Position numbers and translations under genes: made by a program
Origin: Macrostomum lignano
Lineage: Eukaryota
Direction: 5' to 3'
Assembly (NCBI GenBank): GCA_002269645.1
Contig: NIVC01001512.1
Span: 124,001 to 188,000, forward strand
Length of the DNA stretch: 64,000 nt
Notes under the pieces: model-generated
Told to the model about the DNA's origin: nothing
Databases searched by the model: none
What the model saw: only the letters and a program-made list of their open reading frames with translations
In this document: positions 1 through 64,000 of the stretch, in pieces
How the letters are laid out: each line of letters starts with the position of its first letter
Position numbering within the stretch: position 1 is the stretch's first letter

Positions 1-663
1 CGCCAAGTTGGCAAGAAAATGCAAATGGAGCCGCTCCGGATTGATCACCGGCAGCAGCTGATTAGCATAGATTTCCTCGGCTATCGCTGTTGATATTGAA
101 AAACTGCACCACTTAGCAGCGCTGCTAGACCGGCAGGATTCAGAGTAAATGCACTCTCTTAAAGTACTTTTAGCTACACAGATTTCCTATCGGAACACAC
201 GAATATCCCAGCCTCCTACTCAGGCCCTGATCAGCTTTCACCGCCTCATCCAGGTACGACAAGAAGAAGAAATAGAGGACTCGGCCTGCTGGCAACCAGA
301 GCAAAAACTGACTGTTATTCCACAATCGAAAAATGGAAGATTATTGCAGATCTGCCTGGGGTGAAGAGTTGCTAAGCCCTACTCACCTAGAACCCTCGGA
401 GCTGGGGCTAGCATAAATCACCTAGTCAACCAATTCCCAACCATGCTATCTGTAATTTATGCTCGTGCATTTGCCTGACAGGGCGGGCAATATTTTTGTC
501 GCGCAGAAAATTGTCGGCAATTTCTGCTGCTCAAAGGCACGTGCGTCCGCGCGTGTTTTCTGGCGGCATCGGACCAAAGGTTTACGGAGGGAAGTTGTTC
601 CAGAATACTGTAGTGCAAAGTCATGTACGGCTGGTGTTAAATTTATGGCAAATTCCCGATTAG

Positions 664-1116
664 GGAGATAGGGGAGATAGGGGAGATGGGGAGATGGGGT
701 AGATGGAGGAGATAGGTAAGATGGGGAAGATGGAGATGGGGGGATAGGGGAGATAAGAGATAGGGGAGATGGAGTAGATAGGGGAGATAAGGGAGATAAG
801 GAGATAGAGGAGATAGGGGAGATAACGGAGATAAGGGAGATAGATGAGATAGGGGAGATGGAGTAGATACGGGAGATAAGGGAGATAAGGAGATAGAGGA
901 GATAGGGGAGATAACGGAGATAAGGGAGATAGATGAGATAGGGGAGATGGAGTAGATACGGGAGATAAGGGAGATAAGGAGATAGAGGAGATAGGGGAGA
1001 TAACGGAGATAAGGGAGATAGGGGAGATAGGGGAGATAGGGGAGATGGATGAGATGGATGAGATAGAGGAGATAGGGAAGATGGGGAAGATAGGATATAT
1101 GGGGGAGATAGGGGAG
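664..1116. repeat. Purine-rich degenerate minisatellite ((GG)GGAGATAG-type units with a ~100-bp higher-order repeat)
   Basis: Directly visible reiteration of ggagatag/ggagataa; the overlapping Pro/Leu/Ser/Tyr/Ile low-complexity ORFs on the minus strand are by-products. Confidence 0.9.
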
Positions 1117-1698
1117 CAAAATAAATCTTCCATGACTTGTTAAAAGTACTTAATCGACTTGCCTCGATATTAAAGCTGATTAACCAAGCCATAAATAAGA
1201 AAAGCTTTTTTTTAAATAAAGTATACTAGTAAGTCTTTTTTCCAGTAGCCGAAAAACCTACCTTTTGCCATTTCTTACTTGGTTGCTTCTGACTTGGTGC
1301 TTGTGGAAAAAAACCGAATTGAATTATTCCGCTTCGCACTGTTTACTCTTCTACGGAATTTCCACATCTGTGCAGCCGCGATTCCCTCCCTAACTTAGCC
1401 GGGCTCAGGTGAACAACACTTTTAATCTGCCGCCGTCACTCTTGCGCCAGATTGCCAGGCCTATTGATGATGATAAGCCCGACCGAACTTTTAAGACGGG
1501 TTTCTTTTATCGTTAGAGGGCCTATAAGAAGTCCTGACGCCTAGCCCATGGGTTATACAGTTGCTAGATATATGAATATTTAGCTTTGTGGGCGAAACGT
1601 GCTCCGACCATCTTCTGCGGCTGGATTATGACCTGCAGAGTTCGTTGGTGCAGCTGTTTTTAGCTCAGCGCCATGTGGGGTCTACGAAGCTTGCTAGT

Positions 1699-2340
1699 TA
1701 GATTTGTTGCTATCCGAATGTGTTGCTATCTGGATTTGTTGCTATCCGGATGTGTTGCTATCCGGATGTGTTGCTATCCGGATGTGTTGCTATCCGGATG
1801 TGTTGCTATCCGGATGTGTTTCTATCCGGATGTGTTGCTATCCGGATGTGTTGCTATCCGGATGTGTTGCTATCCGGATGTGTTGCTATCTGGATTTGTT
1901 GCTATCTGGATTTGTTGCTATCCGGATGTGTTGCTATCCGGATGTGTTGCTATCTGGATTTGTTGCTATCTGGATTTGTTGCTATCCGGATGTGTTGCTA
2001 TCCGGATGTGTTGCTATCTGGATTTGTTGCTATCTGGATTTGTTGCTATCCGGATGTGTTGCTATCCGGATGTGTTGCTATTCGGATGTGTTGCTATCTG
2101 GATTTGTTGCTATCCGGATGTGTTGCTATCCGGATGTGTTGCTATCCGGATGTGTTGCTATTCGGATGTGTTGCTATCTGGATGTGTTGCTATCCGGATG
2201 TGTTGCTATCCGGATGTGTTGCTATCCGGATGTGTTGCTATCTGGATTTGTTGCTATCCGGATGTGTTGCTAGCCGGATGTCTTACCAGTAGGATGTGTT
2301 GCTAGCCAGATGTCTTACCAGTAGGATGTGTTGCTAGCTT
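1699..2340. repeat. 16-bp tandem repeat (GTTGCTATCCGGATGT), ~40 copies
   Basis: Unit directly visible; three overlapping repetitive ORFs are artefacts. Confidence 0.95.
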
Positions 2341-3108
2341 AGCCAATTCATCATCCCAATTTTGCACCGGACAGTGAGCAGGGTGTGCACTCGTATCGGG
2401 ATCCGAAAGCCACAGAAGACATCGGCAAGAAAAAGTGCACCTGATGCACAGAAGAAACAATTTTAGCTTACAAATCAATTATGGATGGAAGCAGAATGGG
2501 ACGCCAATACTCTTGCTAATAATTTTACTCCCCTGCAGCAATTAACCTCTGACTAGCAACTGCAAACGGAGTTTCTCAGCCAGGGCCTATTGCTCAGATT
2601 CTTCTAAGCAGGAGGAAGCTGGACCTGCTTGAATTTCTCACATCCCGATTTCCCTCTCGCGCCCGTTGGGTGCATTGTTGGCCGGGCCTGTCAGCGCCGC
2701 TTCCGGGCCCCAAGCCTCATCAAGCTAGGAAGCTGCAGTATATTCCCGCCGCAATACAGAGCGGGCCAATAAGAGCGGAAGCAGTTTCAGAGAAAGAGGT
2801 CAACACGAGGATGACTTGATGAAATTCTGAGCGAGGGTTCACGAGCATTCTATCTAATAGAAAAATTTCGAGTGGTCGTGAAGAATCTTTTTGAAAGTCT
2901 TTCATGAAGAAGTCCGAGTTTCCCAGACTTTGTGCTTGACTGGCCACCTTTAATTCTCAGGAAGTTACAAGATCGTATTTAGCTTCGATGCAAAGTTCAT
3001 ATCAAAAACCAATTAAATTCATAACTATATGATGCTGCCGGTGCCGCGCCGTTAACTGAATTTCGGTTTACTTTAACTATTTTTTCCACACCATCTACAA
3101 TGTAAAAG

Positions 3109-3377
3109 ATCCTGAGGTCCAAGCAACTCAATTCTCGAGATCTAAGCTATCCGATTCCTTACATCCAAGCCCCACAAATCCTGAGATCTAAGCCCCTCAA
3201 ATCCTGAGGTCTAAGCCCCACAAATCCTGAGATCTAAGCTACCCGATTCCTGAGATCCAAGTCCCACAAATCCTGAGATCTAAGCTCCCCAATTCTCGAG
3301 GTCTACGCCCCTCAAATCCTGAGGTCTAAGCTACCCTCTTCACGAGATCTAAGGTAGCAAGTTTCCAAGGTCTAACA
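3109..3377. repeat. Degenerate ~23-bp tandem repeat (AAATCCTGAGATCTAAGCCCCAC)
   Basis: About 11 imperfect copies visible. Confidence 0.8.
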
Positions 3378-3597
3378 TACCATAACATTTTAAAGAGTTC
3401 ATAGGCTTTAGCACTCATGCGTTAACTAAATGCAGTAAAGTGGAGAAGTTTGCTCACCATGCCGAAGACTCTCGAGCAGCACCTCGATTTTGAGTCGGTC
3501 AGTAGAAATTCGAACCAAAACTGATGTTTGCAAGAAGCCAGAAGCCTGCAGACCGGTGGCCATATACCGTATAAGGTTTAGCTACATGTCTGCTCAC

Positions 3598-3620
3598 CAG
3601 CAGCGCAGCTCTACCGCCAT
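3598..3620 (-). CDS. Possible first coding exon (MAVELRC) of an unidentified minus-strand gene running toward the window start
   Basis: gaagaaATGGCG start context, GTGAGC donor after 23 nt, CCAAT boxes just upstream. Downstream exons not established. Confidence 0.3.
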
Positions 3621-3649
3621 TTCTTCGTGGCAGAATTATCGCTGCACCG

Positions 3650-3700
3650 AGTTCTGATTGGTTGTACGAGTTTCAGGTCACGAGTAAAGCGTAGCCAATG
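3650..3700. promoter_or_regulatory. Two CCAAT boxes upstream of the putative 3620 start
   Basis: AACCAATCAG on the minus strand (~3654-3663) and AGCCAATGG on the plus strand (~3692-3700). Confidence 0.3.
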
Positions 3701-4092
3701 GTAGTACTCTTATAGATTACTAAACCCCCCTTATAAATTATAATCGAGATCAGTCTTAAAAGAGTTCAAATATGATACTATAAGTACCACCATCGATTGG
3801 ACATAAAAACCAAGAGCAACTTAATTTCAAGAGGGGGTTCTTTCTTAGAGAAGCTTTGAAGACTAGCTGGCATTTTTACTCGTCTGAAAAATTTCTACAT
3901 TAAAAATTGATAGAATTACTTTCAGTAGCAGTAGAAGCGTTCGTAGATGATAATCTAAGCTTTTTTATAACCTAGAAATGCGGGTCTAATTATACATATA
4001 CTTACTCTTAGATGAGCTATTTTGTGTGTAATCTACTCTCCAATTTGAGTAGAAGGTTAAACAGATAACCTTTTGTGCTAATTTTACACAGT

Positions 4093-4523
4093 TCGGAAGC
4101 ATCCAAAATAGACAGACCGTTTGTGTCAGGTGACAAACAGAGCAGACTATAGAGATTCACTGCACGTTTCACTGGTGGCCTACCATTCTAATTTGGACCA
4201 CAGATGTTAAAACAACTACATGGGCTACTTGGTCACATACTCGTATAATTGGTGAAACAGCGAGGTGGAATGCATGAGGCTTGGCGGGCCGCATGCGGCC
4301 GGAGTTTGCCGGCTCCTGCCCTAGCATTCTACATTGCTGTTGCACTAAGCACACCTGTATATGTCCAAGTAGCCCATCTATAGCCTTTTTTAGCATCTGT
4401 AGTAAAATTAGAATTGAAGGCCACGAGTGAAGCGTGCAGTGAATCTCTAGTCTGTTAGAGGTCAGGGAGTGTCTACTCTTAGTCACCTGACACAAACCGT
4501 CTGTCTATTTTGGATGCTTCCGA
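4093..4523. mobile_element. Foldback/MITE-like element with ~150-bp imperfect inverted repeats
   Basis: 4093-4240 is the reverse complement of 4357-4523 (TCGGAAGCATCCAAAATAGACAGACCGTTTGTGTCAGGTGAC...); ~115-bp spacer; no clear TSD. Confidence 0.75.
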
Positions 4524-6404
4524 GCCAAGCTAAGATTTCCACAGACGATAAACACACCATCCTGAATCACTAAGCGTATTCCTATATTCATACAGGCTTA
4601 AATCAAGGGCCACTCAAGTAGGACGGGATACGACGCTTCTTGAAAAATTTCAGGAGACAGGTTAGTAAACAGAATCATAATTTTCTGAACGAAAAGATCT
4701 ATAAATATCAATGGAGCTATAAGAAAGGCAAGACATACCAAAAGATTAACACTGTGTCTGCCTCCTATCGAAAGCAATAACAATTTTTGTGCTGAAAAAA
4801 TGAAAACTGCCTATCTCCGTAGTGTATTATTCGGAAAACTGCCACCCAAATTTTTTTCCAAGAAACGCCTAGTTGCCAGCTCTTCTACTTGAGGGTAGTC
4901 CTTGGCTGAAACGTCACCCTTAAGTTTTAAACGAATTTAAATTTAGATCGCTACTGGTATAGGAAGTACATGTCAAGTACTCGAAACTACCCCACTTACT
5001 CAACGAATCAAGTACAATAGAACGAGATTTCAAGCGCAAAGTATTGTTGTTGCTGTATAGCTAGCACTGTCACGTGCTATCACGTGGTTGGATACAACAT
5101 ACCCTTGCGCAGATACTGCATATTACTGCATATCTATGCAAGCTGCAGCTATATCTTAAAGCCAGTGTAGCAAGCAAAAGGAGAAATTGTTTGTCAAAAA
5201 CTATTGTAGAAAGCAGCGAACATGAGCAACTCAGTGCTGTCAAATCTGCCGCAAAGCCTCTCCGCCGTGGTGTCTCGGAGCATCGGCAGCTCACTGAACA
5301 CGGCGTGGCATCGACTCGAGCTCTGTCGCATTGGCGGCGTCGGGCCCAGCCGCGAAGCCAAAGACGTCGCGATTCTGGCGACGTGTTTCCAGAGGCCGGC
5401 GTTTCCAGAGCTGCACGGAGTCTGGCAGCTGCTCAACGGCCAGCTGCAGTTGCGACTCAAGCTGCGCTGGACCCGGATGAAGCGGCCGTCCAGCTGCCAG
5501 AGGCTGGTTACTCAAAAAGCTGAGAAAAAACATATTGAACTGAATAGGCCGAGATCTTTTTCAGCGATTCATTGAAATATCCATACAACTGTCCATATCC
5601 TGTTATCATCCGTTGCGTTTTTAAAATGATTGATTGTAAATAAACAAACGTTTACGTTTTTGCATTACATGTATCTTCCGCATGAAATTAAAACAAATTC
5701 AAACTGAAAAGCTTATTTATTAGAGTTTATTATAGTCAAATGAAGTCCTCCATGTACGAGTAACTACAGCGTTTAGATGAATTCAGTAGCGTGATACGCA
5801 TTATGCTATATACACTTATTTGCACTCAGAATTACGTGACCCGAATGGATTTTGAATGCAAACTGATAAGCATTGACAACAGTTTCGTACTTAATAGGGA
5901 CGAGCCGCAGGTAGGTTGAGTGAAAATATTAACTTATAGAATACTCAATTGAAATTAAATAGCTGATATGTTGACGGTAAAATGAACAGGAACAGGCATA
6001 TTGCAGAATGTCAGCTGACTAAGTCGGGGTAAATTTGTATAGCGGCTGGTCAAAAAGGCGACGAAAACACACCCAAAATACGCTTTTAAGGCCATAATGA
6101 CGGACGCCTGGTATAGCGTACTTGTATGTACAGCTGGCCTGAATGTACAGTTTGTACAGAGAGTTAATGAATTACTCAAACGGTATGACCAAAAGGGTTT
6201 ATTCTAAAGTCTGAACGAGATTTTTAAAGCCAGACCTAAATGGTTGGTAGAGAAAGACAACACGTGATTAAAGTACACTCCTACGATTAATGAATAAACA
6301 TTGAGGGTTTGAGGGTTTCCAAGGTTCAAAGGTCATCGAAGTTCGGAGATCGCACCAGATGTCCCATTTCTAGGAACGCAGCAGATCAGTTCTCCGTTTT
6401 GGTG

Positions 6405-6824
6405 TCACGCCGTCGGTCTCGAAGACTGCCGATGCCTACGTCGGCTCTTGGCCATGTAGTGCAGAATCTGCCGAGCCAGACTTTTCTTAGTCTGACCCTC
6501 CGGCGGCTGGTCGAAGCCGCTGTCGTTGGACAGCATCCAGCTCACTTCCTCGTCGGGCAGGACGCTGGCCGGATTCGTGACGGCGCACTGGTCTGCACCG
6601 CCGCTCCCGACCCTGTCGTCGACTTCGCTGCCGTGTCCCAAATCTGTTGATGAAGTCAACGAAGACGATGCGCTGTCATCGATTCCCTCGTCTACGATTG
6701 TCGTCTCTGTTAAACCAGCCGAGTTTGATGCCATGAATATTCCGATGATCTTGGACGCAACGGCAGAGCTTGCAGATAGAGTTGTGCTTTCCGAATGACG
6801 ACTAGATAGAAAAACTTGTGACAT
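6405..6824 (-). CDS. Orphan Ser/acidic-rich small protein A1 (139 aa, or 109 aa from the ATG at 6734, MASNSAG...); paralogue of 8273-8704
   Basis: Shares SLTSSxDLGHGxEVxD, NPASxL, SNDSGF and a C-terminal basic amphipathic helix with the 8273-8704 ORF; GC-rich island in AT-rich flanks. Confidence 0.6.
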   Translation of the reverse strand: MSQVFLSSRHSESTTLSASSAVASKIIGIFMASNSAGLTETTIVDEGIDDSASSSLTSSTDLGHGSEVDDRVGSGGADQCAVTNPASVLPDEEVSWMLSNDSGFDQPPEGQTKKSLARQILHYMAKSRRRHRQSSRPTA

Positions 6825-7209
6825 CCATTTTGCTTCAATGTATGTATAAAACTCAGAACCAAATAGTAGGTAGTACTAAAATAGATTTCTGTATAACGCT
6901 CAATGGGGTGTGCATATGTCGTACATTACCCCCTGTTTGTAGCTCCACTCTGTATCTAGCGGCCAACCCGTTGGCTAACAACGGGTACGTACGAAATTCT
7001 TTTCAAGGTCAGACAGTCCACCCACGTATTGTATATAAACAAATTTAGTAAATTTACATTCAGTCAGCGCGTGACTAGACTATTTTTGAATTATGTACGA
7101 ATAACAATGGAGAGAAATGAAGAAAATGGGTCAGCTGACAGCTTCGTGGAATAACGAGCCCCGCTTATTATAAAAAAACATTAATTCCGGGGGAAAATCC
7201 GAAAGCAAG

Positions 7210-7406
7210 TACATTCTCTTATTTCATCTCCCCTCTCCTCTCCTCTCCTATTCGATCTCTCCTCTCATCTCATCTCATTCCTTTGCCTCTCCTTTCTCCT
7301 ATTTCTCTTCCTCCATTCTCTCTCCTCTCTCTCCCCTCCTCTGACCCGCAGTCATGCGCTGTGTTCTCCATCTGGCCCTGGAGGTGAAAAGTTTGCCGAC
7401 CTCCTG
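7210..7406 (-). mobile_element. Partial hAT (Charlie-like) MITE, same family as the 18678, 27067, 50312 and 63630 copies
   Basis: Minus-strand end CAGGAGGTCGGCAAAC followed by GGCCAGATGGAGAAC...GCATGACTGCGGG and a GA-rich tract, as in the 50312 copy. Confidence 0.65.
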
Positions 7407-7489
7407 GCTTTGGTAAACAGGGCAATAAAAATGTGCCGAGCAGAGAAAAAAGCAGAAACCATTAAATTTCCACGATCTTTTTCAGAAAT

Positions 7490-7697
7490 ATTTCAGGATG
7501 TGTTGCTGCCTTCCCTCTCTAATCGTCCGGCATGTACACTCTCTGTGCCGTGTTGGTTCGCCGTCATGGGAGTGAATCGCACAACAATCTCCCATTTAAT
7601 TTTCGCTTACAAGCCCAAAGTAACTGTGGCCTGCGCACGGATTCGAACCAGGGGTTTTGACGCGAGGGCCAGATCGCTTACCGTTGAAGCTACTCCC
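7490..7697 (-). mobile_element. tRNA-derived SINE
   Basis: A box TAGCTTCAACGG and B box GGTTCGAATCC 43 nt apart; no acceptor stem; body motif GTGTACATGCC..ACGAT shared with the 56325-56650 and ~63900 copies. Confidence 0.65.
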
Positions 7698-8272
7698 TCA
7701 ATATTGCCAGTAAATTAGACATATTCTATTCTGGCTACTAGCAGTAGTCGTTGAGGCAGTTGTCTTCCTATACGAGAAACGTGTATATTTAGAACAATAG
7801 ACTACCTTCAGGAATATGAATGTAACACTAGTAAAAATCATGTGATCATGGCAGCCAGTGATGCCACTAGTGATGAAGCACGGCCTCCAGGTTTAGAGAG
7901 CATAATGATCCCGTTTGATAACTCAAGAAAATATCGATTTTGAATCTACCTACCTGTCTTCTATTTAATCAATAAAAAACGTATAGTCGAAACGTAAAAC
8001 CAATATAGTGAGAGGTGTACTCAGAAACATCAAAAAGTCGCCATCACAGAAGATTCCGTCTGTGGTCGCCACTTTTGAGAGTGCAGGTGAAGTCTCTCAA
8101 TCTTTGCGAGTGACGCAACTCAGTTTTCTCGTATTTTTTTCAGAATAGTCCAAGAGAAACTGCTCACTACGGCGCATAGAGTGGCGACTTTTAAATGTTG
8201 CTGACATGAGTACATGCAGTATAACTTATAGTCTCAGTTCGTATAAAACTAGATATGATGGACATTCGGAAA

Positions 8273-8704
8273 TCAATTAGGATTCAAAGCTCGCTGTTGC
8301 CGCCGGTCTCTGGCTATGTAGCGCACAACCTGATGGCCAAGATTTTTATTACGCTGCATCTCCTGTTGACCTGTAGAAGCTGCTTCAGAGTAGACAGCAG
8401 CGGCGGCGGCGGCGGCGGCGGCAGCGACGAGGGCCTCGTTATTTAGGCTGCCAAATCCGCTGTCGTTTGACTGCATCAAGCTTATTATAGATGAAGATTC
8501 AGACAGGATGCTGGCAGGGTTGATGACGCGATTTGCGTCGGTTCTTGAATCGTCTTCTACTTCGTTGCCGTGTCCTAGATCTGCCGATGAAGTCAAAGAT
8601 GTTGAGCCTCCTTCATCTTCTGAACCATTTCGATCGACGCCATTAGCGACGTTGGGATCGATATTGGTGCTTGATGGACGAAATTCATTAAGTTGAGAAG
8701 CCAC
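8273..8704 (-). CDS. Orphan Ser/acidic-rich small protein A2 (~143 aa ORF; begins at GTG, so the true start or an upstream exon is uncertain)
   Basis: Paralogue of 6405-6824 with conserved motifs in frame; contains DSGFGS and a poly-Ala tract. Confidence 0.5.
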   Translation of the reverse strand: MASQLNEFRPSSTNIDPNVANGVDRNGSEDEGGSTSLTSSADLGHGNEVEDDSRTDANRVINPASILSESSSIISLMQSNDSGFGSLNNEALVAAAAAAAAAAVYSEAASTGQQEMQRNKNLGHQVVRYIARDRRQQRALNPN

Positions 8705-9626
8705 CGTTAGTTTTTTTAGTTATTTAAACTAATATATCTTCAGGAGAAACGGCGATGGAGAAGAATGATGCAATAACGTCGGATACAGAGACACAAACCA
8801 GCTCTCCAGATAAGAATATACACTCCTGTATTCTTGCTGTTTCCAAACCGCGAAGTCTTTTCTCTGTTTATTTCTTTTCTGCCTTTCTTTTATTGCCATC
8901 ATCTTGTTAGAATTCAGGATAGTAGCTCGTACGAGTTATTTGTACTGAGAATTGCTGGCAATTTAATAGAGTTAAATGGTTGTTTCAAACGAACAGGAGT
9001 AGCAAAACTTTGCGTTTGTGTGTTACGAGCTCGTAACGTCCATTAAAAAAAGCTATTTCGAGTTCAAAAGATTTGTGCACGTTAAGACATATCGTAAGTA
9101 CAGTGTACACCATAACTTTCGAACAAGATCCGAGTATATCAGACAGTTAGCTCTTAATTTAGCCAGTTTTCAATCGATTAGCAATGCGCTTTTGCTCTCC
9201 TTGCGCTTTGCGCTTTTGGAAATTTCGCTCGATTACCCCTTAAAATTTTAGACGTTTTTTTAATTTATCGATATGCAACATCGTGTCAAGTACAGGCAGC
9301 TTGAAAGTTGAAGTAAATTAGCAGATTGAATAATAGCTATACAAGACTTCTAAAAAATCAATACGCCACTTTTGCACTTTGTAATTCGGGAAAGAATGTG
9401 AAGAAATAGTAGAATTACCTATAAACCAGGAGCTTCAGGCTCAGAATGGAACGAATTTTTCAAAACAACTACACGGTCAATTTCAGTCCTATTTGTGGGA
9501 TTTGCTCCGGTCTACCTCTATTCCAGGTATCAAGAAATGCCACATGGCCAGATCCACAGTGTCGATTGAACTAGCAATACATGTATAATAGTGTATGTTG
9601 TATTACTTGAATACGGTGCATCAACT

Positions 9627-9716
9627 GAATTTTAGGGAATGTGCAATTTAGGGAATGTGCAATTTAGGGAATGTGCAAGTTTGGGGAAATTGTGATTTAG
9701 GGAATGTGAAATTTAG
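9627..9716. repeat. 16-bp tandem repeat (TTTAGGGAATGTGCAA), ~5 copies
   Basis: Directly visible. Confidence 0.8.
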
Positions 9717-10515
9717 CTCCCTCACTTTCAAAAAACATCCGAAAATGCACGGCTGGAAATAAAACTCAGAGACTTTAAAGACATGCAAATCCATACACTT
9801 CTATAATAGAGAATCAGTATGAGAGATGCAGTTTCCCAAATACGCTGCTGTTAATAAAAAGATACAGCGATAGTTTGCTAAACCGACCCGGGCAAAATAA
9901 GCCCCCAAATTGAGAAGAGAAGAGGTAAAGTAAAAACAAGCCGAGAGAGAGACAGGGTAACCGGGAGGCGGGCCGCCAGCCGGGCAGGCAAAACGCGACA
10001 GAAAAGCAACTCCAAAACGCTGACAGGGGAGTAGCGAGAAAGGAAGCGAAGGAGGGAAAGGGAGTCAGAAAACGCGGAGGGGGGTTTACGCTAGCTCGTA
10101 CCAGGTTTAGAGAGGAATCGTTTTCAACGCTTAATCTTCATATTCTTCTAAGTAGGCAATGAAATAAACCCCGTGATACTATAGTCCTCAAGTTAGTGAC
10201 TTGGGAGTAGGGGGGGGGGTCGCAGGACAGACTTGATCTGGCTGCCTCTCTAACCCCAAAAGCATTAAAACAGCAACGGCCATGGAGGGGAATGGGGAAC
10301 GCTGGTGTCATTACGGCTAACAGGTTGGATGCTCGCACACATGTAAGTCGGCATTTATTGGCAGCTCTTCCAGCTCCCTCTGTTCTCTCTCTTCTGCTTG
10401 GTCAGCGGAAAGGGAGAGAATGGGAAAGAAAAGACGGAAGGATAGAAAAATATTTATATATACCTGAAATAGCTATAGCTGAAATAGAAGCCAATCGGAC
10501 AGAATACAAATAAAA

Positions 10516-10710
10516 ATGGCTGGTTACTTCGCTGCGGGTCCCAGCGTCGAAGTCGCGGACCTGAGCGCCACGCTGCCTGCTCTGGAGGTGGAACTTGAAC
10601 AACCCGGACCAGATCAGCGTCGGGCGCTGTTGGCTGGCAGCCACGGCGACATCGAGCTGGCAGGTTCACCTGAAGGAGAAGGCGGCAGCCATGGCCAGAG
10701 TGGCGCCTAA
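10516..10710 (+). CDS. Orphan micro-protein B1 (64 aa, MAGYFAAGPSVEVADLSATLPALE...)
   Basis: AAATAAAAATGG start context; aligns with 14272-14559 with frame-preserving indels and a homologous stop (GGCGCCTAA). Confidence 0.55.
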   Translation: MAGYFAAGPSVEVADLSATLPALEVELEQPGPDQRRALLAGSHGDIELAGSPEGEGGSHGQSGA

Positions 10711-12468
10711 AAACTTTACGAGCATATAAACTCCATGAAAAAAGCATTTGATTTGTTTAATCAGGTATTAGTAGTAATAGTAAAGGAATGTTATGTACAT
10801 GCGCTCTCAATTCTCACGCTTCGTGTGAGGATTTGATTTTGTTGTTCTTGGACTGAACCTGGCCGGCTTGCCTCTCAATTTACTACAGCTTTCAATTAAA
10901 CAAATATTATTCATTCAAAGCTTTGATTAAGGTATGTACAATAAGGCCCGAAGCGGAAGCCATATCACCCGAGTGACTATAGCTTTAAGGAACAAAAAGC
11001 TCCTTGATTGAGACATGCTAGATAGTACTTCGTATAGCACACGGTTCCGGCGATACGCTCGCACCAGTACGCTCGTACTCCAGTTTCTATGTGCAAGTTT
11101 AGTGTCAAAAATCATATCACATGATCCTGTCAGATGCCACAGCTTAGAAATTGAAATAATGGGCCCGTATGGGGCAGCGGCAGGGATCATCTATCTAGAT
11201 TTTCCGCTGTGTATAGAGTATGGCACTGCTCGTGTCTTGTCTAGTTCTTGTGGCAGGGGCAGAGAGGCGGCGGGTGCAAAGCGGCATATTTCTCTTCTAA
11301 CTAGACTTAAAGCGACTAAAATTCCCACGGAGTCTCCACCCGCCCTCCCCACCCGTAAAAATCCCCACCCGCCCTCTCTCCTAGTAAGTGTCTGCAATCT
11401 GCATGAAGTGCATGAGCATGCCCGAGAGTCCAAGTGAAAATGAGGCGGGTGGAGCTGGGTCGGTGCATGGCTGGGTCGGAGCATGGCAGTATGAGCGGGG
11501 TAGGAAAAGCGGGGAAATTAAGCATATTGTAGTGATCCGCTATTTAGTGGTAGGCGTCGCACCTTGTCAGCAGTTACCCTTGCCCTCGCCCTCGCCCTGG
11601 GTTGCTGTCTGCCGCTCTGGTCAGCTTCCCGCCTCCCTCCTTGTGGCTGTCTGTTGCTGCTCCCTTCCCTCGTTTTGCCCGTTTTGCCCCTTCGTTTCCC
11701 AGCCCTCAGCTTCTCTGCTGTGGGCTGTCGCTGTTTCGTCAGTGTCGGTTTCCTCTGCCATGTGAGCTAGTCACATGACAGATCTCTCGTTCTTGGAGTC
11801 CTAAAGTGCAGTAAACACGTTTACTGCACTCGCTGATCCTGTTTACTGGGAGAGTCACGTGCCTTCGGTCCCTCCCTTCTCTAATGAGAGAGTGATTCAT
11901 GTTGCTAAATTTAGCAACTGAGTCACAGCCGCGTGTACTCTGCCCGGAGACCCCAAGTGACGTCAGTTCTAAAAATAGAACGAGTCACGAGGTCTTGTGC
12001 AATGGGACAGAGGTGAATCCCGCGCTATAAATAGGACCCCTCTCCCCTTGTTTCCGTCAAGGAGGTTCTGCGATTCTGACTATTTGTCTTCGGAGTCTTC
12101 TTCTTGTCAAGTTTTCCAGACTTCGTTCAGTTGCCCATTAAGCTATCTGTATTTGGCCTGACTAAACTTAGACGTCCAAGCCTAAAGAAGGCTAGCACTG
12201 CCTTCCCAACTACCCCCTGAGCCCGGCGGGATCTGCTGAACAGGACGCCTTGTTCATCAATCTGCAAATCTGCACGCTGTGCTGAGCTCGTTGACTTGTT
12301 TATTTCGTTCCAACGGGAGGCTCACCTCATCGAAGGCAGAGACCTGAAGGAACTGGTGGCAGCACTACCTACGCTACTGAGAGAGTTAAGAAGGCTTCCA
12401 GCAGAAGAGGCCCGAGACTTAGGTAAACTTAAGGGCCTAAACCGGGAAGCGAACAGCAAGTACTTCAC

Positions 12469-12488
12469 TGGTAGCAGCGGTGGGATTC
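12469..12488 (+). other. PBS-like sequence complementary to the tRNA-Leu 3' end, located inside the LTR (copies at 13353-13372 and, degenerate, at 12543-12563)
   Basis: TGGTAGCAGCGGTGGGATTC versus the complement of the eukaryotic tRNA-Leu end GAATCCCACCGCTGCCACCA (1 mismatch). Confidence 0.7.
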
Positions 12489-12555
12489 AAAGACCTACCA
12501 GGCCACGTCGAGACAACCCCGAGAAACAGCGTAATACTTCATTGGTGAAGCAGCG

Positions 12556-13204
12556 GTGAGATCCGACTACGACTACACCCAAGCCAACCGCTCTTTCGAG
12601 AACGACTTCGGCCAGCGACTACGACGAGTTCAACATGTTCAACGAGCGAAACGAGAGCCGGTGCAGCAGCCGGCTGGATCAGCACATCAGCAGTTCGAGG
12701 CCTGCGGCAGCAGATGCCGCCACAGCAGCAGCAGCGATCAACGACTTTGGTCAGCAACCGACGCCGAGGCGAGGTGCCAGAAGCGACGCGTCCGACGACC
12801 CGCCAGACGAGCTTCTGCATGGCCTGGACAACATCGGCCGGAACATCACGCACCAGGACGTGAGGACCATGATGCCAGCTCTGCAGCTCTGCAGCAGATG
12901 GAGCGGCCCGTGAGTAAACAAGTTAAGATCGTTAAATTAACTCCAAGCCAGGACATCAATGTCTGGCTTGCCGCGTTCGAGCAACGTTGCGAGATGGAGC
13001 ACATCGTCGACCCGTTCGAGATGAAGCGACACCTCATCGCGAGTCTTGATTTGGCTACGGCGTATCCTTCCTTGCTTGGTATGAATCTTCCACGTTTCGC
13101 CAGCTTCGAGGAGCTCAAACAACGTCTAATAGAGCGATTTGCCCGTCATGGTGGTGCTGATGAGTATCGAGAACTGTTGCGACGCCTTCAACAAGGCAAG
13201 AAAG
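12556..13204 (+). pseudogene. gag: Truncated retrotransposon gag (capsid) fragment
   Basis: INVWLAAFEQRC...ASFEELKQRLIERF...YRELLRRLQQGK is typical of Ty3/Gypsy Retrotrans_gag; it breaks off into LTR sequence and there is no pol. Confidence 0.7.
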
Positions 13205-14271
13205 ATCACCTCATCGAAGGCAGAGACCTGAAGGAATTGGTGGCAGCACTACCTACGCTACTGAAAGAGTTAAGAAGGCTTCCAGCAGAAGAGGCACGAG
13301 ACTTGGGTAAACTTAAGGGCCTAAGCCGGGAAGCGAACAGCAAGTACTTCACTGGTGGCAGCAGTGGGATTCAAAGACCTACCAGGCCACCTCGAGACAA
13401 CCCCGAAAACAGCGTAATACTTAATTATCGTACAATAACTGTTAGCTACGTTGTCCCCACACACACGACACACTCCTCATCTGCCTGTCTCGCCTTTCGT
13501 CCCTAACCTTTTCAAGATTTCTCTTCGGACAATTAATTAAAAATTAAAAAATACAACATGGTACTAAAATGTTTTTGTAATCGGCAATATTCTGAAGCAG
13601 AGGTCTTTTCAGCGTTTATTATTTGTGGTATTTGAGCACAATGAGGCAATCACTTTTAAGGCAACATCATCAACGTATTACTGTTAATTCAACCCGAACC
13701 GAATTTTTAACTACGAATCAATTTCGAAATAAACAGCGCATAACTTGGCAAGTTGGTATAAGATAGTTCAAGTCTATTGACAGTCAGCGTTGAGGGCTTC
13801 ACCTATATACACATGTAGAGCATATGTATATTTTGAAATGATTGAATATTGTATTACATGTTCATCACAATTCATTTTGTTTTCATTCGCTTTTTGGACA
13901 TGAGGGGTCGGGAACATTTTTTATCTTAAGTCAGTTAGGGCAGCGGTGGATCCAGGGGGAGGGGAGTTGGTGGGGGGGACATGATCTGATTGCCGCAACA
14001 GCAGCTGAGGAGAATGGGGGGACGCTGTTGTGCATTGCGGCTAACAGGTTGGATCCTCGCACTCGCATGCACGTGTACAGTCTGCGTTTATTGGCAGCTC
14101 TTTCAGCTTCCTCTGTTTTCTCTCCCCGCTTGGTCAGCCAAAAGGGAGAAAAGGCCGAGGGATAGAAAATTATTTCTATCTCCGAAGAAGACAGCTGAAA
14201 CTTGCTATTTGAGAATTCGTCTTGAGCTAGCTAGCTAAAATAGAAGCCAATCGGACAGAATAGAAATAAAA

Positions 14272-14559
14272 ATGGCTGATTACTTCGCTGCGGGTCCCAG
14301 CGTCGAAGTCGCGGACCTGAGCGCCACGCTGCCTGCACTGGAGCTGCAGACTGCTCAAGCCCCATCTGCAGATCAGCGTCGGGCGGTGCTGGCTCGAACC
14401 CGATCAAGCAGCGAGGGCGACGTCGAGCTGGCAGGTTCTCCGCGAGAGTTCGTCGGAAGCCACGGCGCAGACTCGAATGGACGAGGAGGAGAAGGCGGCA
14501 GCCATGGCCAGCAGCCTCGGGGAAGCAGGCGGCGTCTGCAGTCGTGGAATGGCGCCTAA
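14272..14559 (+). CDS. Orphan micro-protein B2 (95 aa, MADYFAAGPSVEVADLSATLPALE...)
   Basis: Paralogue of 10516-10710; 23 of the first 24 residues are identical; in-frame insertions. Confidence 0.55.
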   Translation: MADYFAAGPSVEVADLSATLPALELQTAQAPSADQRRAVLARTRSSSEGDVELAGSPREFVGSHGADSNGRGGEGGSHGQQPRGSRRRLQSWNGA

Positions 14560-15049
14560 AATCTTTTGTAAACTCCACGGCTAAGCAATGAAGACGCATT
14601 TGAGAAGTGACTTGTATAGTTCTTCCAACATTATTCATTCCATGCCTTGGTTATATACGAGTATATGCACAAGTAATTGTTTTGCGCCCACGAGGCCGGA
14701 AGCGGATGCCATATATCACCCGAGTGACTGAGAGTACAAGATTTGCTAGCCAAAATAAGCTTTGCTGGAAAATTCAGCAGGAAAGACAACAAAAATGATT
14801 CCTGATGCCATTGTATACAACTAATAGTACCCATAAAACGTTTCGTCTCCTTTATCCCCACTTGGCCCCCATTTGGAGCATGCAGGCTTACGCCTCGGCC
14901 GAGAAACACTACGTTCTCAGTCATTTTGACGGCACAGATAAATGAATAAACAAAAGATATTTATACTTATCAAACTGTTGCTCGCTAAATTTCGTAAGCA
15001 AAATTCTCACTAGCAAATTCCAATTTGGTAAGTTTTATTAAGTGCTAGG

Positions 15050-15374
15050 CAGTGGCGTAGCCAGGGGGGGGGTTGGGCGCGGCGGGTACCAAAAAACACG
15101 AGGCAATTGAGTGCCTGTGGCGCTAAAATGAGTGCCTGCGGAGCTAAAATGAGTGCCTGCGGCGCTAAAATGAGTGCCTGCGGCGCCAAAATGAGTGCCT
15201 GCGGCGCCAAAATGAGTGCCTGCGGCGCCAAAATGAGTGCCTGCGGCGCCAAAATGAGTGCCTGCGGCGCCAAAATGAGTGCCTGCGGCGCCAAAAGTGG
15301 CAATGGCATAAGGCATGGCCAGCCAGGCCAACACGCCCCCCCCCTCCCAATTGAAATTCCTGGCTACGCCACTG
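15050..15374. mobile_element. hAT MITE with an internal 21-bp tandem repeat (AAAATGAGTGCCTGCGGCGCC x ~9)
   Basis: Perfect 16-bp TIR CAGTGGCGTAGCCAGG / CCTGGCTACGCCACTG; 8-bp TSD GTGCTAGG / GTGCTCGG (7/8). Confidence 0.9.
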
Positions 15375-16422
15375 GTGCTCGGCTAGCAGATTACAGCTTG
15401 TAAATTTCTCGCTGGCAAATTCAAGCAATTTCCACTCCGACTATAGAACCGCGGCTCTCCTTTTCTATTTTTATCAACAGACAAAAAACTTCAATTCAAA
15501 GCACAAACAGACTGACCATCATGTTTGGTGCTGGCATGCCCCATGCACGCAGAGAGGAAGAGAGTACATTAATTTATCGATTAGACCCCAGCAACAGCAA
15601 ATGTGGAAAGCTGGGCCGGCAACTCAACCCCTCTGTCTGCAATCTATGCAAGGAGAAGCCAAAGTGAAGTGGAGGCGGGCGGTGACTGAGAGCATGACTG
15701 CACTTGCCAGAAATTAAGCTTATCGTATAACTGTTAGCTACCTTCCCCCCACACAATACGTGCAAACTCTCCATCCCTCTCTCTCTCTCTCTGTCTCGCC
15801 TCCCGCAGCCTTTTCAAGATCTCTCAAGACAATTAAGCAGTGTTAAAAAAACAATATGGCACTAAATTGTTTTTTAATCGATATTCTGAAGCAAGGCTCT
15901 TGTCCGTGCTTATAATTTGTGGTATTTGAGCACAATGAGGCAAATCAACATTGACAAGGACTTAAAGGCGTTATAAATGCAGTACTGTTCGAATTCATTT
16001 CGAACCGATTTTTTAAAACTACGAATCAAATTCAAGACATCTAATAACTTGGTAGTTGGCAGGCATACGATAGGTACGATCTTATTTTCGAGTTTATTGA
16101 CGACAAGTCAGCGTTGAGGGCTTCTTTTCCTATATTTACATGTACAGTAAATATGTATATATGAACATTAGAATTCATTTTGTTTTAATTCTCTTTTTGG
16201 CCAAATATACCACCTGCCACCGACTTAATCGCTGTTTAATTTAATTTGAGCAGGTAGCTGGAAGAATCGACAAGTACATGTAGTTAGTAGAAGTCAAAAT
16301 CAAGGATGCCGAAAGTGTTCATGATACCCAAAAAAAGTATATAAGGATTTTAAATACTCGCAACGCTGAGGTAAGGGCGCATGTCCACTCCATAACACAG
16401 GAGAGATTGGAGCAGGTGTCGG

Positions 16423-18674
16423 TGCTGGACCACCGGCGAGGTCCCCGCCGCATGGCGACGTGCTGAGATCATTGCTATTCTCAAAAAAGAGAAAGATGCG
16501 AGCGCTACCAGCTCCTACAGACCCATCTCTCTGCTCAGCTGCGTAGGAAAACTGATGGAGCGTATAGTCACGAACCGGTTGTATTTCTGGCTTGAGACCC
16601 GCAGCCTGCTAAACCGCAATCAGGCAGGTTTCCGTAAATGACACTCTACCATGGACCAACTGACGCGCATCACCCAAGCGATTTTCGATGCTTTCGAGCA
16701 GAAGAAACCGGAGCGCGCCATCCTTATCCTGCTGGACTTCGCCAAAGCCTACGACCGGGTGTGGCGCCCGGCCTTATACGCGAAAATGGCACGGCTTGGC
16801 GTCCCTAAGCATGTTATTCACTTCATCAAAAACCTCCTCTGCGACCTTCGCGCCCGTGTGCGCTGGGGGGACGCGACCTCCAACTGGAGAGTCTTCTCCA
16901 ACGGTCTGCCTCAGGGGTCGGTCATCGCACCTTTGCTATGGCTTGTTTACGTCCATGAAATGACGACGGCATCGACGGGAGCGTCCACCGTTCACTTTTC
17001 GCCGATGACACGGCACTTCTGGCGACGGGCCGGTCAATGAACGCCTGCGCTGCGAAGATCCAACCCGCGCTGGACCGTGTCGTTACGTGGACTAACAAAT
17101 GGAAGGTGACGCTGAGCCACTCTAAATGCGTCTTCACCACCTTCACGCTGAACCCCAGTGAATGCGGCGGAAAGGTCCTTCCGACACTGCGCATTGAGGG
17201 TCAGGAGCTAACATACGATCCGTCACCTACGTTCCTCGGTCTAAGCCTTGACGATCAATTGACTTTTGCTAACCATGTCGAGGCCGTGCGCCAAAAGATG
17301 GCCAATAGGCGGCGCTGCCTGCAAACTCTCGCTGGCAAGGTCTATGGCGCTCATCGGACCACGCCACAAACAGCTGCTCAGCAACGAATTTATCCGCATC
17401 ATGAGCCTGCCCGACGATGACCCAGCGCGCGAGTTGCTGTCGATCGCGCCACCGCCGCGCCTCCGCAGCAGGGCCCATGAAGCCTGGAAGCGCGACGTCG
17501 GCCCTGACCAACCTGTCGATATTCTGAGATGGGACGAAGACATTACCCTGAGCAACAAACCTTGTTTCCGCCGCGTTGGACAGTGGCTGTGCAAACTCGC
17601 TGGTTTCCACCTGGAGGACCTCATGCGCCCTGTCGAGCCCGCGCTCCCGCCATGGCACTGGCTGGATAAGCAGGTGACCATCGCGGTCGACCTGGTCGCC
17701 GCCACGCGCTGGAGTGACCCTCCCGACTTCCGCCGGGAGATTGCTGAGAGGACGCTGGACCTCCTTCATCCGGCGGACGTGCTTATCTGGACCGATGGAT
17801 CCAACCGGCCGGATGGCACCGCGTCTTGAGGAGGAGCTGTTATCACCTCGGACCCTCTGGGTATCCGGAAAGATGTCTGTGTGCCGGCCGGCCGCTGGAA
17901 CAGTAGCACCAGTGCGGAACTCGTTGCGATCGAAGCGGCCCTTGCCCGCCTGGCTGAGCTCCTCCGTAGTGGCGGCAGCCCGGCCATTACTGCCAGGCTG
18001 TGCACGGATTCCCGTGCCGGCCTCCAAACGATTCTGCGCGGCCTGACCGTCGCGGCGGACGATGTCACCCGACGCGTCTGGGCTAATATCGCTGCCCTGC
18101 CGAGTGGCTGCAAAATTCACCTGCAATGGGTGCCGGGTCACACTAACCTCCCTGGGAACGAAGCGGCTGATGAGATGGCCGGGAGAGCTACCGAGGCTCA
18201 GCAACAGCCGAATTCCGTCACCCCTATCGCCGCTAGGACTGCCATCAATCATGTTCTCCGAGTTTGGCGAAAAACGCGAGACCACATGCACCCGTATCCG
18301 AGCCCGACGCTTGGCCACGACGATCTCCCGAGATGGGGCCAGGTCACCCTTTGCCAGCTGAGAACGCGCAAATCCCCGCTCACGCGCGACACACTCCACC
18401 GATTCGGCCTCACCACTGACGACCGATGCATTACCTGTGGAGAGTCGGACTCGGTCGAGCATCTGCTCCTAACCTGCCCAGGCTACCACCAGGCTCGCAT
18501 CCGCACCTGGGGTGGCATCAGCGTTGATTGGAATACCGTGCTGGGGGGCGAGGGCAGCCTCCTCTGTGATTACCTGCGCAGGGTGGGCCGCCAAGAACCG
18601 CCTATCGACGATCCAGGTGGCAGAGCGGCCCCGACCCGGCCTCCCGCGGGCGGCCGCAGGTCGGAGGGAAGAGA
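16423..18674 (+). mobile_element. 5'-truncated non-LTR retrotransposon (I-superfamily-like: RT + RNase H + CCHC), with frameshifts and a stop
   Basis: YRPISLLS, LDFAKAYDRV, GLPQGSVIAP, LFADDT (shifted frame), RNase H IWTDGS / AELVAI / TDS / WVPGH..GNEAAD, C-terminal CITC...EHLLLTC; 13-bp TSD GAGCAGGTGTCGG at 16410-16422 and 18675-18687. Confidence 0.95.
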
Positions 18675-18677
18675 GAG

Positions 18678-18977
18678 CAGGTGTCGGGAATATTTTCTAC
18701 CTTGAAAAGCCAGTTAGGGACTCTATCAGATAGCTGTGTGTCTGATAGAAGAGTATGAGTAAAAGAGAGAAGCGAAGAACGGCAGGAGAGGATAGGAAAG
18801 GAAAGGAAAGGAGAGGGGAGGAGAGGAGTGGAAAAGAGAGGAGAGGAGATCCGCTGAGAAGAGACACAAACCCTGAGCGGCCCGGATTGCCATTTCGAAG
18901 TGTCAAAGGACCTGAGGGCCGGATAGAGAGGCTTCGAGGACCGCATCTGACCCGCGAAGCGGAGTTTGACGACCCTG
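18678..18977 (+). mobile_element. hAT (Charlie-like) MITE whose left end is the LINE target site
   Basis: CAGGTGTCGGGAA left end, GA-rich interior, AGACACAAACCCTGAGCGG..GGCCGGATAGAGAGGCTT family core, right end GTTTGACGACCCTG. Confidence 0.7.
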
Positions 18978-19598
18978 GAAAAATGCAAGCAGTCAAAAAC
19001 CTTCACTGGATCTTATAACAAAAATAAAAAAATAAATGGCCAGCATCAGCAAACTATTTTTAGGGCACATATTTTTACGTTCTGTTTAGCTTATTGTTTA
19101 CTAGACAAGTAGACACTTTCCAGTATATCCTCCCTATGGATATGGAACTAGAATCTTACGCCGCTATTGCTTGTTCGCTTCGAAAGAATAAGCTAATCGA
19201 GCGGGCATTTGAAGAGACGCTTAATCAATATTAGTTATAGTATCTAGATCCTGATGGATCGTCATTTTTGTAATAGAAAAAAACAATTTAGCCTTTAATT
19301 GTACTTTTTAGTACTAGGTAACAATATTTATAGTGCACTACCTTCAATGTACAATGCGATTTATTTTTAGCAACACGCTTAGACTTTACTACGAGCCGTA
19401 TTCTGAACTAAAACTAGTGGTTGTGGTCGCCTTCTATCTCTTATCCAATAACAAGCTTATTCAACTTTTATTGGATAGTGTTCTCATTCTCACTCTAAAC
19501 AGTATATAAAGCCATACCTAAATATCGTACACTTGGCATAGAACGCTAAACGTTTTACAAAGAAAGAAGATTTACAATTGAGTAAGATTAAACTTAAA

Positions 19599-22500
19599 AT
19601 GGCCGAGGGCGGTGGAGAAGAGGATTATTTCCCTGGAAGAGTTAGCACCTCACAGCAGGCCTCGCCGGCACAGTCCATAACCTCTCTGTCCCGTTCAGTG
19701 CAAGATATTGTTACCTACAGCCTCGAGACGGGCGAATCCGCAATACCAGAGCCCATTGCTCAAAGCTCTGCACCGGGCATCGAGCACCAGATGGAGGAGA
19801 CTGACCATTCGTTAGCTCGGAGCTCTGCACCGGGCATCGAGCACCAAATGGAGGAGACTGACCATTCGTTAGCTCGGAGCTCTGCACCGGGCATCGAGCA
19901 CCAAATGGAGGAGACTGACCATTCGTTAGCTCGGAGCTCTGCACCGGGCATCGAGCACCAAATGGAGGAGACTGACCATTCGTTAGCTCGGAGCTCTGCA
20001 CCGGGCATCGAGCACCAAATGGAGGAGACTGACCATTCGTTAGCTCGGAGCTCTGCACCGAGCATCGAGCACCAAATGGAGGAGACTGACCATTCGTTAG
20101 CTCGGAGCTCTGCACCGAGCATTGAGCACCAAATGGAGGAGACTGACCATTCGTTAGCTCGGAGCTCTGCACCGAGCATCGAGCACCAAATGGAGGAGAC
20201 TGACCATTCTTTAGCTCGGAGCTCTGCACCGGGCATCGAGCACCAAATGGAGGAGACTGACCATTCGTTAGCTCGGAGCTCTGCACCGGGCATCGAGCAC
20301 CAAATGGAGGAGACTGACCATTCGTTAGCTCGGAGTTCTGCACCGGGCATCGAGCACCAAATGGAGGAGACTGACCATTCGTTAGCTCGGAGCTCTGCAC
20401 CGGGCATCGAGCACCAAATGGAGGAGACTGACCATTCGTTAGCTCGGAGCTCTGCACCGAGCATCGAGCACCAAATGGAGGAGACTGACCATTCGTTAGC
20501 TCGGAGCTCTGCACCGGGCATCGAGCACCAAATGGAGGAGACTGACCATTCGTTAGCTCGGAGCTCTGCACCGAGCATCGAGCACCAAATGGAGGAGACT
20601 GACCATTCTTTAGCTCGGAGCTCTGCACCGGGCATCGAGCACCAAATGGAGGAGACTGACCATTCGTTAGCTCGGAGCTCTGCACCGGGCATCGAGCACC
20701 AAATGGAGGAGACTGACCATTCGTTAGCTCGGAGTTCTGCACCGGGCATCGAGCACCAAATGGAGGAGACTGACCATTCGTTAGCTCGGAGCTCTGCACC
20801 GGGCATCGAGCACCAAATGGAGGAGACTGACCATTCGTTAGCTCGGAGCTCTGCACCGAGCATCGAGCACCAAATGGAGGAGACTGACCATTCGTTAGCT
20901 CGGAGCTCTGCACCGGGCATCGAGCACCAAATGGAGGAGACTGACCATTCGTTAGCTCGGAGCTCTGCACCGGGCATCGAGCACCAAATGGAGGAGACTG
21001 ACCATTCGTTAGCTCGGAGCTCTGCACCGGGCATCGAGCACCAGATGGAGGAGACTGACCATTCGTTAGCTCGGAGCTCTGCACCGGGCATCGAGCACCA
21101 AATGGAGGAGACTGACCATTCGTTAGCTCGGAGTTCTGCACCGGGCATCGAGCACCAAATGGAGGAGACTGACCATTCGTTAGCTCGGAGCTCTGCACCG
21201 GGCATCGAGCACCAAATGGAGGAGACTGACCATTCTTTAGCTCGGAGCTCTGCACCGGGCATCGAGCACCAAATGAAGGAGACTGACCATTCGTTAGCTC
21301 GGAGCTCTGCACCGGGCATCGAGCACCAAATGGAGGAGACTGACCATTCTTTAGCTCGGAGCTCTGCACCGGGCATCGAGCACCAAATGGAGGAGACTGA
21401 CCATTCGTTAGCTCGGAGTTCTGCACCGGGCATCGAGCACCAAATGGAGGAGACTGACCATTCGTTAGCTCGGAGCTCTGCACCGGGCATCGAGCACCAA
21501 ATGGAGGAGACTGACCATTCTTTAGCTCGGAGCTCTGCACCGGGCATCGAGCACCAAATGGAGGAGACTGACCATTCGTTAGCTCGGAGTTCTGCACCTG
21601 GCATCGAGCACCAAATGGAGGAGACTGACCATTCGTTAGCTCGGAGCTCTGCACCGGGCATCGAGCACCAAATGGAGGAGACTGACCATTCGTTAGCTCG
21701 GAGCTCTGCACCGGGCATCGAGCACCAAATGGAGGAGACTGACCATTCGTTAGCTCGGAGCTCTGCACCGGGCATCGAGCACCAAATGGAGGAGACTGAC
21801 CATTCGTTAGCTCGGAGCTCTGCACCGGGCATCGAGCACCAAATGGAGGAGACTGACCATTCGTTAGCTCGGAGTTCTGCACCGGGCATCGAGCACCAAA
21901 TGGAGGAGACTGACCATTCGTTAGCTCGGAGCTCTGCACCGGGCATCGAGCACCAAATGGAGGAGACTGACCATTCTTTAGCTCGGAGCTCTGCACCGGG
22001 CATCGAGCACCAAATGGAGGAGACTGACCATTCTTTAGCTCGGAGTTCTGCACCGGGCATCGAGCACCAAATGGAGGAGACTGACCATTCTTTAGCTCGG
22101 AGCTCTGCACCGGGCATCGAGCACCAAATGGAGGAGACTGACCATTCGTTAGCTCGGAGTTCTGCACCGGGCATCGAGCACCAGATGGAGGAGGCTGACC
22201 ATTTGTCAGCTCGGAGTTCTGCACCGAGCATCGAACTTGAGGTGGAAGAGCAGCCAGAACATTTGGCAACTCAGAGTTCTGAAGCCAGCATGGAACTTAA
22301 TCAAGAAGCGGCTTCAGTTTCGCAAGATCCGACCACTACAGTTTCAAGAACGGAGTGCCAGGCAGAGGAGGCTGCGCCTGAGTTGGTCGATGTACCAAAC
22401 CAGAGTGGAGATGTTTCAGCAATCGAAGACGATTGCTCGCGCCCAGAGATCAGTTGCATCATACTTACGAACGAAATGCCAAGCAGCTCATTAACGTCTG

Positions 22501-23775
22501 TAGATTCTGGCCATCCAGTTGTCCAACCCAATCACTCTTTCGGAGAATCCAGCGTGCCGAATGAGGAACAACTGAAAATAACTGAAAAAGATGAACAGCC
22601 GCCTGCTTCACGGAAGGGTGCTGACGAAACTTCCCGCAACATCCCCGAAGTAGCTGGGATTAAGCTGAGATTGGAGCAGTTGCAAAAACCGATCCATTCC
22701 AACCAACACTCAGAGTTGGTTGTCGCTCGGGTTGAACGCTTTGAACAGCGTTCGTTGCCGCACCCAGAGAAGAAGCAGCAGCTGAGTTCAAGTCTAACGC
22801 AGATTGCAACACGGTAAAAAATTGCTGTTAATTTTTTAGGGGTTCTCTCGAATCGAATAATTTCACTTTAGCTATCAAAATAATTTATCATATAACTTGT
22901 CTTGTATTGTAGACAAGACGGAATGGAACAAACTGACCAGAATACAGCGACAAAAAGCGCTCAGAGCAGCTCCGTATCGTCGACTAGCACCGCCACTGCA
23001 TCATCTGCTTCGGCCGAGGCTTTGCAATTGCCCGACTGTCCTGATACGCACGACCTGGTACCAGACGCGTTGTTTGACGAGCCAAGTGACCAACAGCTGA
23101 ACCGCGTGACACCAACCTGGTGAGTCTGAGATAGGGTAATTGTTTCACAAGCACTAACCATGTATTACATGCTCGTAAATTTACAAGTCTATTCCGGAAT
23201 GGGGTTGAAAACCATAAATTTCATAAAGCCCCAGTCATTCTAACTTAATTTCACAAAACGAAAAGCATTCTATTTGCTATAGCAGCGTTCTATTAGTTTG
23301 ATCATGCTAGTCGACTCTCTGGAAGCCTTAAGGTTTATGAAAATGCATGGATGCTAGTCGGTTAGGCCTAGACGTTGCGAAAATGAAGCTTTGTGACGAA
23401 AGCACCTGTTTGACCACCTGAACTGATAAAGACTCTCAAACTGTTTGTAGCGCTGGCGGTGGCTCCGGCCTACCGCTAGCTCAGGAAGACTCGCCTGACG
23501 GCTTGGCCAACGTCATAGATGAGCCAGCGGAAGACGAAGCCCAGCGGCAGTCGTTGCTGCGCGGTTACGACAGTCTGCCTTCGGTCATGAACGCAGAAGC
23601 AGTCAACTGGCAGCTCAGCAGACGCGGTCATCAAAGGCAGTTTCAACTACAGCATGACGATCAATATGAAGAGCATCAACGGCCAAGACCAATAGCGACT
23701 CGAATCTGGCTTTGGCTGCGGCCTCTGTGCAACTCATGCAGCTGCCTTGGGCAACGAATCAACGTGGAAGATTAG
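19599..23775 (+). CDS. Orphan 3-exon gene C1, ~1248 aa disordered acidic protein with a 19-aa tandem repeat; join(19599..22813,22913..23119,23451..23775)
   Basis: TTAAAATGG start; two GT-AG phase-2 introns that restore a single frame (total 3747 nt); N-terminus and C-terminal LRPLCNSCSC homologous to gene C2. Confidence 0.8.
19763..22230 (+). repeat. Coding 57-bp tandem repeat, ~43 copies (SSAPGIEHQMEETDHSLAR)
   Basis: Near-identical units, no indels, frame maintained throughout. Confidence 0.95.
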
Positions 23776-26179
23776 TAGTCGTTTCAAAGATATCTCATAA
23801 AGTCTAAACAGCATTTGCTCTTCATTGTCTGTTAAATATTGCATTGTAGACAGTCTTTTCCTAGGGAGGATCCACGGCTTAGGGGTCTTGCGCCCTACCG
23901 TAATTTTGACTCACCTGATTTGCGCCCCCAGAGACAGCTGTCTTAAGGAGAGCTACCTCCTAAGCCCAGTGTCGCGCTCCCTTTGTTGTACCCTCAATGC
24001 GGCACCCCTACGTTCCCCTAGTGTGTTGCTTCCACGGTGTGGCAGCCCTATACTCGTAGTGTGTCCTCAGTGCTCTCAGTGCAACACCTTGTATTGTGTT
24101 TTCATGAAAATGCACCCTTCTATTGTAGCGGGTCTGAAAAATAAATGAGGCTTGAAAGCGGTGGTTCAATTATTTATTATCGATAATCGAGATTACCGGA
24201 AAAACACTTGCTTATTAGCTGGGTTTTCCTGGTGTATATTTATAGCAAAATTAACGGTGTTCTGGAAATTTCTTTAGAATTATAACAAAGATACAACATT
24301 ATAATGTAAACTGTAGCTAATACGGATAAATGCGTTGAATAAGAATATGGCTAATAATTAAACTATAAGATATGTAAAGGTTCCGCGTAGAAATATTTTG
24401 TATGGAAATTCGAAGAAAAATGCAGAAATTTCTTTTACTTAATTTGGAAATTTTACTCGTATAGAATGCGCGAAGGGGAAAGGAAACTTCTAGAAACTAG
24501 GTACATTGGAATAACATTGCAACACTATCTCTATATAACTTTACAATGCAATTATACCTTGTGCCAATGCACAGAACGCGCTTTCCATCCTATATGCGTT
24601 TTGCTCCATCAATTCGCCTATAGCTACAATAACCACCAAATGGCATGTAAGACCTATGCTAAAATATAGGCTATAGCTACTAGTATGAGATTAGAAGTAT
24701 GTATACTTCCCCGTCACTTTCCCGTCTTTCCCCTTCATTTACTTCTCTAACTTTATAATAGTCTAAAAGACTCAGACGACAAACATGGTCAATCCAACAC
24801 CATTGAACTCCATCAGGTATCAGACTAATATCTTAAAGCAATAGAACTCCTCCGTGATACGTAGATTGGCCTGACCTCAACAACCGGATTATTGTTGATA
24901 AGTGCAAGCCATTTTCTTGCACATAATTAAATTTGAATTTGAAATCAGGTAGCGATCTGATTCAGGTATTTAGAGTCTATAGCTTCACCTCGCAGCCTCC
25001 AATTCAAATTAGCTCTGCATAAATGAATGTGCAATCTTTTGATCTTGTGAGAGAGCCAACAGATAAACAGTGAAACTTCCAGTGGCTTCTGCCTATCGTT
25101 TGTTTTGCTGCGGCGAAAGGCGGCACAAGCAGCAAAGGCAAGAATAGCATATTAATAATGATGCACTGCGGTAGTGCGGCACCTTTGATGGCTAGACCTC
25201 AGAACAAGTAATGTAAATTATTCTGACTCAAGAACAGCCCTATGCTTGGCTTATTCAACCGTGAAATTTGTTGAAAAAATACTTGAGAATCACCATAAAT
25301 CAACTTGGCAGTGTAAGCTTGTAGCTTGCATAAAAGCCGCACACAGTTTGGAAGGCAATAATAAAATTATACGGCGGTCTCTTTGATGTGTGATAGCAGA
25401 AAAAATTTTAAAGTAAAGGAGGTAGTTATGGAGGGTGTCTGCGTCGGTGCCGTCTGCGTCGTATGACTAAAACTATAGCTATTAAAGCCTGTAAAGTGTG
25501 TTAACCCCAACCCTCCTCCGAGCCTGGGGTGGGGGGGGGGTGGGGCGGCGGCGACGCCCCCCTTGTCGGGAAGATTTTTTTATTGGTGCGGGGAGGCGGC
25601 GACGAAAATTCCTACGCCTGCCCACCCTTGCCAGTGCAAGGATTACTCTATAACTAGAATCTGGTTGAGAAACCTCCTTACCAACAAAGGCCTAATATAT
25701 GCGATTTTTTTATTTTTCTATTCCCTAGTTCCAGTTATAAAGAAATCCTTAGTCATGCAGTTGCCATCTTTCTCTCCCCAACTCTGCCTCTTCTGCACGG
25801 TTGAATAACATAACTAAAGGTTGACATTATTAGTGAAAACCAAAGCTGCTTTTGCTCGCTGCTATCCCGCCGCCTTTGCCTTCTGCTATAGTGCGGATTA
25901 ACAAACTGTTTAATACATAATGCCCAAAAGCGCATTTTATGCAAATTAAATATATCGTGTCTAGATGCTTAAGAAATGATTTCCTAAAGAATAAGTAGGC
26001 ATGAGCCATGTCAAGCCTTGAGCTTCTGGTCATAAATTTTGGTTGACAATTGAATTAACTAAGCTACGAGCTATAAGCGTAGATAGCAGCGATGAAAAAC
26101 TGGGCGCGTTCTGAATTATAGTTGCATTCTGGCTTGCGTCCCGTATTTGATGAATTTTACTAAGAATTTTCATTATGTC

Positions 26180-26909
26180 TAGGGATGTCGATTCCCCGGG
26201 TAATTTACTATCATCCCCCGGGGACCTCGGGGAAACGGCGGATAACTTAGATCTTAAGTGGTATTTTTTTACTTTGATTTAAGCTTTGGACTACATGTTC
26301 AAGGCGCAAGGGTAAAAGCTTTAAACAATGGAATGTTTATTTAAAACTGTATTTGACAACGTGGCATTGCCAAATCCTGCGCACACCTTTGTCAGAAAGA
26401 GTCCAGACTCAGGAGGCGGAAAATGCATGCTCAGCAGCTACGCTTGTGGGAGGATAATTAATGAATGAGACTGTTTTTATAATCGGAATTTTTATTTCTT
26501 GCAGATAAATCACCATTTTGTCCTTGTCTAATAGAGAGTATGCGTGCGACAGTGACTGACGCAGGACGCAGCGCTGTGCCTGCGTCAAATGCGTCAAGCC
26601 GTCAACGCAGACCAACACAGTAGTCAGTGAGGCTTCTTTTTTCCTGACGGGTTTCTACGTGCAATTTGCTTGATTGAAAGACTCGTAGTGAAAAAATATT
26701 CAAGCGTATGTTGTGTTTGAAATAATACATTGAAACAGCAGTTATGCGGCAAAAAAGCATAGACAGAGTTTCAATCAGCTTTACTGTGAATCATTTTCTT
26801 ATTTAAATGGCAAAAATTAAGTTAAAAATGCTTTTTTTTCTCCTCGGGGTCCCCGGTCTAATTCCCCGGGGAGTATTCCCCGACAAGCTCCCCGGGGTCG
26901 ACATCCTTA
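26180..26909. mobile_element. hAT MITE
   Basis: TIR TAGGGATGTCGA / TCGACATCCTTA; perfect 8-bp TSD ATTATGTC (26172-26179, 26910-26917); subterminal CCCCGGGG motifs. Confidence 0.9.
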
Positions 26910-27066
26910 ATTATGTCTTTATCTTCTAGAGCGATTAGATTAGGTAAAATACTTTATCCTTTGCAGTAAGGCTTTTAAAATTCAAAACTTTTTCCAAGAT
27001 TTCCGATTTAAACTTATCACGAGAAGCACTCACTCACTATAAACGTTTCAAATATACTTAAAACAA

Positions 27067-28020
27067 GCAGTGAACTTTCTACCACCCCACCACATGGTAC
27101 TTTGGACAGGTCCTTTTATCGTAAGGGAGGGCCGATAGAAACTCCAGCGTATGCCTGCGGGCCAGAGGAGAGGAGAGGAAAGCAGAAGAGATGAGAGAGA
27201 GAGGAGAGCTTAGAAGAGATAAACCTTGAGCGGGCCGGATTGTGAAGTTTGACAGGACCACAGGGCGGGATAGAGAGGCTTCGCGGGACGCATGGGAGGG
27301 CTGATTAAGCGCGCCAGGAATAAGCGCGCACGTGTATTTTTTTGCACACGTCGGAATAAGCGCGCAGGGAACAAGCGCGCACAGAAAAATGTTGGAATAA
27401 GCGCGCTGCGATATTCCTCGATACAGGAATGAGCGCGAAAAGTTTTGTCAAAATACTGTAATAAGCGCGCATCCATATTCCTAGGCACAGGAAAGAGCGC
27501 GCAACGTTTTTTAAAAGTCCTGGAATAAGCGCGCACAGATTTTCAACAGAACTAAGATTAAAGTCGAATTTAAACTATGTATTTAAGACGAAGCAAGGTT
27601 ACAAAGTTAAAATTGCTAAAAGCTAAAAGCTTAGCTGAAAGTTGAAACTGCAGCTGAGAAGTTCGCTAAAAATCATAAAAGTTAGTTAAAATCATCATTT
27701 GCGCGCTTAATCCCGTCAGTACAAAAGCAGCTGTGCGCTCATTCCGAAAGCGGGTAAAATTTTGGCGCGCTTGTTCCAAGTCATGGGAAAACTCGTGCGC
27801 GCTTTTTCCTGTATCGATCAAAAATGCTGCGCGCTTATTCCGGTCTGTGAAAAGTTAACTGCGCGCTTATTCAGGTTTTGGTCCGTTCTCCGGGATTACG
27901 GAATTACATGGTTATTCCGAACCATGTAAAATATGTGCGAAAATGCGCGCTTGTTCCTGGTGCGCTTAATCTAGCTACCCGGACGCATGTGGCCCGCGGA
28001 CCGGAGTTTGCCGACCACTG
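27067..28020 (+). mobile_element. hAT (Charlie-like) MITE interrupted by a nested Mutator-like element
   Basis: Family core before 27294 resumes at 27981 and ends GTTTGCCGACCACTG; left end degenerate. Confidence 0.7.
27295..27980. mobile_element. Mutator-like foldback MITE with GGAATAAGCGCGCA subterminal repeats
   Basis: 9-bp TSD GGACGCATG (27286-27294, 27981-27989); imperfect long TIRs built from the repeated motif. Confidence 0.85.
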
Positions 28021-29453
28021 TGACGTACGAAGTATAAGGGATCTAATTCGGTCTTACAGTCGTCATTGCTTTGCTAATCTGAACTGTCAGTCTCTGACAG
28101 AGTGCGCTTTAATTCTGAATTGAAAATTTTCAGGACATACCATTTGAAGCTGTAGTAAAATTGACTTTTAAAAATCAAACTTTGTCGACCTACGAACTTA
28201 TGGCTGGATATTTTCGAATTAGCTTGTAAACGTGTCTTTTTCATCAGCATGCCAACCCAACTTGTCTTCATCAACTTCAGTCTTGAGTGTCCACTAGCCC
28301 GGGCGGGCAGAACATGTAGTTACTCGTACAACTACAACCTGCTAATTGGGTGGTTCTCTTCCTCTGCACTTCCCTGTAAACCATGCACAAACTGAGTCGC
28401 ATTTAAAGACCATATAGAAATAGACCGCAAATCTTGGTGCCTACCTAGACAAGTTTTGTGACAAAAAACTTTGTAGAAAAGTCTCTCCCTCACCCACCCC
28501 ATTTCTATCGATTCGCGGTATAAAGCGGTCATCTGAACCAATTTGAGTCCTTAAGCAAGAGAAGACACTTATAACTCTGCATTGCTTCAGTTCACCCAGC
28601 TGTAAAATGGTTGCCAGCATTAGCTGCGGTAATTGAGGATGTGTGTGGCGACCCTCCAGTCCTTGGACTGAACAGCCGTACGCAGCCTTCAGATGCTGTC
28701 GGTTGCACATCTGCCCATTAGGGCAGGTGTAGTCAATTATTATTAATTATTACTATTGGACGCATTCATTTCTATGAATCTTTTATACAATTTTCTCGGC
28801 TTTATTTTCAATGTGTCGTGGCGTTTTTAAACTAAATATAATAAAAGTATGCTTGTTAATTAGAGAATAATAAAATAATAACAAAAAGTCTGACTATTCA
28901 GTCAGGAAAAGTAATAGAATGCATCCTTTAGTCGCTTTTAAAATGCAGAAGTCCACAGATTTGTGACAATATGCATGCGCACTGTGATAGCTAGCTAGAT
29001 ATATAGCAGATTCAACCACTAGAGAGAAAGGCAGACATGCATTAGACAGGCCAATAAAAGCTGCATGTCGCATTAGGGCAGAGTGGGGTGTTACACATAC
29101 TGTACACACGTACATAGAAGATAGAATTCACAGAGAGACAAAGGTGCAGAGAAAGCTCGATTTTTCAAACCCCAACAGCCAACCAACAAACAGACTTTCA
29201 GACCCGACTCCCCAGCTGGCCATTGGGTTTTGCATAGCTGCTATAAAGGGTGGAGAATTCAAAGCAACTGTTTCTCAGAGTTGAGTCACGTAAAAATCTC
29301 CAAGCCTTAAGAGCATAGGGACACATAATTACTCTTTTGATAAATGAAAAGGCCCAAAAGAATTTGTGATCCTGAAAATACACAGTATACAAAACTCCTA
29401 TATACTGTAAAAAAACTACCAAGAAAAGAAGCAGAAGCGAGTTCAACACCAGT

Positions 29454-31162
29454 ATGGCAGAAGGAAGCGACCATAGTGACGAATTTCCACTCAGAGAAGG
29501 CCAATCGCAACAAAACACGCCGTCGTCGTCTACAAACTCGCTACCGCGCTCGGCTCAGGACTTGCGTGGAATCGAGTTGGAGACCAGCGACTCATCCTTG
29601 GGCGACGGCTCGAGCCAGCAGCGACCGGCGAGTCTTCCTGAGCTGACTGAGCCGCACAGGGAGTTGCTCTTCGCATCGCAGCCGAGTCCTGACTGTGCAG
29701 CATCGGACGACGCATCTAGCGAAGACCAAGCCGAGGCATCGGAGTCGCCCACTTCGGAGAATGGCTCTGAAGTCTCTGCTGTTACCGAAAGTTCAGTAGC
29801 AAGTGTCGCCACCGACGCTTATGATCAAGAGTCGTCTAGCGAGCTAGTCCAAGACAACGTCCTAGGTAGAGTTACGGGCGCCGCTGCCACCGCGTCCGTA
29901 TGTAGGCATGAGTCGGCTCCAGCTCGCTACAATCTGTTCCAACGTAAACAAGACAGCACAGCGGCTGGAACAGGGCAGGCGGCTCCGACGCCAGTCGTAC
30001 GAAGTCCCTCACCGCCGATGGGAAGTGGCGTCCAAACCGATGCAATGGAAGGTACGACAGCCGCAATCGGCACGGATGTCAACAACGACGCTGCGGCAAC
30101 CAGTCTGCCAAAAGGGGACGACAATGACGAGGAGGCCCCGGCAAATGAAGACAACGCCGCAGCTGCGATTCCAGAGGCTCAACAGGCAGCGGCGGCTAAC
30201 GAGAATGCCGAGCTTCTTGCCGCTGCCACAGCTGTTTTTGCGAAGCCTGACCAGTCGGGTGAAAAAACAACTGGACACGAGCATGCAGCTAACTTGTGCG
30301 CGAGAAGTCCTGAAGTCACAGCTAATTTTGTGACTGGAATTGAGCTCAGAGGACAACCGCCGCTACTGCAACGTCCAGACGCCAGCTTGCGAAATGGACA
30401 CAGCGAGGGGAGCATTGACACAAGCAGAAAAACGCAAGAAAAGCAACGCAGCTGTACCCTGGGCCGGCACTCCTCGTCACCGGCTCAGAGCAGTCAGGAA
30501 GAGAAACGGCTGCAACAGCTGCACCAGCAACAACAGAAGCCAGCAGCTGAGCGAAGGTAAATCAACTGAACAGTAACTTTCTTAAATTGATCAATTAAAG
30601 CCACATGCATGAATGTAAATTTTCAAGGCGATTTCCGCACCCTTTAGAGACGGTTTGACTCTGGATGCGCAACGCCTGCCGCCGGCTCCCGAAGTTGATG
30701 AGCCAGAGGATTTGCAGCAGCAACAGCAAACTGAACAAGAACAAGCTCATACATCAGAGGCGTAAGTATAAAATGATAAAAATTCGAAACCTCAAATTTG
30801 TCAAAGCCTTAAAAGTCTATTTTTTTCTTCTATCAACGTCATGCAGTAATCAGGAAGCTCCGGAGCTGCCGCAGCTGCAGCCGGCGCCGGTTGAGACTCC
30901 ATCCATGCCGGCCACCGAATACGCAGCAGCGACGTCGGATCCGCCGCCGCCGGCCATCCCAAGGTTGGACTCAAGAAGCGACGGTATCGAGCAAGAATTC
31001 ATCAGCCCACAGGAGATTCAGCCTAGGGCTGAAGACAGACGGGACAGCATCCGCAACGCGAACAGAGGTCGGCGGCGACTGCGACACCGACTGCTCGCCT
31101 CTCTGCGCTACCTGTGCCAGTCGTGCACGTGCACCGGGAGTAGGAGGCCTGCTGCTGACTAG
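29454..31162 (+). CDS. Orphan 3-exon gene C2, ~510 aa disordered Ser/Ala/Glu-rich protein; join(29454..30556,30648..30761,30847..31162)
   Basis: Two phase-2 GT-AG introns in the same arrangement as C1 (total 1533 nt, in frame); MAEG..(D/E)F..SQQ..S..SL.RS.QD...LET N-terminus and C-terminal LRYLCQSCTC. Confidence 0.8.
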
Positions 31163-32881
31163 ACAAACTTCGAACTACAACTTCGAATATATATACTCAT
31201 CATAGCTAAAGTAGTCTTACACGCCTAATTTTAAAGAAATATATATTTTCAATACTAATGTTATTTTACCTTAGTACCCTGCAGACAAATAGATAAATGT
31301 TGGTACAGTTTATATTAGAGTCCAGATTACATGTACATAAAAAAATACAAGTACTTCAGAGATACAGAAAACAATTTCTATAGAATTCCATTTAAATAGG
31401 AAATGTAGTGTGGTTATAATTTACTATTCTAAGAGTACTCATCTGAATGTCTATTCAGCGATCATTTAAAGCAGTTTGTATCACTTCGTGTATAGATATT
31501 TATGCTTTGTCATATAAAATAAATTGTTCATTGTACAATGACATTCAAATAAAACTGAATTTTGGTTTTTTTAATTCATCCGCAGCAGCTAAGCATACAG
31601 TTAGAATCTGCTGCTGCCTAATAGAAACTTAGAGACTCAAACAGTAGAAATTAACATAATTGAGCAATTAAGTTTACAAAAAAGTCAAAATTCTCAAGTT
31701 TAGCTTATCTTTAGGCTATTTATGGAGTGTTTGTTTTGGTTTCCGGATTGGATCTGACACCTGACCCTAACCTGTTCTTGCATCTGAGTCTAAAAAGCGA
31801 TTGAAAAGTTGTTCAATTGACTGCTCACGTTGCGTCTAGAATACTGCTTTTGCTGTTGCTGTCCTCAATGTATATTGATAACAATAAAGAATCAACGCCT
31901 CCTAATCCACACAGAGCCAGCTAAGAAAGGGAATGGCAAGGAATAGTACGCTCGTAGAAGTCAGCGTTGTATCAGGACGCAACGCTCGTAAATATTGCAA
32001 AAATATTTGAAGACCCGCTTGTTTACATGTAGCTGGTATTTAGTGATGCTTGCCTTCAAAAAGCATCCTATTCAACTGTTTTAAAGAAACCTGCACTTCC
32101 ATTGAAGGCTCAGAAGCTCTAAAATAGGTCTATTTATAATTTATTAAAAGTCTTAACCTGTTAAATATACATGCATTAAAAGTATTTGTCATTATAGCTC
32201 GTAGGCAACCTGGTAACTCATTTAAAACTTGCTATGCTTTTATGCAGACATACTGCTACTAATTCAACAAAGGATGAAGAAATTTAGGTGCAATATATAT
32301 ATATTATTCCATAACTTTAGCTGTCATGACAACGTTTTTTTACTAACCCTAATACTCGTATATGCTATTATGTACTGTTTTAGAAGACGAAAAAACTACT
32401 CGTAATATTTATGTTGCTTGGCTGAATATTTCACTTAGATCTCGTATTTATCTGTAGATTTGTAGATTTGTAGATTGTTTCGAACAACCTGGCGAAAAAT
32501 TAATTATCATTTTAAGTGCCACAGATCCGGAGTTATAAGCATTTAAAGTTTGGCTGCAATACAAACAAGCGGGCCTTCAAATAATTTTGCAATATTTACG
32601 AGCGTTCGTCCTGATACAACGGTAACTTTTAGTAGACCTTGGGCAAATGGTAAGCAAGAATGGTGTGACCAACTCAGATACGTCAACTTTAGTGTGTGTG
32701 GTGTGTGGTGTGTGTGTGTACTGGGAGTGCAGGCAGATAGGGCAGGAAAACTTGAATAGACAGTTTAACTAGTGAATGAAGACGCTGTCGTCTTCAAAGG
32801 TGGGACGATGGTTTATATTGTGTCCATTATTGTTTATGGCTATGACATCTATTTATTTAACCTAAATTGAGAGCTAAAAAG

Positions 32882-35800
32882 CCCCCCACGCTCCTGGCAT
32901 TAGTTAGTCTAGTGGTATAGTGGGGGACTGGCCGCCCCCCACGCCCCTGGCATTAGTTAGTCTAGTGGTATAGTGGGGGCTGGCCGCCCCCCACGCCCCT
33001 GGCATTAGTTAGTCTAGTGGTATAGTGGGGGCTGGCCGCCCCCCACGCCCCTGGCATTTGTTAGTCTAGTGGTATAGTGGGGGCTGGCCGCCCCCACGCC
33101 CCTGGCATTTATTAGTCTAGTGGTATAGTGGGGGGCTCGCCGCCCCCACGCCCCTGGCATTAGTTAGTCTAAGTGGTATAGTGGGGGCTGGCCACCCCCC
33201 ACGCCCCTGGCATTAGTTAGTCTAGTGGTATAGTGGGTGGCTGGCCGCCCCCCACGCCCCTGGCATTAGTTAGTCTAGTGGTATAGTGGGGGGCTGGCCG
33301 CCCCCCACGCCCCTGGCATTAGTTAGTCTAGTGGTATAGTGGGGGGCTGGCCGCCCCCACGCCCCTGGCATTAGTTAGTCTAGTGGTATAGTGGGGGCTG
33401 GCCGCCCCCACGCCCCTGGCATTAGTTAGTCTAGTGGTATAGTGGTATAGTGGGGGGCTAGCCGCCCCCACGCCCCTGGCATTAGTTAGTCTAGTGGTAT
33501 AGTGTGGGGCTGGCCGCCCCCCACGCCCCTGGCATTAGTTAGTCTAGTGGTATAGTGGGGGCTGGCCGCCCCCCACGCCCCTGGCATTAGTTAGTCTAGT
33601 GGTATAGTGGGGGCTGGCCACCCCCACGCCCCTGGCATTAGTTAGTCTAGTGGTATAGTGGGGGGCTGGCCACCCCCCACGCCCCTGGCATTAGTTAGTC
33701 TAGTGGTATAGTGGGGGGCTGGCCGCCCCCCACGCCCCTGGCATTAGTTAGTCTAGTGGTATAGTGGGGGGCTGGCCGCCCCCACGCCCCTGGCATTAGT
33801 TAGTCTAGTGGTATAGTGGGGGGGCTGGCCGCCCCCCACGCCCCTGGCATTAGTTAGTCTAAGTGGTATAGTGGGGGCTGGCCGCCCCCCACGCCCCTGG
33901 CATTAGTTAGTCTAGTGGTATAGTGGGGGGCTGGCCGCCCCCCACGCCCCTGGCATTAGTTAGTCTAGTGGTATAGTGGGGGCTGGCCGCCCCCCACGCC
34001 CCTGGCATTAGTTAGTCTAAGTGGTATAGTGGGGGGCTGGCCGCCCCCACGCCCCTGGCATTAGTTAGTCTAGTGGTATAGTGGGGGCTGGCCACCCCCA
34101 CGCCCCTGGCATTAGTTAGTCTAGTGGTATAGTGGGGGCTGGCCGCCCCCCACGCCCCTGGCATTTATTAGTCTAGTGGTATAGTGGGGGGCTCGCCGCC
34201 CCCACGCCCCTGGCATTAGTTAGTCTAAGTGGTATAGTGGGGGGCTGGCCGCCCCCCACGCCCCTGGCATTAGTTAGTCTAGTGGTATAGTGGTATAGTG
34301 GGGGGCTGGCCGCCCCCCACACCCTGGCATTAGTTAGTCTAGTGGTATAGTAGGGGGCTGGCCGCCCCCACGCCCCTGGCATTAGTTAGTCTAGTGGTAT
34401 AGTGGGGGCTGGCCGCCCCCACGCCCCTGGCATTAGTTAGTCTAGTGGTATAGTGGGGGGCTGGCCGCCCCCCACGCCCCTGGCATTAGTTAGTCTAAGT
34501 GGTATAGTGGGGGGCTTACCGCCCCCCACGCCCCTGGCATTAGTTAGTCTAGTGGTATAGTGGGGGGCTGGCCACCCCCCACGCCCCTGGCATTAGTTAG
34601 TCTAGTGGTATAGTGGGGGCTGGCCGCCCCCACGCCCCTGGCATTAGTTAGTCTAGTGGTATAGTGGGGGCTGGCCGCCCCCCACGCCCCTGGCATTAGT
34701 TAGTCTAGTGGTATAGTGGGGGGCTGGCCGCCCCCCACGCCCCTGGCATTAGTTAGTCTAAGTGGTATAGTGGGGGGCTGCCGCCCCCCACGCCCCTGGC
34801 ATTAGTTAGTCTAGTGGTATAGTGGGGGGCTGGCCGCCCCCACGCCCCTGGCATTAGTTAGTCTAGTGGTATAGTGGTATAGTGGGGGGGCTAGCCGCCC
34901 CCCACGCCCCTGGCATTAGTTAGTCTAGTGGTATAGTGGGGGGCTGGCCGCCCCCACGCCCCTGGCATTAGTTAGTCTAGTGGTATAGTAGGGGGCTGGC
35001 CGCCCCCCACGCCCCTGGCATTTATTAGTCTAGTGGTATAGTGGGGGGCTAGCCGCCCCCCACGCCCCTGGCATTAGTTAGTCTAGTGGTATAGTGGGGG
35101 GCTGGCCGCCCCCACGCCCCTGGCATTAGTTAGTCTAGTGGTATAGTGGGGGCTGGCCACCCCCCACGCCCCTGGCATTAGTTAGTCTAGTGGTATAGTG
35201 GGGGGCTGGCCACCCCCCACGCCCCTGGCATTAGTTAGTCTAGTGGTATAGTGGGGGGCTGGCCGCCCCCCACGCCCCTGGCATTAGTTAGTCTAGTGGT
35301 ATAGTGGGGGCTGGCCGCCCCCACGCCCCTGGCATTAGTTAGTCTAGTGGTATAGTGGGGGGCTGGCCGCCCCCCACGCCCCTGGCATTAGTTAGTCTAG
35401 TGGTATAGTGGGGGGCTGGCCGCCCCCACGCCCCTGGCATTAGTTAGTCTAGTGGTATAGTGGGGGCTGGCCGCCCCCCACGCCCCTGGCATTAGTTAGT
35501 CTAGTGGTATAGTGGGGGGCTGGCCGCCCCCACGCCCCTGGCATTAGTTAGTCTAGTGGTATAGTGGGGGCTGGCCACCCCCACGCCCCTGGCATTAGTT
35601 AGTCTAGTGGTATAGTGGGGGCTGGCCGCCCCCACGCCCCTGGCATTTATTAGTCTAGTGGTATAGTGGGGGGCTCGCCGCCCCCACGCCCCTGGCATTA
35701 GTTAGTCTAAGTGGTATAGTGGGGGCTGGCCGCCCCCCACGCCCCTGGCATTAGTTAGTCTAGTGGTATAGTGGTATAGTGGGGGCTGGCCGCCCCCACA

Positions 35801-36525
35801 CACCTGGCATTAGTTAGTCTAGTGGTATAGTAGGGGGCTGGCCGCCCCCACGCCCCTGGCATTAGTTAGTCTAGTGGTATAGTGGGGGGCTGGCCGCCCC
35901 CACGCCCCTGGCATTAGTTAGTCTAGTGGTATAGTGGGGGCTGGCCGCCCCCACGCCCCTGGCATTAGTTAGTCTAAGTGGTATAGTGGGGGCTTGCCGC
36001 CCCCACGCCCCTGGCATTAGTTAGTCTAGTGGTATAGTGGGGGCTGGCCACCCCCACGCCCCTGGCATTAGTTAGTCTAGTGGTATAGTGGGGGGCTGGC
36101 CGCCCCCACGCCCCTGGCATTAGTTAGTCTAGTGGTATAGTGGGGGCTGGCCGCCCCCACGCCCCTGGCATTAGTTAGTCTAGTGGTATAGTAGGGGGCT
36201 GGCCGCCCCCCACGCCCCTGGCATTTATTAGTCTAGTGGTATAGTGGGGGGCTGGCCGCCCCCCACGCCCCTGGCATTAGTTTCTCTAGTGGTATAGTGG
36301 GGGGCTGGCCGCCCCCCACGCCCCTGGCATTAGTTAGTCTAGTGGTATAGTGGGGGGCTGGCCGCCCCCCACGCCACTGGCATTAGTTAGTCTAGTGGTA
36401 TAGTGGGGGGCTGGCCGCCCCCCACACCCCTGGCATTAGTTTCTCTAGTGGTATAGTGGGGAGTTGGCCGCCCCCACGCCCCTGGCATTAGTTTGTCTAG
36501 TGGTATAGTGGAGGGCTGGCCGCCC
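32882..36525. repeat. ~51-bp satellite array 1 (GCCCCCACGCCCCTGGCATTAGTTAGTCTAGTGGTATAGTGGGGGCTGGCC), ~70 copies
   Basis: Directly visible. Confidence 0.95.
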
Positions 36526-36830
36526 CCACACCCCCGCTCCCCCACCCCTCCCGCGCGTTGTTGTTGGGGAGGGTGGTTGTTGTTGTGGGGTTTGCGTAAC
36601 GTGGGGGCTGCCGCCCCCACACCCCCGCTCCCCCACCCCTCCCGCGCGTTGTTGTTGGGGAGGGTGGTTGTTGTTGTGGGGTTTGCGTAACGTGGGGGCT
36701 GCCGCCCCACACCCCCGCTCCCCACCCCTCCCGCACATTGTTGTTGGGGAGGGTGGTTGTTGTTGTGGGGTTTGCGTAACGTGGGGGCTGCCGCCCCCAC
36801 ACCCCCGCTCCCCACCCCACCCCTCCGCAA
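36526..36830. repeat. ~90-bp GC/GT-rich secondary repeat (~3.3 copies); also at ~42395-42690; absent from unit 3
   Basis: CCCCCGCTCC recurs at 36531, 36622, 36712 and 36802. Confidence 0.9.
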
Positions 36831-37103
36831 CTTTTCCCACCTCTAACACATCTTTTTAGCATGCTAAAACTGCTTGTAAGCCTTTGGCGACCGCGCAACA
36901 CATGATACTTGCCGATATGTATCGTAATATTCTTTCTGCACTAACAAATCATCTGTGCCGCACTTTCAGCTTCACTCTTACTCTTTAATAAGGTATAGAA
37001 GGAAAGGAAAATTAAACAATCAATATTAAATTATATTCAAGTGAAAGAGAATTGAAAATACTAATAAATCCGTTCCTGCTAAAAAATTAAATATAAAAAA
37101 AAC

Positions 37104-37180
37104 TTGGCCCACTTGGGATTCGAACCCGTGTTTAGGCCATTTACAAAGCAACTGCCTTCGGCCCCGATCCATCTCTTACT
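37104..37180 (-). promoter_or_regulatory. tRNA-like segment (B box, weak A box) inside HINE unit 1; near-identical copy at ~42968-43045
   Basis: GGTTCGAATCC on the minus strand (37116-37126) followed by an oligo-T run. Confidence 0.5.
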
Positions 37181-38920
37181 TAAGCGAAGCTCTACAGTGC
37201 ACGCCGTTTATATCGAATATTCCCTATGGTAGCCACTTTTACGATTTTTGCTGCTTTTTCATACATTTCTGCTCGCTGCATCGCAGCGCCTTCATCTAAA
37301 AATGCGAGTCGCATGTCGTTACAGAGATAACATCAAGGCGCATTCATCTAATGCATTTTTAAAGTATGTCAACAAATTTTACGCCTCCTAGGCGCCAAAT
37401 TGTGCATTTTCACCTGTTCTGACAGGTATTCAAACAGGTATTAAGACCTATTAACTTAAGAATCAGTTTTCAAAACTAATTTAGTTGCACAGTGCATCCA
37501 TAGTGCTGTTTTTAGACACCAAAATTGAGTCTCTAGGCCTTGCCAATGCAGAGTTATTAGCAAAAGTATGCTCAAAATTTGCCCAAAAATAGCCTTCTCA
37601 AAATTCGGAGCCAATTTTCTCAAAAATACGAATTTTCCAGCCATATTGGCGTATGACCGGTGTAACTTCATCTATTCGACTAAACAATATTGAAAATGCA
37701 GAAAAATCGGTGCGCAAAATTTCTTATTTTTCCACTTCAAAGTTTGTACCCCAAAATGGGCCGTTTTTCACTTAACAGGTAAAAAGTACCTGTTAACAGG
37801 GTTTTTTCAGGAGTGTCTTATGTCATTCAAAAGGGCATCCGATGGGCTACAATTTGACGCCATACTCGAAAAACTTTGCCCCATTTTAAAAAAATTTCCT
37901 TAACAACGTCTGATTTTCTGCAGTGCCCCCCGGCCTCTTTTTTCCCTGGTTTTCGGGTCACTGCTCAGCACAGGTAGGTCCAAATGCTTAGAAAATTTAG
38001 GAAAACAAATTTCCATATGTTTGACACATCGTGTTAAAGTCTCACCACTGTAGCATAAAACACTTTTTCAAGTTTGAGGACTACTTTTTTAAAACGTGAC
38101 CCAATTTTTTGAAAATGTCGTTTTTAGGCACTCTTTGGCACCTGGGCAGGTTATTGATGGCCCAATAAGCCAAATCTCGATGTTTCCGAATAGAAGACAT
38201 CTATTTGAGTAATTTGGTGTAGAAATATTAAAAAATAAAGTTTTTAATCTCGACGAGATAGGCCTCACAAAAGTGCACTAAAAATTTGTACTTTTAAAGT
38301 GCAGATAGGCAGCCATGTGAAAAGTACATTTTAGCCCTAAAAACTATAGCGCATCAAACAGCCCCAGGTGTTATTGACGCTATGAGGCAGCTCAAAGGCC
38401 GCGCTATCGCGCGTCCTTTTCGCTGCGGTGAGGCAAAGTTGGAAAAAATGCCAATTTTTCGACCTCAAAAAACACGTTTTTTGTACTTTTAGCCTAGACG
38501 TTAAAGTACAATAAAAAAATCCATTTCTGATCATTGTAGCGTTCGAATGCCCGCGTTTACTGAGCCAGCCGCTAAGCGCTGCCATATTCTCAATCCTTAT
38601 TTTTTGAGATCAAAGTTTTTGACAAAGTCGAAAAAACGCAGTTTTTGGTTGCCATGGCAACCAAAACGCATTGCCATGGCAACCAACTATTGTGCATCCG
38701 ATAGCGCTAGGTCTTTGACACATTTTGGCAAAAACCGTTTGTAAATTGGTCGTACCGTTTTTTATTGGCAGCGTTTAAAAGTTGAAAAACGTCATTTTTA
38801 GTGTGTGCAACCACGTTACATCTTATCAGGGACGATTTCGCAAAAGTAAGCACCATAGAAAAAAATTCTCGCTTCGCTCGCCTTTTTTTCTATACTACTT
38901 ACTGGCTCATCGTCCCACAA

Positions 38921-41900
38921 CTAGTGAATGAAGACGCTGTCGTCTTCAAAGGTGGGACGATGGTTTATATTGTGTCCATTATTGTTTATGGCTATGACAT
39001 CTATTTATTTAACCTAAATTGAGAGCTAAAAAGCCCCCCACGCTCCTGGCATTAGTTAGTCTAGTGGTATAGTGGGGACTGGCCGCCCCCACGCCCCTGG
39101 CATTAGTTAGTCTAGTGGTATAGTGGGGGCTGGCCGCCCCCACGCCCCTGGCATTAGTTAGTCTAGTGGTATAGTGGGGGCTGGCCGCCCCCACGCCCCT
39201 GGCATTTGTTAGTCTAGTGGTATAGTGGGGGCTGGCCGCCCCACGCCCTGGCATTATTAGTCTAGTGGTATAGTGGGGGCTGCCGCCCCCCACGCCCCTG
39301 GCATTAGTTAGTCTAGTGGTATAGTGGGGGCTGGCCCCCCCACGCCCCTGGCATTAGTTAGTCTAGTGGTATAGTGGGGGCTGGCCGCCCCCCACGCCCT
39401 GGCATTAGTTAGTCTAGTGGTATAGTGGGGGGCTGGCCGCCCCCACGCCCCTGGCATTAGTTAGTCTAGTGGTATAGTGGGGGGCTGGCCGCCCCCCACG
39501 CCCCTGGCATTAGTTAGTCTAGTGGTATAGTGGGGGCTGGCCGCCCCCACGCCCCTGGCATTAGTTAGTCTAGTGGTATAGTGGTATAGTGGGGGGCTGC
39601 CGCCCCCACGCCCCTGGCATTAGTTAGTCTAGTGGTATAGTGGGGGGCTGGCCGCCCCCACGCCCCTGGCATTAGTTAGTCTAGTGGTATAGTGGGGGGC
39701 TGGCCGCCCCCACGCCCCTGGCATTAGTTAGTCTAGTGGTATAGTGGGGGGCTGGCCACCCCCACGCCCCTGGCATTAGTTAGTCTAGTGGTATAGTGGG
39801 GGGCTGGCCACCCCCACGCCCCTGGCATTAGTTAGTCTAGTGGTATAGTGGGGGCTGGCCGCCCCCACGCCCCTGGCATTAGTTAGTCTAGTGGTATAGT
39901 GGGGGGCTGGCCGCCCCCCACGCCCCTGGCATTAGTTAGTCTAGTGGTATAGTGGGGGGCTGGCCGCCCCCACGCCCCTGGCATTAGTTAGTCTAGTGGT
40001 ATAGTGGGGGCTGGCCGCCCCCCACGCCCCTGGCATTAGTTAGTCTAGTGGTATAGTGGGGGCTGGCCGCCCCCACGCCCCTGGCATTAGTTAGTCTAGT
40101 GGTATAGTGGGGGGCTGGCCGCCCCCACGCCCCTGGCATTAGTTAGTCTAGTGGTATAGTGGGGGGCTGGCCGCCCCCCACGCCCCTGGCATTAGTTAGT
40201 CTAGTGGTATAGTGGGGGGCTGGCCGCCCCCACGCCCCTGGCATTAGTTAGTCTAGTGGTATAGTGGGGGCTGGCCGCCCCCACGCCCCTGGCATTAGTT
40301 AGTCTAGTGGTATAGTGGGGGCTGCCGCCCCCACGCCCCTGGCATTAGTTAGTCTAAGTGGTATAGTGGGGGCTGGCCGCCCCCACGCCCCTGGCATTAG
40401 TTAGTCTAGTGGTATAGTGGTATAGTGGGGGCTGGCCGCCCCCCACGCCCTGGCATTAGTTAGTCTAGTGGTATAGTGGGGGCTGGCCGCCCCCCACGCC
40501 CCTGGCATTAGTTAGTCTAGTGGTATAGTGGGGGCTGGCCGCCCCCACGCCCCTGGCATTAGTTAGTCTAGTGGTATAGTGGGGGCTGGCCGCCCCCACG
40601 CCCCTGGCATTAGTTAGTCTAGTGGTATAGTGGGGGCTGGCCGCCCCCCACGCCCCTGGCATTAGTTAGTCTAGTGGTATAGTGGGGGCTGGCCGCCCCC
40701 ACGCCCCTGGCATTAGTTAGTCTAGTGGTATAGTGGGGGGCTGGCCGCCCCCCACGCCCCTGGCATTAGTTAGTCTAGTGGTATAGTGGGGGGCTGGCCG
40801 CCCCCACGCCCCTGGCATTAGTTAGTCTAGTGGTATAGTGGGGGGCTGGCCGCCCCCACGCCCCTGGCATTAGTTAGTCTAGTGGTATAGTGGGGGGCTG
40901 CCGCCCCCACGCCCCTGGCATTAGTTAGTCTAGTGGTATAGTGGGGGGCTGGCCGCCCCCACGCCCCTGGCATTAGTTAGTCTAGTGGTATAGTGGGGGG
41001 GCTGCCGCCCCCCACGCCCCTGGCATTAGTTAGTCTAGTGGTATAGTGGGGGGCTGGCCGCCCCCCACGCCCCTGGCATTAGTTAGTCTAGTGGTATAGT
41101 GGGGGCTGGCCGCCCCCCACGCCCCTGGCATTAGTTAGTCTAGTGGTATAGTGGGGGCTGCCGCCCCCACGCCCCTGGCATTAGTTAGTCTAGTGGTATA
41201 GTGGGGGCTGGCCGCCCCCACGCCCCTGGCATTAGTTAGTCTAGTGGTATAGTGGGGGGCTGGCCGCCCCCACGCCCCTGGCATTAGTTAGTCTAGTGGT
41301 ATAGTGGGGGGCTGGCCCCCCCACGCCCCTGGCATTAGTTAGTCTAGTGGTATAGTGGGGGCTGGCCGCCCCCACGCCCCTGGCATTAGTTAGTCTAGTG
41401 GTATAGTGGGGGGCTGGCCGCCCCCACGCCCCTGGCATTAGTTAGTCTAGTGGTATAGTGGGGGGCTGGCCGCCCCCACGCCCCTGGCATTAGTTAGTCT
41501 AGTGGTATAGTGGGGGGCTGGCCGCCCCCACGCCCCTGGCATTAGTTAGTCTAGTGGTATAGTGGGGGCTGGCCGCCCCCACGCCCCTGGCATTAGTTAG
41601 TCTAAGTGGTATAGTGGGGGCTGGCCGCCCCCCACGCCCCTGGCATTAGTTAGTCTAGTGGTATAGTGGGGGCTGGCCACGCCCCTGGCATTAGTTAGTC
41701 TAGTGGTATAGTGGGGGGCTGGCCGCCCCCACGCCCCTGGCATTAGTTAGTCTAGTGGTATAGTGGGGGGCTGGCCGCCCCCACGCCCCTGGCATTAGTT
41801 AGTCTAGTGGTATAGTGGGGGCTGGCCGCCCCCACGCCCCTGGCATTAGTTAGTCTAGTGGTATAGTGGGGGGCTGGCCGCCCACGCCCTGGCATTAGTT

Positions 41901-44784
41901 AGTCTAGTGGTATAGTGGGGGCTGGCCGCCCCCACGCCCCTGGCATTAGTTAGTCTAGTGGTATAGTGGGGGCTGGCCGCCCCCCACGCCCCTGGCATTA
42001 GTTAGTCTAGTGGTATAGTGGGGGGCTGGCCGCCCCCACGCCCCTGGCATTAGTTAGTCTAGTGGTATAGTGGGGGCTGGCCGCCCCCCACGCCCCTGGC
42101 ATTAGTTAGTCTAGTGGTATAGTGGGGGCTGGCCCCCCCACGCCCTGGCATTAGTTAGTCTAGTGGTATAGTGGGGGCTGGCCGCCCCCCACGCCCCTGG
42201 CATTAGTTAGTCTAGTGGTATAGTGGGGGCTGGCCGCCCCCCACGCCCCTGGCATTAGTTAGTCTAGTGGTATAGTGGGGGCTGGCCGCCCCCACACCCT
42301 GGCATTAGTTTCTCTAGTGGTATAGTGGGGAGTTGGCCGCCCCCACGCCCCTGGCATTAGTTTGTCTAGTGGTATAGTGGGGGCTGGCCGCCCCCACACC
42401 CCCGCTCCCCCACCCCTCCGCGCGTTGTTGTTGGGGAGGGTGGTTGTTGTTGTGGGGTTTGCGTAACGTGGGGGCTGCCGCCCCCACACCCCGCTCCCCC
42501 ACCCCTCCCGCGCGTTGTTGTTGGGGAGGGTGGTTGTTGTTGTGGGGTTTGCGTAACGTGGGGGCTGCCGCCCCCACACCCCGCTCCCCCACCCCTCCCG
42601 CACATTGTTGTTGGGAGGGTGGTTGTTGTTGTGGGTTTGCGTAACGTGGGGCTGCCGCCCCCACACCCCCGCTCCCCCACCCCACCCCTCCGCAACTTTT
42701 CCCACCTCTAACACATCTTTTTAGCATGCTAAAACTGCTTGTAAGCCTTTGGCGACCGCGCAACACATGATACTTGCCGATATGTATCGTAATATTCTTT
42801 CTGCACTAACAAATCATCTGTGCCGCACTTTCAGCTTCACTCTTACTCTTTAATAAGGTATAGAAGGAAAGGAAAATTAAACAATCAATATTAAATTATA
42901 TTCAAGTGAAAGAGAATTGAAAATACTAATAAATCCGTTCCTGCTAAAAAATTAAATATAAAAAAAACTTGGCCCACTTGGGATTCGAACCCGTGTTTAG
43001 GCCATTTACAAAGCAACTGCCTTCGGCCCCGATCCATCTCTTACTTAAGCGAAGCTCTACAGTGCACGCCGTTTATATCGAATATTCCCTATGGTAGCCA
43101 CTTTTACGATTTTTGCTGCTTTTTCATACATTTCTGCTCGCTGCATCGCAGCGCCTTCATCTAAAAATGCGAGTCGCATGTCGTTACAGAGATAACATCA
43201 AGGCGCATTCATCTAATGCATTTTTAAAGTATGTCAACAAATTTTACGCCTCCTAGGCGCCAAATTGTGCATTTTCACCTGTTCTGACAGGTATTCAAAC
43301 AGGTATTAAGACCTATTAACTTAAGAATCAGTTTTCAAAACTAATTTAGTTGCACAGTGCATCCATAGTGCTGTTTTTAGACACCAAAATTGAGTCTCTA
43401 GGCCTTGCCAATGCAGAGTTATTAGCAAAAGTATGCTCAAAATTTGCCCAAAAATAGCCTTCTCAAAATTCGGAGCCAATTTTCTCAAAAATACGAATTT
43501 TCCAGCCATATTGGCGTATGACCGGTGTAACTTCATCTATTCGACTAAACAATATTGAAAATGCAGAAAAATCGGTGCGCAAAATTTCTTATTTTTCCAC
43601 TTCAAAGTTTGTACCCCAAAATGGGCCGTTTTTCACTTAACAGGTAAAAAGTACCTGTTAACAGGTTTTTTCAGGAGTGTCTTATGTCATTCAAAAGGGC
43701 ATCCGATGGGCTACAATTTGACGCCATACTCGAAAAACTTTGCCCCATTTTAAAAAAATTTCCTTAACAACGTCTGATTTTCTGCAGTGCCCCCGGCCTC
43801 TTTTTTCCCTGGTTTTCGGGTCACTGCTCAGCACAGGTAGGTCCAAATGCTTAGAAAATTTAGGAAAACAAATTTCCATATGTTTGACACATCGTGTTAA
43901 AGTCTCACCACTGTAGCATAAAACACTTTTTCAAGTTTGAGGACTACTTTTTTAAAACGTGACCCAATTTTTTGAAAATGTCGTTTTTAGGCACTCTTTG
44001 GCACCTGGGCAGGTTATTGATGGCCCAATAAGCCAAATCTCGATGTTTCCGAATAGAAGACATCTATTTGAGTAATTTGGTGTAGAAATATTAAAAAATA
44101 AAGTTTTTAATCTCGACGAGATAGGCCTCACAAAAGTGCACTAAAAATTTGTACTTTTAAAGTGCAGATAGGCAGCCATGTGAAAAGTACATTTTAGCCC
44201 TAAAAACTATAGCGCATCAAACAGCCCCAGGTGTTATTGACGCTATGAGGCAGCTCAAAGGCCGCGCTATCGCGCGTCCTTTTCGCTGCGGTGAGGCAAA
44301 GTTGGAAAAAATGCCAATTTTTCGACCTCAAAAAACACGTTTTTTGTACTTTTAGCCTAGACGTTAAAGTACAATAAAAAAATCCATTTCTGATCATTGT
44401 AGCGTTCGAATGCCCGCGTTTACTGAGCCAGCCCGCTAAGCGCTGCCATATTCTCAATCCTTATTTTTTGAGATCAAAGTTTTTGACAAAGTCGAAAAAA
44501 CGCAGTTTTTGGTTGCCATGGCAACCAAAACGCATTGCCATGGCAACCAACTATTGTGCATCCGATAGCGCTAGGTCTTTGACACATTTTGGCAAAAACC
44601 GTTTGTAAATTGGTCGTACCGTTTTTTATTGGCAGCGTTTAAAAGTTGAAAAACGTCATTTTTAGTGTGTGCAACCACGTTACATCTTATCAGGGACGAT
44701 TTCGCAAAAGTAAGCACCATAGAAAAAAATTCTCGCTTCGCTCGCCTTTTTTTCTATACTACTTACTGGCTCATCGTCCCACAA
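38921..44784 (-). mobile_element. HINE-like element, unit 2 (~5.86 kb), head-to-tail with unit 1
   Basis: Junction CATCGTCCCACAA-CTAGTGAATGAAGACG at 38908-38936; non-satellite part nearly identical to unit 1. Confidence 0.8.
39033..42394. repeat. ~51-bp satellite array 2, ~65 copies
   Basis: Directly visible. Confidence 0.95.
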
Positions 44785-44897
44785 CTAGTGAATGAAGACG
44801 CTGTCGTCTTCAAAGGTGGGACGATGGGTATATATTGTGTCCATTATTGTTTATGGCTATGACATCTATTTATTTAACCTAAATTGAGAGCTAAAAA

Positions 44898-47275
44898 GCC
44901 CCCCCCACGCCTGGCATTAGTTAGTCTAGTGGTATAGTGGGGGGCTGGCCGCCCCCACGCCCCTGGCATTAGTTAGTCTAGTGGTATAGTGGGGGCTGGC
45001 CGCCCCCACGCCCCTGGCATTAGTTAGTCTAGTGGTATAGTGGGGGCTGGCCGCCCCCACGCCCCTGGCATTTATTAGTCTAGTGGTATAGTGGGGGGCT
45101 GGCCGCCCCCCACGCCCCTGGCATTAGTTAGTCTAGTGGTATAGTGGTATAGTGGGGGCTGGCCGCCCCCCACGCCCCTGGCATTAGTTAGTCTAGTGGT
45201 ATAGTGGGGGGCTGGCCGCCCCCCACGCCCCTGGCATTAGTTAGTCTAGTGGTATAGTGGGGGCTGGCCGCCCCCCACGCCCCTGGCATTAGTTAGTCTA
45301 GTGGTATAGTGGGGGGCTGGCCGCCCCCCACGCCCCTGGCATTAGTTAGTCTAAGTGGTATAGTGGGGGCTGGCCGCCCCCCACGCCCCTGGCATTAGTT
45401 AGTCTAGTGGTATAGTGGGGGCTGGCCGCCCCCCACGCCCCTGGCATTAGTTAGTCTAGTGGTATAGTGGGGGGCTGGCCGCCCCCCACGCCCCTGGCAT
45501 TAGTTAGTCTAGTGGTATAGTGGGGGGCTGGCCGCCCCCCACGCCCCTGGCATTAGTTAGTCTAGTGGTATAGTGGGGGGCTGGCCGCCCCCCACGCCCC
45601 TGGCATTAGTTAGTCTAAGTGGTATAGTGGGGGCTGGCCGCCCCCACGCCCCTGGCATTAGTTAGTCTAGTGGTATAGTGGGGGCTGGCCGCCCCCACGC
45701 CCCTGGCATTAGTTAGTCTAGTGGTATAGTGGGGGCTGGCCGCCCCCCACGCCCCTGGCATTAGTTAGTCTAGTGGTATAGTGGGGGGCTGGCCGCCCCC
45801 ACGCCCCTGGCATTAGTTAGTCTAGTAGTATAGTGGGGGGCTGGCCGCCCCCACGCCCCTGGCATTAGTTAGTCTAGTGGTATAGTGGGGGCTGGCCGCC
45901 CCCACGCCCCTGGCATTAGTTAGTCTAGTAGTATAGTGGGGGCTGGCCGCCCCCACGCCCCTGGCATTTGTTAGTCTAGTGGTATAGTGGGGGGCTCGCC
46001 GCCCCCACGCCCCTGGCATTAGTTAGTCTAGTAGTATAGTGGGGGGCTCGCCGCCCCCACGCCCCTGGCATTAGTTAGTCTAGTGGTATAGTGGGGGCTG
46101 GCCGCCCCCCACGCCCCTGGCATTAGTTAGTCTAGTAGTATAGTGGAGGGCTGGCCGCCCCCCACGCCCCTGGCATTAGTTAGTCTAGTGGTATAGTGGG
46201 GGCTGGCCGCCCCCACGCCCCTGGCATTAGTTAGTCTAGTGGTATAGTGGTATAGTGGGGGCTGGCCGCCCCCCACGCCCCTGGCATTAGTTAGTCTAGT
46301 GGTATAGTGGGGGCTGGCCGCCCCCCACGCCCCTGGCATTTATTAGTCTAGTGGTATAGTGGGGGGCTGGCCGCCCCCACGCCCCTGGCATTAGTTAGTC
46401 TAGTGGTATAGTGGTATAGTGGGGGGCTAGCCGCCCCCACGCCCCTGGCATTAGTTAGTCTAGTGGTATATTGGGGGGCTGGCCGCCCCCCACGCCCCTG
46501 GCATTTATTAGTCTAGTAGTATAGTGGGGGCCTGGCCGCCCCCCCGCCCCTGGCATTAGTTAGTCTAGTGGTATAGTGGGGGCTGGCCGCCCCCACGCCC
46601 CTGGCATTAGTTAGTCTAGTGGTATAGTGGGGGCTGGCCGCCCCCCACGCCCCTGGCATTAGTTAGTCTAGTAGTATAGTGGGGGGCTGGCCGCCCCCAC
46701 GCCCCTGGCATTTGTTAGTCTAGTGGTATAGTGGGGGGCTCGCCACCCCACGCCCCTGGCATTAGTTAGTCTAGTGGTATAGTGGGGGCTGGCCGCCCCC
46801 ACGCCCCTGGCATTAGATAGTCTAGTGGTATAGTGGGGGGCTGGCCGCCCCCCACGCCCCTGGCATTAGTTAGTCTAGTGATATAGTGGTATAGTGGGGG
46901 CTGGCCGCCCCCCACGCCCCTGGCATTAGTTAGTCTAGTGGTATAGTGGGGGCTGGCCGCCCCCCACGCCCCTGGCATTAGTTAGTCTAGTAGTATAGTG
47001 GGGGGCTGGCCGCCCCCCACGCCCCTGGCATTTGTTAGTCTAGTGGTATAGTGGGGGGCTCGCCACCCCCACGCCCCTGGCATTAGTTAGTCTAGTGGTA
47101 TAGTGGGGGGCTGGCCGCCCCCACGCCCCTGGCATTAGATAGTCTAGTGGTATAGTGGGGGGCTGGCCGCCCCCACGCCCCTGGCATTAGTTAGTCTAGT
47201 GATATAGTGGTATAGTGGGGGGCTGGCCGCCCCCCACGCCCCTGGCACTAGTTAGTCTAGTGGTAAAGGGGGGGC
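44898..47275. repeat. ~51-bp satellite array 3, ~46 copies
   Basis: Directly visible. Confidence 0.95.
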
Positions 47276-47587
47276 TGGCTCCCCCACCGCTCCACCACCC
47301 CTCGAGAACTTTTCCCACATCTAAACACGTCTTTGTAATATGTTACAACTATATTCTAGCCTTCAAACGACCAGACATCAAATACTTGCTTGCCGACATG
47401 TATCGTAATATACTTTTTGCACTAACAATCATAGGTGCCGCACTAAAAGATTCACTGTTACTCTTTAAATACGTATAAAAAGAAAAATAAATTTAAATAA
47501 ATGTAATTTAATTGTATAAAAAACATAATAGTTAGAGAAATAAAAATACTAAAAATCTGTTTGCTCTAAAAGAACTTTAAACTAAAA

Positions 47588-47668
47588 AAATTTTCGGATC
47601 ACTTGGGAATCGAACCCTGCAGCACTCAAATGTATGGATAACTAACTCTGCCACTGAGCCACAAATTG
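47588..47668 (-). promoter_or_regulatory. Type-2 Pol III promoter (tRNA-like) inside HINE unit 3
   Basis: A box TGGCTCAGTGG (47661-47651), B box GGTTCGATTCC (47616-47606), 45-nt spacing, T-run downstream; no acceptor stem. Confidence 0.65.
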
Positions 47669-50311
47669 ATTACTAAGTTAGCCTATAGTACACGTATTTT
47701 ATATCGAATATCGCTAATAGCAGCCATTTCTACCATTTTTGCTGCTTTTTCATACATTTCTGCTCGTTGCATCGCAACGCTTCTACCTAAAAATGCGAGT
47801 CGCATGTCGTTACAGAGATAACATCAAGGCGCATTCACCTAATGCATTTTTAAAGTATGTCAACAAATTTTACGCCTCCTAGGCGCCACATTGTGCATTT
47901 TCACCTGTTCTGACAGGTAATCAAACAGGTATTGAGACCTGTTAACCTAAGAATCAGTTTTCAAAACTTATTTAGTTGCATAGTAAATTCGTAGTGCTGT
48001 TTTTAGACACCAAAATTGAGTCTCTAGGCCTTGCCAATGCAGAGTTATTAGCAAAAGTATGCTCAAAATTTTCCTAAAAATGGCCTACTCAAAATTCAGA
48101 GTCAATTTTCTCAAAAATACGAATTTTCCAGCCATATTGGCGTATGACCGGTGTAACTTCAGCTATTCGACTAAACAATATTGAAAATGCAGAAAAATCG
48201 GTGCGCAAAAATTCTTATTTTTTGACTTCAAAGTTTGTACCCCCAAATGGGCCGTTTTTCAATTAACAGGTAAAAAGTACCTGTTAACAGGGGTTTTTTT
48301 AGGAGTGTCTTATGTCATTCAAAAGGGCATCCGATGGGCTACAATTTGACACCATACTCGAAAAAATTCGCCCCGTTTTGAAAAAATTTCCTTAACAACG
48401 TCTGATTTTCTGCAGTGCCCCCCGGCCTCTTTTTTCCCTGGTTTCCGGGTCACTGCTCAGCACAGGTAGGTCCAATTGCTTAGAAAATTCAGGAAAACAA
48501 ATTTCCATACGTTTGACACGTTGTGTTATAGTCTCAACACCGTAGCATAAAACACTTTTTCAAGTTTGAGGACTACTTTTTTAAAACGTGACCCATTTTT
48601 TCGAAAACGACGTTTTTAGGCACTTTTCGACACCTAGGCAAGTTATTAGTGTCCCAATCGGCCAGATCTCGATGTTTCCGAATAGAAGACATCCAGTTGA
48701 GTGATTTGGTGTAGAAATATTAAAAAATAAAGTTTTTCATCTCGTCGCGATAGGCCTCTCAAAAGTGCACTAAAAATTTGTACTTTTAAACAGCAGATAG
48801 GCAGCCATGTGAAAAGTACATTTTAGCCCAAAAAACTATACCGCATCAAACAGCCCCAAGTGTTTTTGAGGCTAGGAGGCAGCTCAAAGGCCGCGCTATC
48901 GCGCGTCCTTTTCGCTGCGGTAAGGCAAAGTTGAAAAAAATGCCAATTTTTCGACCTCAAAAAACACGTTTTTTGTACTTTTAGCCTAGACGTTAAAGTA
49001 CAATAAAAAAATCCATTTCTGATCATTGTAGCGTTCGAATGCCCGCGTTTACTGAGCCAGCCCGCTAAGCGCTGCCATATTCTCAATCCTTATTTTTTGA
49101 GATCAAAGTTTTTGACAAAGTCGAAAAAACGCAGTTTTTGGTTGCCATGGCAACCAAAACGCGTCGCCATGACAACCAAACACTGCGGATCTGTTAGCCC
49201 TAGGTCTTTGACGCATTTTGGCAAAAACCGTTTGTAAATCGGTCGCACCGTTTTTTATTGGCAGCGTTTCAAAGTTGAAAAACGTCATTTTCCTATGTGA
49301 CACCGTTGCTACATCTTATCAGGGACGATTTCGCAAAAGTAAGCAGCATAGAAAAAAATTCTCGCTTCGCTCGCATTTTTTCCTATACTACTTACTGGCT
49401 CATCGTCCCACAACTAGCATAGTTCGTGCGTGGGCTGACACCAGCAGACAGACTGACCTATATAGCAAAAACACGCACTTTTATGAGTCATCTGTCACTT
49501 CAATAACATTTAGCAGTCCAAGTGAGTAGGACTACGAGACCAGGATTTTTTAAGACGGGGGGGGGGTTAGTTGTTGAAAGGTAGCAGCAAGGAGGGCAGG
49601 CCACCCCCCAGGCCCCCATTAAAAACCTTAGCGGCCCGAAGAGGGGTGGGGGCGGACCCCCCCCCCACGCGCTCTCCCCCCTGTATGCCCAGGGACTTCT
49701 AAAAATAGCATCACAGCAGTTGAGAGACAGCAGTTGATGCTATTTTTAGGAGTCCTTGCATGGTGCGTCCGGGGTAGACGACCTGTCAAGCTGCACTTTT
49801 CTGTACCTGACAAATAACGATAGTATAGCATTTCGATGCTTTACGAGCATTCATATACGAGCGATAAGGCTTATCTTATCCTTAGGTCGACTTTAAATTA
49901 AAGATTGAAATTCAGTCAGCTAAAAAAGCATTATTGCATTATTTTAATCTAAACAAACAGACACAAACAGGCCTGTTCACCCGCCTAAATGCGCAATGTA
50001 TTTGATGAAGCAGATGAGAACAAAAATTTGAACCAAAAATGCTTTCAAGCTATTGTAATAGCAAATGCTTAATTATAATTGCATGGTTCCCTAGGCCTAG
50101 CTGTTTGTTTAGGGAAACAACAATACTATAGTGGAGAGTAGGGGTCCTGACTTGTACTGATCCCGGAATGGAGGCTACCGCAATACAATTCTTCATGAAG
50201 CACATAAATACATCCTGTGTTTTGCTGTATATCATACACTAAGCGTTGCAAACTTAAATTGAGTTATTTGCTCCATCTGTTAGTTTCCTATCATTGGCCA
50301 TTGCTAAATAT

Positions 50312-50611
50312 CGGGGGTTGGCAGACTTTTTACGACAAGGGCCAGATGGAGAACCTAGCGCATGACTGCGGGCCAGAGGAGAGGATAGAGGAGAGGAGAG
50401 ATAGGAGAGAAGGAGAGGAGAGAAGAGGAGGGAAAGCTGCTGAGCTGAGAAGAGACACAAACCTTGAGTGGGACGGAGGATCACCATTGTGATATTAAGT
50501 TTGAAGTTTGTGAATTTTAAAGTGTGAAGTGTGAAGTTTGAAGTTTGAAGAATGTGAAGGCACGGAGGGTCGGATAGAGAGGCTTGGTGGGCCGGATTTT
50601 GCCGATTCCTG
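50312..50611 (+). mobile_element. hAT (Charlie-like) MITE
   Basis: Ends CGGGGGTTGGCAGAC / TTTTGCCGATTCCTG; family core and GA-rich tract. Confidence 0.7.
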
Positions 50612-51031
50612 GGCTATAAAAATATTAGTGTCACGCTATAGTCTGATAAATTCACTGACCTGCGCTATTTTTAGCATCTAACGAAATGTAAAGTTTTCCA
50701 CACGGTTGGCTGTCTTCATAACGGAATTTTTCCGGGATCCCGGGATTACGCCCCCCCCCCCTAGTGGACAGGGAATGAGCTTTAGCTGGAGACGCCGATT
50801 GAAATCGGACAGGCGAGGGAATGGGAATGCTCCCACCCCCGAAATGGCGACCCCCAACTCAACGGCGGCCAACTAAAATGCCAGCATTGGCTCAGCAGCA
50901 CCATATGTGAAGCAGGGGAAAACTCGAAAAAACAAAGATTAAAAGCAAAAAAGCAGAACTGTCGACTTTCAAGTCCAGTAGAGTTTTTATCGGAATCGGT
51001 CTTACCGAAGTGAAGTCTCAAATGAATAATT

Positions 51032-51476
51032 TTATTCGAGACGCGGCTTCTTCACGGCCGGCTTTGTTTCTTCTTCCGCCTCAGCTTTGGATGAAGCTTC
51101 CGTTTCTGACTTGACTCTGCTAGCGCGAATCCACCGAGTTAGGCCGGTGTCCCGCAGCGGCGGCTGCGGCTGGCGGCGCTTTGGCGACGGTGGCGGCGGC
51201 TTCGGATTCTGCTGATAACGAGGCGGCGACGCACTACTGGCTGCCGATGCCGAAGCCGCTGCCGTCGGCCTCGATGACGCGGCTGGCAGCCATTTGTCTA
51301 GCGTTACTGCTGCCGTTTGCGGGGCACTGGGCGGGTGGAACCGTGGGTCACAGGGGGTGATACACATTGCCTCTATTGAAATATAGATATGGACACAGAC
51401 GGACAGACAGACACAGACGGACAGACACAGTCAGACAGACAGACAGACAGACAGACAGACAGTCAGACAGACAGTC

Positions 51477-51529
<53 letters not shown>

Positions 51530-51531
51530 GT

Positions 51532-51564
<33 letters not shown>

Positions 51565-54500
51565 GATTATAAAATATAAGGTAAATTGATATATATCTAA
51601 AACGGGTACCTCTCATTTCGCCGATTCTCATTTCGCCGACATTCTCATTTCGCCGATTCTCGATTCGCCGACATTCTCATTTCGCCGATTCTCGGTTCGC
51701 CGACATTCTCATTTCGCCGATTCTCGGTTCGCCGAAATTAGTTTCATAATCCATAGAAATAAAGACTTTCCGTGACAATATTTGCGTTCTCCGGGATTTT
51801 ATTTGGTAATATTCAATAATATCCCATAAAGTCTTTATGTCTATGGTTTATACGAGATTACACATGCCTTTTTCGGGAGTTATTTTCATAAATCCCTCGG
51901 GCCTCAGGCCCTCGTGATTTATACAAATAACTCCCTCAAAAGGCATGTTTAATCTGATACATAACCATCTGGACATTAGACCATAGCCCGTAAGCCCAAA
52001 TGGGCTGCAAAAAGCTATATTACCAATACAATACTTTATTTTTTCAAGCCATAGACATCTAAATCACACTTGCATTAGTGTAGTTGTCTATGGTCTAATG
52101 TCCAGATGGTTATGAAACTAATTTCGGCGAACCGAGAATCGGCGAAATGAGAATCGGCGAAACGAGAATCGGCGAAACGAGAATCGGCGAAATGAGAATC
52201 GGCGAAATGAGAATGTCGGCGAACCGAGAATTGGCGAAATGAGATTCGGCGAACCGAGAATCGGCGAAATGAGATTCGGCGAAACGAGAATCGGCGAAAC
52301 GAGAATCGGCGAAATGAGAGGTACCCATCTAAAACGGCGCATAAAATGTTGACATCAGTTAAAAAGCCGCCTGAATCTGCCAAACCAACTGATTGTGTAC
52401 GAGCTAGTTGAAAATATGTCTCGACAATAAAAATGACCGGCTTAAGTAAATTCGTTCTTGTACAGCGATGAGTCATTCATACACTATCTGGATAGCTGGC
52501 CAAAGTACTCGTAGAGTGAAGCTGAGCCCAGGAATTTTAACTTAGCAAGTCTTGTTACTCGTAGCTAGGTTTAGAATTCTTTGGCTCACGCGCAAGCTCT
52601 ATCCAGCCTGCATAAACAATTAATTTTTTGAGTGCTTCCCAGGCATAAAATTGGAGACACTAAGTTAGCTAACAAATTAAGCATTTACCTGGATTCCAGT
52701 TTAACAGGTTGTAGGCAAAGTTTATCATTGTTCCGAGTACTGTTTACGTGCGAAGAAACAGCGTAGAAACAGATGTCTGTCACCGGACGAAGACAGGCCA
52801 AGGCCTTACAAAGGTAATTTAGATAGATAAAAAATATAACTAATGGAAATATAAGTGTCATACAGTCACACTATTAGCCTCACCCGCTTCGGATTATCAG
52901 ATTGAAGCCAATCCGTGATTCCATCGGCCGTTTGCAGAATAGCCTGCGAAATTCGGCACAACTAACTGATCAATATGACAGTAGAACAGTAGACTGAATG
53001 CAGATTTAAATAAGGCATCAACTTACTGGCATTCGATCGTGAATGTCGCTGACAGTCTCGCTGGCTGGCACAGTGATCACCGTGAAGCTGTGCAGATCTG
53101 GCTCACCTGGCTGAGGGACGGGCGAGGATTCGGCGAGGTGGGGAAGAGGGAATTATATTTTTTAATAGCAACAACATTTAATACAGCAACTGAGGATCTG
53201 GGAGGCTGGCCTAGCAACTGACACTCTGGGAGGCTGGCCCAGCAACTGAGGATCTGGGAGGCTGGCCCAGCAACTGAGGATCTGGGAGGCTGGCCCAGCA
53301 CTCGAGGATCTGGGAGGCTGGCCCAGCAACTGAGGATCTGGGAGGCTGGCCTAGCAACTGAGGATCTGGGAGGCTGGCCCAGCACTCGAGGATCTGGGAG
53401 GCTGGCCCAGCAACTGAGGATCTGGGAGGCTGGCCCAGCACTCGAGGATCTGGGAGGCTGGACCAGCAACTGAGGATCTGGGATGGGAGGGTATGGCCCA
53501 GCCTGAGGTTCTTATCCGGAAGTACCGAGCAAGAAACCATAGAGCTCACCATGCCCTGGTGCACATCGAATAGAGCCGCAATGAACATGAGGTTGGGCGG
53601 CTTTTCGCCGCAGTCCCGCTCCAGCCAGCCGGGCGGGTGGAAGAAGTAGGCCTGCTTCTGGCCCCCGGGGCCCAGCTTCGGCCGTTTCCACTCGTAGAAG
53701 CCCTCGCAAAGTAGAACGCAACGACGGCCATTCAGTAAAAGATTACGGAAGCTGGCCTTCTCCATCAGCGTCTCAACTCGAGCGTTCGACATGTTGAGAG
53801 TGAAATTTGAGGTGTCTCGGCCTACCCAGGAGGGCACCAGGCCCCACTTCATGGTGGAGATGAGCCGGCAGCCCTGATTGGAGTACAGCACTGGCCTGTG
53901 GGATTGTGTTGGCAGACTCAACTGTGACACGGTGCCGTGGAAACTGCTGCATGACTTGAGGCAGTCATAGAGAAGGTCATATAAGCGAACAGTACTGATA
54001 GCAGTAACAAATAGGGTCATGTAAATAATCTGGGACATCTACAGATGGTCATACGAATGACCTAAAAACACTAACAGAGGGTCATAAGGATGACCTAGGG
54101 ACAGTAACAGTGAGGTCTATAAGGATGACCTAGGGACAGTAACATAGGGGGTTACACAGCTGATCAACAAAACGAAGCGACCTAGTAACAGAAATGAGAG
54201 CCTAGGAAAGGGTCCTGTAAAGTTCAAATAGTGTCTTCAACGAATATGGAACTAAAAATGATTAGCTGCACAGTGACAAAGATCGGGTGCATATATTCAC
54301 TTTATAGCACTTAGTTAGGAGGCTTTATTAAAACCAAGGCCTGTGTTACAATTAACTGGTAGTGGAGTTTATCTTTTGAATAAATATTTAATTAAATACA
54401 AAATTATTATCGCGATATGATGATAAGGCTGAAGTACAGACTTTGTAAGCATTTTTGTGAAGCTAAATTTAACTTGGCAAGTTTAACAGATTTAGACTGC

Positions 54501-56161
54501 AAGCTTAACGCGAAAAGGTGCTTACACAATAGAATTTACCGCAATAAGAGTGCAGTTTATACCGAAATTCCCATAACTTCTGTGAAACACCGGTGGAGCA
54601 GTCGTTGAGGAAAGGACTTTTAAGCAAGATTTAGTCTGTTTGCAAATATGCTTTTTAATGTGAAGCACAAAGTGTACGAATGTAAGGACAGTTCTAAGGC
54701 ACCAGAAAGCGATCTTTAACTAGTTAAGAGGCTGATTCTTGAAGCATTTGAGAGCCTTTCTTACAGAGTCTAAAAAAGCCAACTTTGAACTTTAAAGCTA
54801 GTGTCCCTAGATAATCTTTATGACTCTCTGCTAGTCCCTAGATCATCTTTATGCTAGACACGTGACTGACTCAACAAGGCAAAACTGCTCACAGAAACGT
54901 TCCAGGCGGCAGGTTATAACCTGGCGAGTAGGGCGGACTGCACGGTAGGTCGCGCCATCCAGGTCGCCCATTTGCAAAAGTGCACCGGCTCTGCAGCTGG
55001 TCCCTCGATAGCGTGCTGAAAAGGTAAATAAACAAAAAGAACTGATAAAAAACTTAGACTTTGACTCTGTTGTGCAGCAGTGATTAGATATGACTTATTC
55101 AACTTTAAATAAGTTTTGATAAAAATTGCCCTGCGACATATTAAGAACTTGTACTGTGATTGACTGCACATGTATTCGTACTACTCAAGATATCCTTATT
55201 AGCAAATGCAGCTGCAAATGCAAATCCCCTATTAGCATCTGTATCTATCCCCTATTAGCATCTGTATCTATCCCCTATTAGCATCTGTATCTATCCCCTA
55301 TTAGCATCTGTATCTATCCCCTATTAGCATCTGTATCTATCCCCTATTAGCATCTGTATCTATCCCCTATTAGCATCTGTATCTATCCCCTATTAGCATC
55401 TGTATCTATCCCCTATTAGCATCTGTATCTATCCCCTATTAGCATCTGTATCTATCCCCTATTAGCATCTGTATCTATCCCCTATTAGCATCTGTATCTA
55501 TCCCCTATTAGCATCTGTATCTATCCCCTATTAGCATCTGTATCTATCCCCTATTAGCATCTGTATCTATCCCACATATTAGCACCTGTATATATCCCTA
55601 TTAGAAGCTGTATATATCCTCTGTTAGCATCTGTATATATCCTCTATTAGCATCTGTATATATCCCCTAGTAGCATCTGTATATTTCCCCTAGTAGCATC
55701 TGTATATTTCCCCTATTAGCATCTGTATCTATCCCCTATTAGCATCTGTATCTATCCCCTATTAGCATCTGTATATATCCTCTGTTAGCATCTGTATATA
55801 TCCTCTATTAGCATCTGTATATATCCTCTGTTAGCATCTGTATATATCCTCTATTAGCATCTGTATATATCCCCTATTAGCATCTGTATATATCCTCTGT
55901 TAGCATCTGTATCTATCCCCTATTAGCATCTGCATCTATCCCACATATTAGCACCTGTATATATCCCTATTAGCAGCTGTATGTAATCCCAATTAACAGC
56001 TGTATAAGAGCCACTACATGTACATGTATATAATCTATAAAAACGTATGTCCTTTATATTCCAGTTAGCAAATATAACATTCGACAAAGCACTGTACCAG
56101 TAAGTTATTGCATGTCAATAAAAAACAACACAGCTCCATACCAGGCTGTTCTTCCGCACAT
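51032..56161 (-). CDS. HMCES: HMCES / SRAP-domain abasic-site processing protein, 347 aa; complement(join(51032..51326,52689..52804,52884..52943,53027..53110,53550..53895,54893..55015,56142..56161))
   Basis: MCGRTAC N-terminus (catalytic Cys2), GYNLPPGT, MKWGLVPSW, NARVE, RCVLLCEGFYEW, SFTVIT..IHDRMPAIL..WL, VSSHVNSTRN, C-terminal W-L motifs and KKPRLE; all introns GT-AG and phase-compatible (1044 nt). Confidence 0.95.
51395..51562. repeat. (GACA)n microsatellite in the last HMCES intron
   Basis: Directly visible. Confidence 0.95.
51604..52326. mobile_element. Mutator-like foldback MITE in the last HMCES intron
   Basis: TIRs GGGTACCTCTCATTTCGCCGATTCTC... / ...GAGAATCGGCGAAATGAGAGGTACCC built from 15-17-bp repeats; perfect 9-bp TSD ATCTAAAAC (51595-51603, 52327-52335). 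Confidence 0.9.
53186..53482. repeat. 28-bp intronic minisatellite (CAACTGAGGATCTGGGAGGCTGGCCCAG), ~10 copies
   Basis: Directly visible; it inflates the 53211-54038 ORF beyond the real exon. Confidence 0.9.
55225..55990. repeat. 23-bp intronic minisatellite (CCCCTATTAGCATCTGTATCTAT), ~33 copies
   Basis: Directly visible in HMCES intron 1. Confidence 0.95.
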
Positions 56162-56324
56162 AGTCAGCTCTGATGCACTATCCTATTATTTAATTCGATT
56201 TCAACGAAAGCAATTATCAGCAGAAATGAAAAACAAATACACAATAATAAGTTATGGCCATAAAAGCTATAATAGGCAGTTTGCAATTTAATGAGCCGTT
56301 TAAATCTAAGGAAACATTCACTTT

Positions 56325-56650
56325 ATTAGCGACATTGTCACACAACCGGCGAGAGGCATTGCTGCCCATTCCGCCCAGACTCCCCTGAGCAGGCACACAA
56401 GCGCGCGGATACGTACGCAGTCACACGCACAGGCACACACTCACACAGGAGTGTACAGCGGCCCTGACTTTATTTATCGTTAGGCATGTACACTTCACTG
56501 CGCCTTGGGGGTTGGCCCTCAAGGGCGCTAATCTCACTAGCAGAGCCAAGCCGAGATTCCAATTTAGCCCCAAATTAGTGTGACTGCCACTTGGATTCGA
56601 ACCTGGGCCGCTTGAACATCAGAGCGCCGCGCCAGACCAATGGCTACCCT
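56325..56650 (-). mobile_element. tRNA-derived SINE just upstream of the HMCES start codon
   Basis: A box TAGCCATTGG and B box GGTTCGAATCC 43 nt apart; shared GTGTACATGCC..ACGAT body motif; (GT)-rich tail. Confidence 0.65.
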
Positions 56651-58067
56651 AAATTCTACTTGATGTTTTCCTAAAACACCAATACTCTGTAATACTGTCT
56701 GCATTAAGAAAATAAGTAACAAGCATAATACAATTAGCAAAAAATGAACTGAATTTAATTGTTTATACACACACAGCAGCGGCAGCACAGAACCTTTCGG
56801 AAGTCTATTTATATTTTTTGTTTTGGAGTTACGAGTATGCAAGCACTATTATCAGCCCAGTGTTCGCTATCGTGCGTACTTTTAACATAAACAAAGTTTA
56901 GAGACACAAACAGAGCATAGGTACACTCCTAATCTGCGTATCAATAGCAACAGGTGCACAAGTTTTCGCTGACAATTAAAAAAGCGGGCAAAAAACGCTG
57001 ATTTTGCTACTGAAAATAACAGTAGATGAAGGCCTTTCAAGCGAGTAAAGCATACCTAGTTATTCCACTTAGTATCCGTGATATTAGCTACCTTTTAAAA
57101 TAGTAAGTACATTACCCATATATCTATTATTCCTTTGAAAACATTGCACATTACAGCACTAATTTACTACCAGTAACTTTACCAGCATAAATACCAATTT
57201 AAAATTTCACAAAATTAGATCGCAGGATTATTAAAATGAACAATATGGCTGATAGGCATAGTTGAGAACGAGAATAGCCAAAACCCTTCAATCTATACAA
57301 CTGAAATGTTAAATAACGTTAAATAGCTCTGCCCTCCTTGCCTGGTCCATCTTGCTCTGTCCTTGGTCCATCTGCTGGCTCCTCTGGTTGTCTCCCTGCC
57401 CTTGTGTCTCGGCTCTCATCCTGACAGTGGACTGGAGTCCTGGGGTTGATGTTCGTCCCGAATCGGGGATCCCGGCTGAGTCGGGGTCCTCTTGCTCCTT
57501 GTTGCCCCTTCCCGACCCCTTGGCTTGGCCTCCAATATAGAGCTGGATATAGAGCTAGACTCGCTCCAATATTTAAGCCATTTCCAAGACTTGTGGGTTT
57601 CCCCGCTCTTGGACGGCTTTCAGTAGTAACCCACAACATTTTCTATTCCAATTTCTTTTTTCGCGCACTCCCGGGACTTGTCTGCTGGGTGGTGGCCTGG
57701 GTGGACTCGGTCCTAGCACCGTCCCTGATTCCACTTATGGGTTGGCGCTGTCTTGTACCATAGACTTGGGTTAGTAGCCTCAATAAGCCCCCTGGCCTAG
57801 ACGTCGGGGTCCAATCTTGCGGGTATCTCGGGCTTTATGCCCCTGGTAGTGCCCCTCTGCGGCAGAGCCCCCTTTCGGGCTGATCCGCGGGTAGCCCCCG
57901 GCTTCCACCCACGTTTAACAACAACAAATAATAAGAAAATGCTTCTACAAAGCAGTGATACTTTATACTTAAATTAAATTTTGCATTTCGCTAACCGAAT
58001 AGTCTACGGGACAGGTTAGTTATTTGATTAGTGAATTTGAAGTCGCAAAGTTGTCAAACAGTTCGAG

Positions 58068-61000
58068 TTACTTCTGAAACGCTTCCGGCGGGATTTTGCC
58101 TTCAGCTTTTAGCTGGGCGAATTTGCTAGCGGCCATGTCGAAATCCCAGCCGAATTCGTTCAGGCACTGCCGGCTGAACTCGGCGTTCATGCCCGACTTG
58201 GCGGCGAATTCGGTCACCATGGCCTCTTTGGCTGCGGCTGGCAGTTCCTGAAGGGTGGCGCTTGTAGTCGCACTGGCCGCCGCGCTGGCGTTCTGCTTCC
58301 GGAACCACTCGGCACCCTGCGGTTGCGGGGGCGGTTGACACGAATATGAGGCAATTTGAGGATTTTCTTTCACGATTAGCCGATGAAGTCGCGGGGAATT
58401 TCCATAGATCATGCGATAAAGAAAGTTGCCATAAATATAGGACATTGGGAACTTCTAGAACGATAAAAGTTAGATATGTAGATAAATAGATATAGATAGA
58501 AAATATACATAGATATGTAGTAGATATGCAGATAAGCTGTGGGGAAATTGCATGCAGATAAGCTGTGGGGAATTTGCATGTAGATAAAATATGGGGAATT
58601 TCTATGAACAAAAGGCAGAGGGAATCCATGTGAACATAAAGTTTGGGGAATTCCTATGAACACAAAGTTTGGGGAATTCTTATGAACATAAAGTTTGGGG
58701 AATTCTTATGAACACAAAGTTCGGGGAATTCTTATGAACATAAAGTTTGGGGAATTCTTATGAACATAAGACAGGGGAATCCATGTAAACATAAGGCATG
58801 GGAATTCCTAACAACATATGGGGAATTCATGTGAAAATAAGGCATGGGGAATTTCTTCGAAAATAGGCACATAGAGTCTGGAAAATGTCCAATAAGTTAT
58901 GGGGAATGTGTATAAATGCAATTTTGGAGAATTTCCATGGATATAAGCTATGGGGAATTTCTATAAAGCTCCGAGTCGCGGGGAATGAATTCCACCAACT
59001 GTACAAATCCAAGTCTAACCTGATGGCTAACGTGGGTGATATAAAAATCGTCGGCGTGAATCTGCATGCCAGCCTCGGAGCCGGGCACTGGCACCAGCAC
59101 CAGGGTGCGGCTGAACGTGCGCAGAGTCTTGTCCTGACTGTCGCCACCGTCTCGACCGGGCGTCAGCTCGATGAACAGGCCAGTAACGAAGATTAGCGCC
59201 GCTTTGTCGCTGTTCACAGGCACGTCAACTCGCATGCTGTTTAACAGGTGACTGGTGGTTGGCAGCTTCTCTAGAGCGGACACGCACTGTAACCGGCCGC
59301 GCTGTACCAACGATTCAGCTTTGCTCCGATTGCTCTCCAGGTATTTCAGATTCCTGCTGAGACCGATGTAGCAGTTCAATGATTTGTGATGATTCATTGC
59401 GCTAGGCGGAGAAGCTGTAGACAGGGTCAGCTTGGCGTGCTCAGTGTAGTACGGCAGCAGGCGACTGCGCTCTCCACTATCCAGAATGCTGTAGTAGCTG
59501 GGGGGTGCGCGTTTCCAAAGTGTAAATCATTATCACTGAATCCATAATAACTGATCATATTCAACTAGCTTAAATAATAGCTTACACATGCTTCCTTGCT
59601 ACTGAACTGTAAGTAGATAAACTGTTTACAGCAAGCTAGAATGCCGAAATCTAGATTTTATCAGCGAAATTAACAATGCACATGTCTATAGGCACTATCA
59701 TCTTAGATATCTGAACAATGTACATGTCTATAGACACTGTCATAGATATCTGAACAATGTACATGTCTATAGGCACTATCATAGATATCTGAACAATGTA
59801 CATGTCTATAGGCACTATCATCTTAGATATCTGAACAATGTACATGTCTATAGACACTGTCATAGATATCTGAACAATGTACATGTCTATAGACACTGTT
59901 ATAGATATCTGAACAATGTACATGTCTATAGGCACTATCATAGATATCTGAACAATGTACATGTCTATAGGCACTATCATCTTAGATATCTGAACAATGT
60001 ACATGTCTATAGACACTGTCATAGATATCTGAACAATGTACATGTCTATAGACACTGTCATAGATATCTGAACAATAGAAATGTCTATAGACACTGTCAT
60101 AGATATCTGAACAATATACATGTCTATAGACGCTGTCATAGATATCTGAACAATATACATGTCTATAGACGCTGTCATAGATATCTGAACAATATACATG
60201 TCTATAGACACTGTCAAAGATATCTGAACAATATACATGTCTATAGACACTGTCATAGATATCTGAACAATATACATGTCTATAGACGCTGTCATAGATA
60301 TCTGAACAATATACATGTCTATAGACGCTGTCATAGATATCTGAACAATATACATGTCTATAGACACTGTCAAAGATATCTGAACAATGTACATGTCTAT
60401 AGACACTGTCATAGATATCTGAACAATGTACATGTCTATAGGCACTATCATCTTAGATATCTGAACAATGTACATGTCTATAGACACTGTCATAGATATC
60501 TGAACAATATACATGTCTATAGACACTGTCATAGATATCTGAACAATATACATGTCTATAGACACTGTCATAGATATCTAAACAATATACATGTCTATAG
60601 ACGCTGTCATAGATATCTGAACAATATAATTTGTCTCCTGAGATCTATAGACACGACACCAGAAATCTAGACAATATTCTCCTAGAACGTATACAAGATT
60701 TGTCATTCCCTTACTTCTTTAAATAGTTGATGACGGCCACTTTAATATCGTCGTTAGGAAAATAGCCCAGAGTAGCCTGCGGCAGAGTGCCGCCATCCTG
60801 GCGCTGCATCAGGACGTCGCGATCGTTCTTTAAACCGGAATCGGATAGCGGCAGTGGGAGGAAGGTGAGGTGGGGCGGTATTTTGGCGAACAAGGCGCTT
60901 TGTAGATGGCTGACGTTTGCTGGATGAACTACTCATTAGTAGCAATAAATGAAAGACTGAATTATTTTCTTTAGAAAAATGCCAGAAATTTGAAAATCTA

Positions 61001-63012
61001 TGTTTATACAAAATAGCAAACATCATTTTCAACAGCCATTTGTGTTTTCAATAGAGAAATAGAATTGCAAAGAACTCACGGCCTAAACCTCTTTTAAGAC
61101 TTGACAAAAACGGACTAGCAGACTTAAAACGGCAAATATTAAATTACATATTGCATAGCAACACACTCATTCAATCTTTTTTCATCTTCATCAAACGTGC
61201 GCTCTTTCAGTCCCGTTGCGGGAGCCTTTATTTCAAGGTCTCCAATTATTAGTTATATTGAACGCATAAAGCTCAATTGATAAACAATGAGACTCAATCT
61301 CACTTGCCATCAGACAGGCTAGCACTTCAGACCAATAATGGCCATATCGAATCAATAATTACATGCTGCCAGTGGCATGTACACGCTTGCTTTTCAGCAG
61401 CATTTTCAGTGGCATTTCATCAAATTGTTTTTTTCTCAATCTGGCCTTTGTTCTTTTCATTTATGCCACTTGTTATTAAACAACACATTATTTACATTGC
61501 CTGTGTTGTGTGATTAAGCAATGCATTTCTTGGCCAGAATTTCAAATGCACACATTATTTGTGCGGGACAGAGCACTTTTAACAGCATCAAGTCGATCTT
61601 TATCGACTGAAACACAAAAGAACATATTAAGCAGCCAAGCAATAATATTCGATAAGTCGCTTGAGCCGCTGTCATAAGTGTCTAGGCCGTGTATTATTAT
61701 TTTTTTATGATTTATCAGTTACTAGCTACTAGTAGAATAGCCGTTCAGAATGAAAGTTTGCTAAAAATATACATTTGCTTTTCGATACATATTGCCTAAA
61801 TATTTTTTTCGATACATATCGCCTAAATATATTTATTTTTTGATACCTATCGTCTAAATATATATTTTTCGATACATATCGCCTAAATATACTTTGAATT
61901 ACTATCTAGCGGCATTTCAAAATGCAGGTAGATGCACATATGATGTAAATAAAGCAAATAAATAGAAATGCATAGGCAGACCAGTTTCTCCAGTTTAGGG
62001 CACATGCCCTTCAAAGCGGTGCAGGTGTCCGAGAATCGCACGCTAACTGGGTTATTCTCTAGCCGGATTGAGCGCAACTCTTGGCAAGCCCGAAGTGAGC
62101 TCAAATCTTCCACTGTGCGCAAACGATTAGCGCGCAAGTCTACGGTGGTTAGAAAGGGCGCCAGGCGCTCCAGAAGAGGCGCGAATGGAGTGAGACTGTC
62201 CAGCTGATTCTCGGACAGGTTGAGCACAGCCAGCTCAAGATTTGGTATCTGGCTAAGCAGTTCCAACACGGCGGTGACAACGTTCGGCTTGTTGAGCGGC
62301 AGGTACAGGCCGGAGCCGGCCAGCTCCGTGTCCGATTTCAGCGAGCTGAGGTCCAGCGCTTTGGTCACCTGAGAATGGAGTTTTATTTCATACTTAATCG
62401 GTAATAGTGTCTACGGTCATTTAATCTGAGCAGGGAGTAGTGTGTGGTAGACTAAGTTGAGTATCTGACAGATTCTGGTAGTCTAAGTTGTGTATATCAT
62501 GTAGTGTCTGGTAGCTTTATCTACTCGAAAGTTGATTATTGGGTAGAGTGGCTGGTAGCCAAGTAGATTTTTTGGGTAGAGTGGCTGGTAGCCAAGTAGA
62601 TTATTGGGTAGACCCGGTAGAGTGGCTGGTAGCCAAGTAGATTATTGGGTAGAGTGGCTGGTAGCCAAGTAGATTATTGGGTAGAGTGGCTGGTAGCCAA
62701 GTAGACAGTCACCTGTAAGTAGCGCCGACTAAGCGACTGCCGCAGCGCCTGTTTGGCCTCGTCGTCCAGCACGGGTACAACGGGCTCGCGCACCTCAGTG
62801 ACATTGATCATGAGCTTCTGCCCATCTGGACAGGCGATCTTGCTAGCCACTTTGCTGTACTCCAAAGCGGTAGATTTCTTCTCCTTAACGTAAAAAAAGC
62901 AATTGCGCTGCTCCGTGCGCCACATGAACGGAATAAAACTACGACTGAGATGCGCCTGCAGCGACTCCAATAGCCAGGCTCGATCGTATTTCACTCCGAA
63001 TACCACCGTGAC
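58068..63012 (-). CDS. NXF1: Nuclear RNA export factor NXF1/TAP family, 5'-partial; exons 62713-63012 (RBD), 61982-62368 (LRR), 60715-60797 (5' boundary uncertain), 59020-59497 (NTF2-like), 58068-58316 (TAP-C/UBA)
   Basis: FGVKYDRAWLL, LNLSENQL..L, YYSILDSGERSRLLPYY, LRTFSRTLVLVP, FAAKSGMNAEFSRQCLNEFGWDF...GKIPPEAF; phase-compatible GT-AG junctions. Orthologue versus paralogue not resolved. Confidence 0.9.
58520..58990. repeat. Degenerate ~26-bp intronic minisatellite (GAACATAAAGTTTGGGGAATTCTTAT)
   Basis: Directly visible. Confidence 0.8.
59670..60630. repeat. 39/42-bp intronic minisatellite, ~24 copies
   Basis: ATGTACATGTCTATAGACACTGTCATAGATATCTGAACA reiterated; the 306-aa ORF is an artefact. 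Confidence 0.95.
61778..61892. repeat. ~29-bp AT-rich tandem repeat, ~4 copies
   Basis: TTTTTCGATACATATCGCCTAAATATA reiterated. Confidence 0.8.
62534..62703. repeat. 32-bp intronic minisatellite, ~5 copies
   Basis: GATTATTGGGTAGAGTGGCTGGTAGCCAAGTA reiterated up to the exon donor. Confidence 0.9.
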
Positions 63013-63629
63013 CTGGGGATTAAGAGAAAAGTTTATGGATATTTTTTAGCATTTATAGCAGTGAGTTAGGCAGTGATTATCAGTTTAGATCAATGTCATC
63101 TATCAATTTTTTAAACGGACTATTAATGGGGGCACATATAATAGAATAACTAGATGGGCCACTCAGGCATAAATACTTAGCAAAACAGCTTTCTACTTTC
63201 AGTTCAGTAGCAATGAAGAATACATAAGCTATTTTATGAAAATAAAGGCAGCTGAGATGACTTTGATAAGTTTAGAAGCCCAAGCTTGCAGACGCAAACA
63301 GCTTGCTAATCGGTTGAGCCATAATGTACATTGGCCACTGAAATGTACAAGGCAAGGCTGGAACAACCGAGGAAGGTAATAAAAATTGGGTGGCGGGGCA
63401 GGGGTAGAGAGGTTCGGTATGGAGTTTGAGGGTTTAAGCTTGGGGGGGGGGTAAAAGCCAATAAAAATAAACCTTTTTAATGTAAAAAATAAAATATACA
63501 TTAAAATGCTTCAGTTAACCTTATTACTGAACTGAAAGTAGCTTACATGCAAATGTGCTGAGTGGCCTATCTAGTTATTTTAGTATTTGTGATGGATGGG
63601 GTGGATTTTATTAATAAGCTACTGTAGAG

Positions 63630-63882
63630 CAGGGGTCGGCAAACTTTTTTTACCGCAAGGGTACACGAGGGAGAGAGGAGAGGGAATAGAGAAGAGAGAT
63701 AGAAGAAAGAAGGTAAGGAATAAAGGAGACGAGAGGAGGATAGGGAGGAGAAGGGAGCTGAGAAGACACAAACCCTGAGCGGGCCGGATTGCTATTGTGA
63801 AGTTTCAAAGGACCCGAGGGCCGGATAAGAGAGGCTTTGCGGTTCGCATGTGGTTTGCGGGCCTGAGTTTGCCAACCCAATG
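63630..63882 (+). mobile_element. hAT (Charlie-like) MITE
   Basis: Ends CAGGGGTCGGCAAAC / GTTTGCCAACCCAATG; family core. Confidence 0.75.
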
Positions 63883-63899
63883 TCGCTAGAGTGATGAGA

Positions 63900-64000
63900 T
63901 GAGCACGCGCACCCAGGGTCTCACCGTCAGGCATGTACACACTCTGAATCATGGGGATTAGCTCTTTTCTCATGCAAGGGTTTTAGCTGGTGGGTAAAAT
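63900..64000 (-). mobile_element. Probable partial SINE of the 7490/56325 family
   Basis: CGTCAGGCATGTACACACTCTG matches the shared body motif; the head would lie at or beyond the window end. Confidence 0.4.

Follow-up and report, generated by a model that had tools for sequence, protein, structure and literature searches.

Six open reading frames (ORFs) of Macrostomum lignano, lying as three neighbouring pairs (A1/A2, B1/B2 and C1/C2), raise the question of whether they constitute one rapidly evolving family of acidic disordered proteins, as the original prediction proposed, or lineages of separate origin. The stretch analysed (the window, 64,000 nucleotides) is an exact piece of GenBank contig NIVC01001512.1. 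We find that the six ORFs are not a single six-member family and that they fall into two separate orphan families of disordered proteins (A and C) and a probable non-gene pair (B). On the sequence comparisons below, we put the probability at roughly 0.7 that A and C are independent M. lignano orphan families, each an old tandem pair, accompanied by a B block whose ORFs most likely are not genes. Since the six are not one family, the finding is largely ordinary; its practical value is limited, and a long-standing question is neither opened nor settled by it. It provides corrected gene models for a model flatworm, sorts the six ORFs cleanly into two orphan families and a doubtful pair, and does away with database labels that mislead ('RING-type' and 'Pecanex-like', as well as a chimeric model of 972 aa).

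Three locally duplicated pairs and their annotation

The grouping into three paralogous pairs proved to be far beyond chance: BLASTP returned E values of about 1e-11 to 1e-12 for A1/A2 and 2e-25 for B1/B2, while C1/C2 matched at 2e-7 over the N-terminus and at 0.03 over the last 16 residues, and Smith-Waterman z-scores against shuffled sequences reached 17.6 for A1/A2 and 11.4 for C1/C2. Local duplication was likewise borne out as the origin of each pair, with unequal ages, as the proportion of synonymous differences (pS) is 0.60 for A1/A2, 0.81 for C1/C2 and 0.15 for B1/B2. All the motifs quoted in the original prediction were located where it had placed them, namely the tail motifs LARQILHYM (A1, 6453-6479, minus strand), LGHQVVRYI (A2, 8315-8341, minus), IATRIWLWL (C1, 23692-23718, plus) and LRHRLLASL (C2, 31079-31105, plus), the starts MAGYF (B1, 10516), MADYF (B2, 14272) and MAEGGGEEDYF (C1, 19599), and the pentamer SSLTS of A1 (6651-6665, minus) and C1 (22485-22499, plus). 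The features of the region are collected in Table 1.

Table 1. Features of the region, numbered from the first letter of the window
Feature	Position	Strand	Description
A1	6405..6824	-	Single-exon gene; protein acidic, Ser-rich and disordered, with basic amphipathic helix LARQILHYMAKSRRRHRQ at C-terminus
A2	8273..8704	-	Paralogue of A1
B1	10516..10710	+	64-codon ORF within duplicated block 10285-10670; probably not protein-coding
gag-like retrotransposon remnant	12296..13506	+	Between B1 and B2; weak Retrotrans_gag and DUF7041 hits
B2	14272..14559	+	95-codon ORF; younger duplicate of B1
Degenerate non-LTR retrotransposon	16651..18705	+	Frame-shifted RVT_1, RNase_H and zf-RVT; insertion separating B2 from C1
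C1 exon 1	19599..22813	+	Contains 57-bp tandem array (19-aa unit SSAPGIEHQMEETDHSLAR), 19764-22234, 43 copies
C1 exon 2	22913..23119	+	Flanked by AG and GTGAGT; both introns phase 2; present in WormBase-derived model P0008
C1 exon 3	23451..23775	+	Carries tail ...RPRPIATRIWLWLRPLCNSCSCLGQRINVED; tail block L-C-x-S-C-x-C-x-G common to C2
C2 exon 1	29454..30556	+	Exons 1-3 translate exactly to PAA67040.1 (P0003, 510 aa)
C2 exon 2	30648..30761	+	PAA67040.1 translation
C2 exon 3	30847..31162	+	Carries tail ...RGRRRLRHRLLASLRYLCQSCTCTGSRRPAAD; PAA67040.1 translation

The six had been described as unrecognised ORFs, which holds for B, unannotated throughout, but not for A1, C1 and C2, all of which are annotated as hypothetical proteins on NIVC01001512.1 itself. 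A1 is 99% identical to PAA59020.1 (Mlig032055g2), and its gene call on NIVC01001512.1 is a 136-aa 5'-partial product; the longest ORF starts at 6824 and the conserved core comprises 109 aa from the ATG at 6734 (MASNSAG...). At the position of this ATG, A2 has a GTG, as it does on the sister contigs, and there is no in-frame ATG before 8476, the likely product being a 67-aa ORF at 8273-8476 (MQSNDSGF...tail). A2 is uncalled on NIVC01001512.1, and its C-terminal half is annotated on a sister contig as the 68-aa PAA57512.1. The NCBI gene call for C1 spans 19560-23775 (1261 aa).

The B block and the surrounding retrotransposon debris

B1 and B2 are short ORFs in a recently duplicated GC-rich block and most likely not genes. 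The B1 block has a DNA duplicate at 14007-14441 with 75% identity, which takes in 230 bp of sequence ahead of the ATG; within the ORFs, omega lies at 0.8-1.1, substitution counts are flat across codon positions and neither strand holds a constrained frame. The copy of B2 on contig L002 (B2') differs from B2 by six nonsynonymous and no synonymous changes, and an antisense ORF (14231-14638) that is longer than B2 overlaps it in the same GC-rich DNA. B is unannotated on any of the four contigs and absent from 15 billion proteins, and a search for relatives in 5.8 billion proteins found none. The sister contigs carry one B copy only.

We consider it unlikely that B1 and B2 are instead real coding genes, very young or fast-evolving and akin to de novo micro-proteins, with an acidic disordered product. 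In keeping with such genes, the ORF, the position of its ATG and its stop are retained in B2, in B2' and in the L003 copy (B3), no indel inside the ORF shifts the frame, each being a multiple of three in length, and the conserved 230-bp upstream block is a candidate promoter. However, the indel argument is biased by the prior selection of ORFs, its sole unbiased test being the third copy (p ~0.1), and the omega values, the excess of nonsynonymous changes between B2 and B2', the equality of codon positions, the longer antisense ORF and the lack of any annotated or deposited protein all speak against coding. Given that every indel preserves the frame and that the stop is retained in the third copy, B may be coding, as an ORF that is young or under weak selection.

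Retrotransposon debris is interspersed among A, B and C. The gag-like remnant belongs to none of the three families and harbours an internal 220-bp duplication (12322-12543 versus 13206-13426, 95% identical). The non-LTR element is missing from sister contigs L001 and L003, on which only 2.7 kb separate B from C1 downstream of it.

Comparison between the pairs

Searched by tblastn against the window at E <= 1, each protein matched only itself and its own partner. BLASTP between pairs gave E values no better than 0.02 (B1 with C2, in low-complexity sequence) and 0.56-0.68 for A1 with C1, all cross-pair shuffle z-scores stayed below 3, and hhalign returned profile-profile probabilities of 0.1% for A-C, 0.07% for B-C and 6.5% for A-B from very shallow profiles (Neff 1.2-1.6). 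No significant profile similarity between pairs was seen, an outcome that the original prediction itself had named as refuting, and the proposal of one rapidly evolving family of six is not supported. Because the profiles are shallow and disordered proteins quickly lose detectable similarity, a missed homology between A and C does not amount to proof of independent origin.

The proposal that a single ancestral gene gave rise to all six ORFs through repeated local duplication, and that rapid divergence has left short motifs only (the tail helix, SSLTSxDxGH and MA..YF), is in our judgement improbable. The genes are adjacent, nearest neighbours are most alike, composition is similar, and the fast evolution of C (omega ~0.75) makes a loss of signal plausible, but pairwise, profile and tail-only similarity is absent between pairs, and B carries no coding signature. 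The C-terminal helix that had been thought alignable across A and C did not align as proposed: hhalign of the tails gave a probability of 0.2%, in a different register, and 4.4% of random ORF tails (14 of the 318 stop-to-stop ORF tails of the window) match the tail pattern. B has no C-terminal tail of the A or C kind, and the MA.YF start, put forward as a link between B and C, is lost even inside B, where the third copy, on the sister contigs, begins MENARLSSEV. Gene structure separates the groups too: one exon on the minus strand in A, three exons joined across phase-2 introns on the plus strand in C, and just one short ORF in B. The tails of A and C are also of different kinds, in amphipathicity as well as in the Cys cluster of C.

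The motif evidence for a link between A and C comes from A1 and C1. No other two of the proteins have the exact hexamer SSSLTS in common (shuffle p = 0.005 for any one of the four possible A-C comparisons); in both, DxGH comes after it, and both contain a loosely collinear E-x-V-x-W-x-L-S block. The SSSLTS segment of A1 matches that of C1 at a BLAST E of 2.3-2.8, and the SSLTS block is not kept in C2. A narrower variant, in which A and C, and perhaps B, form a deeply diverged Macrostomum-specific family that inherited short motifs only (SSLTSxDxGH and the basic C-terminal helix), with B between gene birth and decay, strikes us as improbable; if it were true, the locus would show, in nature and on a small scale, how tandem orphan genes lose or gain coding constraint. 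We retain two independent families, and the resemblance of the A and C tails would then be compositional or convergent rather than inherited.

Families A and C, their orphan status and their tails

The description of A and C as acidic, Ser/Thr-rich proteins predicted to be disordered stands, with net charges of -6 (A1), -7 (A2), -167 (C1) and -28 (C2, computed on a two-exon model). Judged by omega, family A is under purifying selection (0.15-0.4): the value is 0.38 for A1 versus A2 and 0.34 for A2 between contigs, the latter dividing into 0.15 in the C-terminal half, with an invariant helix, and 0.54 in the N-terminal half. What is conserved in it consists of three linear blocks, all short (SLTSSxDLGHGxEV[DE]D, NPAS and MxSNDSGF), and an amphipathic helix (muH 0.6-0.8) at the C-terminus that leads into an Arg run. 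In the AlphaFold2 model of A1 the helix occupies residues 86-104 (pLDDT 74-85) and the remainder is disordered.

Family C is, by the same measure, fast-evolving (omega about 0.75; 0.74-0.78 for C2). C1 and C2 are alike in gene structure, with three coding exons and both introns in phase 2, and encode long, very acidic proteins, predicted to be disordered, in which neither a signal peptide nor a transmembrane segment was found. Their tails run from an Arg run through a hydrophobic stretch to a Cys triplet, L-C-x-S-C-x-C-x-G. The C-terminal helix anticipated for both families is supported in A1. In C2, AlphaFold2 places a helix at residues 61-82 of exon 3 with a pLDDT of only about 55. The homeologous C2 copy (P0005) has LRHGLLAPLCYLC as its tail stretch, with a Gly and a Pro, which speaks against strict conservation of a helix in C. 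A reading of C1 and C2 as RING-finger proteins that have been truncated or wrongly modelled, with the C-x-S-C of the tail as first zinc-binding pair, is highly improbable: the tail does contain C-x2-C and UniRef100 clusters holding PAA67040.1 and PAA71002.1 are named 'RING-type domain-containing protein', but Pfam gave no hit at E <= 1 on any C exon, no full or half C3HC4/C3H2C3 pattern occurs in six frames of the 64-kb window, in C1, C2 and two homeologues the reading frame ends in a stop codon right behind the tail, and other names on old models at the locus ('Pecanex-like', 'GA15393' and the chimeric P0007) are visibly spurious.

Lineage specificity, also part of the original prediction, was confirmed for A and C within the libraries searched, which may lack other Macrostomum proteomes: a word-seeded HMMER profile search with family A found two M. 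lignano proteins only, and for family C all of 1.84 billion representatives were scanned exhaustively by HMMER, with matches in M. lignano alone. Pfam, PDB and Rfam yielded zero matches. Fast-evolving, taxonomically restricted genes have been described in the genus Macrostomum for reproduction-related genes (Brand et al. 2020, PMC7336406). Like these, A and C are without a detectable homologue outside M. lignano, C has an elevated omega, and tandem duplication and repeat expansion are seen; unlike them, family A is under clear purifying selection. By analogy, a reproductive role for these genes would be only a guess.

The A and C proteins may act as flexible, probably phosphorylated scaffolds or adaptors tethered through their tails. 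In A, the basic amphipathic helix could bind a partner, nucleic acid or an acidic membrane; in C, membrane attachment could come from the hydrophobic stretch together with an S-acylated Cys triplet (LCxSCxC). The latter arrangement recalls SNAP-25 and GAP-43, peripheral membrane proteins with a basic/hydrophobic stretch and a palmitoylated cysteine cluster, in that the C tails join an Arg run and a hydrophobic stretch to an invariant C-x-S-C-x-C in proteins lacking a signal peptide or transmembrane segment; they differ in that there is no sequence homology and in the position of the putatively acylated cluster of C, close to the C-terminus of a protein that is otherwise acidic and disordered. 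The beta-TrCP phosphodegron D-S-G-x-x-S (ELM DEG_SCF_TRCP1_1) marks short-lived regulators, for example Cdc25A. Within the most conserved A block, M-x-S-N-D-S-G-F, the DSGFGS of A2 fits D-S-G-x(2,3)-[ST] on both contigs, whereas A1 reads DSGFDQ (DSGFDQPP) and is without the second Ser/Thr, so that this short motif is a lead rather than evidence of membership. The conserved short motifs and the tails are candidates for RNAi and transgenesis, which are both available in M. lignano.

C1 differs from known acidic tandem-repeat disordered proteins in its unit SSAPGIEHQMEETDHSLAR, for which no Pfam repeat matched, and resembles those born of recent repeat expansion in its 43 copies of a 19-residue unit and its strong negative charge. 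The array is partly present on sister contig L003, which ends after ~17 units; in the window its units are 97-98% identical in DNA, and 21 of the 31 differences from the repeat consensus fall at third codon positions.

Three paralogue pairs and their gene models

The strings on which the original prediction drew are all present where it had placed them in the window, and its three paralogue pairs are unambiguous (A1/A2, E=1e-12 to 1e-11; B1/B2, E=2e-25; C1/C2, E=2e-7, at the N-terminus). The B1 and B2 DNAs are 75% identical across ~400 bp, of which 230 bp precede the ATG. C1 and C2 share an internal block (V[AT]GI[KE]LR...LQ[KR]P...N.HSE), a tail block (L[RC].LC.SC.C.G) and their gene structure (three coding exons, two phase-2 introns). 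Translation of the three-exon C2 model yields PAA67040.1 exactly, and our C1 model agrees with the gene called by NCBI at 19560-23775 (1261 aa, 5'-partial). The description of the six ORFs as unrecognised must be qualified, as databases already contain three of them, and part of a fourth, as hypothetical proteins. We put at about 70% the probability that the locus consists of two orphan families (A and C) and a probable non-gene (B). The cluster is thus an ordinary orphan-gene cluster, for which the original prediction was right on the pairs and over-reached in uniting them in one family.

Coordinates of ORFs, transposon remnants and neighbouring genes in the window
Feature	Position (nt)	Strand	Remark
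A1	6405-6824	-	
A2	8273-8704	-	
B1	10516-10710	+	
B2	14272-14559	+	
C1 exons	19599-22813, 22913-23119, 23451-23775	+	1248 aa from ATG
C2 exons	29454-30556, 30648-30761, 30847-31162	+	
gag-like ORF	12296-13506		internal 220-bp duplication, 12322-12543 vs 13206-13426, 95% identical
degenerate non-LTR retrotransposon	16651-18705		RVT_1, RNase_H, zf-RVT in shifted frames
neighbouring conventional genes	53211-54038, 58068-62368	-	

Comparison across the pairs

The proposal that all six ORFs form one family fails at its core, the similarity between pairs. BLASTP (word size 2, no masking) gave no cross-pair match better than E=0.02, the best being a low-complexity B1-C2 match at this value, with A1-C1 at E=0.56-0.68. 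When Smith-Waterman scores were set against 300-1000 composition-preserving shuffles, z reached 17.6 and 11.4 within pairs, and no cross-pair value reached 3, even when long gaps were made cheap so that collinear motifs could chain. Searching the window with each protein by tblastn returned, at E<=1, only the protein itself and its own partner, and hhalign comparison of profiles made from all available copies gave probabilities of 0.1% (A-C), 0.07% (B-C) and 6.5% (A-B), the A-B alignment falling on a Gly/Asp-rich stretch.

A common C-terminal helix had been read from LARQILHYM (A1), LGHQVVRYI (A2), IATRIWLWL (C1) and LRHRLLASL (C2). Comparing the tails only, the setting most favourable to this hypothesis, hhalign returned a probability of 0.2% in a different register. 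Of the 318 stop-to-stop ORFs in the window, 14 (4.4%) have the pattern [LIVMFW]xx[QR][LIVMFW][LIVMFW]xx[LIVMFW] within their final 45 residues, so that finding it in another family is nothing unusual. The supposedly common MA.YF start is trivial: a third B copy, on sister contigs L001 and L003, begins MENARLSSEV, and C2 begins MAEGSDHSDEF. The sole cross-pair item that may be called suggestive is an exact SSSLTS hexamer followed by DxGH in both A1 and C1 (shuffle p 0.005 for a single comparison, out of four that were possible); BLAST gives this segment an E of 2.3-2.8, and C2 does not retain the block. A promoter shared by the six ORFs was also considered and rejected, the 150 bp upstream of the starts showing generic A-rich context only.

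No Pfam match was obtained for the six ORFs (the transposon ORFs were also searched), and the A and C profiles had no match at E<=1 among PDB sequences. Exhaustive HMMER search of 1.84 billion cluster representatives with the C profile retrieved only M. lignano entries, namely PAA67040.1 and A0A1I8GB67, a WormBase-derived C1 fragment. Among described phenomena the closest is that many Macrostomum genes, above all those linked to reproduction, evolve rapidly and are hard to detect across species (PMC7336406). The gene identifiers Mlig032055, Mlig027183 and Mlig005752, looked up for expression, do not occur in the full texts or the M. lignano paper supplements that were searched. The predicted acidic, Ser/Thr-rich character holds, with net charges of -6 (A1), -7 (A2), -167 (C1) and -28 (two-exon C2 model), and by eye none of the N-termini (MAS..., MAEG...) is signal-peptide-like.

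Coding status and possible roles of A, C and B

Judged from its substitutions, family A is coding. The selection ratio omega is 0.38 for A1 versus A2, 0.34 between two A2 copies and 0.15 for the A2 half running from MQSNDSGF to the stop, a half with 11 synonymous changes and yet no variation in the tail KNLGHQVVRYIARDRRQQR. On all contigs GTG replaces the A1 start in A2, with stops just upstream, and on the sister contigs A2 is interrupted by ~1.5 kb of satellite-bearing DNA (L001 6440-7913, L003 8511-9991). For these reasons the annotated 68-aa PAA57512.1, which begins at MQSNDSGF, is most likely the A2 protein. The insertion contains the 21-bp satellite of window 15108-15296, and its flanks resemble GT...AG, so that old gene models splice it out.

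AlphaFold2 predicts a helix at residues 86-104 of A1 (LARQILHYMAKSRRRHRQS; pLDDT 74-85) and disorder in the remainder; the 11-mers of the A motif are amphipathic (muH 0.61-0.80). Constraint in A falls on short linear blocks and on the tail, and function residing in short motifs is typical of disordered adaptor and regulator proteins. A may thus be a disordered adaptor or regulator that would act through such motifs. One block, M.SNDSGF, resembles the beta-TrCP phosphodegron, with an exact fit in A2 (DSGFGS) but none in A1; as a candidate phosphodegron it is a lead only.

Family C is, on similar sequence grounds, coding but fast-evolving: third codon positions hold 21 of the 31 differences from consensus among the C1 repeat units, and omega for C2 versus its homeologue is 0.74-0.78. 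In the C tails the hydrophobic moment is highest in an Arg run, not in the motif originally singled out; a hydrophobic stretch and then an invariant C-x-S-C-x-C come after this run. The tail stretch of the C2 homeologue carries Gly, Pro and Cys replacements, and the helix that AlphaFold2 places at residues 61-82 of the last C2 exon has a pLDDT of only ~55. The same Arg run, hydrophobic stretch and Cys triplet near the C-terminus of a cytosolic protein characterise S-acylated peripheral membrane anchors. By analogy, a putative S-acylated tail could anchor C to a membrane surface, which would then display the long acidic body, so greatly enlarged in C1; we regard this tethered scaffold as a tentative and rather doubtful picture.

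By skipping 13 nt (window 23540-23552, GTCATGAACGCAG), A0A1I8GB67 shifts frame before its end and loses the LCxSCxC tail. The skip is either a mini-intron introduced by the gene predictor or a genuine 13-nt deletion in the assembly behind that model; the tail is retained in the NCBI C1 model on NIVC01001512.1. The UniRef label of C as a RING protein was dismissed after a RING pattern scan gave no match, and we find no sequence basis for the older-model names 'RING-type domain-containing', 'Pecanex-like' and 'GA15393'. One old model, 972 aa long, is chimeric, joining C1 repeats and B, both in antisense, to A2, A1 and an adjacent EF-hand gene.

It seems unlikely from its sequence that B is a genuine protein-coding gene. 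Omega in the ORF frame is 0.8-1.1, B2 differs from B2', its copy on L002 (NIVC01001189.1), by 0 synonymous and 6 nonsynonymous changes, and substitutions are even across codon positions, with none of the six frames looking constrained. The DNA is GC-rich, with an antisense ORF that is longer still. B has no gene call on any of the contigs examined, a collection of 15 billion proteins does not contain its exact ORFs, and its profile search gave no match, nor did Rfam, searched with the whole window for an RNA gene. In favour of coding, indels within the ORFs are all multiples of three, an argument partly biased by the initial choice of ORFs that were open, and the ATG position and stop are kept in the third copy. 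On three contigs a C gene lies downstream of B, with no splice or annotation sign that B serves as first exon or upstream ORF of C. An AT-rich block 'X' (71% identity) follows each B copy (window 13425-13831 and 15720-16160; L001 485-738), and the duplicated unit is therefore B plus X, in which X may be a 3' UTR, a piece of a transposon or something else.

Locus history, repeats and neighbouring genes

The window belongs to contig NIVC01001512.1 (assembly GCA_002269645.1), a 21.7-kb segment of which matches window 19454-41162 exactly. M. lignano is a neopolyploid, as indicated in PMC10733133, and hence near-identical or diverged sister contigs exist, which served as natural replicates. The gene order is A1-A2-B-C1 on L001/L003, L002 carries B2'-C2' (C2' being its C2 copy), and C2 is found on a fourth sister contig, L004, at 99.6% identity. 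At synonymous sites the proportion of differences (pS) has reached saturation in A1/A2 (0.60) and C1/C2 (0.81) but is only 0.15 in B1/B2. The A and C duplications are, by these estimates, old and separate events. The L001/L003 haplotype has one B copy, 2.7 kb upstream of C1, and lacks both the non-LTR retrotransposon and the gag-like ORF; given this and the low B1/B2 pS, the B1-gag-B2-RT layout of the window is a recent haplotype-specific duplication with insertions. On L002, ~6 kb of unmatched sequence (3864-9840) separates B2' from C2' and no C1 copy is present there, which could reflect C1 loss, haplotype-specific gain in the window or assembly collapse.

Masked self-BLAST of the window revealed a ~200-bp dispersed repeat with a GA-rich core (7263-7404(-), 18784-18975, 27166-27293, 50313-50477, 63690-63878) that is found upstream of each of A1, C1 and C2, always in one relative orientation. 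Copies also occur at two unrelated sites (50.3 and 63.7 kb), and the repeat is most probably a frequent interspersed element, not a promoter shared by these genes. A 52-53-bp satellite in three blocks, whose unit ends form an 8-bp inverted repeat (CCCCCCAC...GTGGGGGG), occupies window 32881-47279; the 2.5-kb spacer between the blocks is repeated at 99.4% identity (36536-39034 vs 42404-44899), with a third copy (88%) at 47.3-49.4 kb. L004 joins window 32772 directly to 49412, and the 16.6-kb satellite block is therefore absent or collapsed on L004. Several coding-looking ORFs, at 1.7-2.3, 55.2-56.0 and 59.7-60.6 kb, represent satellite read-through only. Among the neighbouring genes, one ORF lies at the position of an L004 gene with an SRAP (PF02586) match, and further ORFs appear, by eye, nuclear RNA export factor-like, with leucine-rich repeats and a TAP-C-like end.

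What the first reader, a model, noticed from the sequence alone, without database searches (positions are those of the whole stretch)
19599..31162. Paralogous 3-exon orphan genes ending in a basic helix plus CxxCxC
Seen: C1 and C2 share exon architecture (long exon 1, two phase-2 introns), the N-terminal ~50 aa, a GI(K/E)LR motif late in exon 1, R(Q)DG at the exon 1/2 junction, and LRPLCNSCSCLG / LRYLCQSCTCTG. The interiors are not alignable by eye and differ 2.4-fold in length. No signal peptide or TM segment is evident. Established: Cys clusters next to basic/hydrophobic residues are common S-palmitoylation sites. Inference: membrane-tethered disordered scaffolds or spacers; metal binding is an alternative.
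Basis: partly seen in the sequence, partly recalled or inferred. Interest (0 to 1): 0.75.

Follow-up and report, generated by a model that had tools for sequence, protein, structure and literature searches.

The report
Paralogous orphan flatworm genes, Cys-tail
Two neighbouring genes of the flatworm Macrostomum lignano are real, anciently duplicated, lineage-restricted genes for acidic disordered proteins that keep only their first ~55 residues and a C-terminal Arg/Leu-rich stretch plus a CxSCxC motif; a fatty-acid (palmitoyl) membrane anchor is a plausible guess that sequence alone cannot prove.

Summary
The window is Macrostomum lignano contig NIVC01001512.1 (Mlig_3_7). C1 (19599-23775, 1248 aa) and C2 (29454-31162, 510 aa) each have three exons and two phase-2 GT-AG introns. 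C2's spliced product is identical to GenBank PAA67040.1, from an RNA-seq-derived annotation.

Paralogy is significant at the N-terminus (55 aa, z=16) and over the last 40 aa (z=8.8). It is not significant for the GI(K/E)LR block or exon 2 taken alone. Synonymous sites between C1 and C2 are saturated, so the duplication is old and the termini are conserved at protein level.

The 2.4-fold length difference comes entirely from an in-frame 57-bp minisatellite, 44 x SSAPGIEHQMEETDHSLAR, which makes up 67% of C1.

No homologue turned up in Pfam, the PDB or an exhaustive HMMER scan of 1.84 billion representatives. Both proteins are acidic (pI about 4.6-4.7), have no TM segment or signal peptide, and are predicted disordered. 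A low-confidence helix ends at the first Cys in C2 only.

S-acylation fits the sequence: Cys cluster, Arg and hydrophobic neighbours, no CaaX. It is untested. The UniRef label 'RING-type' could not be reproduced. Interest is modest: an uncharacterised orphan family with a generic, testable hypothesis.

The parts
19599..22813 (+). C1 exon 1 (ATG at 19599; first in-frame ATG after the stop at 19539-19541); ends 2 nt into a codon (phase-2 donor ACG|GTAAAA)
   Evidence: the annotated gene 19560-23775 in GCA_002269645.1 has a product length that matches
19599..19763 (+). C1 conserved N-terminal block (55 aa, MAEGGGEEDYFPGRVSTSQQ...LET...)
   Evidence: z=16; nt identity 49%, pS 0.81 vs pN 0.42
19764..22271 (+). 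In-frame 57-bp minisatellite inside C1 exon 1: 44 units of SSAPGIEHQMEETDHSLAR (42 near-perfect, 2 degenerate at the 3' end); 836 of 1248 aa
22913..23119 (+). C1 exon 2 (207 nt, keeps phase 2); flanked by introns 22814-22912 (99 nt) and 23120-23450 (331 nt)
23451..23775 (+). C1 exon 3 up to the stop codon
23701..23772 (+). C1 C-terminal conserved motif RIWLWLRPLCNSCSCLGQRINVED (Cys cluster at 23728-23745)
29454..30556 (+). C2 exon 1 (phase-2 donor AAG|GTAAAT); N-terminal conserved block is 29454-29618
   Evidence: 100% identical to PAA67040.1
30648..30761 (+). C2 exon 2 (114 nt); introns 30557-30647 (91 nt) and 30762-30846 (85 nt)
30847..31162 (+). C2 exon 3 up to the stop codon
31088..31159 (+). 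C2 C-terminal conserved motif RLLASLRYLCQSCTCTGSRRPAAD (Cys cluster at 31115-31132); preceded by RGRRRLRH, inside the low-confidence AF2 helix at residues 467-496
15912..24022 (.). About 8.1 kb present here but absent from the diverged (about 93% nt) copy of the locus, L002 (NIVC01001189.1). It holds a retroelement fragment and the whole of C1.

Best explanation
C1 and C2 are two real, anciently duplicated, Macrostomum-restricted protein-coding genes. Each encodes a cytosolic, strongly acidic, intrinsically disordered protein.

Selection has held only two modules:
- a 45-55-aa N-terminal block;
- a C-terminal tail made of an Arg plus Leu/Trp-rich stretch, followed by L-C-x-S-C-x-C-x-G-x-R-x4-D-COOH.

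Everything between the modules drifts freely. In C1 the interior has been inflated by a recent 44-copy in-frame minisatellite.

Most likely mechanism (inferred, not shown):
1. The Arg/hydrophobic stretch gives the soluble protein weak, transient affinity for anionic Golgi or plasma-membrane leaflets.
2. A DHHC acyltransferase then S-acylates one or more of the three cysteines.
3. The C-terminus becomes pinned to the membrane and the long polyanionic chain projects into the cytoplasm.
4. The conserved N-terminal block would then be the partner-binding end.
For: Shown:
- Gene models and splice phases.
- C2's product is identical to a transcript-derived GenBank protein.
- Significant N- and C-terminal similarity. 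Synonymous sites are saturated while pN is about 0.42-0.45, so conservation acts at protein level.
- The C2 ORF is intact in all three genomic copies. Between the window and L002 the CDS has 0 indels in 1533 nt, against 8 indel events in 878 nt of flank and intron (Fisher p=3e-4). Divergence is 3.6% in the CDS against 11.4% outside it.
- No TM segment or signal peptide; pI about 4.6-4.7.
- AF2 predicts disorder, with a helix that ends exactly at the first Cys in C2.

Consistent with S-acylation:
- Three clustered Cys embedded in hydrophobic residues (L-x-x-L-C) with Arg on both sides. This is the pattern proposed as a general requirement for S-acylation of peripheral proteins that lack prenyl or myristoyl groups, such as GAP-43 and PSD-95 (PMC6944663).
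- The CxxCxC spacing matches the acylated or prenylated cysteines of the H-Ras tail and part of the SNAP-25 cluster (from my own knowledge).
Against:
- The C1 tail is only weakly basic (net +1 over the last 50 aa) and AF2 predicts no helix there.
- dN/dS between the C2 copies is 0.65, not significantly below 1 (p=0.096), so constraint on most of the protein is weak.
- There are only two paralogues and no orthologues from other species, so conservation of each cysteine rests on a single old comparison plus near-identical copies.
- No expression or localisation data were found.
Confidence: 0.4

Rival explanations
1. The CxSCxC cluster binds metal (Zn or Cu) or forms intermolecular disulfides. 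It would act as a C-terminal dimerisation or oligomerisation knot, or as a metal sensor, and not as a lipid anchor. In C1 this would combine with the His/Met/Glu/Asp-rich repeat to make a metal-buffering protein.
For: CxxC and CxC spacings are classic thiolate ligand spacings (established knowledge). The C1 repeat carries 2 His, 1 Met and 4 Glu/Asp per 19 aa, repeated 44 times, giving 7.7% His overall. P0003 has gained a fourth Cys three residues upstream, giving LCYLCQSCTC.
Against: Only three Cys are conserved. No His or fourth Cys lies at a conserved position: the nearest His is at -10 from the first Cys in C2 and -18 in C1 (sequence). C2 has no His-rich repeat (2.0% His), so metal binding is not a family trait. 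No zinc-finger family matched at E<=1.
Confidence: 0.2
2. The Arg-rich C-terminus is a nuclear or nucleolar targeting segment, or a nucleic-acid-binding segment, and the proteins are acidic nuclear disordered proteins. The cysteines would be incidental or regulatory.
For: C2 has RGRRRLRHR directly upstream of the motif and net +8 over its last 50 aa. An acidic disordered body with a basic tail is typical of nucleolar or chromatin-associated proteins (general knowledge).
Against: C1 lacks the polybasic run (net +1). What the two paralogues share is L-x-x-L-C-x-S-C-x-C-x-G-x-R, not the Arg run.
Confidence: 0.15
3. The genes are fast-evolving, weakly constrained, lineage-specific transcribed ORFs with little or no protein function. 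The shared termini would be leftover ancestry.
For: There are no homologues anywhere. dN/dS is 0.65 and not significantly below 1. C1 is entirely missing from the diverged copy of the locus. Two thirds of C1 is a young minisatellite.
Against: With pS saturated at 0.7-0.8, unconstrained termini would not still align at z=16 and z=8.8. Intron positions and phases are retained. The 510-codon ORF carries no indel in any of three copies while the flanks do.
Confidence: 0.15
4. They are RING-type E3 ligase-like proteins, as the UniRef names of two C2 copies state.
For: UniRef100_A0A1I8HMN5 and UniRef100_A0A1I8GZN9 are named 'RING-type domain-containing protein'.
Against: No RING or other Pfam family matched at E<=1. 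C2 has only 7 Cys and no C3HC4 or C3H2C3 spacing. No uninterrupted full or half RING pattern occurs in any of the six frames of the 64-kb window, although a RING split across introns would escape that search. The nearly identical P0002 is named 'Uncharacterized protein'.
Confidence: 0.02

Closest known systems
GAP-43 / PSD-95-type S-acylated peripheral proteins (no prior prenyl or myristoyl group)
   Same: A soluble protein with a small Cys cluster set in hydrophobic residues and flanked by basic residues that provide the first electrostatic contact with the membrane (PMC6944663).
   Different: In those proteins the motif is N-terminal (MLCCMRR..., MDCLCIV...). Here it lies 10-15 residues from the C-terminus. 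There is no sequence homology, and acylation has not been shown here.
H-Ras hypervariable tail (C-M-S-C-K-C-V-L-S; from my own knowledge)
   Same: Identical C-x-x-C-x-C spacing at a C-terminus, with two palmitoyl cysteines next to a third lipidated cysteine.
   Different: In H-Ras the third Cys is the CaaX cysteine at position -4 and is farnesylated. Here the third Cys is at -10 in both paralogues, so there is no CaaX box and no prenylation signal. These are not GTPases.
SNAP-25/23 cysteine-rich linker (C-x-x-C-x-C-x-C; from my own knowledge; cited as a 'cysteine-rich domain' in the references of PMC8107437)
   Same: A CxxCxC core preceded by hydrophobic residues in a protein with no TM segment. 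Multiple S-acylation provides the only membrane anchor.
   Different: The SNAP-25 cluster is central, sits between two SNARE helices and has four Cys. There is no SNARE homology here (Pfam none).
GRK6A C-terminus (amphipathic basic helix, then a CCxxC palmitoylation cluster, then a short acidic tail; from my own knowledge)
   Same: The same order of elements as in C2: a basic/hydrophobic helix, a Cys cluster, then a tail of about 10 residues ending in an acidic residue.
   Different: A kinase with a folded body; no homology. C1 has no comparable predicted helix.

Membership tests
S-acylated peripheral membrane proteins lacking another lipid anchor | Cysteine(s) next to hydrophobic and basic residues in a protein with no TM segment or signal peptide | tested here: met
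   LRPLCNSCSCLGQR and LRYLCQSCTCTGSRR. Maximum KD19 is 0.81 and 0.94, and the N-termini are hydrophilic. This is only permissive, because no consensus exists (PMC8107437).
S-acylated peripheral membrane proteins lacking another lipid anchor | Thioester-linked fatty acid on the cysteines (hydroxylamine-sensitive) | not testable with these tools
   Needs acyl-biotin exchange, acyl-RAC or click-palmitate labelling.
S-acylated peripheral membrane proteins lacking another lipid anchor | Cysteine-dependent membrane localisation | not testable with these tools
   Needs GFP-tail fusions with and without Cys-to-Ser changes.
CaaX-prenylated proteins (Ras-type tails) | Cys exactly four residues from the C-terminus (C-a-a-X) | tested here: not met
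   The last Cys is at -10 in C1, C2, P0002 and P0003. The tails are LGQRINVED and TGSRRPAAD.
RING-type zinc finger (the UniRef name of P0001 and P0003) | Eight-ligand C3HC4 or C3H2C3 pattern, or a match to a RING profile | tested here: not met
   No Pfam hit at E<=1. C2 has 7 Cys in total with no RING spacing. No uninterrupted RING pattern occurs in any frame of the window.
Intramolecular tetrahedral Zn(Cys/His)4 site (zinc knuckle or ribbon) | Four conserved Cys or His ligands | tested here: not met
   Only three Cys are conserved. The nearest His lies at a non-equivalent position in the two paralogues (-10 and -18). An intermolecular site is not excluded.
Tail-anchored or TM membrane proteins | A hydrophobic segment of about 18 residues or more near the C-terminus | tested here: not met
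   The best 19-residue window in C1, IATRIWLWLRPLCNSCSCL, has mean KD 0.81 and contains 2 Arg. C2 has none at its C-terminus.
Taxonomically restricted ('orphan') gene family | No detectable homologue outside the lineage | tested here: met
   An exhaustive HMMER profile search of 1.84e9 representatives returned only the C2 cluster. The word-indexed search returned only M. lignano copies. Caveat: other Macrostomum genomes and transcriptomes are apparently not in these libraries.

The most novel reading that the evidence does not exclude
C1 and C2 found a Macrostomum-specific family of C-terminally lipid-anchored, hyper-acidic disordered 'brush' proteins with a conserved N-terminal docking block. 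In C1, a 44-fold expansion of a His/Met/Glu/Asp-rich 19-mer would have turned the spacer into a high-capacity, membrane-tethered divalent-metal buffer. The copy number of the 57-bp unit would be free to vary between subgenomes and individuals.
Probability: 0.08. Interest if true: 0.5.

Novelty: new member of a known kind. Interest (0 to 1): 0.3.

Why it matters
If the tail is an S-acylation signal, it would be a compact, transferable C-terminal membrane-anchoring tag of about 25 aa, native to the one flatworm with routine transgenesis. It would also show how orphan disordered proteins keep only their two functional ends while the interior turns over and expands by minisatellite growth. As things stand, the result is a clean annotation of a small uncharacterised family. 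Similar lineage-specific repeat-bearing genes are likely to be common in this repeat-rich genome, where simple and tandem repeats make up 15% of the sequence (PMC5730564).

Tried and rejected
1. Word-indexed search with repeat-collapsed C1: nothing at E<=10. This is uninformative. The exact 1261-aa sequence I rebuilt for annotated C1 is not in the collection, and low-complexity words filled the list of 8000 candidates.

2. Termini-only profile A5, N-terminal 55 aa plus C-terminal 31 aa: only 10 candidates and none scored. It did not recover even P0001, which contains both halves exactly. The search failed its own positive control and says nothing about relatives.

It was replaced by A4, which uses exact window fragments.

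4. RING hypothesis raised by the UniRef name: rejected.

5. Pfam scan by DNA reference of the stretches downstream of each gene failed on stop codons and was not repeated. The six-frame regular-expression search and the ORF scan were used instead.

6. Expression class from the literature. 'Mlig027183' and 'Mlig005752' appear in no main text. They also appear in none of the held supplements of PMC5816591 (the table was cut when stored), PMC5730564, PMC7336406 or PMC12896417. PMC10786194 has no held supplements.

7. PDB sequence searches: nothing.

8. AF2 models are too poor (pLDDT 38.5 and 52.8) to justify a fold search.

9. Further family members: none by tblastn or motif regular expression in the window, L002 or L003.

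10. Rfam and tRNA scans of the window: empty.


Full report
**Identity of the window.** The spliced C2 protein is 100% identical to GenBank PAA67040.1, 'hypothetical protein BOX15_Mlig027183g1 [Macrostomum lignano]'. The locus fetched for it, L001, comes from contig NIVC01001512.1 of assembly GCA_002269645.1 (Mlig_3_7). It is 100% identical to window 19454-41162. The window is therefore nuclear DNA of a free-living flatworm. Its genome is more than half repetitive, with simple and tandem repeats making up 15% (PMC5730564), and it holds three subgenomes (PMC10733133).

**Checking the observation.** Reading the sequence and splicing it gives these models:
- C1: 19599-22813, 22913-23119 and 23451-23775; 1248 aa.
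- C2: 29454-30556, 30648-30761 and 30847-31162; 510 aa.
- All four introns are GT-AG, short (99, 331, 91 and 85 nt) and phase 2.

The GenBank annotation has the same C2 product. It also has a C1 gene at 19560-23775 with a 1261-aa product, which equals my model plus 13 codons of 5'-partial CDS. An in-frame stop at 19539 makes 19599 the first usable ATG. That annotation was derived from RNA-seq (StringTie/TACO/TBONE, ORFs by TransDecoder; PMC5730564).

**Is the similarity more than chance?**
- BLASTP of repeat-collapsed C1 against C2 gives 22/44 identities at the N-terminus (E=7e-8), and LCxSCxCxGxR at the C-terminus (E=0.01).
- Against 1000 composition-preserving shuffles, the N-terminal 55 aa score z=16 and the last 40 aa score z=8.8. 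No shuffle reached either score.
- The GI(K/E)LR block (z=1.1), exon 2 (z=2.1) and the interiors (z=0) are not distinguishable from chance by themselves.
- The C-terminal motif lies at exactly the same distance from the stop codon in both genes: C-x-x-C-x-C followed by nine residues ending in Asp.
- At nucleotide level the conserved termini are only 49% identical. Synonymous differences are saturated (pS 0.70-0.81) while pN is 0.42-0.45.

This is an old duplication with protein-level conservation. It is not recent gene conversion.

- Two thirds of C1 is a 57-bp in-frame minisatellite at 19764-22271. It has 44 units of SSAPGIEHQMEETDHSLAR, 42 of them near-perfect.
- Three of the four recurrent variants among the units are synonymous.
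- This array alone explains the 2.4-fold length difference. It also explains the long antisense ORFs over the same stretch.

**Nature of the proteins.**
- Both are acidic (pI 4.69 and 4.62) and hydrophilic (GRAVY about -0.9). They are rich in Ser, Ala, Glu, Gln and Pro.
- Neither has a hydrophobic N-terminus, nor any 19-residue window above KD 0.94.
- AlphaFold2 on C2 gives mean pLDDT 38.5 with only a few low-confidence helices. One spans residues 467-496 and stops at the first Cys of the motif.
- C1 exon 3 folded alone gives no secondary structure. Its pre-Cys stretch, RPRPIATRIWLWLRPL, is short, bounded by prolines and rich in Arg and Trp. It is not a long basic helix.

**Homologues.**
- Pfam: none at E<=1.
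- PDB: none.
- The word-indexed search with C2 found only its own cluster of three M. lignano copies.
- An exhaustive HMMER profile search was built from C2, P0003 and the exact C1 N- and C-terminal fragments. Run against 1.84 billion representatives, it returned only that cluster.
- Two other searches were uninformative (see Tried and rejected).
- The UniRef label 'RING-type domain-containing protein' on two of the C2 copies could not be reproduced. There is no RING profile hit, C2 has only seven Cys, and no uninterrupted RING spacing occurs in any frame of the window.

**Evidence that the ORFs are under coding constraint.**
- C2 exists in three copies, consistent with three subgenomes: the window; L003 (99.6% nt); and L002 (about 93% nt, Mlig005752g1).
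- Between the window and L002 the 1533-nt CDS has no indel and 3.6% substitutions. The 878 nt of aligned flanks and introns have 8 indel events and 11.4% substitutions (Fisher p=3e-4).
- dN/dS is 0.65, not significantly below 1. This fits a mostly disordered, weakly constrained body.

**Locus history.**
- Compared with L002, the window carries an extra stretch of about 8.1 kb (about 15912-24022). It holds a non-LTR retroelement fragment (ORF 17881-18705, RNase H plus zf-RVT) and the entire C1 gene.
- C1 has introns and is saturated in dS against C2. It is therefore neither a retrocopy nor a young tandem duplicate.
- Whether the 8.1 kb was inserted here or deleted in the other subgenome cannot be decided without an outgroup.
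- L003 loses similarity upstream of window 24123, within its 10-kb flank. Whether it carries C1 is unknown.

**Mechanism.**
- Selection preserves the two ends. The C-terminal end is a Cys triplet embedded in Leu (L-x-x-L-C), with Arg before and after it. It sits in a soluble protein with no CaaX box, since the last Cys is at -10.
- This is the configuration proposed as a general requirement for S-acylation of peripheral proteins that lack a first lipid anchor. Hydrophobic and basic residues give transient binding to anionic Golgi membranes, where DHHC enzymes act (GAP-43, PSD-95; PMC6944663).
- The CxxCxC spacing recalls the H-Ras tail and the SNAP-25 cluster. The order of helix, Cys cluster and short tail recalls GRK6A. 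These three comparisons come from my own knowledge and are resemblances, not tests.
- I rate S-acyl anchoring at about 0.4. Rivals are metal or disulfide-mediated oligomerisation (0.2), a nuclear or nucleic-acid-binding basic tail (0.15), weakly functional orphan ORFs (0.15) and RING (0.02).

**Verdict.**
The repeat explains the length difference, two of the five shared features are not significant alone, and the 'basic helix' applies to C2 only.
Its core claim of palmitoyl tethering is untested.
- Both genes are already annotated as hypothetical proteins.
- The finding is an uncharacterised small orphan family with a generic, readily testable hypothesis, in an organism that has transgenesis. 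Interest is modest.

Noticed in passing
window 32881-47279: Three blocks of a 52-53-bp satellite (about 69, 65 and 45 copies; the unit has G6/C6 inverted ends: GCCCCCCAC...GTGGGGGGC). The first two blocks are each followed by a 91-bp x 3.5 repeat (36508-36822 and 42377-42687) and about 2.2 kb of spacer; no such repeat was listed after the third. Together they form a higher-order tandem duplication of about 6 kb (96% identical). The near-identical copy L003 lacks the whole 32772-49412 stretch.
   Followed up: partly
window ~15912-24022 vs L002:3800-4300: An 8.1-kb presence/absence difference between subgenome copies. It contains a retroelement fragment plus the entire C1 gene. The direction (insertion or deletion) is unresolved.
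   Followed up: partly
window 17881-18705 (+), with overlapping ORFs 17269-18462 (-) and 17266-17829 (+): The ORF matches RNase H (PF00075) and zf-RVT (PF13966). It is a non-LTR retrotransposon fragment directly upstream of C1.
   Followed up: partly
window 29454-31162 vs L002:10001-11712: Divergence between the two C2 copies is patchy: exon 1 1.8%, exon 2 7.0%, exon 3 8.5%, intron 1 5.5%, intron 2 21%, flanks 10-14%. dS in exon 1 (0.023) is far below the flank divergence. This suggests gene conversion or nucleotide-level constraint on exon 1.
   Followed up: partly
P0003 / L002:11395-11712: The Mlig005752g1 copy has an R-to-C change three residues before the motif (LCYLCQSCTC, a fourth Cys). 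It also has one extra residue just after the intron-2 junction (511 vs 510 aa), possibly from an alternative acceptor.
   Followed up: no
P0001, P0003 (database names): UniRef names these 510/511-aa proteins 'RING-type domain-containing protein', while the near-identical P0002 is 'Uncharacterized protein'. No RING feature could be found, so this is probably an automatic-annotation artefact.
   Followed up: yes
window 53211-54038 (-): The ORF matches SRAP (PF02586, E=1.5e-25), an HMCES-like gene. The same gene is called in L003 at 14939-16811.
   Followed up: no
window 61883-62368 (-): The ORF matches the NXF1-5 leucine-rich repeat domain (PF24048, E=2e-14). It is probably an exon of an mRNA export factor gene.
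   Followed up: no
window 663-1116, 1701-2336, 15108-15296, 53184-53483, 55224-56005, 59672-60625: Many further minisatellites (9-bp x 52, 16-bp x 40, 21-bp x 9, 28-bp x 11, 23-bp x 34, 39-bp x 24). Several long ORFs listed over them (for example 446-1192, 1673-2305 and 59651-60571) are likely repeat artefacts.
   Followed up: no
window 19503-19511 and 29242-29248: TATA-like boxes: TATATAAAG lies about 50 nt upstream of the annotated 5' end of C1 (19560), and TATAAAG lies 206 nt upstream of the C2 ATG. These were read from the sequence only.
   Followed up: no

What the first reader, a model, noticed from the sequence alone, without database searches (positions are those of the whole stretch)
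32882..47275. The satellite monomer looks like a multimerised Helitron 3' terminator
Seen: on the element's sense (minus) strand every ~51-bp monomer reads GTGGGGGC-GGCCA-GCCCCCAC (8-bp GC stem) + TATACCA + CTAG. This is the same hairpin-spacer-CTAG grammar as the element's real end, repeated ~180 times upstream of it. Established: Helitron 3' ends are a short GC-rich hairpin a few to ~12 nt before CTRR. Inference: the satellite is an amplified ancestral terminator generated by termination bypass or re-initiation, and may provide many alternative stop points that produce truncated copies, small circles and array-length variation. This would be a direct mechanistic link from rolling-circle termini to satellite birth.
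Basis: partly seen in the sequence, partly recalled or inferred. Interest (0 to 1): 0.85.

Follow-up and report, generated by a model that had tools for sequence, protein, structure and literature searches.

The report
Hairpin minisatellite inside tandem Helentron-type transposons
The region holds three head-to-tail copies of a non-coding rolling-circle transposon of the Helentron/Helitron2 type, each with its own 52-bp hairpin-containing repeat array just before its 3' end; this layout is already known, and nothing in the window shows that the repeat is a multiplied transposon stop signal.

Summary
The motif is real. About 176 monomers of 51-53 bp read GTGGGGGC-GGCCA-GCCCCCAC + TATACCA + CTAG on the minus strand; 93% keep CTAG and 76% keep hairpin plus CTAG. 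They form three arrays (45, 65 and 69 copies), not one. Each array lies inside one of three abutting copies of a 4.6-6.2 kb non-coding element (49413->32769, minus strand).

The element has the anatomy of a Helentron-associated interspersed element (HINE): 5' TT, an 11-nt subterminal inverted repeat, a 5' internal inverted repeat, central tandem repeats, a 3' subterminal repeat, and an 8-bp palindrome 4 nt before CTAG. It is not a canonical Helitron. Tandem repeats inside such elements are well documented.

The terminator-origin idea has no support here:
- The monomer has no sequence similarity to the real end (p about 0.6).
- CTAG 3-12 nt after a hairpin arises by chance about 4% of the time.
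- The arrays begin and end at the hairpin motif, not at CTAG.
- A neighbouring 91-bp repeat reuses the hairpin without CTAG.
- All three copies run through 45-69 motifs to the same true end.
- Array differences look like ordinary unequal exchange.

The decisive test, a genome-wide census of truncation points, could not be run because no other copies were found in any collection.

The parts
44785..49413 (-). Element copy A (4629 bp): 5' TT + subTIR, a body that differs from copies B/C, no 91-bp repeats, a 45-unit 52-bp array, and the 3' tail
   Evidence: Termini located by exact motifs. First 1.65 kb of the body ~93% identical to B/C, next ~450 bp only 64-79%, tail 98%.
38921..44784 (-). Element copy B (5864 bp), directly abutting copy A (junction ...CACTAG|TTGTGGGACG...)
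   Evidence: Body has 0 substitutions against copy C, only single-base indels.
32769..38920 (-). Element copy C (6152 bp), directly abutting copy B; 3' flank starts TTAAACTG
44901..47279 (-). 52-bp array of copy A (45 units)
   Evidence: TRF; monomer parsing; contains a 6-monomer block duplicated in tandem.
39035..42402 (-). 52-bp array of copy B (65 units)
32881..36535 (-). 52-bp array of copy C (69 units)
   Evidence: contains an internal duplication of a multi-monomer block.
36508..36822 (-). 3.5 units of a 91-bp repeat just upstream of array C. It carries the same hairpin (GTGGGGGC-GGCA-GCCCCCAC), followed by GTTACGCAAACC and no CTAG
42377..42687 (-). 3.5 units of the 91-bp repeat upstream of array B
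38908..38918 (-). 5' subterminal inverted repeat GTGGGACGATG, 2 nt from the 5' end (copy C); also at 44772-44782 (B) and 49401-49411 (A)
38829..38836 (-). 5' internal inverted repeat ATCGTCCC, which pairs with the 5' subTIR; the first ~100 nt fold into one long stem-loop
   Evidence: DNA fold -19.3 kcal/mol, z = -5.8, 0 of 200 shuffles as good.
32800..32810 (-). 3' subterminal inverted repeat CATCGTCCCAC (copy C); also at 38952-38962 (B) and 44816-44826 (A)
32777..32796 (-). 3' palindrome TGAAGACG-ACAG-CGTCTTCA (8-bp stem), the likely real terminator hairpin; also at 38929-38948 (B) and 44793-44812 (A)
   Evidence: DNA fold -7.8 kcal/mol, z = -4.2.
32769..32772 (-). Terminal CTAG of copy C, 4 nt after the palindrome and followed by TT; also at 38921-38924 (B) and 44785-44788 (A)
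32773..32880 (-). Non-repetitive 3' tail between array and terminus. The array ends in a partial monomer (...GCCAGGAGC GTGGGGGGC | TTTTTAGCTC) at the same point in all three copies
49414..49417 (-). CTAG in the 5' flanking DNA immediately before the TT of copy A, so both outer boundaries read CTAG^TT
   Evidence: The flank shows no similarity to the tail or the monomer.

Best explanation
Window 32769-49413 (minus strand) holds three directly abutting, head-to-tail copies of a non-autonomous rolling-circle transposon of the Helentron/Helitron2 group, that is, a HINE-like element. The 52-bp satellite is the element's 'central repeat' module, which in this group typically lies just upstream of the short 3' terminal module.

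Shown: the termini, the subterminal inverted repeats, the 5' stem-loop, the 3' palindrome + CTAG, the lack of coding capacity, and the precise junctions between copies.

Also shown: each array starts at a full hairpin that follows a unique G-rich sequence. Each array ends with a partial monomer that stops right after the hairpin's 5' arm (GTGGGGG(G)C). The array is therefore bracketed by the same 8-9-nt motif 52 nt apart.

Inferred: the repeat arose inside the element when a 52-nt segment lying between two GTGGGGGC direct repeats was duplicated, by slippage or unequal exchange. It then grew and keeps changing by unequal crossing-over and replication slippage, probably helped by the stable GC hairpin. 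Copies B and C have no substitution differences in 2.4 kb of body, yet their arrays differ in length and in the order of monomer variants, and they contain multi-monomer block duplications.

Inferred: the A-B dimer arose by terminator read-through or by insertion next to a resident 3' end. The B-C pair is a very recent whole-unit duplication.

The resemblance of hairpin-7 nt-CTAG to the real end (hairpin-4 nt-CTAG) is most likely coincidental.
For: HINE anatomy (criteria from PMC4067079; PMC7492417):
- 5' subTIR 2 nt from the end.
- 3' subTIR 31-41 nt from the end.
- Palindrome 8 nt from the end.
- 5' subTIR pairs with an internal repeat, z = -5.8.
- T's at both boundaries.
- No Pfam domain in any element ORF.

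Tandem repeats within or beside such elements are documented in Drosophila, mites, mosquitoes, oysters, Xenopus Heli2Xen, Paramecium and Meloidogyne.

Array phase and boundaries are identical in the three copies. The same hairpin occurs in the pre-array sequence and in the 91-mer.

B and C bodies show 0 substitutions, while their arrays differ (65 vs 69 units) and carry block duplications. Divergence between A and B/C is mosaic: ~93%, then 64-79%, then ~98% for array and tail. This indicates exchange between modules.

The monomer is not similar to the ends. The chance level of the grammar is 4% for CTAG and 17% for CTRR. Two other minisatellites in the same window also carry stems of 6 bp or more, and one of them overlaps a CTAG.
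Against: - No autonomous Rep/helicase partner was seen, no empty site was available, and no other genomic copies were found, so membership rests on structure alone.
- The 5' flank is G/T rather than a T-run.
- Array boundaries can be remodelled, so phase is suggestive evidence, not proof.
- The B-C duplicate could be an assembly artefact.
- Homopolymer-length differences suggest long-read consensus noise in the arrays.
Confidence: 0.7

Rival explanations
1. The monomer is a former 3' terminator (hairpin + spacer + CTAG) that was multiplied by termination bypass or re-initiation. It still works as a weak alternative stop, producing 3'-truncated copies, n x 52-nt circles and array-length variation.
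For: The pattern match with the real end is genuine. CTAG at that distance has ~4% chance probability. This family really ends in CTAG after a hairpin. Helitron 3' ends are loosely defined, and both bypass and premature truncation occur experimentally (PMC4778049). Array lengths differ among copies.
Against: - No sequence similarity between the monomer and the true end.
- The monomer lacks the 3' subTIR that precedes the palindrome in this element type.
- CTAG is followed by AC in the monomer but by TT at both true boundaries.
- Neither array edge is in CTAG phase.
- The 91-bp repeat propagates the hairpin without CTAG.
- CTAG is not preferentially conserved.
- Three of three copies pass 45-69 motifs and stop at the true end.
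- In Helraiser, a foreign hairpin or a changed loop performs like no hairpin.
- The array variation looks like block duplication by unequal exchange.
Confidence: 0.08
2. The array is a pre-existing host satellite that the element captured (the filler-DNA or capture model). It is not a repeat born from the element's own sequence.
For: The monomer has no detectable similarity to the tail, the unique body or the flanks. In oysters, related HINE flanks carry unrelated repeats, and capture is one of the two models discussed (PMC7492417).
Against: The hairpin with its G-rich leader is shared by the unique pre-array sequence of copy A, the 91-mer of B/C and the 52-mer. The array is bracketed by the same motif in all copies. 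No free-standing array of this monomer is present in the window.
Confidence: 0.15
3. The three-copy arrangement, or at least the B-C pair, is an assembly artefact or a plain segmental duplication unrelated to rolling-circle transposition.
For: B and C bodies differ only by single-base indels, mostly in homopolymers. This is typical of consensus noise between two reads of the same sequence.
Against: The arrays of B and C differ in unit number and in variant order. Copy A is truly divergent yet joined to B by the same precise junction as B to C.
Confidence: 0.1

Closest known systems
HINEs / DINE-1 (Helentron-associated interspersed elements; Thomas, Vadnagara & Pritham 2014, PMC4067079)
   Same: Non-coding. 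11-15-nt subterminal inverted repeats, with the 5' one 2-4 nt from the end. A 5' internal repeat pairing with the subTIR (DINE-1 type). Central tandem repeats. A 3' palindrome 8-35 nt from the end. T's at the boundaries and no target duplication.
   Different: This element ends in CTAG, which that paper reports for a 'proto-Helentron' with 5' TT / 3' CTAG. No DINE-1-type microsatellite was noted in the 5' part. The body is long (2.1-2.4 kb) and the arrays are long (45-69 units). No autonomous partner is known.
Cg_HINE elements of the Pacific oyster (Vojvoda Zeljko et al. 2020, PMC7492417) and related bivalve elements (pearl, DTC84, MgE)
   Same: Left flank (subTIR + IR), satellite-like central array, right flank (subTIR + palindrome). 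Some elements carry two consecutive repeat types, as with the 91-mer plus 52-mer here. Modules are exchanged between families.
   Different: Oyster monomers are 140-180 bp and arrays mostly hold 5 or fewer units (maximum 29). Here the monomer is 52 bp, has a strong GC hairpin, and arrays hold 45-69 units.
Tandem arrays of Helitrons from missed termination or adjacent insertion (Pritham & Feschotte 2007; Xiong, Dooner & Du 2016; Helraiser, PMC4778049)
   Same: [quoted passage not shown] Different subfamilies directly abut each other.
   Different: The plant arrays typically have many 5' ends and a single 3' end (truncated inner copies). Here all three copies keep complete 3' ends.
Minisatellites within or beside Helitron-like elements in Paramecium (PMC13085455), Xenopus Heli2Xen (PMC12001565) and Meloidogyne (PMC13404089)
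   Same: In Paramecium, ~44-nt repeats end 42-168 nt before the presumed 3' terminal sequence; here the array ends 112 nt before the end. In Meloidogyne, palindromes inside Helitron-like sequences form tandem minisatellite-like loci. In Xenopus, Helitron2-type elements give more tandem arrays than Helitron1.
   Different: Different element clades and unrelated sequences. None of these papers claims that the monomer is a copy of the terminator.
Canonical Helitron 3' terminator (hairpin ~11 nt before CTRR; Helraiser)
   Same: Both the real end and the monomer show a short hairpin followed within a few nt by CTAG.
   Different: The element fails other canonical Helitron features (5' TC, A|T target, absence of inverted repeats). 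In Helraiser, terminator function depends on the hairpin's own loop, not on just any hairpin.

Membership tests
HINE / non-autonomous Helentron-Helitron2 group (HLE2) | 11-15-nt subterminal inverted repeats; the 5' one 2-4 nt from the 5' end, the 3' one some tens of nt from the 3' end | tested here: met
   GTGGGACGATG starts at nt 3 of each copy. CATCGTCCCAC lies 31 nt (its last base) to 41 nt (its first base) from the 3' end. Both are perfect complements in all three copies. The published range is 38-60 nt.
HINE / non-autonomous Helentron-Helitron2 group (HLE2) | Palindrome (stem-loop) between the 3' subTIR and the 3' end, 8-35 nt from the end | tested here: met
   TGAAGACG-ACAG-CGTCTTCA ends 8 nt from the terminus; fold z = -4.2.
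HINE / non-autonomous Helentron-Helitron2 group (HLE2) | Insertion within TT / T-rich DNA without target-site duplication, confirmed by an empty site | tested here: inconclusive
   TT is present at the 5' start, at both internal junctions and at the 3' flank. The flanks are not T-rich, CTAGTT occurs at both outer boundaries, and no empty site was available.
HINE / non-autonomous Helentron-Helitron2 group (HLE2) | No coding capacity of its own | tested here: met
   Longest body ORF is 82 aa. No Pfam match at E <= 0.1 for five of the nine element ORFs of 60 aa or more (four body ORFs and one ORF across the 91-bp repeat).
HINE / non-autonomous Helentron-Helitron2 group (HLE2) | An autonomous partner encoding Rep/helicase (plus endonuclease for Helentrons) with the same termini | not testable with these tools
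   No such ORF was seen among the window's ORFs of 130 aa or more (only some were scanned against Pfam). The source genome could not be reached.
HINE / non-autonomous Helentron-Helitron2 group (HLE2) | Central tandem repeats between the 5' and 3' modules (frequent, not obligatory) | tested here: met
   52-bp arrays in all copies, plus 91-bp repeats in B and C.
Canonical Helitron (Helitron1 / HLE1) | 5' TC terminus | tested here: not met
   The element begins TTGTGGG.
Canonical Helitron (Helitron1 / HLE1) | 3' CTRR with a hairpin about 11 nt upstream | tested here: met
   CTAG lies 4 nt after an 8-bp-stem hairpin.
Canonical Helitron (Helitron1 / HLE1) | No terminal or subterminal inverted repeats; insertion between A and T | tested here: not met
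   11-nt subTIRs are present. The 5' flanking base is G (or T), not A.
   The best local alignment is CACTAG only; p = 0.6 against shuffles.
   The arrays start at the hairpin and end after its 5' arm, about 28-30 nt past the last CTAG, identically in all three copies.
   There are no further copies in the window or in the viral, prokaryotic-genome or metagenome collections.

The most novel reading that the evidence does not exclude
This Helentron-type family is cut after CTAG at its 3' end and also prefers to insert at CTAG^TT. That would make it self-tandemising: both outer boundaries and both internal junctions read CTAG^TT. Under the same reading, its internal hairpin-CTAG monomers act as weak decoy terminators that occasionally release 3'-truncated copies or n x 52-nt circles, so the transposase itself would help seed and reshape the satellite.
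Probability: 0.07. Interest if true: 0.7.

Novelty: new member of a known kind. Interest (0 to 1): 0.28.

Why it matters
As it stands, this is one more example of a well-described pattern: non-autonomous Helentron/Helitron2-type transposons carrying and spreading satellite-like arrays. It is a clean example, with full termini, two nested repeat types that share one hairpin, and arrays that change while the flanks stay identical. It shows how fast such arrays evolve relative to their carriers.

It would tie satellite birth directly to the enzymology of rolling-circle termination. It needs a genome-wide census or biochemistry, and the evidence in this window leans the other way.

Tried and rejected
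- **Other copies, to test truncation points.** The exact monomer 26-mer found nothing in metagenome, viral or prokaryotic-genome contigs. The 3' end pattern also found nothing.
- **The bare 'grammar' pattern** GTGGGGGC-N5-GCCCCCAC-N7-CTAG hit nine metagenome contigs. All are single, non-tandem sites with unrelated loops, spacers and flanks, so they were rejected as irrelevant.
- **Organism identification and other loci through proteins.** The SRAP-domain exon found no relatives. Exact look-ups of four window ORFs are not on record. The organism remains unidentified; an NXF-type export-factor gene and an SRAP/HMCES-like gene suggest a metazoan (inference).
- **Literature search for the sequences themselves** returned only chance primer matches.
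- **Idea that the hairpin arms (GTGGGGGC/GCCCCCAC) are diverged copies of the subTIRs (GTGGGACG/CGTCCCAC).** Only GTGGG/CCCAC is shared, which is within chance by local alignment (p = 0.95). Rejected.
- **Idea that the 5' flank is the remnant of another copy or a degenerate monomer.** No significant similarity.
- **Idea that the tail or the pre-array body holds a degenerate monomer.** No similarity under two scoring schemes.
- **tRNA-like stretches in the bodies.** Not recognised by ARAGORN or Rfam.
- **Simple unequal crossover between the arrays of A and B as the origin of the B-C duplicate.** This predicts that the middle copy keeps A's tail, but its tail is identical to C's. That specific version is not supported.
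- **Oyster supplementary table of HINE palindromes**, wanted for a cross-family test of 'monomer mimics terminator'. It is illegible in the held copy.

Full report
**1. What is in the sequence**

Tandem Repeats Finder reports three separate arrays of a 52-53-bp unit: 32881-36535 (69 copies), 39035-42402 (65) and 44901-47279 (45). Arrays of a 91-bp unit lie at 36508-36822 and 42377-42687.

On the minus strand the 52-bp unit reads GTGGGGGC GGCCA GCCCCCAC TATACCA CTAG ACTAACTAATGCCAGGGGC. I split the arrays at an anchor that does not involve CTAG and obtained 176 monomers, 174 of normal length:
- 162 of 174 contain CTAG.
- 144 match the hairpin pattern.
- 133 have hairpin plus downstream CTAG.
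- 123 have exactly the 7-nt spacer.

The string TATACCACTAG occurs 157 times in the window, always inside this region. The hairpin is the dominant predicted DNA structure of the monomer (-12 kcal/mol, z = -2.0).

The region is not one satellite of about 180 units upstream of a single end. It is three arrays separated by two non-repetitive stretches of about 2.4 kb.

**2. The carrier element**

Exact-motif searches locate three copies each of three features:
- a 5' motif, TT-GTGGGACGATG;
- its reverse complement, CATCGTCCCAC;
- a terminal block, TGAAGACG-ACAG-CGTCTTCA-TTCA-CTAG.

These define three directly abutting, head-to-tail units on the minus strand: A 49413->44785 (4629 bp), B 44784->38921 (5864 bp) and C 38920->32769 (6152 bp). 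Both internal junctions read ...CACTAG|TTGTGGGACG...

Each unit has the same layout:
- The 5' end, whose first ~100 nt fold into one long stem-loop because ATCGTCCC about 80 nt inside pairs with the subterminal repeat (z = -5.8).
- A 2.1-2.4-kb body without coding capacity. The longest ORF is 82 aa and there are no Pfam matches.
- 3.5 units of the 91-bp repeat, in B and C only.
- The 52-bp array.
- A 112-116-bp tail with the 3' subterminal repeat, the 8-bp palindrome (z = -4.2) and CTAG.

No fragment of the element occurs elsewhere in the window.

**3. Classification**

The features match the published definition of Helentron-associated interspersed elements (HINE, DINE-1-like):
- 12-15-nt subterminal inverted repeats 2-4 nt from the 5' end and some tens of nt from the 3' end;
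- a palindrome 8-35 nt from the 3' end;
- T's at the boundaries and no target duplication;
- frequent central tandem repeats;
- in the DINE-1 type, a 5' internal repeat (PMC4067079; PMC7492417).

[quoted passage not shown] The combination of 5' TT and 3' CTAG has been reported for a 'proto-Helentron'.

The element fails the canonical Helitron features of 5' TC, an A|T target and absence of inverted repeats. It happens to hold for this family's real end. But the terminal signal in this group also includes the subterminal repeat, which the monomer lacks.

**4. Is the monomer a copy of the terminator?**

I tested this in several ways.

(a) Sequence. Local alignment of a monomer dimer against the 3' tail, the 5' end and the copy-to-copy junction finds only CACTAG or GTGGG. 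These scores are no better than shuffled controls (p = 0.6-0.95). More permissive scoring against the tail and the pre-array body gives the same result.

(b) Chance of the pattern. With the hairpin fixed, I shuffled the other 30 nt. CTAG then falls 3-12 nt downstream in 4.3% of trials and CTRR in 17%. Among 98 other 7-bp hairpins in the window, 3 have CTAG and 13 have CTRR at that distance. Among roughly 15 other tandem-repeat families in the window, a 39-bp unit contains the perfect 12-nt palindrome TGTCTATAGACA. A 33-bp unit contains GGTCAT-AAGG-ATGACC overlapping a CTAG. Palindromic minisatellite units are therefore common here, and even the full 'grammar' recurs by chance.

(c) Phase. All three arrays begin with a complete hairpin that follows a unique G-rich leader. 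All three end with a partial monomer that stops right after the hairpin's 5' arm (...GCCAGGAGC GTGGGGGGC|TTTTTAGCTC), about 28-30 nt beyond the last CTAG. Units generated by cleavage and re-initiation at CTAG would be expected to leave at least one edge in CTAG phase.

(d) The 91-bp repeat carries the same hairpin and G-rich leader, followed by GTTACGCAAACC with no CTAG. Copy A, which lacks the 91-mers, has the leader and hairpin once at the body-array border. What is shared and propagated is the hairpin, not hairpin plus CTAG.

(e) Conservation. CTAG columns show no substitutions, but neither do many neighbouring columns such as TAATGCCAG. The commonest small variant apart from homopolymer length is CTTAG, in 12 of 175 monomers, and it destroys the motif.

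(f) Use. All three copies run through 45-69 motif copies and stop at the same true terminus.

(g) Experiment in the literature. In Helraiser, replacing the hairpin with that of another Helitron, or changing its loop, reduced activity to the level of a hairpin deletion. Exchanging only the stem kept about 90% of activity (PMC4778049). A generic GC hairpin before CTAG should therefore not be assumed to terminate. That system is a canonical Helitron, so this is an analogy, not a test.

**5. How the arrays behave**

B and C bodies have no substitutions over 2.38 kb and differ only by single-base indels. Their arrays nevertheless differ in unit number. They share the same landmark variants in the same order, with extra block duplications in C. 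Array A contains a 6-monomer block duplicated in tandem. This is the signature of unequal exchange and slippage acting much faster than point mutation.

A differs from B/C in a mosaic way (tail figure): the first 1.65 kb is about 93% identical, the next ~450 bp only 64-79%, and the tail about 98%. This points to module exchange or homogenisation between copies.

A simple crossover between the arrays of A and B does not explain the B-C pair, because the middle copy's tail matches C's, not A's. Read-through during transposition, another unequal exchange, or an assembly error remain possible.

**6. Best explanation**

The array is bracketed by GTGGGGG(G)C 52 nt apart. The most economical origin is therefore duplication of a 52-nt segment between two short direct repeats inside the element, followed by expansion through unequal exchange and slippage. 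The GC hairpin plausibly promotes this.

The element itself is a HINE-type non-autonomous rolling-circle transposon. The three-copy tandem fits known behaviour of this superfamily, namely missed termination or insertion next to a resident 3' end. I put this at about 0.7. The main uncertainty is the origin step, where capture of a host satellite is the chief alternative.

**7. What is known already**

Tandem repeats inside or next to Helitron-like elements, and their role in spreading satellites, are well documented:
- Drosophila DINE-1;
- mite and mosquito HINEs;
- oyster Cg_HINE;
- Xenopus Heli2Xen;
- Paramecium Helitrons, with ~44-nt repeats ending 42-168 nt before the 3' terminal sequence;
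- palindromic minisatellite-like loci in Meloidogyne Helitron-like sequences.

Rolling-circle models for tandem amplification of whole or truncated Helitrons also exist (Xiong et al. 2016, as summarised). In the papers I read, I did not find the specific claim that a monomer is a multiplied terminator. The idea is new as a hypothesis but has no support from this window.

**8. Limits**

No other copy of the element or the monomer could be retrieved. The organism could not be identified. The window's NXF-type and SRAP/HMCES-like genes suggest a metazoan (inference).

The verdict is 'unsupported and leaning against', not 'refuted'.

Noticed in passing
window 49414-49417 (minus strand), with 32767-32772 and the junctions at 38919-38924 and 44783-44788: The host DNA just 5' of copy A ends in CTAG directly before the element's TT. 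Both outer boundaries and both internal junctions therefore read CTAG^TT. This is either chance (about 1/256) or a hint that the family prefers to insert after a CTAG, for instance after a resident 3' end, which would make it self-tandemising.
   Followed up: partly
window 36508-36822 and 42377-42687: A 91-bp repeat (3.5 units) is present in copies B and C but absent from A. It reuses the same GC hairpin and G-rich leader as the 52-mer, followed by unrelated CA-rich sequence. It folds into an extended structure (-24.6 kcal/mol).
   Followed up: partly
window ~37093-37200 (copy C; the matching segment of copy B was not located) and ~47585-47663 (copy A), minus strand: tRNA-like stretches (D-arm-like GCTCAGTGGCAGAG in A; T-arm GGTTCGAATCC / GGTTCGATTCC) followed by a T-run. 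They lie in the one segment where A and B/C are only 64-79% identical. ARAGORN and Rfam do not recognise them. They may be captured or decayed tRNA/SINE pieces.
   Followed up: partly
window 19578-22817 (+), repeat at 19764-22234: A 1079-aa open reading frame contains 43 near-identical 57-bp (19-aa, SSAPGIEHQMEETDHSLAR) tandem units. A second ORF at 29454-30560 starts with a similar N-terminus. No Pfam match for the second ORF; the first was not scanned.
   Followed up: no
window 59672-60625: A 39-bp minisatellite (24 units) whose unit contains the perfect 12-nt palindrome TGTCTATAGACA. It lies between the ORFs carrying the NXF NTF2 and LRR domains, so probably in an intron. I used it as a control showing that palindromic minisatellite units occur here away from Helitron ends.
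   Followed up: partly
window 54041-54149: A 33-bp repeat (3.2 units) whose unit has the hairpin GGTCAT-AAGG-ATGACC overlapping a CTAG. The hairpin-CTAG pattern thus arises again in an unrelated repeat.
   Followed up: no
window 53077-54038 (-): An ORF with an SRAP (HMCES-like) domain (Pfam E = 1.5e-25) runs on into a 28-bp tandem repeat (53184-53483). A protein search with the domain found no close relatives in the large protein collection.
   Followed up: partly
window 17881-18705 (+) and surroundings: A retroelement fragment with RNase H and zf-RVT domains. It overlaps a long antisense ORF (17269-18462).
   Followed up: no
window 58948-59397 and 61883-62368 (-): Exons of a nuclear RNA export factor (NXF) gene: NTF2-like and LRR domains. 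This suggests a metazoan source.
   Followed up: no
loci L001-L005, L007, L009 (metagenome contigs): A conserved site ...GGGAGCATAA...GTGGGGGC-N5-GCCCCCAC-AT.ACAACTAG-GATAAC... recurs in seven unrelated metagenome contigs. It looks like a conserved hairpin in some microbial or phage lineage and is unrelated to this finding.
   Followed up: no
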